Origin: an uncultured Chlorobiota bacterium
Lineage (GTDB): Bacteria > Bacteroidota > Bacteroidia > Bacteroidales > JAADGE01
Reading direction: 5' to 3'
Assembly (NCBI GenBank): GCA_947311265.1
Contig: CAMZKQ010000227.1
Coordinates: 1 to 37,231, forward strand
Length of the DNA stretch: 37,231 nt
Part shown: piece after piece, positions 1 to 37,231 of the stretch
How the letters are laid out: each line of letters starts with the position of its first letter
Numbering within the stretch: the stretch's first letter is position 1
Position numbers and translations under genes: made by a program
Notes under the pieces: model-generated
Database searches by the model: none
What the model was told of the DNA's origin: nothing
Seen by the model: the letters and a program-made list of their open reading frames with translations, nothing else

Positions 1-2
1 CC

Positions 3-452
3 CTACAACTCACCGCCACTACCGAAGCAGGAAGTAGCTTACCAGCTTGGCTAACATTCAATACCCAAACGCAAACTTTCTCGGGTACGCCAAGCCTTAG
101 CGAAATACTGAATATAAAAGTTACCGCCACTGACGATTTAGGTGCATTTGCCTCCGATATTTTTACACTTACTGTTGAAAATACTGTAGGCGTAAAAGGC
201 TTACACAGTACCTACATCAACATATACCCCAACCCTACAGAAGATTACTTTTACCTTACTGTAGGCAGCGAAATTTCGAGTTACAGCATCAAAGTATTCT
301 CCGTTTCCGGAAAAGAAGTAAGAAATTTTAACACCATTAAAAATACAACAACACAAAAAATTGACCTTTCAGGAATTGCCAAAGGCATTTATTTCATGGA
401 AATAAACCTTGATGGGAAATTTAAAGTACACAAAAAGGTGGTTCTAAAATAA
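3..452 (+). CDS. 3' fragment of a secreted protein with a cadherin-like/Ig-like repeat and a T9SS C-terminal sorting domain (5' end lies outside the window)
   Basis: Frame 3 is open from the window edge to TAA at 450-452. The translation reads ...LPAWLTFNTQTQTFSGTP...VTATDDLGAFASDIFTLTVEN, then NIYPNPTEDYFYLTV...GIYFMEINLDGKFKVHKKVVLK, a typical Bacteroidota Por/T9SS CTD. It is absent from the ORF track because no start codon lies in the window. Confidence 0.8.
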   Translation, partial: LQLTATTEAGSSLPAWLTFNTQTQTFSGTPSLSEILNIKVTATDDLGAFASDIFTLTVENTVGVKGLHSTYINIYPNPTEDYFYLTVGSEISSYSIKVFSVSGKEVRNFNTIKNTTTQKIDLSGIAKGIYFMEINLDGKFKVHKKVVLK

Positions 453-513
453 GGTGCAAATTTTTATTTTCATGTTTTATAAATTTGGCTTACCAAAGGT
501 TTCTTTTTCTACC

Positions 514-544
514 TTTGAAAAGGGCTGGAATTGTTTTATATTTG
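514..544 (+). promoter_or_regulatory. Bacteroidota sigma-A type promoter candidate: TTTG, 19 nt, TATATTTG
   Basis: TTTG at 514-517 and TATATTTG at 537-544, separated by 19 nt, sit 47 nt upstream of the ATG at 591. This matches the published Bacteroides -33/-7 consensus TTTG-N19-21-TAnnTTTG. Confidence 0.5.
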
Positions 545-590
545 CAGTCTTATTTTTCAGTACCTACAAATAACTCCAAATTTATAAAAC

Positions 591-2177
591 ATGAAAATTA
601 AATACAGTTTATTATTTCTGATATTTACAGCCACAATTTATAGCACGCCACTATATTCGCAGCAATTATATAAGGTGTATTTTTCAGATAAAGATGGTGT
701 ACAATTTTCGCCTTACCAATATTTCGATGCCAAGGCAATTGAACGCCGACTTAACTCTGGCATTTCCATTTATCAAAAATCCGATTTTCCTTTGCGGGAA
801 GACTATGTAGCTAAAATTTCGGCAATTACAGGCAAAAATAACTTTAAAATCCGTTGGTTTAACCTCGTTTTTACAGAAGCCACCCCAGAGCAGCTTGCCG
901 AAATATCAAAGCTCCCCTTTGTTGTAAAAATTGAACAATCAATTTTGCAAACCCAACCTGCTAGTACAAACTACAGTACCGACTTAACTCCGGGGGAGGA
1001 GCGTCTGCTCAAAAATCAGATTTTGCATTTACAAGGCAATTTATTTCATGATGCCAATATAAAAGGGCAAGGCATACGTATTGCCGTATTCGATGCAGGT
1101 TTTCCTCAGACCAATACTAGCCCCGCTTTTGAGCATATCCGAAAAAATAATAGGATTATTAAGACTTACGATTTTGCAAAAAATAAAGAATTTGTGTATG
1201 CACACAATGCCCACGGCACTATGGTACTCTCTTGCATTGCAGGAATTGCCGACGGCAAGCCGATAGGCCTAGCCACCGAAGCCGAATTTTTATTGGCACG
1301 CACAGAAGTGGCTACCGAGCCATTTTCGGAAGAAAAGAACTGGCTAGCAGCGGCTCAATGGGCAGATAAAAATGGGGCAGACATTATCAATAGCTCCTTA
1401 GGTTACACTTACCACCGCTATTTTACTTGGCAAATGGACGGAAAAATTAGCCTTGTAGCAAGAGCTGCCAACATGGCGGCATCAAAAGGCATATTGGTGG
1501 TAAATGCCATGGGCAACGATGGCAGCGGCGACTAGAAAGTACTTGGCACACCTGCCGATGCCGATAGCATAATAAGCGTTGGTGGGATAGACCCAAAAAC
1601 ATATTTCCACCAATCATTTAGTTCTTTTGGTCCTACTTCCGATATGCGAATGAAGCCTAATATTTCTGCATTTTCAACAGCTATTGTTGCTGGGAAAGAT
1701 AAGCTAAAAAAAGCACAAGGCACTTCTTTTTCATCGCCACTTACTGCGGGTTTTGCGGCTTGTGCTTGGCAAACCATGCGTAAAAAAAATAGCTCTACAA
1801 CAAATATGGAAGTTTTTACTGCCCTCCAAAAATCAGCAAATTTATACCCCTATTTCGATTATGCACACGGCTATGGCATACCACAAGCCTCTTATTTTTT
1901 AACTGGCAAAAAAGAAGTAGAGCCTACTTTTAGTTTTGAACGAACTGGCGATACTGTTAATATCAAAGCAAAATCGAATTATATAAAGACGGCGGGAAAA
2001 GATAGGCGAAACTACCTTTTTGTTCATGTTGTTGATTCTAAAAATAAGATTCTAAAATACTGGATGGTGGAGGTTTTCCAAGAAGATGCTTTTTCTATTG
2101 ATTTAGTCAATTTCCCGAGAGGTGAAAAAATACAAGCTCACTTTCAGTCTTACACCAATTCGTTTGAAATTAAGTAA
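591..2177 (+). pseudogene. Subtilisin-like serine peptidase (family S8) interrupted by an in-frame TAG at 1533-1535
   Basis: ORFs 591-1535 and 1644-2177 share one frame (both starts are divisible by 3). The catalytic Asp (IAVFDAGF) and His (HGTMVLSC) are in the first part; the Ser (GTSFSSPLTAG) is in the second. The stretch after the stop reads through as KVLGTPADADSIISVGG, which is conserved S8 sequence. There is an N-terminal signal peptide. Confidence 0.85.
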
Positions 2178-2384
2178 CTAAAGTTTAGGAGTTGTTAATA
2201 TATTAATAATAAGGGTATTACAAGAAAAATCAAAACCTGTTAATTGCATGGTAATCAATAGAATAGAAATGTGAAAAAATTGCATAATTAAATATAAATT
2301 ACTTAAAAAAACTCATCTAACTTGGTTTTGTATTCATATTTTAAAAATAGGGGGTCTATTTTTCTGCAAAAGCCAATAATGAGT

Positions 2385-2397
2385 CCGGTCTAAAAAC
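2385..2397 (+). repeat. CCGGTCTAAAAAC motif, copy 1 (upstream of the XRE gene)
   Basis: An exact 13-mer, repeated at 2775-2787 and, with 1 mismatch each, at 23046-23058 (+) and 23153-23165 (-). An adjacent 8-bp-stem hairpin, aaaaatag-ggggt-ctattttt (2343-2363), also contains GGTCTA. Confidence 0.8.
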
Positions 2398-2555
2398 TGT
2401 AAATGAGCAAGTTGCAGATGTTAAATAATATTTTTTAAGGAAACTCAAGTATTTTTCATAAAATCAATTTTCTAACTTTAATTAATATTTAATCTACTAT
2501 AAATTACATTATTTTTTATTTCTTTGTACCCAAGGAACTTAAACTAATATAACAA

Positions 2556-2768
2556 ATGGAAAACTTACTAGCCAAAACTCTTGCCCACAGGGGCATGACA
2601 GGTAGCCAATTGGCTGAAAAGGTAAAGGTGAATAGAAATACAATACAATCTATCAGTACGAAGGAGTTTATACCTAGTATTAGCTTAGCATTGCGAATAG
2701 CACAAGAGCTAAAAACAGATGTAGAGGAAATATTTCAGCTCGAAGAGCATGAATATCCAGAGCCTTAA
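2556..2768 (+). CDS. Small XRE/Cro-C1 family helix-turn-helix transcriptional regulator (70 aa)
   Basis: Translation MTGSQLAEKVKVNRNTIQSISTKEFIPSISLALRIAQELKTDVEEIF fits the HTH_3 pattern (helix, turn, recognition helix, then ...IA..L...). Confidence 0.85.
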   Translation: MENLLAKTLAHRGMTGSQLAEKVKVNRNTIQSISTKEFIPSISLALRIAQELKTDVEEIFQLEEHEYPEP

Positions 2769-2774
2769 TGAAGC

Positions 2775-2787
2775 CCGGTCTAAAAAC
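2775..2787 (+). repeat. CCGGTCTAAAAAC motif, copy 2 (immediately after the XRE stop codon)
   Basis: Exact copy of 2385-2397. It is followed by gccaccctgcgagtttt, which resembles gtcgccctgcgggtagtttt in the 23.1-kb element. Confidence 0.8.
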
Positions 2788-2914
2788 AAAAAAAAGAGTA
2801 ATTAGCCACCCTGCGAGTTTTGTAACTAACTGGTTTTCAGTAGCTGATTTTGCGTATTTTGCAAACATACCAGACTAAGTTCATTAATTTTTAACAAAAT
2901 TAATTTTTTTTTTG

Positions 2915-2922
2915 TACCTTTG
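2915..2922 (+). promoter_or_regulatory. -7 box candidate TACCTTTG
   Basis: Matches TAnnTTTG, 33 nt upstream of the ATG at 2955. Confidence 0.35.
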
Positions 2923-2954
2923 TTTTTATCACTTAAACACTTAGGTTTATAACT

Positions 2955-3269
2955 ATGGCTTTTTTTTCAGGATTACGAGGATTTAGGATACCATCGCATA
3001 GGCAATTTGACTATCGCCCAGTATTTTATGATGAGCGAAAGGAGAAACTCTCCGCTAAAATAAAAAAGCAAGAAGAGCTAGATATTAAAATTGAATCTGG
3101 CGAATATACACCCAACGTTAAAGGGAAAATTAAGGAATATTATAATAAGTCGCCTCGGCGAAAGCAAGTTCGCTCGTCTAATATTCGCTTAGTTATTTTT
3201 ATTGTAGTTCTTTCTTTTGGGGCGTACTATTTCCTTAATAATGAAATTTCAGCCCTCTTAGGGTTTTAA
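2955..3269 (+). CDS. Hypothetical small protein with a C-terminal transmembrane helix
   Basis: 104-aa ORF with a charged, K/E-rich N-terminal part and one hydrophobic helix (IRLVIFIVVLSFGAYYFL). I recognise no family motif. Confidence 0.5.
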   Translation: MAFFSGLRGFRIPSHRQFDYRPVFYDERKEKLSAKIKKQEELDIKIESGEYTPNVKGKIKEYYNKSPRRKQVRSSNIRLVIFIVVLSFGAYYFLNNEISALLGF

Positions 3270-3310
3270 GTTTGACCTAGCAACTCTATTGCTTTTTCTT
3301 TTACAATGGT

Positions 3311-5470
3311 TTAATTATCTTCTTTTAAATCTTCAATTACAAAAACATTTTTTTTTATTTTAGCTTTAAAGTTTGTTTCAGTAACGTTGAGTATCATTTC
3401 TCGCCTATCTGTTATTATGTTTTTAACGTAAGGGATTTTCACACCTTTTGTGCCTGGCACTTCTCTATAATCTGAAAAGAAAACCACTTTATCGACTTCT
3501 TTGCCGCTACTATTGCTTAGAAATTCGGTGCGTATATGCAGTTTTGTTTTAGCATCAAAATAATCAAACTGCTGCTTGCCCGATGGCATTGTTGCTTTTA
3601 CCGAATAAAAGGTTTGTCCCTCTTCGGTAAATCGCCCAATAATTTCTGTTTCGGTGCTATCAGCAAAATAATTGTAGGCATCAAAAGGTTTGCTAAGTGC
3701 AATCACTTCCTGTAAATCAGCTCCGGTAAGTTCTCTTTTACCTTCGGCAGTTTCTAAGGTGGCTCTGCTGCCATCGAATACTTTTTTTTCTATCAGGATT
3801 TTCTTTATCGTATCAATTACAATTTTTTCAAATTTAGTGCCATTACTGGTAAATCCTACTTTAACAGGCTTTAGAAAGTAGGAGGCGGAGTCCAAATATA
3901 GCCAAAGTTCGGAGCTAAATTTTTCTTTTTTCCGGTAAGTGGTCATTTTTACAGGGTAGGTTTTCCCTTCTGATTTATAAGTGCCCTCTGCCTTTATTAT
4001 TTGCCCTTTTTTTGAGATTTCGGTGGAATTTACAGTATTAAAAAAAGAGTTTGCAATTCTTTTAGGACCAAATCCTTTTTTTATAATTTCCACAATGGTA
4101 TCATTTTTTAGGGTATAAATATCGGCATGGTCAGTCATTTTAAGTAGTTCGTTAAACCAAATATCTAAGTTGCCTTTTATTACGGTTAGCATTTTTGATT
4201 TTTCAAAATTATCGGTCATAAATGCTGTTAGCTCTTCGGGCTCTGCAAATTTTAATTTTTCGCTATAGTCAGAAAAGAAGTTCTGTTTTAGTTTATTTTT
4301 CCAGATATAATCAAGCATAATACTTAATTCGTTGGGGCGAAGTAAATCATTAAGAAACTCTTGGTTTAGGGAATTTCCAGTATTTTTCAATAGGGCTTCT
4401 GCAATAGGGGCATTCAAAAATGATTTTTTTATCTCAAATGCTGCGTTTACTGCCTCGGCCAATTTATCTGCTTTGCAGGAAGCTTGCATCGTCCAGACTG
4501 CCGTTGATGTGCAAGCCAATATCTCGGACGAGCAGTTTTGTGCCAAGTTGTAACTGCCGCCCAACTCGGTAAAGAAGTAGCCTGTATTGGGGTGTCCAAA
4601 GGTACTACTTCCCAGTGTGGTAATTGCTAATTTTTCGGGATTTAGCGTGCCTACTTTTAGGCTTACTGTGGCAAAATCACAGTTATCAATGTATTTTTTA
4701 TCGTCCTTATGAAAAAAGTAAATAGCATCTTCCTGTAAAGGGAGGTTTTTAATTTTCTTAAATTTTCGTGATTTTTTTTTACCTAAATTCTGAAAATAAA
4801 TTTCGGCTTTTTCAAAAACCTCTTTTGCGGGGGCATTGGTTATTACCACGATGTGCTTGGGCGAATTACGCATAAATTGGTTATAGTAGCGCTTACAGTC
4901 TTCTTGGTAGATTAAATTTATAGAGTCGCCCAGTATTTTCCCATTGCAAAAATGCCCTTTTTCGTAAACCGAACTTATCGCTTTTATGGCTGTTAGTTCT
5001 GGCTCGCCTCGTAGCTGTTGGGATTTTATGAGTTTCTGCTTAAACTTTTTCAGCAATTTTTTATCAAACCGAGGTTGCTGTAGCGGAATCATCATTGTAA
5101 GAAAAATGCTATCGAAGTTACTCCCTGACGAAAGGGTTATTAGTGAGTTTTCGAGGCTCGAAATTAGAATGCCTTTTTCGTTCACCCAGTTTTTATAGAG
5201 GATTGGTGCTAGCGTATCTGTGCCTTCGCACAGTAGTTGCCCGGTTAGCTTTGCCAGCTGCACTTTGCTTTCTATTTGGGCTGGATTGGGGTGAAAAAAC
5301 AGCCTACAAAAAGTGGCATCGTTCATTTTATTTTCGATACAAGTTACTGCTACTCCGCTTTTTGTAGTGTATGTTTTGGCTTCCGATAGGGCGACAAGAA
5401 TCTGCTCTGTTTGTGAGAAAACAGGTCGGAAAAATAATATCAGCGAAAGCATTACAAGTATTTTTTTCAA
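3311..5470 (-). CDS. Secreted hypothetical protein (719 aa), possibly a distant non-catalytic M16/insulinase-like fold
   Basis: Long uninterrupted ORF with a signal peptide (MKKILVMLSLILFFRPVFSQ). No HxxEH zinc motif is visible. It ends 4 nt from the upstream MORN-repeat gene, so the two are probably co-transcribed. Confidence 0.8.
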   Translation of the reverse strand: MKKILVMLSLILFFRPVFSQTEQILVALSEAKTYTTKSGVAVTCIENKMNDATFCRLFFHPNPAQIESKVQLAKLTGQLLCEGTDTLAPILYKNWVNEKGILISSLENSLITLSSGSNFDSIFLTMMIPLQQPRFDKKLLKKFKQKLIKSQQLRGEPELTAIKAISSVYEKGHFCNGKILGDSINLIYQEDCKRYYNQFMRNSPKHIVVITNAPAKEVFEKAEIYFQNLGKKKSRKFKKIKNLPLQEDAIYFFHKDDKKYIDNCDFATVSLKVGTLNPEKLAITTLGSSTFGHPNTGYFFTELGGSYNLAQNCSSEILACTSTAVWTMQASCKADKLAEAVNAAFEIKKSFLNAPIAEALLKNTGNSLNQEFLNDLLRPNELSIMLDYIWKNKLKQNFFSDYSEKLKFAEPEELTAFMTDNFEKSKMLTVIKGNLDIWFNELLKMTDHADIYTLKNDTIVEIIKKGFGPKRIANSFFNTVNSTEISKKGQIIKAEGTYKSEGKTYPVKMTTYRKKEKFSSELWLYLDSASYFLKPVKVGFTSNGTKFEKIVIDTIKKILIEKKVFDGSRATLETAEGKRELTGADLQEVIALSKPFDAYNYFADSTETEIIGRFTEEGQTFYSVKATMPSGKQQFDYFDAKTKLHIRTEFLSNSSGKEVDKVVFFSDYREVPGTKGVKIPYVKNIITDRREMILNVTETNFKAKIKKNVFVIEDLKEDN

Positions 5471-5474
5471 GGTG

Positions 5475-7232
5475 TTATCTAAATCCGTTGCGTTGCGTAT
5501 TTTTCATTTTATTGATAATGACTTTTGTCTTTTTTCCGTTTTTGTATTGGGCTTCATAGGTAACTTTCCCTTGGCGGTCGTAGAATTTTTCGTGCCCATT
5601 TTTTCGTCCATCTTTGTAGTTGGTTTCTCGCATCACCTGTGTTCCCCGAGGATACCAAAGTACTGATTTCCCGTTTCGTTTTCCATTTTTAAATGTTTCG
5701 AGTCGTTCTTTATGCCCGTTTCGTTTATAAATTATCCATGGGCCGTGTTTCATGCCGTTTTTGTAGAAGCCGGAGTTTTTAAGGTTACCGTCTAGGTAAT
5801 AGTCTTCAAATTTTCCATTTCTAATGCCTTCTTTGTAGCTTTCGAGCCTGTCTTTTGAGCCATTTTTTTTCCAGTAGGTGGCGGTACCGTCCTTAAAATT
5901 CAGCTTGTAGTTTACAATGTACTTTTTCTTCCCATCAGGGAATTTGGCTTCCCATTTTTTGTCCATTTTTCCATGTACAAAGGCACCTTTCATTTCTGGT
6001 TTTCCGTTTTTATAGAAAGACTCCCATGTTCCGTTTTCTTTATCGCCATCGAACACACCTTTATAATATACATTCCCATTTTCAAAGTAAACGGTTTGCA
6101 GGCCTTGTCTAATGCCTTTTACAAAAGGTACTGTTTTCCAAACTTCTCCTGTGGTGTACCAGTAGGTCCATGTGCCTTCCATTAGTCCATTTTTGTACAT
6201 TCCTTCGTTGCCTTTTACGGTTACTTTTTTGCCTTTTATCGAGTCGTTTTGCCAATAGCTCCATTTGCCGTGCATCGTATCATTTTTAAAATGGCCGTCT
6301 ATATCTGGCTTGCCATCTATCTGATACCAGTGTGCAACACCATGTTTTAATCCATTTTTGTAATTTACTTCAATTCTTTTTATTCCTTTGGGGTTATAGA
6401 TTTGGTGTAGCCCATCTTTTTTTCCTAAAATATAATTTCCTTTTTTCTGTACTTTTCCGTTTTCGTACCAGTACGTCCATATACTGTCTTTTTTTCCCGC
6501 AGTATATCGCCCTTCAATTTCTTTTGTTCCATCAGGATACCACGCAATGTGTATGCCATTTTCGTAGTTTAGGATACTTTCTTTTTTTCCGTTTTTATAC
6601 CAGCGTTGCCATTTTTTTATTTTTTGCCCTTTGGCGTAAGTCCCTTCTGAAAAAGGGTTGCCATTCCGGAAGTAGGCTTTAAAAGGGCCCTCTCTAAGTC
6701 CGTTTTTATAACTGCCCGTTTCTTTTATTTTTCCATTATCGAAATATTCGGCATAAGTGCCATTTCCATTTTTAACTAATGCTTTTCCGTCCTCTGCAAA
6801 AAAGCTTATTAATTTGCCTTTATTTTCTTTAAAGGACTCCTCTTTTTTTAATTTTCCTGATGTGTAAAACCTTTTCCAAAGGCTGTCTTTTTTGTTTTTT
6901 TTAAAAAATCCACTAAGCTTTATTTTTCCATTTTCGTACCATTCTACATAATGTCCTGTTTGGTAAGCGTTTCTAAAATAGCCTTCGCTTTGCTTGCCTT
7001 TATTGGGGTAATAAAATGTTGTTCTACCATTAACAAAGCCATGGCTAAATTCGGTTTCTTGTTCCAAAATGCCTTTAGAGTTCCAGTATTTCCATATCCC
7101 ATGCTCCTTACCGTCTTTAAGTAGGCCTTCGCTTTTTTTAGTTCCATTTTTCCATTTGTAGGTTTTTAGCTCTTGGGAGAATGTAAAAATGGAAACCGTA
7201 GAAAGTATTGAAATTATCAATAATTTTTTCAT
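5475..7232 (-). CDS. MORN-variant (YwqK-like) repeat protein, secreted (585 aa)
   Basis: Signal peptide followed by roughly two dozen ~23-aa repeats of the form G.W..(W/Y)Y.NGk.k.eG.y.nG.k.G.W, for example HGIWKYWNSKGILEQETEFSHGFVNG. Confidence 0.9.
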   Translation of the reverse strand: MKKLLIISILSTVSIFTFSQELKTYKWKNGTKKSEGLLKDGKEHGIWKYWNSKGILEQETEFSHGFVNGRTTFYYPNKGKQSEGYFRNAYQTGHYVEWYENGKIKLSGFFKKNKKDSLWKRFYTSGKLKKEESFKENKGKLISFFAEDGKALVKNGNGTYAEYFDNGKIKETGSYKNGLREGPFKAYFRNGNPFSEGTYAKGQKIKKWQRWYKNGKKESILNYENGIHIAWYPDGTKEIEGRYTAGKKDSIWTYWYENGKVQKKGNYILGKKDGLHQIYNPKGIKRIEVNYKNGLKHGVAHWYQIDGKPDIDGHFKNDTMHGKWSYWQNDSIKGKKVTVKGNEGMYKNGLMEGTWTYWYTTGEVWKTVPFVKGIRQGLQTVYFENGNVYYKGVFDGDKENGTWESFYKNGKPEMKGAFVHGKMDKKWEAKFPDGKKKYIVNYKLNFKDGTATYWKKNGSKDRLESYKEGIRNGKFEDYYLDGNLKNSGFYKNGMKHGPWIIYKRNGHKERLETFKNGKRNGKSVLWYPRGTQVMRETNYKDGRKNGHEKFYDRQGKVTYEAQYKNGKKTKVIINKMKNTQRNGFR

Positions 7233-7443
7233 TATGTTCTAGTTTTTATCTTTTTTAACGAAAAAGGTGTGCCGAAAAGTGCATAAGCACTATAAGTCGT
7301 ATTTTGTGCAAATTTAAAGTAAAATTATTCGGAAAATTAAAAAACAAAATAATTTATTTAGCATAAGTAGCGTTTTTTTTAAAGAAAAGGGCAATTTGTT
7401 TTATGAAATTTATTTTTTTTTTAGTTTATCAAAATTTTATATG

Positions 7444-7451
7444 TATCTTTG
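7444..7451 (+). promoter_or_regulatory. -7 box candidate TATCTTTG
   Basis: Matches TAnnTTTG in the 335-bp AT-rich spacer upstream of 7568. Confidence 0.35.
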
Positions 7452-7567
7452 CTTGATATTATGATTTTTTCAAGTTGCCTTATTTAAAATTTGGTACGAC
7501 TTTTGAATAAGTAATAAATAATAACCCAACTAATTTTAAAATTGACCTCAATAATTCTCTATATTTT

Positions 7568-7765
7568 ATGAAAAAATTTCTTCTTCTTTGTGCTTTTATT
7601 ATAGCACTTTTAGTTACTCCTATTTTTGTACAAACTGCCGCCAGCCAGCCCCCTCCACCACCACCACAAGATATTCCTATTGATGGGGGACTAAGTATAT
7701 TGCTAATTGCAGGTGCTGCTTATGGTGCAAAACGTTTGCATGCAGCAAAGAAAGAACAGGATTAA
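7568..7765 (+). CDS. 65-aa mini-protein: signal peptide, poly-Pro run and a PEP-CTERM-like 'PIDGG' C-terminal sorting signal
   Basis: The translation reads MKKFLLLCAFIIALLVTPIFVQTAAS (signal), QPPPPPPQD (poly-Pro), IPIDGG (motif), LSILLIAGAAYGA (TM helix), KRLHAAKKEQD (basic tail). It ends 21 nt before the exosortase-family gene. Confidence 0.7.
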   Translation: MKKFLLLCAFIIALLVTPIFVQTAASQPPPPPPQDIPIDGGLSILLIAGAAYGAKRLHAAKKEQD

Positions 7766-7786
7766 GAATAGTGCAACTCGTTTTTA

Positions 7787-8368
7787 ATGCCCAAAACAAC
7801 GACTAGAATAAACTTCAGCTCTTTATGGATTCGTTTTTTGATTTCGAGCTTGGTTCTTTTTATCTCGTTTATCGTCTTTTACTATGTACTCCGAGAAATT
7901 AAATTTATCAACGATTTATATGTTGATGTGTTAAACCACTTTGCAACATTTCTATTAACTAGCTCCCAAACATTTACCGAACTATTTGGTTTTGAAGTAA
8001 CTATATACGGAAAAACCATCAGAATTATAGATGGGCTAAAGGCACATGGTGTATATTTAGACCGTGGTTGTATGGGGCGAAATGTAATGCTTGGCTTTAT
8101 AGGCTTTATTATAGCTTTCCCGGGTAAAATAAAAGACAAATTTTGGTACATACCGTTAGGCCTAATCATTTTAATTTTTGTTAATATCCTCAGGATTTCG
8201 GGTCTAGCAATAGTTGCATACTGTTGCCCAGAATATAGTGATGTAAACCATCATATTATTTTTAAATATACTGCATGGGCGGTAATTTTAATTCTCTGGA
8301 TAATCTGGATAAACAAATTTAGCCCTGTAAAGCTAAAAAAATCAAAAGATAAAATGCCGATAGATTAA
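7787..8368 (+). CDS. Exosortase/archaeosortase-family integral membrane transpeptidase (XrtF-like, 193 aa)
   Basis: Polytopic membrane protein with candidate catalytic residues in the family order: Cys (YLDRGCMGRNVM), Arg (FVNILRISGLAIV) and His (DVNHHIIFKY). The small size and the C-terminus ...LWIIWINKFS resemble Bacteroidota XrtF as I remember it. Confidence 0.65.
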   Translation: MPKTTTRINFSSLWIRFLISSLVLFISFIVFYYVLREIKFINDLYVDVLNHFATFLLTSSQTFTELFGFEVTIYGKTIRIIDGLKAHGVYLDRGCMGRNVMLGFIGFIIAFPGKIKDKFWYIPLGLIILIFVNILRISGLAIVAYCCPEYSDVNHHIIFKYTAWAVILILWIIWINKFSPVKLKKSKDKMPID

Positions 8369-8390
8369 CTCCCCTTTTACTAGATACCTG

Positions 8391-9146
8391 CTATTTAAAA
8401 AATTGCATACTTCCTCTTCCACACGAGGCATTGCCCCAAAAGCCGAAGAAATAATTTATTTCCAAAAGTATTTGGGCTGAAAACGGATTTGTTGTTTCCG
8501 ATAATTGGTAGGCAGGTGCATAAACGCCATCGTTTAAGATCGAAAATGATTTATCTGGGGTAAAATCGCTTAAAGAGTAATTTAACCTTGCCCCCAATTT
8601 CCCAGAAACCCGCTCTGTATGGAAGATTGAAATCCCTGCACCTAGCATTATACTTGTGAACTGGCTAGCATACTGTGCTTGTAACTTTTCAATCGTTAAA
8701 AACTCGGTGGCCTGAATTGAGTTGGTTAGGGTTGCCGATTTTAACATCGAAATTTTAGGCCCTACTTCAAAATATCCGCCATATTCAGAGGTATATCTGA
8801 AAAAGAAGAGAATCTCAGTCGATTTCATATCCATTTTTTTTGTGTAAGAAGCCCCCCCAGCAGCAATATCGTAATTTTGCCCAAATTTAGAATACAGCCC
8901 CTCTGCCCCAAAGCCAATATTATCGCCAACTGTAATGGTGAAGCGGCTACCCAAAAAGTAACTTGGCGTAAAAACATCTAGATTTACATTTTTGTCGGTC
9001 TGGTAATCTTTATTGTATAGAATAGAGTTGCCACCGCCAGCTTTTACCGAAAGGCTAAGCCATTTTATAGTACTGCCTCGTCGGTGCTGGGCAAAAATAT
9101 TGCCCGAGAAAATGAGTAATGCAAGTATTATTATAATTTTTTTCAT
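8391..9146 (-). CDS. Outer-membrane beta-barrel protein (PorT/OprF-like porin family)
   Basis: Signal peptide, alternating hydrophobic beta-strand pattern, and a terminal aromatic residue (...GSMQFFK). Confidence 0.75.
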   Translation of the reverse strand: MKKIIIILALLIFSGNIFAQHRRGSTIKWLSLSVKAGGGNSILYNKDYQTDKNVNLDVFTPSYFLGSRFTITVGDNIGFGAEGLYSKFGQNYDIAAGGASYTKKMDMKSTEILFFFRYTSEYGGYFEVGPKISMLKSATLTNSIQATEFLTIEKLQAQYASQFTSIMLGAGISIFHTERVSGKLGARLNYSLSDFTPDKSFSILNDGVYAPAYQLSETTNPFSAQILLEINYFFGFWGNASCGRGSMQFFK

Positions 9147-9172
9147 GTTTCAGTTTTTAAGTTATTGCTAAT

Positions 9173-9646
9173 TTATTCATTGTGGTAAGGTTCGTTGTTG
9201 ATGATTGTAAATGCCCTATAGAGTTGCTCCATAAAAACAAGCCGGATTAGCTGGTGCGAATAAGTCATTTTAGATAAGGCAATTTTACCTTCTGCTCGGG
9301 CATATACATCGGCAGAAAAGCCAAATGCACCGCCCACTAAAAAACCAAGTTCCTTGGTTGAGCTTATCATTTTATTTTCTATAAATTTTGAAAATTGGAC
9401 TGACGAAAATGCTTTACCTCGCTCATCAAGCAAAAATAATTTGCATTGTTTTGGGATTTTAGCCAAAATCAGTTGCCCTTCTTTCTTTTTATATTCTTGT
9501 GCAGATAGTTTTTTCGTGTTTTTTAAACCCTGAATTATTAGCACCTTAAAGCGGATATATTTAGCAATTCGTTTTTCAAAAATCGCCATGCCTTGTTCGG
9601 CATACGAAAATGCAGTTTTTCCTGTAAGAAACAAAGTTATTGTCAT
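9173..9646 (-). CDS. rlmH: 23S rRNA (pseudouridine1915-N3)-methyltransferase RlmH (SPOUT family)
   Basis: 157 aa. The segment LVGGAFGFSADVYARAEGKIALSKMTYSHQLIRLVFMEQLYRAFTIINNEPYH matches the conserved RlmH C-terminal knot region. Confidence 0.9.
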   Translation of the reverse strand: MTITLFLTGKTAFSYAEQGMAIFEKRIAKYIRFKVLIIQGLKNTKKLSAQEYKKKEGQLILAKIPKQCKLFLLDERGKAFSSVQFSKFIENKMISSTKELGFLVGGAFGFSADVYARAEGKIALSKMTYSHQLIRLVFMEQLYRAFTIINNEPYHNE

Positions 9647-9946
9647 TATAAATATAGTGGGTTAGCCCTAATTATCTACTTTTCTATTGAAACTCAAAGG
9701 TACTGGAAAAAATGAAAAATAAAAAGTATTTTTTTTTCGGTTTACATACTGGAAAAAATAGCTTTAAAAATGTTCGTTATATTTTCCAAAAAATATAAAT
9801 AATATGGAAAAAATAAAGAACTAGCCTTTTTGCAAAAAGTGTCTGCGTTATTACTGGAGCAGTTTTTGTAAACTTAATAGTTGTAATGCCCTGCTAAATT
9901 TACTATTAAAGTAAACAACTAAGCAGAAATATCAAAATTACTAATA

Positions 9947-10348
9947 ATGAGAAACTTAATTATCATATTTACATTTTTATTTTTATCTATTTCCATGCCA
10001 TTAGTTTTTGGCAATTTGGCTATAGTAAAAGTAGAGAGTATTGAATCTGCATTTAAAAATGGCGATTCGAAACAGCTTGCAAGCTATTTTAATGCTAATG
10101 TAAAAATAGAGCTTCCGAGCCGTAGCAAGATATACAGTAGCCAGCAGGCTAAACTTATTCTAGAGCAGTTCTTTGCCAAGAATAAACCAATCGGTTTCAA
10201 AGTTCAAAACGAAAGGCAGTACAAAGGGACGAAAAAGGTAATAGGGCAATTGACTGCCGTTAGTCAGTCTTACCGAGTTGTTTATTCAGTGGATACTGAA
10301 AGGAATATTATAAATAGTATAAAATTAGAAAAACAGACACTTAAATAA
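9947..10348 (+). CDS. Small secreted protein, DUF4783-like
   Basis: Signal peptide, then ...AFKNGDSKQLASYFNANVKIELP...SSQQAKLILEQFF. This resembles the Bacteroidota DUF4783 family from memory. Confidence 0.6.
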   Translation: MRNLIIIFTFLFLSISMPLVFGNLAIVKVESIESAFKNGDSKQLASYFNANVKIELPSRSKIYSSQQAKLILEQFFAKNKPIGFKVQNERQYKGTKKVIGQLTAVSQSYRVVYSVDTERNIINSIKLEKQTLK

Positions 10349-10381
10349 ATTAGAGCAATCCCTTTGCTTAGTTGTCTATTT

Positions 10382-11686
10382 TCAGTGTTTTATATACACG
10401 TCCCTTTGTGGGAAAGGAATACTTATTTGGTTCTCTCTAAATTTTTCATCAATCATAAAACGCAAATCGCTTTGTATGGTGGGTACTTCAAAGTTTTTTC
10501 GGGTCCAGAAAAAGAGCTGAAAATCTAAGGAGGAGTTACCAAAGTTATTAAAGCGAACAAATGGCAGTGGTTTTTTAGAGACCTTAGAATGTGCTAAGGC
10601 ACATTCTAAAAGTGATGCCTTTACAAGCTGAATATCAGAGCCATATGCAACGCCAACATCTACTTTAAAGCGTGTATTTTCATCGTAGTTACTCATGTTT
10701 ATAACTGGCTCGGAAGTAAATTTGGAGTTGGGTATAATCATACGCACATGGTCTCGGGTGAGTATTGTTGTGGTTCTTATGCCCGATTTTACAACTTTCC
10801 CAACGACTCCTCCAACATCTACAACATCACTAACTTTGAGGGTGCGTTCAATCAGCAAGATGAAACCAGATGCAATATCGCTAAAGATTTTCTGAATCCC
10901 AGAACCTAATCCAACTAACAGGGCTGCTGAACCTGCCAATAATATAGATAGTTTAAATCCTGCACCTTCTAGGGTGGTAATAATGGCGAGTATCCAAAGG
11001 ATATATTTTGCCACTTGAAATAGGGCTGCACTTGTGCCTAAATCAAGGTGTTCTTTTTCAATTTGCCGCCGTAAGAATCGCTTAAGCCCCACCAAAACTA
11101 AGGCAGTTATTGCGATTACGGTGAACATATAAAAGAAGTCTGAAATAGTAACATCAACCTTTTTTATACGAAAGATGCTAAACTCTACCACTTTTTGGTA
11201 ATCGGCAAATATGGCACGGAGGGTAATTATAATAAAAATTAGCCAGCCTAGTAATATAAATACTAAAGGGGAGGCTTTTACATGATTGCCTCGCTCTTTG
11301 TTTTTCCCTACAAAAATAATTCTAATGTATTTTTCAAAAATTACTGCTGCGGCAAATGCTGCTCCTATGGTAAAAATATCAAAGGAGGTAATTTCAAACC
11401 CAAAGCCTTTAAAAAATTCAATATTCCAAAAATCAACTACAGAAAGTGAAAAAATAGCTATCCCGATTAACGACCACAAGAAAATTATAATATTGCTGTA
11501 CAGGAAATGTACAAACCCTTTATTTTCTTTGTTCTTTGTTAGTAGCCTGTAAATTATCTTTTTTGCACGCAACTGAAAATAAAATCCAAAAGCAATAGTT
11601 AGTAATAAAAGCCCTAATTCCATAAGGTTTATACTGATGTACTTATTTTCGATAAGGGATAGGTTTAAAAACTGAAAAAAGGTCAT
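10382..11686 (-). CDS. Mechanosensitive ion channel family protein (MscS-like)
   Basis: Multiple N-terminal TM helices, a pore helix and beta domain (GSGIQKIFSDIASGFILLIERTLKVSDVVDVGGVVGKVVKSGIRTTTILTRDHVRMIIPNSKF), and an MscS C-terminal domain. Confidence 0.85.
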   Translation of the reverse strand: MTFFQFLNLSLIENKYISINLMELGLLLLTIAFGFYFQLRAKKIIYRLLTKNKENKGFVHFLYSNIIIFLWSLIGIAIFSLSVVDFWNIEFFKGFGFEITSFDIFTIGAAFAAAVIFEKYIRIIFVGKNKERGNHVKASPLVFILLGWLIFIIITLRAIFADYQKVVEFSIFRIKKVDVTISDFFYMFTVIAITALVLVGLKRFLRRQIEKEHLDLGTSAALFQVAKYILWILAIITTLEGAGFKLSILLAGSAALLVGLGSGIQKIFSDIASGFILLIERTLKVSDVVDVGGVVGKVVKSGIRTTTILTRDHVRMIIPNSKFTSEPVINMSNYDENTRFKVDVGVAYGSDIQLVKASLLECALAHSKVSKKPLPFVRFNNFGNSSLDFQLFFWTRKNFEVPTIQSDLRFMIDEKFRENQISIPFPQRDVYIKH

Positions 11687-11800
11687 GACTATGATTTTAT
11701 TCGACTATTTTTGACATTTGAAAAGTACAATAAATATTATTCCTTGCAAAAAAAACGAGCTACTTTTACAGTAACTCGTTAAAATTAAGGGGTTACACCT

Positions 11801-13488
11801 TTAATTTTTTGCACTTTGTATCGACTGTGTTATATTAATAATGCTATCGCCTAGGGCTTCGCAAACGGAGTAGATTTCGGAATACACTAAGCCAACTTTA
11901 AATTTATATTTCTTCTCTTTGATGCTATTAAGGTGTTCTGAGCGGAGCTTGTTGCGCAACGTATTTATTTGTTTTCAATTTCGTGTGCTTCAACATCATT
12001 CACCTCGCTATATTCGTTGGAGAGGTTTTTATTCATTTCGATAAGTGCTTTATCTACCAGGGAAAACATTTTCTTTAAGTTCTCTTCAATTTCGGGGGTA
12101 AATTTAATTTTACCTGTAAATTTTTGCATATAAACACGCCCTAAGTTGTAGCAGGAGTCTGCAATACTTTCAATGTCATCAATTAATTCGAGCATAGCTC
12201 GAACTCTATGTGTGCCAAGCGTGCTTAATCTAGACTCCGAAACTTTGGTAAGGAACTCTGCAATTTCCTCTTCCATACGGTCAGAAATATCTTCGTATTT
12301 AGATATTTTTGCATACCATTTTTCAATTTCTTTTGAACTTTTTGTTTCGCTCATTTGCTTTACAAACTCGAACATACCCGATGCACGCAGCCCATAAACT
12401 GCAATTTCGTTTCTGGCTTGCAGAAGTGCAATTTCGGAAGTCGAAACCATGCCTGTACGGATATGTTGCAAGCGAAAATCCTCATCGGCATCTTTTTCAG
12501 GGACTAGTTTTGTAACCACCTTTACAATAAATGGGGCAAACCAAGCTAAAATAAGGACATTCATAACATTAAATGCAGTATGGAAAATAGATAATGCAAC
12601 TGGTACTGCAGCTTTTTCTAGTAATGGAGATTTGCCTTCCATTTCTACTACAATATTATCGATTAAATGTATTGTGGGGTAAAATAAAATAAGAATCCAG
12701 ATTACGCCAAAGAGATTAAATATAAGGTGTGCCCTAGCCGCTCGCTTGGCAGAAGTATTGGCCACTATGGCAGCTAAATTGGCAGTAATAGTTGTGCCGA
12801 TATTTTCGCCCAAAACCATGGCTGCCGCCATATCAAAGGGGATTAAGCCTTGCACACAAAGCACAAGTGTAAGTGCCATTGTTGCACTGGACGATTGTAT
12901 AACAACAGTAAGTACAGTACCCACCATCATAAATATGATAAGCGAGAAGTAACCCAAGTGAGTATAGTTACTTAAAAAATCAAGAATTTCTGGATTGTGT
13001 TTTATGTCGGGGACTGATTCTTTTAGGAATTGTAAGCCTATAAACAGGAGCGAAAAGCCAATAATAAATTCGCCCCACGATTTTCGCTTTGTGTTTTTTG
13101 AAAAAAGTAATGGAAAACCCAGCCCTATTATTGGCAAAGCCAAGGCACTCATTTTTACTTTAAAACCAAGTATTGATATTAGCCAAGCAGTAACTGTTGT
13201 ACCAATATTTGCCCCCATTATTACACCTACCGACTCTGTAAGCGAGAGCAAACCAGCATTTACAAAACTAACTACCATTACTGTGGTTGCAGATGAGGAC
13301 TGTATTACGGCAGTTATTAGCACCCCAGTAAAAATGCCCTTTACACGGTTCGATGTCATGGCAGCAAGAATACTACGCATTTTTTCGCCAGCCACTTTTT
13401 GTAGTGCCTCGCTCATTAATTTCATTCCGTATAGGAAAACTCCTAGTGAGCCAAGGAGCTTTAAAAAATCTGTAAATCCGTATTCCAT
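11801..13488 (-). pseudogene. Na+/phosphate cotransporter family protein (NptA/PhoU-domain type) with a 1-nt frameshift near its 3' end
   Basis: The duplicated QSSSATT motifs are present (VIQSSSATTVMV, VIQSSSATMALT). The ORF stops at 11965 (..HEIENK*). The expected PhoU-like C-terminus, INTLRNKLRSEHLNSIKEKKYKFKVGLVYSEIYSVCEALGDSIINITQSIQSAKN*, continues in the -1 frame down to 11801. The shift lies within 11965-11975, in the run aacaaataaa on the coding strand. Confidence 0.8.
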
Positions 13489-13821
13489 TTTACTTGCTCA
13501 ATACTATTAGTTAATAAAAATTTACTCTAAGTCTAAATTATTGTTATCACAAAACTAAAATTATTATCCCCTCTTTTTATAAAAAACAAGTTAAATTAAT
13601 GTTAAGGTTTTAAGCTATTTTTCACCCCTAAATTTAGGTCTTCTTTATTCTGTTTTTTTAGCTTAATGATAATCTCTACAGCTACTGTAGAAGATATAAA
13701 AGCAATGTTTTAGCCCTTCAATTTTCTCTGCCAAGTATAGAATAGCTCTATAAAAAGCAGTCTAAAATAAAAATCTATAGAAAGGCTTATAAAATTTGAT
13801 AAAAAAAGCTACATTTGTTAA

Positions 13822-14577
13822 ATGGAAGCATTGAGCAAAAATAAAGTTAAATTTATTAACTCCCTAAAAATAAAAAAATACAGAAGCAAAAACAACGCTT
13901 TTGTTGCCGAAGGGGAAAAAATAATTTTAGATATTATAAAATCAAATGCCCAATTATTAACCCTCCTTTCCTCCGATATTTCTTTTTTAGAATTAGCTAT
14001 ATTTAAAGGTGTAGAAAAATTTAAAATATCCGCACAAGAAATGAGAAAAATAAGTAGCTTAAAAACAGTAACTTCTAGCCTTGCCATTTTTCAAATGCCT
14101 GAAAAAATAGAATTTAGACCCACACAAAATAACTCAGCCACTATTTTTTGCGACGGTATTCAAAACCCCGGAAATTTGGGTACAATTATTCGTACTGCCG
14201 ACTGGTTCGGGATACAAAACATAGTCTGTAGCAATAAATCTGCCGATTTATACAACCCAAAAACCATACAATCTACAATGGGAGCAATTACTCGGGTAAA
14301 CATATCCTACCAAGATAGCAGCACTTTTTTTGAGCATTTGCAACAAGAAAACATAAGCTCCTTTGGAGCTTTTCTCTACGGAGAAACAATCTATGATATA
14401 AAATTCCCAAAATCGGCAGTACTAGTTATTGGCAACGAAGGAAAAGGCATATCAAAAGAAGTGGAGAAATATATTACTAAAAAAATAACAATTCCGAAAT
14501 TTGGAAATAAGGCAGAATCCTTAAACGCAGCCATAGCTGCAGGGATTATAATGTCGGAATACAAACGCCAATTTTAA
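13822..14577 (+). CDS. TrmH/SpoU-family RNA 2'-O-methyltransferase
   Basis: SPOUT motifs are present: NPGNLGTIIRTADWFG, VLVIGNEGKGIS and ESLNAAIAAGIIMSE. Confidence 0.85.
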   Translation: MEALSKNKVKFINSLKIKKYRSKNNAFVAEGEKIILDIIKSNAQLLTLLSSDISFLELAIFKGVEKFKISAQEMRKISSLKTVTSSLAIFQMPEKIEFRPTQNNSATIFCDGIQNPGNLGTIIRTADWFGIQNIVCSNKSADLYNPKTIQSTMGAITRVNISYQDSSTFFEHLQQENISSFGAFLYGETIYDIKFPKSAVLVIGNEGKGISKEVEKYITKKITIPKFGNKAESLNAAIAAGIIMSEYKRQF

Positions 14578-14616
14578 ATATACATTTACTTTTTAACCAG
14601 CTACAAAACCTCATTC

Positions 14617-15010
14617 ATGAAAAAACATATCCAAACAAATAGTAGTAACGCTCGTTTTAATAACCGCACTAGCCAGCTCTTGCAAATCGCCAGAACTGGT
14701 ATTTCCTATTGCCTCAAAGCAAATTGTAAAAGAGTACAAAAGCCACAAATGGCGGTCGAACCGGTGGTATAAAAATAAAGAACTAGAAATACAAGGTACG
14801 ATTAGCAATATTTACAAAAATAAACAAGGGCATTCTATCATTATCTTAGCAAAGCCAGAAGCCCCTTATGGCGTAAGCTGTACGGTAGAAAATCTAGAAA
14901 AACAAATAAAAAAGCCCTTGGTTAAAAACCAATTAATTACAGTACGAGGCATTTGCGTGGGCGTAGAAACCCACGTTGAACTAAAAAAATGTACGATTAT
15001 AAAAAAATAA
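14617..15010 (+). pseudogene. OB-fold (tRNA_anti-like) lipoprotein whose start codon is out of frame across an A6 tract
   Basis: The frame from 14621 to TAA at 15008-15010 encodes KNISKQIVVTLVLITALASSC (lipobox), then KSPE...ELEIQGTISNIYKNKQGHSIIILAK...ITVRGICVGVETHVELKKCTIIKK. It has no in-frame start. The only ATG (14617) is +1 out of frame and separated by aaaaaa (14620-14625). The locus is not in the ORF track. Confidence 0.6.
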
Positions 15011-15034
15011 GCACCTACAAAAAAGCCAATTATA

Positions 15035-16693
15035 ATGAAAAATATAACCCTACTAATAGCCAGCCTACTCCTTTTTTCCAACCTTAACTTTTCGCAAACC
15101 ACTAGAGGCGAAATTGCAATAGGAAATGGCAACCAACTTACCAGTTTGCCCATATATCCAGCATTTAATTTTTCGTACAGCCAAAGTATTTACCTGCAAT
15201 CCGAGCTTGGGGCAGCCAATACAATTTCAAAAATATGGTATCAATATGGAGGCATGCAGCTAGAAAACTCACGACAATGGACAATCTATATGGGGCATAC
15301 CCAAAAAACTCAATTCGATACCCAAAGCGATTGGATCGATGTAAACACCCTAACACCAGTATTTACAGGCACTTTCCCCAACCAACAAACAGCAGGCTGG
15401 ATAGAATTTGACATTTCAGACTTTAGCTACAACGGCAGCTCCAACCTAGTAATTGCAGTAGATGAGAATGCACCCAACGATGATTTTATTGCCGACAACT
15501 ATTTTATCTGCACCTCTCGCCCCTCCAACCGCAGCCTTTTAGATTATTCCGACTCCGACAATATTGACCCCGCCAGCCCACCAAGCAATTCCCTTTTAAA
15601 ATCCTCTACGCCTAATATAAAGCTATTTATGGGTGCTTACCCCCTTGTTGATACCCGAATTTCAGCACTAAGTTCCCCCACAGGTTATGCTTGGAGCTGG
15701 CTTGCAGGGGCGGAAGATATAACAATCCGACTAGAAAATAAAGGCCAAGTAAACCTCCTTTCCACTACCATAAACTGGTCGGTAAACGGCAACTCACAAA
15801 CGCCTTTCGAGTGGACAGGTAGCCTAGCACCAGAGGCCGCAGAAAATGTAACCATTGGCAATTTCGATTTTTCAGCTGCCAATAATTATACTATCCAAGC
15901 AGTATCTGTAAACAGCGAAGACGGCAACCCTGCCAACGATACCGCCACAACAATCTATAAAATCTTAAATGGTTTTACAACCAATTACAACGCTGGTTTC
16001 GAGGAGTTTACATTCCACTCTACACCTGAATTTTGGGAGTTAGAAACCCACTCCGTAGCATGGATGGTTGATGACCGGCTATCCCACTCGGGCGAAAACT
16101 GCTTACGCACTTTTTATAACGAAGATGCAACAACTGCTAAAGATGACTGGGCGTATTCCCCTTACATTAAGCTAGTTGGAGGAAGTAATTATTCTATTTC
16201 ATTTTGGCTAAGAGCCCTAGGTTATGATGGCGTACCAGAAGGACTCGAGTTTTTTGTCGGTAGCAGCCCAGCCTCTGCAAACATGACCAACAGCCTCTGG
16301 GCTGATGCCAATATTTCCACTACTGGCTGGGAACAAATTAGCACCAATTTTACCCCCACAGAAACAGGAAATTACATATTTGGCTGGCATGCCAATTCCA
16401 TTGCCAATGTCGATGATATATCAATCGACGATTTTTTAATCACAGGACAAACTGCCAAAACCGCATCGCTACCAGTATCAGAAATTAAAATTTACCCCAA
16501 CCCCACTTCAGAAAAAGTGCAAATACAGACTGCCACCCCTTGCCAACTTTCCATCACCAACCTTTTGGGGCAAGAGATTTATAAGGCTAAATTAGACAAC
16601 AAATTGTCAGTTATGTTAAAACAGCCGGGTGTATATCTTCTAAATTTCTCTACCCCAAATAGTGAAATTACAAAAAAACTGATTGTAAAATAA
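15035..16693 (+). CDS. Secreted T9SS cargo protein with a choice-of-anchor-J/MAM-like domain and a C-terminal sorting domain
   Basis: Signal peptide; the motif DDWAYSPYIKLVGGSNYSISFWLRA; and the C-terminus IKIYPNPTSEKVQIQT...GVYLLNFSTPNSEITKKLIVK, which is the T9SS type A CTD pattern. Confidence 0.85.
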   Translation: MKNITLLIASLLLFSNLNFSQTTRGEIAIGNGNQLTSLPIYPAFNFSYSQSIYLQSELGAANTISKIWYQYGGMQLENSRQWTIYMGHTQKTQFDTQSDWIDVNTLTPVFTGTFPNQQTAGWIEFDISDFSYNGSSNLVIAVDENAPNDDFIADNYFICTSRPSNRSLLDYSDSDNIDPASPPSNSLLKSSTPNIKLFMGAYPLVDTRISALSSPTGYAWSWLAGAEDITIRLENKGQVNLLSTTINWSVNGNSQTPFEWTGSLAPEAAENVTIGNFDFSAANNYTIQAVSVNSEDGNPANDTATTIYKILNGFTTNYNAGFEEFTFHSTPEFWELETHSVAWMVDDRLSHSGENCLRTFYNEDATTAKDDWAYSPYIKLVGGSNYSISFWLRALGYDGVPEGLEFFVGSSPASANMTNSLWADANISTTGWEQISTNFTPTETGNYIFGWHANSIANVDDISIDDFLITGQTAKTASLPVSEIKIYPNPTSEKVQIQTATPCQLSITNLLGQEIYKAKLDNKLSVMLKQPGVYLLNFSTPNSEITKKLIVK

Positions 16694-16752
16694 ACCGATT
16701 ATTATTTATCAAAAAAAGTAAAAAATAAATTTTAAGATGCGTATTTAAAAAC

Positions 16753-16760
16753 TATTTTTG
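16753..16760 (+). promoter_or_regulatory. -7 box candidate TATTTTTG
   Basis: Matches TAnnTTTG, 32 nt upstream of the prs ATG at 16792. Confidence 0.35.
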
Positions 16761-16791
16761 TGTTTTCAATCACAAACTTTTTTTCTGATAA

Positions 16792-17724
16792 ATGGAATAT
16801 AAAATGAAAGTGTTTTCAGGCTCGGCCTCTCGCTACCTTGCCGAAAAAATAGTTGAAAGCCAAGGCTTAAAACTGGGGAAATCATTCATGCAAACCTTTA
16901 GCGACGGCGAATTTCAGCCCGGCTACGAAGAAACCGTAAGAGGGAAATTTGTATTTATCGTACAATCCACTTTCACTCCTAGCGAAAACCTTTTTGAATT
17001 ACTAATGATGATTGATGCTGCTCGCCGAGCCTCAGCCTACAAAATTGTCGCAGTAATCCCTTATTTTGGCTTCGCTCGGCAAGACAGGTAAGACAAACCA
17101 AGGGTATCTATTGGGGCAAAACTAATTGCCAACTTACTCTCCGCCGCAGGGGTTTCCCGAATAATTACAATGGATTTACACGCCGACCAAATTCAAGGTT
17201 TTTTCGATGTCCCGGTGGATCATTTATACTCATCTTCTATTTTTGTACCCTACCTAAATGCCCTCAACTTAGACGATGTTATTATCGCCTCCCCAGATAC
17301 GGGTGGCACAAAAAGAGCAAATACCTACTCTAAATTTATGAAAACAGGCATGGTAATTTGCCATAAATCAAGAGAACAGGCCAACATTGTTAGCGAAATG
17401 ACCGTAATTGGCAATGTAAAAGGCAAAAATGTAATTATTATAGACGACCTTATTGATACCGCAGGTACAATTACAAAAGCCGCAGACATGATGATGCAAC
17501 AAGGTGCAAAAAGTGTACGTGCAGTAGCTACCCATGCAGTCCTATCGGGCCCAGCCTACGAGCGTATCGAGAAATCGGAAATTACAGAGCTAATTGTTAC
17601 CGACACCATTCCGCTAAAGCAAAAATCAGATAAAATTAAAGTGCTTTCTGTTGCCGAATTATTTGGCGATGTGATTACTAAAGTCCATAATTTCCAGTCC
17701 ATTAGCTCTAGTTTTATTGTTTAG
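16792..17724 (+). pseudogene. prs: Ribose-phosphate pyrophosphokinase (PRPP synthetase) interrupted by an in-frame TAA at 17089-17091
   Basis: ORFs 16792-17091 and 17170-17724 are in the same frame. Read-through gives [48 protein letters not shown], where homologues as I recall them have Lys or Arg at the stop position. The PRPP loop VIIIDDLIDTAGT is intact. Confidence 0.9.
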
Positions 17725-17743
17725 ATAACAAAAAAATAAACCT

Positions 17744-20233
17744 GTGATTTACCCCGAAAACTTTGAAACCAAAATTGGTTTTACAACCATAAGAGAATAC
17801 ATAAAAGAAGAGTGCGTAAGCGTTTTAGGAAAAAAGAAAGCCGAAAGTATGCAATTTTCCGATGCTTTTGATTTTGTAAAACAAGAACAACTTAAAACTA
17901 CTGAATTTAAGCATATTATACTTTTCACTTCAAGTTTTCCTATAAGTTACTACTTTGATGTTAGAAAGTATATAAAAAAAGTAAACTTTGAAGGGGCATT
18001 CCTTTCCGAAATGGAGTTTTTTGAACTAAAACGCTCACTAGACACAATAAAATCAGTACTCCATTTTTTTAAAAATGACGACGAAGATAAATACCCCGTT
18101 TTTCGTAAAATGGCCAATGAAGTCCCCTTCCCATTTTTTGTTCTGGATAGGATTATGCAAGTTTTGGATAAAAGCGGAAAAATCCGCTCCAACGCCACCC
18201 CCGAATTAGCATCAATCCGTAGGAATATCCAAACAAAATCTAGCGGAATATCCAAAACAATCCATGCCGTTATGGCAAAAGCCCAAAGCGAGGGCTGGCT
18301 TGATGCGGAGGCCAACCCAGTAATTAGAGATGGCAAAATGCTAATCCCAATTGCAGCAGCATACAAGCGAAAAATCAATGGGTTTATCTATGATGAGTCG
18401 GATACGGGACGAACCATTTTTATAGAACCCGTTGAAATAGTGGAAGTTAACAACGAGCTAAAAGAACTCGAATTTGCCGAGCGTAGAGAAATCCTGAAAA
18501 TATTAACTCGGCTGACTGATGCTATTCGCCCTTATTTTCCGGAGCTTGAGCATGCCTATAATTTCCTTGCGGAGGTCGATTTTACCAGAGCAAAAGCAAA
18601 ATTTGCACTTAAAATTGATGGTATTATGCCGAAAATGACAGCAGGTATAAAAATGGATTTCCGAATGGCACGCCACCCGCTTTTGCATATTGCCTTTGCC
18701 AAGCAAGGCAGGAAAGTAGTGCCTTCCGACATCAAAATAAATGAAGATACACGCATTATTTTGGTTTCGGGGCCTAATGCTGGGGGGAAATCAGTTACCC
18801 TAAAAACCGCAGGTTTATTACAGTACATGCTACAGTGTGGCATTCCTATCCCAGTAAATCAAAGCTCGGAAAGTGGTATCTTTAAAAACATTTTTATTGA
18901 TATTGGCGACGAGCAATCTATTGAAAATGATTTGAGTACTTACAGTTCGCACCTTAAAAACATGGCATATTTTTCCAAATTTGCAGATAAAGATAGCCTA
19001 ATTTTAATCGACGAATTTGGGACAGGCACAGAGCCTGTTTTGGGGGGAGCAATTGCCGAGGCAGTGCTTGAGGCGTTAAACTCTAAAAATGTAAAAGGCA
19101 TAATTACCACCCATTACTCCAACCTTAAAAAATTTGCTGCCGAAAATGAAGGCATTACAAATGCGGCAATGTTATACGACTCGGGCAGTATGAAGCCACG
19201 CTACGAAATGAGCATAGGCAAACCGGGCAGTTCTTTTGCTTTCCAAATTGCACGCAATACGGGCATTCCACATCAGATTCTGCAAAATGCAGAGTCTAAA
19301 ATTGATAAAAAACAACTTAATTTTGAAAAATTACTGCGAGAAACGGCAAAAGAAAAACGGCGGCTACAACGCAAGCAACAAAAGGTAAGAGCATTAGAAA
19401 AGAAATTAGAAATTTCTACGGAAAAGCACGACCAAGAGCTTGAAAAATTCATCAATAAAAAAAGAGAACTTATGGCACAGGCCAAAACGGCTGCCGATGA
19501 AATTCTCTCTTCTGCCAATCGGAAAATTGAAAGTACTATTTTTCAAATTAAAAAAAATAATGCCGATAAGGAAAAAACAAAACAAATCCGTAAGGATTTA
19601 GAGTACTTTAAACAACAACAAAAAGAAGAAATACTAAAAGAAAAAGAAAAAAATAACGCTAAAATTGAGCAAATAAAAGCTCGGCGACTAAGGAAGGAGA
19701 AGAAAAATAAGGAGTCGCAAGAAAAAATTAAAGTTCAGTCCGAAAAAAAACAAGAGGAGCTACCTATTACTAAAGGTTGCTTGGTGCGGATAAAAGGGCA
19801 GGATACCACGGGCGAAATTATTGAAATAAAAGGAAAAAAGGCCTTTGTGCTTTTTGGGGCAATAAAAATAAATGTCGATTTGTGGAAACTCGAACACACC
19901 AGTACCGTTGATGCCAAAAAGCATAGAGAAAAAAATAATTCCCGAGTAAAAATTAAAACCGTAGTAGCACAGCCTACTTTTAGCGATTTTTTTAAGGAGT
20001 TAGTCGTGCGTGGCAAGCGTGGCGATGAATCTTTGCACATTGTAAATCGGTATATCGACGATGCTATGGTAGCCAGTGCATCGCAACTTAAAATTTTGCA
20101 TGGCACGGGCAGTGGCATTTTACGCACAATGATTAGAGAATTGCTAGCGGCCCACCCTCTTGTAAAATCCTTCCGAGACGAGCGAATTGAAAACGGTGGA
20201 GCAGGGGTAACGCTTGTTGAACTTGATTTTTAG
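17744..20233 (+). CDS. mutS2: Endonuclease MutS2 (MutS domain V ATPase plus C-terminal Smr domain)
   Basis: GTG start, Walker A GPNAGGKS, Walker B LILIDEFGTGTEP, a K/E-rich coiled coil, and the Smr motif LKILHGTGSGILR at the C-terminus. Confidence 0.9.
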   Translation: MIYPENFETKIGFTTIREYIKEECVSVLGKKKAESMQFSDAFDFVKQEQLKTTEFKHIILFTSSFPISYYFDVRKYIKKVNFEGAFLSEMEFFELKRSLDTIKSVLHFFKNDDEDKYPVFRKMANEVPFPFFVLDRIMQVLDKSGKIRSNATPELASIRRNIQTKSSGISKTIHAVMAKAQSEGWLDAEANPVIRDGKMLIPIAAAYKRKINGFIYDESDTGRTIFIEPVEIVEVNNELKELEFAERREILKILTRLTDAIRPYFPELEHAYNFLAEVDFTRAKAKFALKIDGIMPKMTAGIKMDFRMARHPLLHIAFAKQGRKVVPSDIKINEDTRIILVSGPNAGGKSVTLKTAGLLQYMLQCGIPIPVNQSSESGIFKNIFIDIGDEQSIENDLSTYSSHLKNMAYFSKFADKDSLILIDEFGTGTEPVLGGAIAEAVLEALNSKNVKGIITTHYSNLKKFAAENEGITNAAMLYDSGSMKPRYEMSIGKPGSSFAFQIARNTGIPHQILQNAESKIDKKQLNFEKLLRETAKEKRRLQRKQQKVRALEKKLEISTEKHDQELEKFINKKRELMAQAKTAADEILSSANRKIESTIFQIKKNNADKEKTKQIRKDLEYFKQQQKEEILKEKEKNNAKIEQIKARRLRKEKKNKESQEKIKVQSEKKQEELPITKGCLVRIKGQDTTGEIIEIKGKKAFVLFGAIKINVDLWKLEHTSTVDAKKHREKNNSRVKIKTVVAQPTFSDFFKELVVRGKRGDESLHIVNRYIDDAMVASASQLKILHGTGSGILRTMIRELLAAHPLVKSFRDERIENGGAGVTLVELDF

Positions 20234-21330
20234 GGTTTTACTTCAACAATAAATTGCCCATAAAAAAAGCCTAAATCTTTTTTAGAGAGTGCTTTTGAAA
20301 GCACTTGCTGAAATTTAAAATCGCAAGAGGCAATTTCGGACAGCTTTCTTGGTACCATTAAATTCCAATAGGCAAAGCGGGAATTTGGCATTGCATTTTC
20401 CTCGAAATTTTTGGCGACCTCTTTAAAGGTTTCAGCTGTCATATATTCAAAAATATCCGAAAGGTTAAAGCGGTTAAACTTTCCGTGCTTAGCAAAAGCA
20501 TCTTCGGCAAAGCCTTCAAAGACTTCTAGTTTATCTATATTTTTTTTGATTTTTTCATACACGCCCTCTCGGACATAATGTGGCAATTCTGCCCCAAAAT
20601 TACCCTTTAATATATAGTGTAAAAAATAGTTCTTTTGGCAAGCGGTACTTTTAAGGTGTTGTTTTGCTTTTTTAAAAATAAACTTCCCTACGGATACCTC
20701 CACCTCATCAAGAAATGCTTTGGAACGCCCCAGCCTCCCCATGATAAATTTTCCGAAGAAAATTTTAAAAAGCCCCTGCCAGCGTTTACTGTTCCATACT
20801 TCCTTATAGAATTTTTTTTGCTCTTTTTTAGATTTTTCCTGAAAAAGCATATCAATGCGGATAGTGCTATGGATTAGTGGTAATACTTTTTTGCTGAAAA
20901 TATGAAAATATTTTTCAAACTTGCCTGAATGCACTAAGCCTTCTAAAACTTCCTTTTCTCGCTTTTCCCAATATTTTGAGATGTCTTTTTTTCCAGACTT
21001 TTCAAGTTCTAATTTAATTTGTGCAAATAAAAAGGCTCTTTTTTTGCTTTTAGAAAAACCGTAAAATTCTAAATAGTCCGTCCTGTTTAAAATAGAAATT
21101 GCCGCTTTTTTTAGCTCAATTAATTTGAGTTGGATAGGGTTGATATCTACTGCAACCACAATTGCTGGGTTTTGAGCCAAAAACGAAAAACTATTATCCC
21201 CAGCAGAGCCGATAGATAAGACACGAGATTGCTCGTTCGTTTGTAATCCATCTAGCAGTATATCAGCATCTTCCCAGCAATTGGCATAGCGTATATAATC
21301 GTGGCTTACTTCTTTTAATTGTGTTTTCAT
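20230..21330 (-). CDS. DUF3419/BtaA-like SAM-dependent protein
   Basis: The N-terminus IRYANCWEDADILLDGL...VLSIGSAGDNSFSFL...VVAVDINPIQ is characteristic of the DUF3419 family (BtaA-like). It overlaps the convergent mutS2 stop by 4 nt. Confidence 0.75.
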   Translation of the reverse strand: MKTQLKEVSHDYIRYANCWEDADILLDGLQTNEQSRVLSIGSAGDNSFSFLAQNPAIVVAVDINPIQLKLIELKKAAISILNRTDYLEFYGFSKSKKRAFLFAQIKLELEKSGKKDISKYWEKREKEVLEGLVHSGKFEKYFHIFSKKVLPLIHSTIRIDMLFQEKSKKEQKKFYKEVWNSKRWQGLFKIFFGKFIMGRLGRSKAFLDEVEVSVGKFIFKKAKQHLKSTACQKNYFLHYILKGNFGAELPHYVREGVYEKIKKNIDKLEVFEGFAEDAFAKHGKFNRFNLSDIFEYMTAETFKEVAKNFEENAMPNSRFAYWNLMVPRKLSEIASCDFKFQQVLSKALSKKDLGFFYGQFIVEVKP

Positions 21331-21471
21331 AGCACTTTTTTTACAAACTTAACAAAATATTAATGATTTTAATACCCTGTTCTTATTTTCGTAAAAAAAC
21401 AGGAAATATCTATAATTTATAAACACCTTAAATAAGGCTTGTTTTTCTTGTTTAGAATCAATCTAAATTCG

Positions 21472-21479
21472 TATCTTTG
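21472..21479 (+). promoter_or_regulatory. -7 box candidate TATCTTTG
   Basis: Matches TAnnTTTG, 31 nt upstream of the ATG at 21510. CTTG lies 21 nt further upstream (21447-21450). Confidence 0.4.
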
Positions 21480-21509
21480 TATTTTAAAAAAAATTTATAA
21501 ATTTTAGAT

Positions 21510-22640
21510 ATGAAACTTAGTATAGATCAAGTACTTAGAGAGCTAAAGCAAATTATTGACCCCGAAAGTGGGAAAGACCTTGTTAGCATTAGTGCAGTAA
21601 GCTCCCTCCAAGTAGAAGACGGAAAAGTTAGCTTCGTTTTAGCTTTGCCCTCGGCAAACCCCTTTATAAAATCAATAGAAAAAGCTTGTAAAAAGAGCCT
21701 ATCGAATTTAGACAAAAACTTAGAAATCAGCATTTTATCTTCCCCACGTATCCAAACAGGAAAAGTAACTGCTGGGCGAAAAGATGATGGAAAAATGCTT
21801 CCGGGTGTTAAAAATATCATAGCAATAGCATCAGGAAAAGGTGGCGTAGGGAAATCAACAATATCAGCCAACCTCGCTGTTGCATTAGCAAAAGGAGGAG
21901 CAAAAGTAGGGCTGCTTGATGCAGACGTATATGGCCCCTCGCAACCCAAAATGTTTGGGGTAGAAAATGCAAAACCAGATGTTAAAAAAGTAAATGGGAA
22001 AGACATTATCCAGCCCATTGAAAAATATGGAGTAAAACTCCTTTCTATCGGTTTTTTTGTAAAACCAGAAGACGCACTTATTTGGCGTGGAGCTATGGCC
22101 ACTAGTGCTATTACTCAATTCATTAGAGATACCGACTGGGGCGAACTGGATTATTTAATTTTAGATTTACCCCCCGGAACTGGCGATATTCATCTTACAA
22201 TGGTACAAACCATACCAATTACAGGAGCAGTTATCGTAAGTACGCCACAAGAAATGGCACTTGCCGATGCACTTCGGGGTATATCTATGTTTAGAGCTGA
22301 AAAAATTGAAGTGCCAATTATTGGGTTCATCGAAAATATGTCTTGGTTTACACCAGAAGAATTACCCGATAATAAATATTATATTTTCGGAAAAGATGGC
22401 TTAAAAGATTTAGCAGAACGCTTAGAAATCCCACTACTAGGACAAATCCCTATTGTACAAGGTATCCGAGAAGCTGGCGATGATGGGCAGCCAATTGTGA
22501 TGAAAGAAGGCAGTATAGCAGGAAAAGCCTTTGCTGAGTTAGCCAAAAATGTTTTTGAAAAAACCGAAGAACGTAATGCAATGCTATCGCCTACAAAAAT
22601 TGTAGAAATAGACCCTGATGCGGGCTGTGGTGCTAAATAA
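21510..22640 (+). CDS. apbC: Mrp/NBP35 (ApbC) family Fe-S cluster carrier ATPase with an N-terminal DUF59 domain
   Basis: Deviant Walker A IASGKGGVGKSTISANLA, the motif LDADVYGPS, and LILDLPPGTGD. Confidence 0.9.
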   Translation: MKLSIDQVLRELKQIIDPESGKDLVSISAVSSLQVEDGKVSFVLALPSANPFIKSIEKACKKSLSNLDKNLEISILSSPRIQTGKVTAGRKDDGKMLPGVKNIIAIASGKGGVGKSTISANLAVALAKGGAKVGLLDADVYGPSQPKMFGVENAKPDVKKVNGKDIIQPIEKYGVKLLSIGFFVKPEDALIWRGAMATSAITQFIRDTDWGELDYLILDLPPGTGDIHLTMVQTIPITGAVIVSTPQEMALADALRGISMFRAEKIEVPIIGFIENMSWFTPEELPDNKYYIFGKDGLKDLAERLEIPLLGQIPIVQGIREAGDDGQPIVMKEGSIAGKAFAELAKNVFEKTEERNAMLSPTKIVEIDPDAGCGAK

Positions 22641-22665
22641 AATAAATAAGTCTAAAAAAGAAAGA

Positions 22666-22947
22666 ATGGAAGAAATAACCCCACTCTCCGAAAGAAGCAG
22701 AAATGCTTATATCAAAAAAATTGAAGCTGTACTAGAAACAGTTAAGCCTTATTTACAGGCCGATGGTGGCGACATTTCTTTTATTGATGTTACCGATGAC
22801 CTTGAAGTAAAAGTTATACTACACGGTGCATGTGGCTCTTGTTCAATGAGTACACAAACTCTAAAATTAGGTGTTGAGCAAGCCCTTAAAAATGCAATGC
22901 CCGAAATAAAAGGAGTTGTTGCTATAGATTTTGGTACGGAATATTAG
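22666..22947 (+). CDS. NifU-like (Nfu C-terminal domain) Fe-S assembly protein
   Basis: The motif ADGGDISFIDVTDDLEVKVILHGACGSCSMSTQTLKLGVEQAL contains the CxxC. I prefer the ATG at 22666 over the track start at 22618, which overlaps apbC. Confidence 0.85.
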   Translation: MEEITPLSERSRNAYIKKIEAVLETVKPYLQADGGDISFIDVTDDLEVKVILHGACGSCSMSTQTLKLGVEQALKNAMPEIKGVVAIDFGTEY

Positions 22948-22980
22948 CCCAATAAGCCACTCTACTTAATACACAATCCT

Positions 22981-23031
22981 AAAAAAAACTGGTACTATGG
23001 GAATAAAGCTCCTAAAATACCAGTTTTTTTT
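22981..23031. terminator. Perfect 14-bp inverted repeat (A8-CTGGTA ... TACCAG-T8), a possible bidirectional terminator
   Basis: aaaaaaaactggta (22981-22994) and taccagtttttttt (23018-23031) are exact reverse complements separated by a 23-nt loop, just after the NifU-like stop. The GC-containing core is only 6 bp, so the stem is weak. Confidence 0.35.
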
Positions 23032-23043
23032 AGGCACCTATGC

Positions 23044-23167
23044 GGCCGGTCTAAAAAGTCGCCCTGCGGGTAGTTTTCCTGAAAAACTCAAATTTAGAAC
23101 CTGAAAATCAATCAGTTATACCATTTGCAGAGCGACAAATTTTCTTTTTTTAGTTTTTAGACTGGCC
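23044..23167. repeat. 124-bp palindromic intergenic element with 14-bp terminal inverted repeats GGCCGGTCTAAAAA / TTTTTAGACTGGCC (MITE-like or structured RNA)
   Basis: The termini pair 13/14. An inner complementary pair is GTCGC (23058-23062) and GCGAC (23132-23136). The termini carry the same CCGGTCTAAAAA motif found at 2385 and 2775. Confidence 0.55.
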
Positions 23168-23281
23168 CCATCTAATTATTTTCTCAAAAATTATTCTTTT
23201 TTTGATTAGAAAATATATACCAAAAAATTATTTCCTTAAAATTTATACTTATCTTGCCAAACGGAAAACAAAACAGAAATT

Positions 23282-23761
23282 ATGAACCACACAGAAAAAG
23301 ATAAAAATTTTATGAGAGAGGCCATTCGCCTTTCCAGAGAAAGCGTAAAAAATGGCGGAGGCCTTTTCGGGGCAGTCATTGTAAAAAACGGGAAAATCAT
23401 AGCCGGATCTGCCAATAGCGTTACCCAAGACAACGACCCAACGGCACATGCCGAAGTAAACACAATAAGAAAAGCCTGCAAAAAACTAGACACTTTTGAC
23501 CTATCGGGTTGCACCATTTATACCTCTTGCGAACCTTGCCCCATGTGCTTAGGTGCAGTATATTGGGCAAGACTCGATAAAATGTTCTATGGAAATAATA
23601 AAACAGATGCCAAAAATATTGATTTTGACGACTCATTTATTTATGAAGAAATAGAATTGCCTATCGAAAAAAGAAGCATACCCACAATACAAATTTGTGC
23701 AGACGAAGCTATACTTGCTTTTCAGGATTGGAAAAACAGTACTAAAAAAATAGAATACTAA
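23282..23761 (+). CDS. CDA-fold nucleoside/guanine deaminase (zinc-dependent)
   Basis: The H(A)E and PCxxC zinc motifs are present: PTAHAEVNTI and SCEPCPMCLGAVYWA. Length 159 aa. Confidence 0.85.
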   Translation: MNHTEKDKNFMREAIRLSRESVKNGGGLFGAVIVKNGKIIAGSANSVTQDNDPTAHAEVNTIRKACKKLDTFDLSGCTIYTSCEPCPMCLGAVYWARLDKMFYGNNKTDAKNIDFDDSFIYEEIELPIEKRSIPTIQICADEAILAFQDWKNSTKKIEY

Positions 23762-23818
23762 AATAAAAAAAATCGTAACACCTTAAATATATAGATATAG
23801 GCAACTCAAAAAAACAAA

Positions 23819-24934
23819 ATGGACGAGCAAATATTCATATTAGACAAGAATAAATCACTAATAGAGCTAAATGAGAAGGAATTTATAAGTGAAAAACAAT
23901 TTCAAGAATTATTAGAAAAATATCCAAAGTTAATACCTGGTAGTCAAATAAATCCTAGAAACCCCAGAAAATGGATTTTAATATCACGAGAATTTGGTGT
24001 CCCTGATGAAGAATACGGTAATAATAAATGGTCATTAGACCACTTATTTATAGACCAAGACGGAATACCAACACTTATTGAAGTAAAAAGAAGCACAGAT
24101 ACAAGAATAAGAAGAGAAGTTGTTGGGCAAATGCTTGATTATGCGGCAAATGCAGTCTCTTATTGGTCAATTAATGAAATTAGAACAAAATATGAAAAGT
24201 ATTGCGATAATAACAATTTAGACCCCGAAATACAAATTCAAGAATTAACAGAAAACAACAATATTGAAAAATTTTGGGAGCTTGTTGATACCAACCTCAA
24301 AGCGGGAAAAATAAGAATGCTTTTTGTTGCCGACAAAATACCAAAAGAATTGCAAAGAATTATTGAGTTCTTAAATGAACAAATGGCACCGGCAGAAGTT
24401 TTGGGAGTTGCATTAAAACAATTTGGAAACGAAACAATTAAAATCCTCGTTCCGCAAGTTGTCGGGCTAACTTCTTCTGCACAAATAAAAAAGGGAGTTA
24501 AAGAATATAACAAATGGACAGAAGAAACTTTTTACAATGAATTAGCTCTAAAAAATGGTAAAATTGAAGTTGCTGTTATAAAAAAAATAATTACACATTT
24601 TGAAAACAAAATTACAAGATTTTGGTTTGGAGAAGGCAAAATACATGGTTCTATAATTCCTGTGCTTGACTTACCAAAAAAATCTTATTATCTTTTTGCG
24701 ATGTGGACTTATGGTAAAATTGAAATATATTTTCAATGGAACAAAAATAAAAAGCCTTTTGATAAAATAGAAAAACGCAAAGAATTATTACAAAAATTAA
24801 ACACAATAGAAAATCTAAATATTCCTGAAAATAAGATAGATAAAAGACCTTCGTTTCCGGTAAAACTATTAGAAAAACAATCCGAGTTTGATAAATTTGT
24901 TCAAGTTTTTGATTGGTTTTTAAATGAAATTTAA
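23819..24934 (+). CDS. PD-(D/E)xK nuclease-fold protein (NucS/DUF91-like core) with an uncharacterised C-terminal domain
   Basis: The segment SLDHLFIDQDGIPTLIEVKRSTDTRIRREVVGQMLDYAANA gives D...(I)E-V-K followed by a Q..DY helix, the classic restriction-endonuclease-like core. The N-terminus has the ...EKQFQELLEKYPKLI pattern seen in such nucleases. The gene is very AT-rich. Confidence 0.6.
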   Translation: MDEQIFILDKNKSLIELNEKEFISEKQFQELLEKYPKLIPGSQINPRNPRKWILISREFGVPDEEYGNNKWSLDHLFIDQDGIPTLIEVKRSTDTRIRREVVGQMLDYAANAVSYWSINEIRTKYEKYCDNNNLDPEIQIQELTENNNIEKFWELVDTNLKAGKIRMLFVADKIPKELQRIIEFLNEQMAPAEVLGVALKQFGNETIKILVPQVVGLTSSAQIKKGVKEYNKWTEETFYNELALKNGKIEVAVIKKIITHFENKITRFWFGEGKIHGSIIPVLDLPKKSYYLFAMWTYGKIEIYFQWNKNKKPFDKIEKRKELLQKLNTIENLNIPENKIDKRPSFPVKLLEKQSEFDKFVQVFDWFLNEI

Positions 24935-24980
24935 AAATAAATTAACTTTGTCAAGTTTTATTTTATTAAAATAAATAATT

Positions 24981-26015
24981 ATGCAAGGACACATAAAAAC
25001 ATTAAGAATACAAAATTTCAAATCAATAAAAAACATACAGATAGATAATTTTAGTCGTATAAACTTATTTATAGGAAAACCTAACGTTGGAAAATCAAAT
25101 TTATTAGAAGCTCTGAGCCTTTTTAGTATTCCATATTACAAACAAAATACAAACAAAAAAATTTCTAATTTTCTTAGGTTAGAAAATGAAGCAGAACTTT
25201 TTTTTGACGGCAATATTGAAAATGAGATTTCAATAAAAACAAATATTGCAAATTGCATAATAAAACATTCTAAAATTTTAGGATTGGATTTAGGAAAAAA
25301 CAGCATTGGTTGGGCAGATTTAAGAAAACTGTTAATTGAAATTCAACATCCCGAAAGTAAAGAAAAAATACAGTTTACACTCGATGATAAATTGAATTTA
25401 AAATCTGATTTAAAAATAAATGCAGAATTTCCTGTTAAAAGATATTTATTTGTCCCTAATGCAAAGAGTAAAAAATCAAACATTCCTTTTCTAATTCCGC
25501 CAACGGGAACTAATTTAATGACTATCATAGAGCAAAATAAAGAGCTCAAAAATGAATTAATAAATATTTTTTCAGAATACGGTTTAAATATTGTTTTTGA
25601 TAAAGCAAGTCAAACATTAAAAATTTTGAAAAAAAACAGAGAAAATGATTTGTTTTTAATACCATACAATTCAATAGCAGATACACTACAACGCATAATA
25701 TTTTACAAAAGTGCAATAGTATCAAATAAAAATTCTGTTCTTTTATTTGAAGAACCCGAAGCTCATTCATTTCCGCCATACATTGTTCACATAACGCAGG
25801 AAATAATACATTCTAAAAGTAATCAGTTCTTTATATCAACTCATAGTCCGTATATAGTTAATGACTTTTTAGAAAATTGCAGAGAAGATTTGTCTATATT
25901 TTCAACAGATTTTAAAAACGGAGAAACCGTTATAAGACAATTAACAAAAGACGAAATATACGAAATATATCAATATGGCGTAGATATATTTGCAAACAAT
26001 GAAAGCTATTTGTAA
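24981..26015 (+). CDS. Compact ABC/OLD-type ATPase (AAA_15/AAA_21-like, 344 aa)
   Basis: The N-terminal beta strand IKTLRIQNFKSIK is followed by Walker A GKPNVGKSNLLEAL, Walker B/D-loop VLLFEEPEAHSFPP and H-loop ISTHSPYIV. Confidence 0.8.
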   Translation: MQGHIKTLRIQNFKSIKNIQIDNFSRINLFIGKPNVGKSNLLEALSLFSIPYYKQNTNKKISNFLRLENEAELFFDGNIENEISIKTNIANCIIKHSKILGLDLGKNSIGWADLRKLLIEIQHPESKEKIQFTLDDKLNLKSDLKINAEFPVKRYLFVPNAKSKKSNIPFLIPPTGTNLMTIIEQNKELKNELINIFSEYGLNIVFDKASQTLKILKKNRENDLFLIPYNSIADTLQRIIFYKSAIVSNKNSVLLFEEPEAHSFPPYIVHITQEIIHSKSNQFFISTHSPYIVNDFLENCREDLSIFSTDFKNGETVIRQLTKDEIYEIYQYGVDIFANNESYL

Positions 26016-26017
26016 TT

Positions 26018-26563
26018 ATGATAGATTTATCAATAATTCCCGAATGCTATATTGACACAAATCTTATAGAAACAATAGTTCCGACAACAAGGGGATACAA
26101 TCATCAAAAAGGAGCAGGGACGGTAACAAGACTTATGCAAAGTAAATTAAGTGATAAGTTTGCAGTAGGAATTGTAGATTGAGATAAAAAACAACTAAAA
26201 TATGTTGAAGAATTTGACATCAAAATTGATATTGGCGATTTGTTATTATTCAAGCATAAAAATCAAAAAAAACACCACTATTTAATTTTTATAAATCCTG
26301 CAATGGAAAAGTGGATTATGAAAAATGCAGATGAAGCAGGAATATCTTTACAAGATTACGGATTACCTGACAACTTGAAAGAACTCGCAAAAATAACAAA
26401 AAAGGTAACAAGCAAAAAAGACAATACTTTCAAAAAACTATTCAGAGAACTAAAAATACGTAATCCAAAAAATGTAGAGATACTATCTAATTGGATAAAA
26501 TATTTAAAAGAAAATCCATACAATGTGGATATTAACGAAATGCAAAAAATGACAGAAATATAA
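26018..26563 (+). pseudogene. Small Toprim-like (E ... DxD) protein, translationally coupled to the ATPase and interrupted by an in-frame TGA at 26180-26182
   Basis: The ATG at 26018 lies 2 nt after the ATPase stop. The same frame continues into ORF 26240-26563. The translation is MIDLSIIPECYIDTNL...KFAVGIVD*DKKQLKYVEEF..., with a Glu at residue 9 and D-stop-D at residues 54-56. The family assignment is tentative. Confidence 0.5.
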
Positions 26564-26688
26564 TGCCTATATCATTGGCTTGGTGTCAGCCATATCCGTT
26601 AAAATTACAGATATATCGTCAATTAAAAAAAAGACCTTTCAGTCTTAATATTTTTTCCAAAAAATTAGTCTGTAAAAATACAATTGTA

Positions 26689-26696
26689 TATATTTG
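26689..26696 (+). promoter_or_regulatory. -7 box candidate TATATTTG upstream of sufB
   Basis: Matches TAnnTTTG, 66 nt upstream of the ATG at 26762. Confidence 0.35.
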
Positions 26697-26761
26697 CACT
26701 TTATTTAGAATAAATCTAAATAGTACGGCTTTAAGCCATTTTATAAATAAAAGACAAAACA

Positions 26762-28207
26762 ATGAGTTCCGAAGACCAAATAATACAAGAACTTACCGAG
26801 AAAGAATATGATGCTGGATTTTATACAGATATTGAATCCGAGGTTTTTCCGTTAGGATTAAGCGAAGATATTGTACGAAAAATATCTGCAAAGAAAAACG
26901 AACCCGAATTTATGCTTGCCTTTCGGCTAAAAGCCTACAAAAAATGGCTTACTATGCAGGAGCCAGATTGGGCAATGCTTAAATACGAAAAGCCAAATTT
27001 TCAGGACATTAGCTATTATTCAGCCCCCGTAAATACTCCCAAATATAACAGTTTAGACGAAGTGGACCCCGAACTATTAGCTACTTTCGAGAAATTGGGC
27101 GTTCCCCTAAAAGAGCAAAAAATGCTCTCCGGTGTTGCCGTAGATATTGTAATGGACAGCGTTTCTGTACACACCTCATTCAAAGAAACTTTGGCAGAAA
27201 AAGGCATTATTTTTTGCTCAATAAGCGATGCCATACAGGAACACCCAGAATTGATAGAAAAATACATGTCGAGCGTAGTACCAATTACCGACAATTATTA
27301 CGGTGCATTAAATTCTGCCGTATTCACCGATGGCTCATTCGCCTATATCCCAAAAGGCGTGCGTTGCCCTATGGAATTATCCACCTACTTCCGTATCAAT
27401 CAAGGAAATACAGGGCAATTTGAGCGAACGCTCATCGTAGCCGACGAAGGCAGCTATGTAAGCTACTTGGAAGGTTGCACAGCCCTGCAACGAGATGAAA
27501 ATCAGCTGCATGCAGCTATTGTAGAAATCATTGCAATGAAAGATGCCGAAGTCAAATACTCCACTGTACAAAACTGGTATCCTGGCAACAAAGACGGGCT
27601 TGGAGGCATCTACAATTTTGTTACCAAACGAGGCATCTGCAAAGGCGACAACTCCAAAATATCATGGACACAGGTAGAAACAGGCTCTGCCGTTACTTGG
27701 AAATACCCCAGCACAATTTTACTAGGAGATAATTCCGTTAGCGAATTTTATTCCGTTGCCGTTACCAACAACTACCAACAAGCAGATACTGGTACAAAAA
27801 TAATACACATCGGAAAAAACACAAAAAGCACAATCATTTCCAAAGGTATATCCTTGGGGCGAAGCCACAATACTTACCGAGGGCAAGTAAAAATAAACAA
27901 GGGAGCAGATAACGCACGCAACTACTCCCAATGCGACTCCCTACTTATCGGCGGGCAATGCGGTGCTCATACATTTCCGTACATCGACACCGAAAACCCT
28001 ACCGCAACGGTAGAACACGAAGCCACCACCTCCAAAATATCCGAAGACCAAATTTTCTATTGCAACCAACGTGGGCTAGATACTGAAAACGCTGTAAGCC
28101 TTATTGTAAACGGATTTGCAAAAGAAGTGCTGAACAAACTCCCTATGGAATTTGCATCAGAGGCACAAAAATTATTAGCAATAACGCTTGAAGGCAGCGT
28201 TGGATAA
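26762..28207 (+). CDS. sufB: Fe-S cluster assembly scaffold protein SufB
   Basis: 481 aa, with conserved stretches [39 protein letters not shown]...YRGQVKI and [20 protein letters not shown]. Confidence 0.95.
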
Positions 28208-28253
28208 ATGGTAAGGTTCAAATTTGAAAAAAGTTTATAAAGACACCTAGATA

Positions 28254-28946
28254 ATGAAACCTAAATTATTAATTTTACCGCTACTGTTACTAATTATTTC
28301 TTCTGCAAACGCACAAAAAACCGAAAAATTTATAACAAAAAACTATTTCGGAATAAAAGCTGGAAGTAATTTTTCGCAAATTAATTTGGATATTATTGAA
28401 ACCAACCCAGTAATTAATTCGCAAGAATTTTTTAATGGAATTTCAGGGGGGCTAGTTTACAAAAACATGGAAGAACAATGGTTTGCCCTACAAATAGAGT
28501 TACTCTATTCTCAAAAATCAGGACAAAACTATTTCGACAAATCTAGCTTACCAGACACTTTAAATATGCCGGCATATATCCCTTATAATCTTACACTTAA
28601 CCAAATTGAAATACCTGTACTTGCCAACCTTAATTTCGGAAAAGGAAACAACAAACTCAACTTCATACTCGGGCCTTATTTTGCATACACGCTCGGGAAA
28701 AAGATAAGCTTTACCAAAGGCACACAGCTTGAAAAAGGGCATTATCCTGCAACTGACCGCAACTACGAACTGGGCGTAAATATAGGCATCGGCTATGGCA
28801 GAATTATCAGCAACGGAATGCTCGAAGCCGAATTTAGATTTACACAAGCATACACAAATATCTACAACACAAAATCAGTAAACAAATCATTAATTTATCA
28901 AACACAAGCACTCACATTTTCAGTAAGTTACTTGTATAATTTATAG
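28254..28946 (+). CDS. Outer-membrane beta-barrel protein (PorT-like family), inserted between sufB and sufC
   Basis: Signal peptide, the motif YFGIKAGSNFSQI, an alternating strand pattern, and a C-terminal ...LTFSVSYLYNL. Confidence 0.75.
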   Translation: MKPKLLILPLLLLIISSANAQKTEKFITKNYFGIKAGSNFSQINLDIIETNPVINSQEFFNGISGGLVYKNMEEQWFALQIELLYSQKSGQNYFDKSSLPDTLNMPAYIPYNLTLNQIEIPVLANLNFGKGNNKLNFILGPYFAYTLGKKISFTKGTQLEKGHYPATDRNYELGVNIGIGYGRIISNGMLEAEFRFTQAYTNIYNTKSVNKSLIYQTQALTFSVSYLYNL

Positions 28947-28996
28947 GTCAGATATTTATTTTCTAAAAATATCTAAAATCTAAAATCTAAACAAAA

Positions 28997-29752
28997 ATGC
29001 TAAAAATAAAAAACTTAAAAGCAGAAATAGACGGAAAAGAAATACTAAAAGGCATAAACCTTGAAGTAAAACCCGGAGAAGTACACGCCATAATGGGGCC
29101 AAATGGCTCAGGAAAAAGTACCCTTGCATCAGTTCTCGCTGGGCGAGATATTTTTAATGTTACCGAAGGCACAATCGAATTTCAAGGCGAAAACTTACTC
29201 GACTTAAACCCCGAAGAACGTGCAAGAGAAGGCATTTTTCTTGCTTTTCAGTACCCTGTTGAAATTCCGGGCGTAAGCATCACCAACTTTATGCGGGCAG
29301 CCGTGGACGAACACCGCAAACACAAAGGGCTTGAACCACTTACTGCAGGGCAGTTCCTAAAGCTAATGAGAGAGAAAAAAGCCCTTGTAGAAATGGAAGC
29401 AAAATTAGAAGGACGTGCCGTAAATCAGGGCTTTTCGGGAGGCGAAAAAAAGAAAAATGAAGTCTTCCAGATGGCAATGCTCGAGCCCAAACTTGCCGTA
29501 CTCGACGAAACCGACTCGGGCTTAGATATTGATGCTCTACGGGTAGTTGCCAATGGGGTAAACAAGCTCAAAAACAAAACCAATGCAAGTATCGTAATAA
29601 CCCACTACCAAAGGCTTCTGGACTACATTGTACCCGACGTTATCCACGTACTTTACGACGGCAAAATAGTAAAAACAGGTGGAAAGGAACTCGCCTTAGA
29701 ACTGGAAGAATTAGGCTATGATGCCATAAAAAAAGAAGCCGATTTAAACTAA
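28997..29752 (+). CDS. sufC: Fe-S cluster assembly ATPase SufC
   Basis: Walker A GPNGSGKST, signature FSGGEKKK, Walker B LAVLDETDSGLD and H-loop ITHYQRLL. Confidence 0.95.
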   Translation: MLKIKNLKAEIDGKEILKGINLEVKPGEVHAIMGPNGSGKSTLASVLAGRDIFNVTEGTIEFQGENLLDLNPEERAREGIFLAFQYPVEIPGVSITNFMRAAVDEHRKHKGLEPLTAGQFLKLMREKKALVEMEAKLEGRAVNQGFSGGEKKKNEVFQMAMLEPKLAVLDETDSGLDIDALRVVANGVNKLKNKTNASIVITHYQRLLDYIVPDVIHVLYDGKIVKTGGKELALELEELGYDAIKKEADLN

Positions 29753-29806
29753 ATATTTAATTTTCACCTCCCCCTTTTTAATTAATAAAGAAACACAAAT
29801 AAAAAC

Positions 29807-30352
29807 ATGAAAAAAATAATTTACGCAATAGCATTTGTAGCACTTATCGCCTCTTGTGGCGAAAACAAAGTAAATAAAGCTAAAGAATCTACAAAAAAAG
29901 TAGCCGACAAAATTACAGAAGTAAAAATAGAAACGCCCAAAAAACTACACGGCGACTCTGTCCTACTTGGTAGTTTTGATGTTGAAATAAAACTTACAGA
30001 AAGGGCCGCAAAAAAATTGAAAGAAGCCAAAGAAACCATTATAATCGCCTTATTTTATACTGCTGACCCCAAGGATAAAACTTCTAACGACTATCTCGAA
30101 AATGGAAATATCACCGTTCTTTCTAAAGATATTGAGTTGCCCGTAGGCACATATACAGCAACAATTCCGGGCTACTACATCAGTAAAGAAAAATTTGACT
30201 CCCTCGAAAAACCAGAAATAACCGTTACTGCAAACATCATTTCAGGACGAAAATCATCAGAATACAACTTACTCAGCTCACCAGAAATAATAGCAAAACC
30301 CATAGAAAAAGTAAAAGGCACAAAAGTAATCTTTGACACAGATTTGATATAA
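29807..30352 (+). CDS. Hypothetical lipoprotein (181 aa)
   Basis: Lipobox FVALIASC at residues 10-17. No recognisable family. Its last 35 nt are duplicated at 30955-30989. Confidence 0.7.
   Translation: MKKIIYAIAFVALIASCGENKVNKAKESTKKVADKITEVKIETPKKLHGDSVLLGSFDVEIKLTERAAKKLKEAKETIIIALFYTADPKDKTSNDYLENGNITVLSKDIELPVGTYTATIPGYYISKEKFDSLEKPEITVTANIISGRKSSEYNLLSSPEIIAKPIEKVKGTKVIFDTDLI
30318..30352 (+). repeat. 35-bp direct repeat, copy 1 (3' end and stop codon of the lipoprotein gene)
   Basis: gcacaaaagtaatctttgacacagatttgatataa is identical to 30955-30989. Confidence 0.9.
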
Positions 30353-30413
30353 CTCCCAATTTATTTTGTTTTTGAACTGTACTCAATAAAAGTCAATTTG
30401 GAATAATAATAAA

Positions 30414-30871
30414 ATGAAAACTTTAGAATTTAAAAAGCTTCCACCACAGGAAAATATAGAAACCGTAAACGTTTATATTGCCTTAAACAAGGCAAGCCGA
30501 GCATTAGCGGAGCTAAAAGGCGAAGTTAAAACTATTCCAAACGAAACCATTTTAATAAATACACTTGGACTTCAAGAGGCAAAAGAAAGTTCGGAAATAG
30601 AAAATATTATTACCACTCAAGACGACTTATTCAAAGCCCAAATTGATAAAAACTTCAAGAATGTAGCAGCCAAGAGCTTGTAAATAACCTTTTTAAACAC
30701 CCTTACACAAAAATTGAATTTATTGAAAACGACTTGAATGTTTCACGGTATACTGCTGCAAGTTACCTCAACAAGCTTGCCAAAGGAAAATATATTGAAA
30801 AAGTAAAAATCGGGAGAACTAATTTTTATATTAATTTACCACTCTTCCAACTTTTGCAGGACATTAACTAA
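30414..30871 (+). pseudogene. Fic-family protein remnant: N-terminal (Fic_N-like) 89 aa joined out of frame to the C-terminal winged-helix ~65 aa, with the catalytic Fic core deleted
   Basis: ORF 30414-30683 (...IENIITTQDDLFKAQIDKNFKNVAAK) stops. The +1 frame from 30674 to TAA at 30869-30871 reads ELVNNLFKHPYTKIEFIENDLNVSRYTAASYLNKLAKGKYIEKVKIGRTNFYINLPLFQLL, a typical Fic-protein C-terminus. No HxFx(D/E)GNGR motif appears anywhere. Confidence 0.8.
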
Positions 30872-30893
30872 ACTAATATGTTTATAAAACACC

Positions 30894-30946
30894 TTTTTTT
30901 CAACACATCTAAAAAACGTGTTGAAAAAACCTTGTTTTTTCAACAC
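30894..30946 (+). other. Three-part mutually exclusive hairpin (T7-CAACAC / GTGTTG-A6 / T6-CAACAC)
   Basis: tttttttcaacac (30894-30906), gtgttgaaaaaa (30918-30929) and ttttttcaacac (30935-30946). The middle arm can pair with either flank. Confidence 0.5.
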
Positions 30947-30954
30947 ATAAAAAA

Positions 30955-30989
30955 GCACAAAAGTAATCTTTGACACAGATTTGATATAA
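30955..30989 (+). repeat. 35-bp direct repeat, copy 2 (37 nt upstream of sufD)
   Basis: Identical to 30318-30352. Confidence 0.9.
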
Positions 30990-31026
30990 ATAAAAAAGAC
31001 CTCAACCAAGGCATAAAAAATACAGA

Positions 31027-32370
31027 ATGAGCCCACAGAACGATTTAACAAAACAAGAATTTCTGCACACCTTAAATGTAGAAAATAAACACATAGCCAC
31101 CCTAGAAGCAAAAAATACCGCTTTAGCGGATATAAAAAAATTTGCATTTCCATCAAAAAATGAGGAAGCATGGCGAAAAACAGATATTCGCCCCATCTTG
31201 CGACACCGCTACAAAAAAGGGCAGCCTGTAAAAGTTTCCCAGCACACTGTCGAAATGTACCGCATCACCGATTTTGATACCGATACACTCGTTTTTATAA
31301 ACGGCCATTTCTCAACAGAACACTCCACCGTACAGCCCAACCAAAAAGGCTTTTTTGCAGGAAGTGCCAAAGTCGCAAAAAACAAATTCCCCGACACCTT
31401 CAAAACCCACTTTTCAAAAGCCGGATTTGAAGACGACAACCTATTTTCGGCCATCAATACTGCTTTCGCAGAAGATGGGTTCTGCATTTTATTGCCACAA
31501 AATTTCATAGCAGAAAAGCCCATTCGTATTCTCAACTTTACCGATGGCGATGACCAGAAAATCATTAACCAAACCCGCAATCTTATTATTGCAGGCAAAA
31601 ATTCGCAAGCCAACATAATCTGTTCATACCACTCATTATCAACAAATTACACACTAAACAATGTAACAACAGAAATTTTTGTAGAGCAAAATGCAAACCT
31701 CAATTTTAGCGTCTTCCAAGGCGAAGGCGATGATGCTTTTCATATCTCTAATACACAAATTACACAACAGAAAAACAGCGTTTATACAGAAAACAGAACT
31801 ACCCTCTGCGGAGCAATCGTACGCAATGCAATATCAGTAAAACTCGCAGGAGAATATGCCGAAACTACCCTCAATGGCTTATATATGCCCGACCGTGAGC
31901 AACATTTCGACAACCATATTTTCATAAAACACGAAGCCCCGCATTGCAAAAGCACACAGCTCTACAAAGGTATTCTGGACAATAAAGCAAAAGCCATTTT
32001 TACAGGAAAAGTATTTGTAGGCAAAAAAGCCGAAAAAACAGATGCCGTACAAGCCAATAAAAACCTACTACTTTCCAACTATGCCAAAGCATTCAGCCGC
32101 CCGCAACTAGAGATATACACCGACGACGTAAGTTGTGCCCACGGCTCAACCACTGGGCAGCTCGACAAAGAAGCCATCTACTATATCCGCACACGAGGCA
32201 TCGGCGAAAAACAAGCACAAGTACTTATGACTTACGCCTTTGCAAGCGAAGTTATTAATAAAATAAAAAGCCAACCCTACAAAGAGTACATTGATTATCT
32301 GGTAGATATGCGGCTAAAAGGCGAAAAAGTTACCGGCATCTGCTCACAACAATATTGCCATGGGTGCTAA
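31027..32370 (+). CDS. sufD: Fe-S cluster assembly protein SufD
   Basis: 447 aa. The N-terminal FPSKNEEAWRKTDI and the C-terminal beta-helix region LYKGILDNKAKAIFTGKVFV...QANKNLLLS...RPQLEIYTDDVSCAHGSTTGQLD are typical of SufD. Confidence 0.9.
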   Translation: MSPQNDLTKQEFLHTLNVENKHIATLEAKNTALADIKKFAFPSKNEEAWRKTDIRPILRHRYKKGQPVKVSQHTVEMYRITDFDTDTLVFINGHFSTEHSTVQPNQKGFFAGSAKVAKNKFPDTFKTHFSKAGFEDDNLFSAINTAFAEDGFCILLPQNFIAEKPIRILNFTDGDDQKIINQTRNLIIAGKNSQANIICSYHSLSTNYTLNNVTTEIFVEQNANLNFSVFQGEGDDAFHISNTQITQQKNSVYTENRTTLCGAIVRNAISVKLAGEYAETTLNGLYMPDREQHFDNHIFIKHEAPHCKSTQLYKGILDNKAKAIFTGKVFVGKKAEKTDAVQANKNLLLSNYAKAFSRPQLEIYTDDVSCAHGSTTGQLDKEAIYYIRTRGIGEKQAQVLMTYAFASEVINKIKSQPYKEYIDYLVDMRLKGEKVTGICSQQYCHGC

Positions 32371-32978
32371 AAGCCCTAAGGGCTACCCTACCTTACAGTT
32401 AATGAAAAAGTTATAAAACTAAAGTTTCGGAGTGCTTAGCTCCTTAATATATACTGTATTTATTTTTAATTTGACTTTATCTTATTGATTTATTGTATTT
32501 ATTTACAGGTAGTTACAAAAAGAATTCTTATTTTACGGCTTTTAAAGCAATTAACATTTTTATTATTTTATGTTCTGTTTTTTCTTGGTTAATAATTTTG
32601 CTTATAAAATTGTTAATATCTAAATCTCTTTGTCCAACCTTTTTACGGAAGCATATATCTCTAAAATGGACTTTTAAAATCATAAAAAACACCTTTACCC
32701 AATTTTGTAATTTCCTTAAAATTAGATATAAAAAAAAGAATTAAAAAAGTATCGTCTGATTTTACTCCTTTACTTTTTATTTCAGAAAATTTATTTGACA
32801 GAGCTTTGATTTTAAATCAATCAAAAGCATCAACCAATTTGTCTGAAAATTTTGTTTTAACTACTTCAAAAATAGTAATTTACATTTAATTATGCAACTT
32901 TTCCACACCCCTATCCTACTGATTACTAACCAATTAACACTTCTTAGCTTTTCTTGTAATAGCCTTATTATTAATACA

Positions 32979-33751
32979 TTAACAAGTCCGAAACTTTAGT
33001 TCTTTATTAAAAATCCCAAAAACGGCCGACCCGCTGCCCGACATTGAGGCATAAATTGCTCCATCGGTGTACATTTGTGCTTTTAGTGCTGCTATTTCTG
33101 GGTGTTTTTTTAATACCGTTTTTTCAAAATCATTTTTGATATTATTTTTCCATTGCTCTACTGGTAATTTTATTAACTCTTTAAGTGAGGTTTGGGGCAG
33201 GTTTGGGGATATGCCTGAAAAGGCATCGGGGGTGCTAACAAAAATATTGGGTTGTATTGTTCTAATTTCGTATGGGCTTAAATCTAAGCTAATTGCTGAA
33301 AAAATATTGCCTGTTCCTTGGGCAAAAGTGGCTTTGTTTTGTATAAAAAAAGGGCAATCGCTGCCTAATTTTAGTGCGTAACTTTCTAATTTTTTATCCG
33401 TAATATTGAGCGAAAATAGTTGATTTACAGCTTTTAGCATAAATGCAGCGTCTGCCGACCCACCACCCAATCCTGCCCCTGCCGGAATGTTTTTTTGAAG
33501 TGTTATGCTTAAATTGGGTAATTTAAAGGCTTTTTGCAAAAGCCTAAATGCTTTAACAACTAGTTGTTTTCTGGGTCAATTTTTAAATCCATGCCATATT
33601 GCTCAAATTTAAAACCCTTGCTTTCTGTAATTTCTAGCTTATCTTTTAAAGCTATTGGGTAAAAAATGGTTTCTAAATCGTGAAAGCCATCGGCTCTTTT
33701 TCGGATTATATTTAATCCGATATTGATTTTTGCATTGGGATAAACGACCAT
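32979..33751 (-). pseudogene. ispE: 4-(cytidine 5'-diphospho)-2-C-methyl-D-erythritol kinase (IspE) with a 1-nt frameshift near 33560-33566
   Basis: The N-terminal ORF (33560-33751, MVVYPNAKINIGLNI...KIDPENN*) stops. The conserved continuation LVVKAFRLLQKAFKLPNLSITLQKNIPAGAGLGGGSADAAF (GHMP kinase motif) is in another frame and overlaps the stop. Restoring one base in ...gaaaacaa|cta... gives ENNLVVKA. Confidence 0.85.
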
Positions 33752-33806
33752 TTAATTGGGGTTTTAAGTATTTTCTTTAATTGGGGCAAAGTAATAAATA
33801 TTTTAT

Positions 33807-33814
33807 TAAGTTTG
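33807..33814 (+). promoter_or_regulatory. -7 box candidate TAAGTTTG
   Basis: Matches TAnnTTTG, 22 nt upstream of the ATG at 33836. It overlaps the TTG that the ORF track uses as the start. Confidence 0.35.
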
Positions 33815-33835
33815 TTAAAAAACAAACTTATAGGT

Positions 33836-34264
33836 ATGGAACGTCGGGATTTAATAATGGACGAAATTGAACAGTTGGGGCAAATATTAGAAGCTATTAT
33901 TTCTCGTTATTTTGGCATGAAGAGTAAACCGTACACCTCTGTAAATGAGAGTATTGCCATTGCTAATGTAGCCTTCCTATCCAAAGCAAACCTAGATGTT
34001 GATCAGTTACTTAAAACCCCGATAAATAGGCTTGCTAACTATTTCGATAAGTCCCGTTTTACAAGTAGGCAGCTTGAGATTATAGCTGATTATATAGCTG
34101 ATATAGGAAAAGAAAAGCTACTGCTAAATGCCATAGACAGTCAGCAGAATATCCAAACAAGTATTGAAATTTATAGAATTGTTGATGTATTATCTGAAAA
34201 TTATTCGCTAAAAAGGGCACAGAAAGTTAGCCATTTAAAATGGCTACTTGCTGATTTATTGTAA
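33836..34264 (+). CDS. Hypothetical protein (about 142 aa, helical)
   Basis: ORF with no recognisable motif. I prefer the ATG at 33836 to the TTG at 33812. Confidence 0.55.
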   Translation: MERRDLIMDEIEQLGQILEAIISRYFGMKSKPYTSVNESIAIANVAFLSKANLDVDQLLKTPINRLANYFDKSRFTSRQLEIIADYIADIGKEKLLLNAIDSQQNIQTSIEIYRIVDVLSENYSLKRAQKVSHLKWLLADLL

Positions 34265-34274
34265 ACCGGTGGGC

Positions 34275-35249
34275 TTATGTGGTAAGAATATCGGATACCC
34301 TTATAAGGTCTGCACTTACTGTTCTTGCACCTTTAATGGTTTTATTGAATGGCATATGGATAACTTCATGGTTTTTATAGCCCACCATTACACTTCGCTG
34401 ATTGTCCATAAGTGCATCTACGGCGGCTACTCCTAGGCGGCTGGCTAAAAAGCGGTCAAAAGCCGTTGGCGACCCACCGCGCTGTGTGTGCCCAAGGACT
34501 GTTGCCCTAATGGATAGCTCTGGGAACTCTTTTTTCATGGCCTCTGTAAGCACTACTGCTCCGCCTCCTTTGTTGCCTTCTGCAACAATAAAAATATGCG
34601 ATTTTTTATGCGGATTTTTCTTTATAAAGTGGGTTAGCAGTTTTTCTTGGTTATCAATTTCAGGAATTAAAACGCCCTCTGCCCCTGTTGCAATACCTGC
34701 TCTTACGGCAATAAATCCTGCATCTCGCCCCATTACTTCTACAAAGAAAATGCGGTCGTGCGATGTGGCAGTATCTTTTATTCTGTCTATGGCTTCGGTT
34801 ACGGTATTAAGTGCAGTATCGAAACCGATGGTAAAATCGGTGCCGTACATATCATTATCAATTGTACCCGGAATGCCTACAAATGGTATATCGTACTCGG
34901 CAGAAAATATGCCTGCTCCGCTAAAGCTGCCGTCGCCTCCGATTACAATTACGGCATCAATTTTATTTTTCTTTAAATTTTCGTAGGCTTTTTTTCGTCC
35001 TTCTTCGGTGCGAAATTCGGCACAGCGGGCGGTTCTTAAAATTGTGCCTCCTTGCTGAATGATATGCCCTACGCTCTTGGAGTAGAGGGGGATAAAGTCG
35101 TTATTTATCATGCCTTTGTAGCCTCTTAGAATACCAAAAACTTCTAAATCGTAGGAGAGCCCTGTTCGTACTACGGCACGTATTGCGGCGTTCATGCCTG
35201 GTGCGTCGCCACCTGAAGTAAATACAGCTAATCTTTTTATTCTTGCCAT
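34275..35249 (-). CDS. pfkA: ATP-dependent 6-phosphofructokinase
   Basis: Motifs FTSGGDAPGMNAAIRAV, IGGDGSF, GIPGTIDNDMYGTDFTIGFDTA, VEVMGRDAG and LGHTQRGG. Confidence 0.95.
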   Translation of the reverse strand: MARIKRLAVFTSGGDAPGMNAAIRAVVRTGLSYDLEVFGILRGYKGMINNDFIPLYSKSVGHIIQQGGTILRTARCAEFRTEEGRKKAYENLKKNKIDAVIVIGGDGSFSGAGIFSAEYDIPFVGIPGTIDNDMYGTDFTIGFDTALNTVTEAIDRIKDTATSHDRIFFVEVMGRDAGFIAVRAGIATGAEGVLIPEIDNQEKLLTHFIKKNPHKKSHIFIVAEGNKGGGAVVLTEAMKKEFPELSIRATVLGHTQRGGSPTAFDRFLASRLGVAAVDALMDNQRSVMVGYKNHEVIHMPFNKTIKGARTVSADLIRVSDILTT

Positions 35250-35269
35250 TTCATTGTACTTTTTTTGTT

Positions 35270-35304
35270 CAAAAAAAACAGAAATCCATTTTTAGGATTT
35301 CTGT
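35270..35304 (-). terminator. Rho-independent terminator after the SiaC-like gene
   Basis: 10-bp stem acagaaatcc (35278-35287) and ggatttctgt (35295-35304) with a 7-nt loop. On the minus strand it is followed by T8 (complement of A8 at 35271-35278). Confidence 0.6.
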
Positions 35305-35355
35305 GTTATTGTCATCTAAATTTAAAGTAATCAGTCCTTTAAATTTCTGTTTGTT

Positions 35356-35748
35356 TTAACTTATGGAATTGTCAATCATGTTAATATTAAGCCCTGTAAT
35401 TTCTCTAAAATCATCTATATCTTCCTCAATATCAACATCTTCGGTATCAAAGAACCAGTTAAATGTTACTTTAAAGCCTTTTTGCTGATGAAGTTTTAAG
35501 AGTTGTAAAATATCTAGTAGTTTTTTGGAGGTACTTGTGTTGTAGTAAGCTAGGCGGAGGTTGAAGGTTATTGATTTTCCGGGTAAGCTCATGTATTCAC
35601 GCAACCAGTCTAGAAGTGGCTCGTAAAACTCGTCGGTTTGCTCTATATAGGATTCGCCTGAAAGCTCGCATATCCCAGTAGTGGCATCAAAATCAACTGA
35701 GGGGATGTAAAATTCATCTTCAACAGCTTCTATTTTGAGGTTTCTCAT
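35356..35748 (-). CDS. DUF1987 (SiaC-like) partner-switch phosphoprotein
   Basis: 130 aa. The sequence P.VDFDATTGICELSGESYIEQTDEFYEPLLDWLREY......ITFNLRLAYYNTSTSKKLLDIL matches the DUF1987 pattern. Confidence 0.75.
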   Translation of the reverse strand: MRNLKIEAVEDEFYIPSVDFDATTGICELSGESYIEQTDEFYEPLLDWLREYMSLPGKSITFNLRLAYYNTSTSKKLLDILQLLKLHQQKGFKVTFNWFFDTEDVDIEEDIDDFREITGLNINMIDNSIS

Positions 35749-35763
35749 AGCTTGTGGTCGGTT

Positions 35764-36294
35764 TTATTTTTTTAGTCTGACGGCAAAGATAACAAATGCG
35801 CCTTTTTCGTCTAATTTAATTATTTTGTGTTGCACTTTTCCTGCAGAAAGTAGTGCAATTTGGGTAAGCCCTGTATGCTCATTGCTAGGGCTTTCTAGTT
35901 GAAAGCGTTTAAATTGTTTTTGCCCGTCTCTGTCTAACGCATTTACGATACCACATATTTTATTTATGCCTTCGGTTCTACTGGTTTCAATTTTATTGCC
36001 TGCGGCAAAAACGAAATAATCGCCTTCTTCTTGCAGAACAATAATGCCTGTGCCAGATGAGCGTCCTAAGTGCACTTCTCTTTCGCAGGAGTAATAGGAA
36101 ATATTTTGAGCTAGCTCTACAAATACTCTAAATACTTTGCGGCTTAGCCTTGCATTTTTAAGTGAAACTTCGATATTTTTTGCCATTACCGAGAGAACCC
36201 TTTTATCAAAAGTGCCTTGATAGGCTATTAGAATACTTTTCCTGTAAAAGTCAAAAATATCTTTTAGTTTTTCGTTTTCAAATTCCTGCTTCAT
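35764..36294 (-). CDS. SiaB-like (GHKL/anti-sigma-kinase-like) protein kinase
   Basis: 176 aa. ILIAYQGTFDKRVLSVMAKNIE......VFRVFVELAQNISYYS resembles SiaB-family proteins that pair with DUF1987. It lies 15 nt upstream of the DUF1987 gene. Confidence 0.65.
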   Translation of the reverse strand: MKQEFENEKLKDIFDFYRKSILIAYQGTFDKRVLSVMAKNIEVSLKNARLSRKVFRVFVELAQNISYYSCEREVHLGRSSGTGIIVLQEEGDYFVFAAGNKIETSRTEGINKICGIVNALDRDGQKQFKRFQLESPSNEHTGLTQIALLSAGKVQHKIIKLDEKGAFVIFAVRLKK

Positions 36295-36384
36295 AATTGT
36301 GGCAAATATATAAAAATAAAAAGAGTTTAAAAATACCGCTTCAGTTTATCATTAAAAAATCATTAGCACAATTATTAAGCCAAT

Positions 36385-37131
36385 TTATTTCTTTTTAATT
36401 TTTTTGTATATCAATTTTACATTTGTAATATCGGCATATTTGCTTTTTGAGCCTATACTGTGTTTGTATAGCCAGCCCGTTATTCGTTCTATTTTTTTCT
36501 TAGGATTGGTAATAATAAAAACTTCATGGTTTTGTTTTTTGCCATTGTTTGCTAATGCTCCATTTTCTTTAACCTCTTTTGTGCCATCTTTGTACCTTAC
36601 CATTATGCTCATAATTGGGTGTAGCGATTTGTCGTCTGGGTAAATTTTGTAATCGGCAGAGAGGGTATATATCCCCTGTTCTTTTCGGCGTATTGAAAAA
36701 GGTATTGTAGCTCTTTTGCCGTCTTTTGGCATTTTCCAACTGGTCTTTTTTTTCCAAATATCATTTTTATCTTTCTTTTTTTTCTTGGGTTTTCCGTCTT
36801 CTTTTTTCTTCATCGCTTTAAGCGATTGTATCACTTTAGAATAGACTTCTTTGTATTGTTCGGGGTGCTGGCAGTAAAAAGCGACTGTCTGCTCAAAATC
36901 GTGCCGAGTAACCGAGTGTTTTTTAAACACATGATTGTAAAGCGATGTTGTCGCTTCCTTGCCTTTCTTTTTATTGAGCCCACCAGCAGTAATCATGCCA
37001 TCTGCAAGGTGCATATCAACTAATATTTTTACGAACTTTTCTTTGGGGATACTGGCTTCGCTCTCTTGCCCTTTTTGGCAAGTAATTAAAAGTAGTGAAG
37101 CTATTAAAATATAAGCTATCTTTAGTTTCAT
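36385..37131 (-). CDS. DUF4296-like lipoprotein with a Lys-rich linker
   Basis: Lipobox LLLITC, then IPKEKFVKILVDMHLADGMI (DUF4296-type motif), then a KKKEDGKPKKKKKDK low-complexity tract. Confidence 0.65.
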   Translation of the reverse strand: MKLKIAYILIASLLLITCQKGQESEASIPKEKFVKILVDMHLADGMITAGGLNKKKGKEATTSLYNHVFKKHSVTRHDFEQTVAFYCQHPEQYKEVYSKVIQSLKAMKKKEDGKPKKKKKDKNDIWKKKTSWKMPKDGKRATIPFSIRRKEQGIYTLSADYKIYPDDKSLHPIMSIMVRYKDGTKEVKENGALANNGKKQNHEVFIITNPKKKIERITGWLYKHSIGSKSKYADITNVKLIYKKIKKK

Positions 37132-37231
37132 TCGTTTTATTTTCGGATATGTTTGTGCCTAAGCCCTTGCATGGGGTTAATCCCAGATTTTATGTACCAG
37201 TTACAATTTAATCTACAAAATTAATAAAAAA

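Follow-up and report, generated by a model that had tools for sequence, protein, structure and literature searches.

Seven of 37 genes in the window are disrupted in the deposited sequence, three by premature stop codons, three by single-base frameshifts and one, a Fic gene, by absence of its core. The six point lesions look brand-new and are blind to essentiality, and are for that reason somewhat more likely to be consensus errors than the onset of genome decay. We define the "window" as the whole stretch of DNA analyzed, which is one entire NCBI contig of 37 kb on which about 37 genes or loci were scored. The original prediction had listed seven disruptions among some 37 loci, and all were found where it placed them (Table 1). 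Pseudogenes account for a few percent of genes in ordinary bacterial genomes; against that baseline, seven broken genes among 37 greatly exceed what chance would give (Poisson, ~1 × 10-4). Under either reading the phenomenon is of an already known kind.

Table 1. Disrupted genes and the defence-type cassette in the window.
Feature	Position	Strand	Lesion or content	Basis
Peptidase S8 (subtilase) gene, signal peptide	591-2177	+	In-frame TAG at 1533-1535; ancestral TGG (Trp)	Read-through translation
Na+/Pi cotransporter, two C-terminal PhoU domains	11801-13488	-	1-nt deletion within 11965-11977 (runs T3/T4)	Six-frame reading; Pfam Na_Pi_cotrans, PhoU
OB-fold (tRNA_anti-like, PF12869) lipoprotein	14617-15010	+	1-nt insertion within 14620-14642 (ATG+A6)	Six-frame reading
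prs (ribose-phosphate pyrophosphokinase)	16792-17724	+	In-frame TAA at 17089-17091; ancestral AAA (Lys)	
Three-gene defence-type cassette	23794-26593	+	Mobile; low GC (27.5%)	PADLOC, Pfam, metagenome copies
PDC-S11-like gene	23819-24934	+		PADLOC/Pfam
AbiLi/AriA-like ATPase	24981-26015	+		PADLOC/Pfam
181-aa partner gene, 3' of ATPase	26018-26563	+	TGA at 26180-26182; ancestral AGA (Arg)	
Fic remnant	30313-30989	+	Fic_N 30414-30683; SoFic-like_C wHTH 30671-30871	Pfam on joined pieces
ispE (CDP-ME kinase)	32979-33751	-	1-nt deletion at 33555-33568, between AAC AAC and TA GTT GTT	

Premature stops and frameshifts

The three nonsense codons are one of each kind, as predicted (TAG in the S8 gene, TAA in prs and TGA in the cassette's partner gene), and homologues carry sense codons at all three sites. 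The subtilase domain of the S8 gene (Pfam PF00082, residues 159-429) extends across the TAG, and because 119 of 119 homologues have tryptophan at this position the change is TGG to TAG. "S8" refers here to a secreted subtilase, not to ribosomal protein S8, and the gene is therefore not an essential one; the claim that normally essential genes are broken holds for two genes only, prs and ispE. In prs the TAA takes the place of the bracketed lysine in the context ARQDR[K]DKPR, where the relative P0135/L004, with a protein ~91% identical, has AAA. Both prs and the S8 gene are intact in the closest relative. Deviations at conserved columns number 1 of 113 in S8 (background mean 0.75) and 2 of 124 in prs, both conservative (background mean 0.56), and no surplus of missense changes at conserved columns was found in these two point-broken genes, the ones tested. 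The third stop lies in the partner gene, which starts 3 nt past the stop codon of the cassette ATPase. Intact partner proteins of 181-184 aa occur at loci L001, L007 and L009, with AGA (L001) or AAA (L007, L009) as the counterpart of the stop codon, and four public metagenome runs (X1, X2, X3, X7) have A at position 26180. The window and the X1 copy of this gene, which are 97-98% identical, differ by 6 synonymous, 5 non-synonymous and 1 nonsense changes, a ratio indicating purifying selection up to the lesion.

The frameshifts predicted in the Na/Pi transporter, the OB-fold lipoprotein and ispE were borne out, in that mending the frames restores domains, a signal peptide or the match to homologues. 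The shift in the transporter truncates the second PhoU domain and costs only the last ~55 residues; the mended tail matches positions 8-88 of the 89-position PhoU profile (E = 0.002), whereas the truncated tail has no match. In the lipoprotein gene the insertion puts the signal peptide and body out of frame with the start codon, and no alternative start occurs in the frame of the body. The mended protein matches PF12869 (E = 3 × 10-12) and has a lipoprotein signal peptide with either mend. Mended ispE contains the Pfam domains GHMP_kinases_N and GHMP_kinases_C, its residues 1-257 are matched end to end by 246 homologous loci, and homologues read PE(N/D)NLV(V/M)KA at the lesion. The ispE deletion lies at the centre of a 14-nt palindrome (33555-33568, AACAACTAGTTGTT) that it has made perfect from a quasi-palindrome, one of only five perfect palindromes of at least 14 nt in the window; the change has the look of template switching by a polymerase on DNA, not of noise in base calling.

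Age and distribution of the point lesions

The point lesions had been described as young, and on the sequence pattern all six do look very young: each broken gene has a single lesion and is conserved elsewhere, and the lesions are derived relative to all homologues, which in their intact form show the lost residues. Lesions are distributed evenly along the contig. Hits in essential genes, in prs at codon 100 of 310 and in ispE at codon 63 of 257, are as frequent as the fraction of coding sequence that such genes occupy would lead one to expect, which is the pattern of an unselected process.

The reading frame is kept through all 67 coding homopolymers of at least 7 nt (7-9 nt); the frameshifts sit at runs of 6 nt or fewer and the one in ispE at no run longer than 2. 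These facts exclude the classic homopolymer-driven error of Nanopore R9, 454 and Ion Torrent data (PMC9262707). The earlier observations that only some lesions fall in short homopolymers, and that substitutions creating stops are no signature of homopolymer error, can be upheld, and none of the lesions is in any of the 67 long runs. Stops and frameshifts in a ratio of 3:3, and the deletion that completes the ispE palindrome, likewise speak against simple homopolymer base-calling noise. Of all possible substitutions in the window, 4.8% create a stop, so that three stops would, if errors fell at random, imply ~60 substitution errors in 33 kb (~0.2%). Two of the three stops (AAA to TAA in prs, AGA to TGA in the cassette) are A-to-T transversions, an atypical class of miscall.

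Lineage and gene content of the contig

The source appears to be a marine Bacteroidota lineage with no other representative in public data. The closest relative, the only one at such a level, is ~90% identical in protein. Among 15 billion proteins, no same-species partner at 90% identity or more was found for any housekeeping protein tested, and consequently no lesion has been observed twice. The organism was not found in public sequencing runs; among public sequences, DNA in common with the window occurs only in metagenomes from marine sediment, hydrothermal vents and brine, and the organism's setting is probably marine sediment or hydrothermal. The contig is a singleton from a fragmented assembly.

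The coding density of the window is 88.5%, and the other 30 of its 37 genes appear full-length. Its gene content is of a free-living type (T9SS cargo, exosortase, MscS, Suf, PfkA), and Suf, PfkA, MutS2, Mrp and RlmH are intact. No transposase or IS element was found among the ORFs scanned in the window, and the spacers hold no eroded gene remnants; in the way of a repeated element there is only a two-copy 136-nt repeat. The asnS gene (P0264), which seems to belong to a different contig of this assembly, is unbroken and deviates at 0 of 199 conserved columns.

Consensus errors or young pseudogenes

We hold, with about as much belief as doubt, that the six point lesions are artefacts of consensus or amplification and not traits of a living lineage, an origin in sequencing or assembly that we infer from the pattern of the lesions. 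The errors would have become part of the consensus of a metagenome-derived assembly whose coverage or quality was low, base miscalls giving rise to the three stops and single-base indels to the three frameshifts; at the ispE palindrome, template switching by a polymerase or in amplification is possible. Behind the sequence would stand an ordinary bacterium, free-living and Bacteroidales-like, in which prs, ispE, the S8 gene, the Na/Pi transporter, the lipoprotein and the defence gene are intact. Assemblies whose coverage or quality is poor do yield spurious internal stops and frameshifts, and internal stops in excess are the mark of a poor assembly (Cooley & Wright 2024, PMC11017572). The spurious pseudogenes of that study share with the window a mixture of internal stops and frameshifts that strikes each gene once, leaves it perfectly conserved otherwise and does not spare essential genes, as well as a fragmented, once-sampled public assembly; they differ from it in that the window implies ~0.2% substitution error, has no long homopolymer affected and includes one palindrome-perfecting indel. 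An error of 0.2% would be a very poor consensus, and the ratio of indels to substitutions is unlike that of long-read platforms; both points weigh against an artefact. The conserved-column test is underpowered for an error of this size, at which only ~2 extra deviations are expected. The low-quality consensus, one of three explanations between which the original prediction did not choose, is the most economical reading, although the lesion spectrum fits it imperfectly in its 3:3 ratio and in the ispE palindrome. The spectrum alone, without reads, cannot tell an artefact from real young pseudogenes.

That the lesions are real and very young pseudogenes, arising as selection was suddenly relaxed by recent dependence on a host or partner or by a severe bottleneck, seems to us possible but doubtful. 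We are equally hesitant about the order of loss that such a history would entail, in which dispensable functions go first (protease, phosphate importer, lipoprotein, defence nuclease, PRPP and isoprenoid-precursor synthesis) and the core machinery is kept. Natural gene inactivation produces a mixed spectrum of nonsense, frameshift and large-deletion changes, and the three nonsense codons, three frameshifts and one large deletion seen here are in keeping with it and unlike indel-dominated platform error. Long homopolymers are unaffected, and the ispE deletion completes a palindrome, as template switching in replication is known to do. Also favorable are the window-specific differences in the cassette gene, which resemble true divergence in being rich in synonymous changes, the standing of the lineage as a singleton in public data, as would be expected of a rarely sampled associate, and the intact state of all of the core genes named above, asnS included.

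Nonetheless, genes that are normally indispensable, prs and ispE, are struck in the same manner as dispensable ones, which is evidence against a lineage that is decaying yet viable. The rest of the window, in which there is no IS expansion, no drop in coding density and there are no older pseudogenes or multi-hit genes, gives the decay that had been proposed no independent support, and asnS is intact. Gene content and environmental associations appear free-living, two of the three stops are A-to-T changes, which are rare in natural bacterial mutation spectra, and the sole relative has kept prs and S8. For comparison, Sodalis, Mycobacterium leprae and Salmonella Typhi are examples of bacteria with young pseudogenes after host restriction or a bottleneck. 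With such genomes the window shares a high local density of disrupted genes, mixed lesion types, and losses among transport, surface, defence and biosynthetic genes; unlike them it shows neither IS proliferation nor eroded pseudogenes, has a normal coding density, counts prs and ispE among its broken genes and looks free-living.

A mixture of causes is improbable. It would hold that the lesions in the cassette nuclease, S8, the lipoprotein and the Na/Pi tail are real or polymorphic, and that prs and ispE carry either consensus errors or minority alleles, taken up when a heterogeneous population was thinly assembled. Ordinary genomes often contain broken defence and accessory genes, the transporter loses little of its length and the cassette is a recent mobile acquisition, all of which would suit this account. 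However, lesions that resemble one another in being single, young and evenly spaced would need two independent causes, no sequence feature divides the two classes, and a majority-rule consensus does not normally choose rare deleterious alleles at several sites. A mixed-population consensus, which had also been suggested, does not on its own give rise to nonsense codons.

Recoding or read-through that leaves the genes functional (by a suppressor tRNA, a reassigned codon or a programmed frameshift) is so improbable as to be effectively refuted, for although tolerated in-frame stops have been reported in bacteria (PMC7918605, PMC9122581), the stops here mean no consistent residue (TAG for W, TAA for K, TGA for R) and are not avoided as terminators (TAA ends 29 genes in the window, TAG 5 and TGA 1), relatives have sense codons, and no tRNA gene, slippery site or Rfam element was found in the window.

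Implications

If the six lesions are consensus errors, about 1 base in 500 of the contig may be wrong, every subtle call in it needs caution, whether of a start codon, a missense difference or the "broken" defence gene, and the assembly is unfit for inferring pseudogenes or pathway losses. If they are real, they would show a Bacteroidota lineage at a very early and rarely seen point of gene loss, prs and ispE included, and would predict reliance on external nucleotides and isoprenoid precursors. That they show an undescribed marine Bacteroidales-like lineage at the outset of metabolic dependence is a tentative proposal that we consider rather unlikely. Were it true, PRPP synthesis, the MEP pathway, a phosphate importer, a protease, a lipoprotein and a phage-defence nuclease would have been lost within ~0.2% divergence, ahead of any IS bloom or genome shrinkage, and the contig would be an unusually early snapshot of decay in an environmental assembly.

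The Fic remnant

A large internal deletion had been described in the Fic gene, which is correct, but the gene had also been pooled with the six point lesions, from which it differs in kind; it is a real, ordinary and old mobile-element scar unrelated to them. Fic_N and SoFic-like_C do not share a frame, the Fic core that should separate them is missing, and the motif HxFx(D/E)GNGRxxR is absent from the remnant. A 40-nt direct repeat (30313-30352 and 30950-30989, 39/40 identical) flanks it and is a copy of the 3' end of the lipoprotein gene at 29807-30352. An element integrated into the 3' end of that gene, duplicating 40 nt, and was later mostly deleted. The remnant resembles Fic/DOC (SoFic-like) proteins in having Fic_N and the C-terminal wHTH, but unlike them it lacks the catalytic core, and is therefore a remnant rather than a family member capable of function.

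The defence-type cassette

Similarity of the metagenome copies stops at 23794 and 26593, the ends of the cassette, which is a recent, mobile acquisition. The ATPase matches the PADLOC models AbiLi (3.5 × 10-23), PDC-M38A (4.6 × 10-22) and AriA (1.4 × 10-16) and the Pfam families AAA_15 and AAA_21. The partner protein matches no Pfam or PADLOC model, and the label "Toprim-like" that it had been given finds no backing there; it rests on the pattern E9 ... D54-x-D56 read from the sequence, in which the stop occupies x. In its ATPase, in the small E...DxD partner directly after it, and in its mobility and low GC content, the cassette resembles AbiL/PARIS-type two-gene modules, which pair an ABC-type ATPase with a small Toprim/DUF4435 effector. 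It differs from these modules in a partner that the Pfam and PADLOC models do not match and that is broken inside the DxD, and in the third, upstream gene, PDC-S11-like, which accompanies the pair both here and in the closest public copies.

Disrupted genes in the window

All seven lesions of the original prediction are present in the deposited sequence at the places named: three in-frame stops, three single-nucleotide frameshifts and the Fic remnant.

Positions of the disrupted genes and of other features of the window
Feature	Position	Strand	Lesion or layout
Inverted repeat	462-602		27-nt arms, 26/27 complementary, around an 87-nt spacer
Peptidase S8 gene	591-2177		In-frame TAG at 1533-1535, inside the Pfam domain
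Dispersed 136-nt repeat	2168-2303, 32874-33008		Copies 83% identical, in inverted orientation
M16-like peptidase gene	3311-5470		TTG start
Exosortase locus	7568-8368		XrtF-like exosortase gene; gene for a 65-aa protein directly upstream
Na/Pi cotransporter gene	11801-13488	-	1 base lost within 11965-11977
OB-fold (PF12869) lipoprotein gene	14617-15010		1 base too many just past the start codon
prs	16792-17724		TAA at 17089-17091 in place of Lys of ARQDRKDKPR
mutS2	17744-20233		GTG start
Mobile defence-type cassette	23794-26593		Three genes, 2.8 kb, 27.5% GC
181-aa gene of the cassette	26018-26563		TGA at 26180-26182
suf operon	26762-32370		sufB, OMP beta-barrel gene, sufC, lipoprotein gene, Fic remnant, sufD
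Direct repeat flanking the Fic remnant	30313-30352, 30950-30989		40 nt, identical at 39/40
Fic_N domain	30414-30683		Catalytic core absent between this and the next domain
SoFic-like C-terminal domain	30671-30871		In a different frame from Fic_N
ispE	32979-33751	-	1 base lost between AAC AAC and TA GTT GTT
Palindrome in ispE	33555-33568		AACAACTAGTTGTT, perfect, 14 nt

Trp occupies the column of the S8 stop in 119 of 119 homologues, and the change there is therefore TGG>TAG. The stop in prs breaks the gene at codon 100, where a relative has AAA. Intact homologues of the cassette gene (181-184 aa) from three other assemblies carry AGA or AAA at the site of the TGA, and position 26180 is A in 4/4 public metagenome runs with contigs that are 97-98% identical. 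A>T transversions account for two of the three stops. No sequence or methylation motif common to the surroundings of the three substitutions was seen, and neither inverted nor direct repeats nearby were found to have templated them. Recoding or readthrough is excluded: the stops replace W, K and R, each of the three codons also serves as a terminator in the window, and the relatives have sense codons at these sites.

The claim that normally essential genes are disrupted holds for prs and ispE only; the S8 gene encodes a secreted subtilase rather than ribosomal protein S8. The "Toprim-like" label attached to the cassette gene has no backing from Pfam or PADLOC, in which its product has no family; the sole basis for the label is an E...DxD pattern, the x of which is replaced by the stop.

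Mending the shift in the Na/Pi cotransporter gives back a second PhoU domain in the tail of the protein. The extra base of the OB-fold lipoprotein gene lies in ATG+A6 or in the adjoining A3, and a lipoprotein signal peptide results from either mend. ispE is broken at codon 63, where homologues read PE(N/D)NLVxKA, and the mended protein aligned end to end with 246 homologous loci. The ispE deletion yields a perfect palindrome, one of only five of that length in the window; before the lesion, the site would have had a stem of 6 bp closing a loop of 3 nt. By a post hoc estimate, with three random shifts one would fall at such a palindrome site with a probability of <1%. The palindrome suggests a template switch by the polymerase at the quasi-palindrome, which could have taken place in the cell or in an in-vitro amplification. 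All of the coding homopolymers of 7-9 nt (67/67) are in frame, while the frameshifts lie at runs of 6 nt or less, that of ispE at no run of more than 2 nt; homopolymer-limited sequencing chemistry (PMC9262707) is therefore excluded.

The Fic lesion is of another kind. The direct repeat that flanks the remnant copies the final 40 nt of the lipoprotein gene lying upstream; an element integrated into the 3' end of that gene and later lost most of its length by deletion. The lesion is a real, ordinary scar of this element, and it is uninformative on the cause of the six point lesions. The surrounding suf operon is itself broken up, and no sufS follows sufD; what follows instead is an AT-rich spacer of 600 nt that shows no coding signal.

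The contig and its relatives

The window is one complete contig of an NCBI assembly. It has 36% GC, carries ~37 genes and is 88.5% coding; no tRNA, Rfam match or transposase was found in its 37,231 nt. Genes for T9SS cargo proteins, an XrtF-like exosortase, a MORN-repeat protein, MscS, RlmH, a SpoU methylase, MutS2, a Mrp/NBP35 ATPase, NifU, SufBCD and PfkA make up a set that is typical of a free-living Bacteroidota bacterium. The best homologues of the housekeeping proteins, among them proteins of "Bacteroidales/Bacteroidota bacterium" MAGs, are ~75% identical. The sole closer relative comes from JGI metagenomes, with protein identities of ~91% for prs and ~90% for PfkA, and 74-78% for the same genes in DNA. 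The asnS of this relative led to an asnS (protein P0264, 86% identical) that is intact and lies on an NCBI contig of 21.7 kb; this contig and the window probably belong to one assembly. No same-species sequence was found among ~15 billion proteins, and a MutS2 scan of GTDB representatives for close genomes gave no match. In a synteny comparison for eroded genes in the spacers, gene order differed between the window and the loci of its nearest relatives (L004, L005 and L010).

The window's organism was absent from metagenome runs X1, X2, X3 and X5, the contigs of which were compared with positions 18000-37231. The DNA common to the window and the public runs, which are marine sediment, hydrothermal vent, brine and epibiont metagenomes, is the mobile cassette only, and its distribution suggests a marine, free-living origin of the organism. 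The cassette comprises a PDC-S11-like gene, an AbiLi/AriA-like ATPase and the 181-aa E...DxD partner, with a deaminase gene on one side of the insertion and sufB on the other. Elsewhere, copies with 88-98% identity lie in unrelated genomic surroundings, both in other assemblies and in metagenomes from marine sediment and hydrothermal vents.

Age and density of the lesions

Pseudogenes usually account for a few percent of bacterial genes. The proportion of broken genes in the window, 7 of 37, is far above this, and the lesions are spread evenly along it; a local chance cluster, the coincidence that had been allowed for, is therefore not the explanation.

The six point lesions are very young, as had been proposed: every point-broken gene has exactly one lesion, conserved columns show no excess of deviations, and the cassette gene bears the mark of purifying selection. 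Columns conserved in at least 97% of about 120 homologues showed 2 deviations in 124 for prs (I>L and L>M; background mean of other members 0.56), and 1 in 113 for S8 (background mean 0.75); asnS had 0 in 199 conserved columns. These columns reveal no hidden missense excess, though the power of the test is too low to exclude an error rate of 0.2%, which would add ~2 deviations in the 436 columns examined, and it cannot separate the hypotheses. Against its copy in run X1, the cassette gene has 6 synonymous and 5 non-synonymous differences as well as 1 nonsense difference, and therefore evolved under purifying selection until the stop arose.

Origin of the point lesions

We give about even chances that the six point lesions are errors of consensus or amplification. 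Essential genes make up ~22% of the coding sequence and carry 2 of the 6 lesions; an unselected process would explain why essential and dispensable genes were struck alike and each is otherwise pristine. An artefact is favored because consensus or amplification error is the commonest such process in public metagenome-derived assemblies that, like this one, are fragmented and singly sampled. Cooley & Wright reported that spurious internal stops, not frameshifts alone, arise from low-coverage or low-quality data, and that poor assembly quality is best marked by a surplus of internal stops (PMC11017572). Simple sequencing noise, however, has the implied error rate against it: 4.8% of the possible substitutions in these genes give a stop, and three stops therefore imply ~60 random substitutions, or 0.2%. 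Further evidence against such noise comes from the 3:3 ratio of stops to frameshifts, which is unlike indel-dominated long-read error, the intact long homopolymers, the A>T stops and the ispE palindrome.

A real, very recent burst of gene inactivation would better match the lesion spectrum and the palindrome, but we regard it as rather unlikely, as prs and ispE would have to be dispensable or backed up and no companion sign of decay is seen: IS elements, lowered coding density, eroded spacer remnants and older pseudogenes are all absent from the window. Genome decay, one of the explanations originally offered, gains no independent support. It is also at odds with lesions that are blind to essentiality, with the intact asnS, and with the free-living marine life suggested by the cassette. 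It is improbable that the lesions are a mixture, real in the accessory genes and artefactual in the essential ones. Both leading explanations are already known, the one as the spurious pseudogenes of low-quality assemblies and the other as young pseudogenes under relaxed selection.

Additional features

One copy of the dispersed 136-nt repeat lies directly 3' of the S8 gene and the other overlaps the 3' end of ispE, both neighbors being broken genes. No Rfam family matched the repeat, and its folding does not surpass that of shuffled sequence (z = -0.5); a MITE-like or terminator-associated element is a possible identity. Within the spacer of the 27-nt inverted repeat, 47 nt ahead of the S8 start codon, is a Bacteroidota -7-like TATATTTG box. 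The S8 ATG itself falls in the right arm, and the layout resembles an invertible promoter (inverton).

The TTG of the M16-like peptidase gene stands at an apparent classic MKK signal-peptide start; this codon and the GTG of mutS2 may simply be rare but normal starts, or they may reflect additional point changes in start codons. A 481-aa prs homologue from an ENA contig (P0001) has its first ~170 residues duplicated in tandem internally; the duplication most likely arose in the assembly of that public contig, which is unrelated to the window. The 65-aa protein encoded upstream of the exosortase gene has a signal peptide, a Pro-rich stretch and a hydrophobic, basic C-terminal tail, and the two are likely to be a substrate and enzyme pair.

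Follow-up and report, generated by a model that had tools for sequence, protein, structure and literature searches.

An AT-rich islet in an uncultured Chlorobiota bacterium carries a widespread ABC ATPase-plus-partner gene pair, a candidate anti-phage module, beside a separate NucS-like nuclease gene

Prokaryotic immunity relies heavily on pairs of an ABC ATPase and an effector (OLD, Gabija, PARIS, AbiL, Septu, Menshen), and the mapping of their effectors is still under way. PARIS is a two-gene module in which the gene of an AAA_15/21 ABC ATPase, AriA (~480 aa), is followed by that of a smaller effector, AriB (~300 aa); AbiL is a bicistronic system of an ATPase, AbiLi, and a small partner, AbiLii; and HEC-01 combines an ABC ATPase with a Toprim partner. 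The metal ligands of AriB are E26, D30, D88, E90 and E122 (PMC11464382), and AbiLii aligns structurally with the OLD Toprim 6NJV (PMC13064643).

Here we describe a locus with a pair of this general layout. It lies in the window, i.e. the whole stretch of 37,231 nucleotides that was analysed (contig CAMZKQ010000227.1), where a first-pass annotation, made from the letters and their open reading frames, had singled out three genes, here named A, B and C, as a candidate defence module of a PD-(D/E)xK nuclease, a small ABC ATPase and a Toprim-like protein. Genes B and C share with PARIS and AbiL the order of an ATPase gene and then a smaller gene. Among PADLOC models, AbiLi is the best match of B (PDLC02336; E 3.5e-23; residues 5-322 of B against positions 2-325 of 340), followed by PDC-M38A over its full length (E 4.6e-22), AriA (E 1.4e-16) and HEC-01A (E 2e-14), with GajA also among the best matches. 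In Pfam, B passes the cut-offs of both AAA_15 (54.6 bits; cut-off 32.1) and AAA_21 (43.4 bits; cut-off 27), and its Walker A, Walker B and H-loop motifs, which the first-pass annotation had read, are intact. As judged from its sequence, B thus belongs with the defence-associated ABC ATPases of the AAA_15/21 type. It is nevertheless shorter than AriA, at 344 aa, and from length only the coiled-coil insertions of AriA are probably missing from it; C, at 181 aa, is likewise shorter than AriB. The two proteins are of ~40 kDa and ~21 kDa, respectively.

The likeness to described systems is one of the ATPase and does not extend to a recognisable partner. B is an ATPase of the type found in PARIS (OLD class 4), whereas C lacks a profile-recognisable DUF4435 or OLD-type Toprim: across 118 members of its family, no Pfam or PADLOC match was obtained to Toprim, DUF4435, DUF4276, RloB, AriB or AbiLii, and membership of C in the Toprim, DUF4435, DUF4276 or RloB families was rejected as far as HMMs go. 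AbiL and RloAB are therefore matched through B only. Unlike AbiLii, the model of C does not align with 6NJV, nor with any PARIS or OLD entry, among the top 50 PDB matches listed. The M38A model of PDC-M38 matches B and no M38B model matches C, while a weak match to HEC-01B (E 0.0085) was seen in 1 of the 118 family members only; PADLOC would therefore not call the B-C pair. The first-pass annotation had recognised no named system in the trio, and the PADLOC and Pfam searches bear this out.

A foreign islet between housekeeping genes

The three co-directional genes, with spacers of 46 and 2 nt, were recovered from the open reading frames exactly where they had first been placed (Table 1). They form an islet of ~2.8 kb that sits between housekeeping genes, flanked, again as first reported, by the gene of a cytidine-deaminase-fold protein and by that of SufB (883 bits), in an ApbC/NifU/SufBC neighbourhood. 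The islet has a GC content of 0.27, where the window as a whole averages 0.358. With values of 0.291, 0.258 and 0.280, genes A, B and C rank as the three lowest of the 32 ORFs in the window, and when windows of islet length were slid along the stretch, 6 of 690 were equally low, with the minimum inside the islet. The composition unlike that of the neighbours had originally been argued from hand counts, which proved exact: GC is 0.22 over the first 100 nt of gene B and 0.34 over those of sufB, the remainder of which is at 0.43.

The edges of the islet are approximate and follow from nucleotide homology to related loci. On the left, homology to locus L010 starts at ~23796, 23 nt 5' of gene A; on the right, homology to L183 (96% identity), L005 and L015 stops at ~26589-26597, that to L183 ending just past a small hairpin at the right edge of the shared unit. 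The same A-B-C unit is found in other genomes at 78-96% nucleotide identity with different flanking genes. Because its genes are the three lowest-GC ORFs and because the same unit lies between other flanks elsewhere, the islet is foreign by composition and horizontally acquired. As the first-pass annotation had noted, no integrase was found at the islet and no meaningful direct or inverted repeats flank it; a search of the region for tRNA genes, terminators and Rfam families also gave nothing meaningful. For an empty-site comparison, the best metagenome relatives of the flanking deaminase were 64-69% identical and not syntenic with sufB, and an exact-match look-up returned none.

Table 1 Features of the islet, in positions of the window
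Feature	Position	Strand	Description and basis
AT-rich islet with genes A, B and C	23796..26594	+	Nucleotide homology limits and GC; edges approximate
Gene A	23819..24934	+	371 aa; stand-alone PDC-S11-like candidate defence gene
Putative catalytic core of A, D74 ... E88-V-K90 (D-x13-E-x-K)	24038..24088	+	Conservation and direct reading
Gene B	24981..26015	+	344 aa; minimal ABC-type ATPase (AAA_15/AAA_21); putative sensor/regulator of the pair
Walker A of B, G32KPNVGKS39	25074..25097	+	Sequence reading
Walker B region of B, V253LLFEEP259	25737..25757	+	Sequence reading
H-loop of B, S286THS289	25836..25847	+	Sequence reading
B-C junction: TAA stop, 2 nt, ATG	26013..26020	+	ORF reading
Gene C	26018..26563	+	181 codons; putative metal-dependent nuclease effector; interrupted by a stop codon
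E9-C-Y-I-D13 of C, acidic pair right after strand 1	26042..26056	+	Alignment and AF2 model
D54-TGA-D56 of C, premature stop in the middle of D-x-D	26177..26185	+	TGA at 26180-26182, in frame, codon 55
Small hairpin TGGCT-TGGTGTC-AGCCA	26576..26592	+	Right edge of the shared unit

Gene A and its relation to the B-C pair

Gene A consists of an N-terminal NucS/EndoMS-like PD-(D/E)xK nuclease of ~216 residues and a separate C-terminal domain (residues 233-371; ~140 aa), which is well predicted and has no match. With the AF2 model (pLDDT 84), Foldseek against the PDB returned NucS (2vld; probability 1.0), EndoMS (5gke_A; 0.98) and SduA (8ps5; 0.5); the predicted two-lobed N-terminal fold resembles that of NucS and appears to contain a RecB-like PD-(D/E)xK core. 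D74 is followed after 13 residues by E88-V-K90 and then by Q104..D107-Y108, and D74, E88, K90, Q104 and Y108 are invariant among the 63 homologues aligned. The restriction-endonuclease-like core of the first-pass annotation thus stands, with its E-V-K and Q..DY elements and now a NucS/EndoMS fold, except that the spacing is x13 and not x12.

Both the two-lobed fold and the D-x13-E-x-K spacing are shared with NucS/EndoMS. NucS is however a mismatch-repair enzyme and not a defence gene, whereas homologues of gene A are found in islands and next to toxin-antitoxin neighbours: beside AbiE and HEPN/MNT genes, beside an integrase, or inside a type I R-M/Kiwa/Abi_2 island. Like members of the NucS/Shedu/PDC-S11 group, A occurs alone and sometimes inside defence islands. 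It differs from NucS/EndoMS and Shedu (SduA) in that no Pfam or NCBIfam match was found, including to NucS/DUF91 and DUF4263, and from these and PDC-S11 in its extra 140-aa C-terminal domain. Nor is the gene wholly unrecognised, since two HMMs of the PADLOC candidate PDC-S11 match it (E 2.8e-15 and 1.1e-12), over the N-terminal two thirds only (residues 12-240 against profile positions 12-212 of 358). The family is very large and sporadically distributed, with more than 7000 homologues of ~375 aa that carry no Pfam domain, and its sequence match to PDC-S11 is a distant one.

Does A belong to one system with B and C? The first-pass annotation had joined the three families in a single module, in which the PD-(D/E)xK nuclease would work with the ATPase/Toprim-like pair. 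The genes are co-directional, the AT-rich A-B spacer is without predicted terminator, and A adjoins B-C throughout the closest clade, at nucleotide identities of at least 78% (the window, L010, L015 and L183, with remnants in L005-7); as the genomic surroundings differ from locus to locus, A, B and C moved together, and they may have some functional link. Outside this clade the association breaks down. Only one of 80 genomes has A within 10 kb of the pair, on which ground a single conserved A+B+C system was rejected; A is absent at L001, L002-4 and L008; and its more than 7000 homologues occur without B and C, as in each of the four contexts examined. Even within the clade, A decays independently: L010 has lost ~60 aa, L005-7 keep ~15 plus 26 aa, and in L015 the gene is split by an insertion, while B and C remain intact in these loci with dN/dS of ~0.1. 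We therefore regard a three-component defence system as very unlikely. The three genes are juxtaposed locally, and A is a separate NucS-like nuclease gene, with a nuclease fold, independent of B-C.

An obligate pair and its interrupted copy

B and C, by contrast with A, are inseparable. In all 80 genome loci B stands directly 5' of C, as it does in loci L001-L010; 78 of the 80 genomes have junctions between -23 and +5 nt, with modes at -1 and -4. In the window the stop codon of B and the start codon of C are 2 nt apart, which indicates translational coupling; B-C is thus an obligate, translationally coupled pair, as the short spacer had first suggested. Purifying selection acts on both genes alike (dN/dS 0.05-0.15), with values of 0.07-0.13 for B against close relatives. 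Most occurrences of the pair are in Bacteroidota, gut Bacteroides, Parabacteroides and Phocaeicola among them, and others are in Methylococcales. It is mostly chromosomal. An archaeal pleolipovirus that carries the pairing was the sole mobile-element match, and relatives of C were found neither in IMG/VR viral contigs nor in plasmids.

As a check, the first-pass annotation had proposed to see whether the three families sit in defence islands in other genomes. For B-C no clear enrichment of this kind was seen: the genes immediately next to the pair in 46 genomes have mostly housekeeping roles (purC, phoH, sigma factors, RNR, glyS), and few belong to defence. Such surroundings raise the possibility that B-C serves chiefly as a selfish addiction cassette of the toxin-antitoxin type, with C as toxin, B as antitoxin or regulator, no dedicated anti-phage benefit, and A as an unrelated neighbour. 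A typically solitary, tightly coupled pair that lies between housekeeping genes without mobility genes is what such a cassette would look like, the gene broken in the present copy is that of the putative toxic partner, and PARIS itself acts as a type II toxin-antitoxin system (PMC13064643). The ATPase family of B is however repeatedly tied to phage sensing, B and C have been under strong purifying selection across long divergence, and toxin-antitoxin and abortive-infection roles are mutually compatible. We judge an addiction cassette alone to be unlikely, and prefer to read B-C as a candidate anti-phage pair.

The copy of C in the window is interrupted by an in-frame TGA at codon 55, between the two aspartates of its D-x-D motif. 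In the nearest relative, L183, this codon is AGA (Arg); in L015, L005, L010, L008 and L001 it is AAA (Lys), homologues carry K or R, and C is intact in 78 of 80 genome loci. A single A-to-T change (AGA to TGA) thus truncates C here, in a copy that is either freshly broken or mis-sequenced. Recoding of TGA (code 4, code 25 or selenocysteine) was rejected, given that all other long ORFs read through in table 11, that homologues have Lys/Arg at this position and that the nearest relative has AGA. Since C is truncated inside D-x-D, the module is probably inactive here unless the stop is a sequencing error, and because its effector gene carries the premature stop this copy adds little in itself.

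The small partner C and the function of the pair

C belongs to a large family of ~180-aa proteins: its close homologues number at least 258, and clustering at 50% identity gives 1296 representatives. Among 101 diverse representatives (29-50% identity), E9, D54 and D56 are the sole invariant residues, and C10, D13, T14, H29, H80 and K128 are at least 90% conserved. In the AF2 model (pLDDT 93.9), E9 comes right after the strand formed by residues 6-8 and D54-x-D56 after the next strand (49-54), with two helices and no strand between them, whereas a canonical Toprim runs β1-α-β2-α-β3. The acidic residues E9, D13, D54, D56 and E97 parallel the metal ligands of AriB in order and spacing. The first-pass annotation had read a Toprim signature in C from a glutamate and a D-x-D about 45 residues later; the invariant residues and the distance of 45 hold, while neither the HMMs, over the 118 members, nor Foldseek, against PDB and BFVD, confirmed a Toprim fold. 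Thus, the Toprim-like arrangement is supported at the level of motifs.

Other routes to a fold gave the same picture. Among the top 50 Foldseek matches listed for PDB and BFVD there was no Toprim or other nuclease, the best E-values being 0.35 and 0.18, respectively. PDB sequence-profile searches with alignments A2 and A6 returned spurious helical matches only. Comparison of C profiles by hhalign with P2 Old (probability 0.2%), the "OLD family nuclease" of phage 62-2, ORF333 of P2-EC5 and the 392-aa partner of L015 gave nothing significant; for the 62-2 family profile, another ATPase-partner family, a weak local match placed the G-loop and D-x-D in register (P 0.006, probability 6%). A hunt for DUF4435/DUF4276 seeds by plasmid and phage tblastn found partners likewise without a Pfam family.

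C could accordingly be something other than a nuclease, either a non-catalytic adaptor or regulator or another enzyme, such as a phosphatase or a nucleotidyl-transferase acting on a small molecule, with its E ... DxD arising by convergence. The absence of a Toprim or nuclease match for a model of pLDDT 94 (top 50 listed), the 0 of 118 members matching Toprim, DUF4435, DUF4276 or RloB HMMs and the missing strand between E9 and D-x-D all fit this, and the near-invariant C10, H29 and H80 could mean a different chemistry. But the invariant acidic residues are placed at strand ends in the ligand order and spacing of AriB, and the partners of B's ATPase class are overwhelmingly nucleases. A C that is no nuclease therefore seems to us quite unlikely. 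It looks like a metal-dependent enzyme, and E9, D13, D54-x-D56 and E97 are the probable ligands of its metal ions in the cleavage of nucleic acids.

Taken together, we think that the islet probably comprises two independent modules, the stand-alone nuclease gene A and the ATPase-plus-partner pair B-C, each a candidate for anti-phage defence. By analogy, the most likely function of B-C would be that of a PARIS/AbiL-like sensor ATPase with a nuclease effector. As in PARIS, AbiL and HEC-type systems, B may keep C inactive and sense a phage-derived trigger; C, released or activated in an ATP-dependent manner, would then cut RNA or DNA, and the infection would be aborted. A point against a defence reading is that the analogous HEC-01 did not protect in its assay, and the PDC entries matched by A and B are candidates. 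More tentatively, B-C could represent a previously undescribed and widespread defence or abortive-infection family in which a minimal 344-aa ABC ATPase controls a new nuclease architecture, C being either a strongly reduced Toprim, without its edge strand, or a separate fold in which an E/DxD metal site arose by convergence; we consider this possible rather than probable.

B-C is therefore a widespread pair without a name, of a kind, an ATPase with an effector, that is already known. Since the C family is absent from Pfam, from PADLOC v2 and from structure searches, current annotation misses a two-gene module that is common in Bacteroidota, and owing to its small size the pair would lend itself well to use as a minimal model of the gating of an effector by an ABC ATPase.

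Layout and boundaries of the A-B-C islet

The three genes are flanked by genes for a cytidine-deaminase-fold protein and SufB, in an ApbC/NifU/SufB/SufC iron-sulfur neighbourhood, and we recovered their ORFs and spacers (46 nt between A and B, 2 nt between B and C) exactly as first annotated. Their GC contents (0.291 for A, 0.258 for B and 0.280 for C, against a window average of 0.358) are the lowest three among the 32 main ORFs of the window, and the values counted by hand in the first-pass annotation over the initial 100 nt (0.22 for B, 0.34 for sufB) proved exact on computation. Further short patches of low GC (0.24-0.28) occur elsewhere in the window. Between sufB and sufC lies an ORF whose N-terminus looks like a signal peptide and whose Tyr/Asn-rich composition resembles that of a beta-barrel protein; it has no NCBIfam match. 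A tRNA gene, an integrase, a significant flanking repeat and an Rfam family were looked for around A-B-C and none was found, in line with the earlier remark that no integrase or flanking repeat is visible.

A block containing all three genes is common to the closest clade (78-96% nucleotide identity), with flanks that vary among its genomes. Thus, A, B and C recently moved together, and the trio is a recent joint islet, not a conserved system. Homology with the nearest relative (L183, 96% nucleotide identity) stops directly after a hairpin located 13 nt past the C stop; the mobile unit therefore has its right boundary at this hairpin.

Coordinates of features in the window and in comparison loci
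Feature	Position	Strand	Description
Gene A	window 23819-24934	+	371-aa ORF
Gene B	window 24981-26015	+	344-aa ORF
Gene C	window 26018-26563	+	181 codons, in-frame TGA at 26180-26182
Shared A-B-C block	window ~23796 to ~26594		common to closest clade
Hairpin	window 26576-26597		TGGCT-TGGTGTC-AGCCA
Low-GC patches	window ~2001-2500, 7001-7500, 9501-10000, 13501-14000, 32501-33000		
sufB-sufC ORF	window 28254-28946		230 aa
Insertion in gene A	L015:228-3143 (window A ~24761-24789)		2.9 kb
Upstream of A remnant	L005:1-2000		2 kb, repeat at 557-694 and 1194-1382
Viral B-C pair	L095:2997-4495		Geoglobus ahangari pleomorphic virus 1, BK065157
ATPase partner	L098:4594-5625		Pseudomonas filamentous phage 62-2
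B-C between phoH and purC	L024, L027, L040, L041, L051, L077, L094 (~8000-11500 each)		same site

B and C as the unit, A as a neighbour

A C-profile scan restricted to one genome per species yielded 80 loci, whose neighbours were checked by tblastn. A B homologue lies directly upstream of C in all 80, and 78 of them have a spacing of -23 to +5 nt from B stop to C start (modes -1 and -4), bearing out the coupling first proposed. A homologue of A is found within 10 kb of C in a single locus, L015, the closest relative; metagenome contigs from Melioribacteraceae (L001) and Bacteroides (L002-4), as well as L008-9, carry B-C without A. B and C are thus the real, co-inherited unit, and A is outside it. 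The proposal that all three genes form one system does not survive these counts, nor does the expected co-occurrence of the three families in other genomes: A adjoins B-C only in the closest clade and decays there, ~60 internal residues being gone in L010, ~15 N-terminal and 26 C-terminal residues being left in L005-7, and a 2.9-kb insertion breaking the gene in L015. B and C are intact in these loci and under purifying selection (dN/dS ~0.1).

Within the L015 insertion lie a further AAA_15/21 ATPase (509 aa), which matches NsnB, PDC-M55A and AriA in PADLOC, a defence-system profile library, and a 392-aa partner without family. The gene A fragments overlap by ~29 nt, possibly a target duplication, and the insertion would be a defence-type cassette nested in another such cassette. 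In L005, the 2 kb upstream of the A remnant holds no long ORF; its repeat encodes near-identical 45-aa and 62-aa peptides.

The gene A family itself is large (>7000 matches). Four contexts lacking B-C were examined: next to a DUF6088/AbiEii pair and a HEPN/MNT pair, next to a tyrosine integrase, solitary among housekeeping genes, and within a type I R-M/Kiwa/HNH/Abi_2 island. No match was obtained in Pfam or NCBIfam. The N-terminal two thirds match PDC-S11 (E 2.8e-15), one of 145 untested candidates issued alongside PADLOC (bioRxiv 10.1101/2024.01.29.577857). Foldseek searches with the AF2 model (pLDDT 84) returned EndoMS/NucS first (5gke_A, probability 0.98; 2vld, probability 1.0), then SduA, SfsA and Card1. 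The invariant residues are D74-x13-E88-x-K90, Q104 and Y108, so the nuclease core recognised earlier stands in its EVK, its Q..Y helix and now its NucS-like fold, with a spacing of 13 residues rather than 12. The most fitting reading of A is that of a single-gene nuclease candidate in its own right, which happens to adjoin B-C in this clade.

The ATPase and its small partner

B belongs to the ATPase class assigned at first: it passes the Pfam thresholds for both AAA_15 and AAA_21, and its Walker A (GKPNVGKS), Walker B (VLLFEEP) and H-loop (STHS) are intact. Its top PADLOC matches, both full length, are AbiLi (3.5e-23) and PDC-M38A (4.6e-22), followed by AriA, GajA, HEC-01A, Old and NsnB; against the PDB, only weak matches to ABC/SMC heads were obtained.

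C homologues are stand-alone proteins of 175-195 aa, with at least 258 close members in a word-indexed search and 1296 cluster representatives at 50% identity in a full HMM scan. C is modelled with confidence (pLDDT 93.9, pTM 0.90) as an alpha/beta domain at the N-terminus and a helical one at the C-terminus. Across 101 representatives (29-50% identity), only an acidic triad, E9, D54 and D56, is invariant, and conservation reaches at least 90% at C10, D13, T14, H29, H80 and K128. E9 lies immediately past strand 1 and the D-x-D immediately past the following strand. In order and spacing, E-x3-D ... D-x-D ... E97 resembles the metal ligands of the AriB Toprim of PARIS (E26, D30, D88, E90 and E122; PMC11464382). 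Unlike in a canonical Toprim, the segment between E9 and D-x-D consists of two helices and no strand.

Family members contain no Pfam domain, and Toprim, DUF4435, DUF4276, RloB, AriB and AbiLii profiles matched none of 118 of them; Foldseek against the PDB and BFVD gave no match among those listed, and hhalign of the C profile with P2 Old found nothing. Since no statistical test bore out Toprim membership, "Toprim-like", as C was first described, is a motif-level lead rather than a demonstrated fold: the Glu and the D-x-D stand, and the fold and profile searches gave no match.

A parallel motif set occurs in another partner family. The phage 62-2 protein, partner of an AriA/NsnB-like ATPase and annotated "putative OLD family nuclease", has no Pfam match and 18 homologues only. 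It has in common with the 392-aa L015 protein an invariant E-x3-D ... GGG ... D-x-D ... E-x-E-N (alignment A8), which points to another unannotated effector family of this ATPase class. Aligned with C by hhalign, this family is in register but weakly so (P 0.006, probability 6%).

The C copy in the window is broken. Its TGA replaces the conserved Lys/Arg of the motif GI(I/V)D-[KR]-DKK, so that both Asp of the D-x-D seen at first are present and the residue between them is the stop codon. This position reads AGA in L183 and AAA in five other relatives, no frameshift was found, and dN/dS is 0.06-0.09, including the region 3' of the stop. Either the lesion is therefore very recent or the sequence is in error here. 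A sense reading of TGA was excluded: the other long ORFs are all open under table 11, and homologues carry neither Trp nor Gly at the site. Among 31 main ORFs of the window, TAA ends 24, TAG 6 and TGA 1.

Distribution and possible role of B-C

Most hosts belong to the Bacteroidota (Chitinophagaceae, Sphingobacteriaceae, Prolixibacteraceae, Cytophagales, Bacteroides, Parabacteroides, Phocaeicola, Dysgonomonas and Butyricimonas), with several Methylococcales and one Desulfobacterales MAG outside. Neighbours in 46 genomes are mainly housekeeping genes (purC in 8, phoH in 4, sigma factors, RNR, glyS, adenylosuccinate lyase); the defence genes beside B-C are one type III REase, one BrxH and one AbiEi. 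B-C behaves, in the window too, as a solitary cassette inserted between core genes and not as a typical member of large defence islands. Seven loci from Prolixibacteraceae, Mariniphaga and Sunxiuqinia genomes have it between phoH and purC, so the pair may have been inherited vertically there, or this lineage may offer a favoured insertion site.

The sole viral or plasmid match is a provirus-type archaeal pleolipovirus, Geoglobus ahangari PV1, in which gp15 is the B homologue and gp16 the C homologue, the pair being flanked by two wHTH regulators. There, gp15 (330 aa) overlaps gp16, which is 31% identical to C across 92% of the length of C, the tblastn match running beyond the annotated gp16 stop; a RelE/ParE toxin gene is nearby.

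In the best-supported reading, B-C belongs with two-component modules such as PARIS, AbiL and HEC-01, by analogy with which we infer a defence role, a sequestration mechanism and nuclease chemistry. B, as a minimal ABC ATPase, would be the trigger sensor and would govern C, a putative small metal-dependent effector, whose release or activation would damage nucleic acid and abort infection. That B-C is a selfish TA-like module is a live alternative, compatible with defence.

Pairing an ABC ATPase with a small effector is a familiar scheme, and existing catalogues already list many variants that are untested. The novelty lies in C, a large effector family for which the searched libraries offer neither a family assignment nor a structural match, and in a pair that would escape a PADLOC v2 call. 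The B-C family, so far uncharacterised, is both common and compact, which sets it above ordinary annotation.
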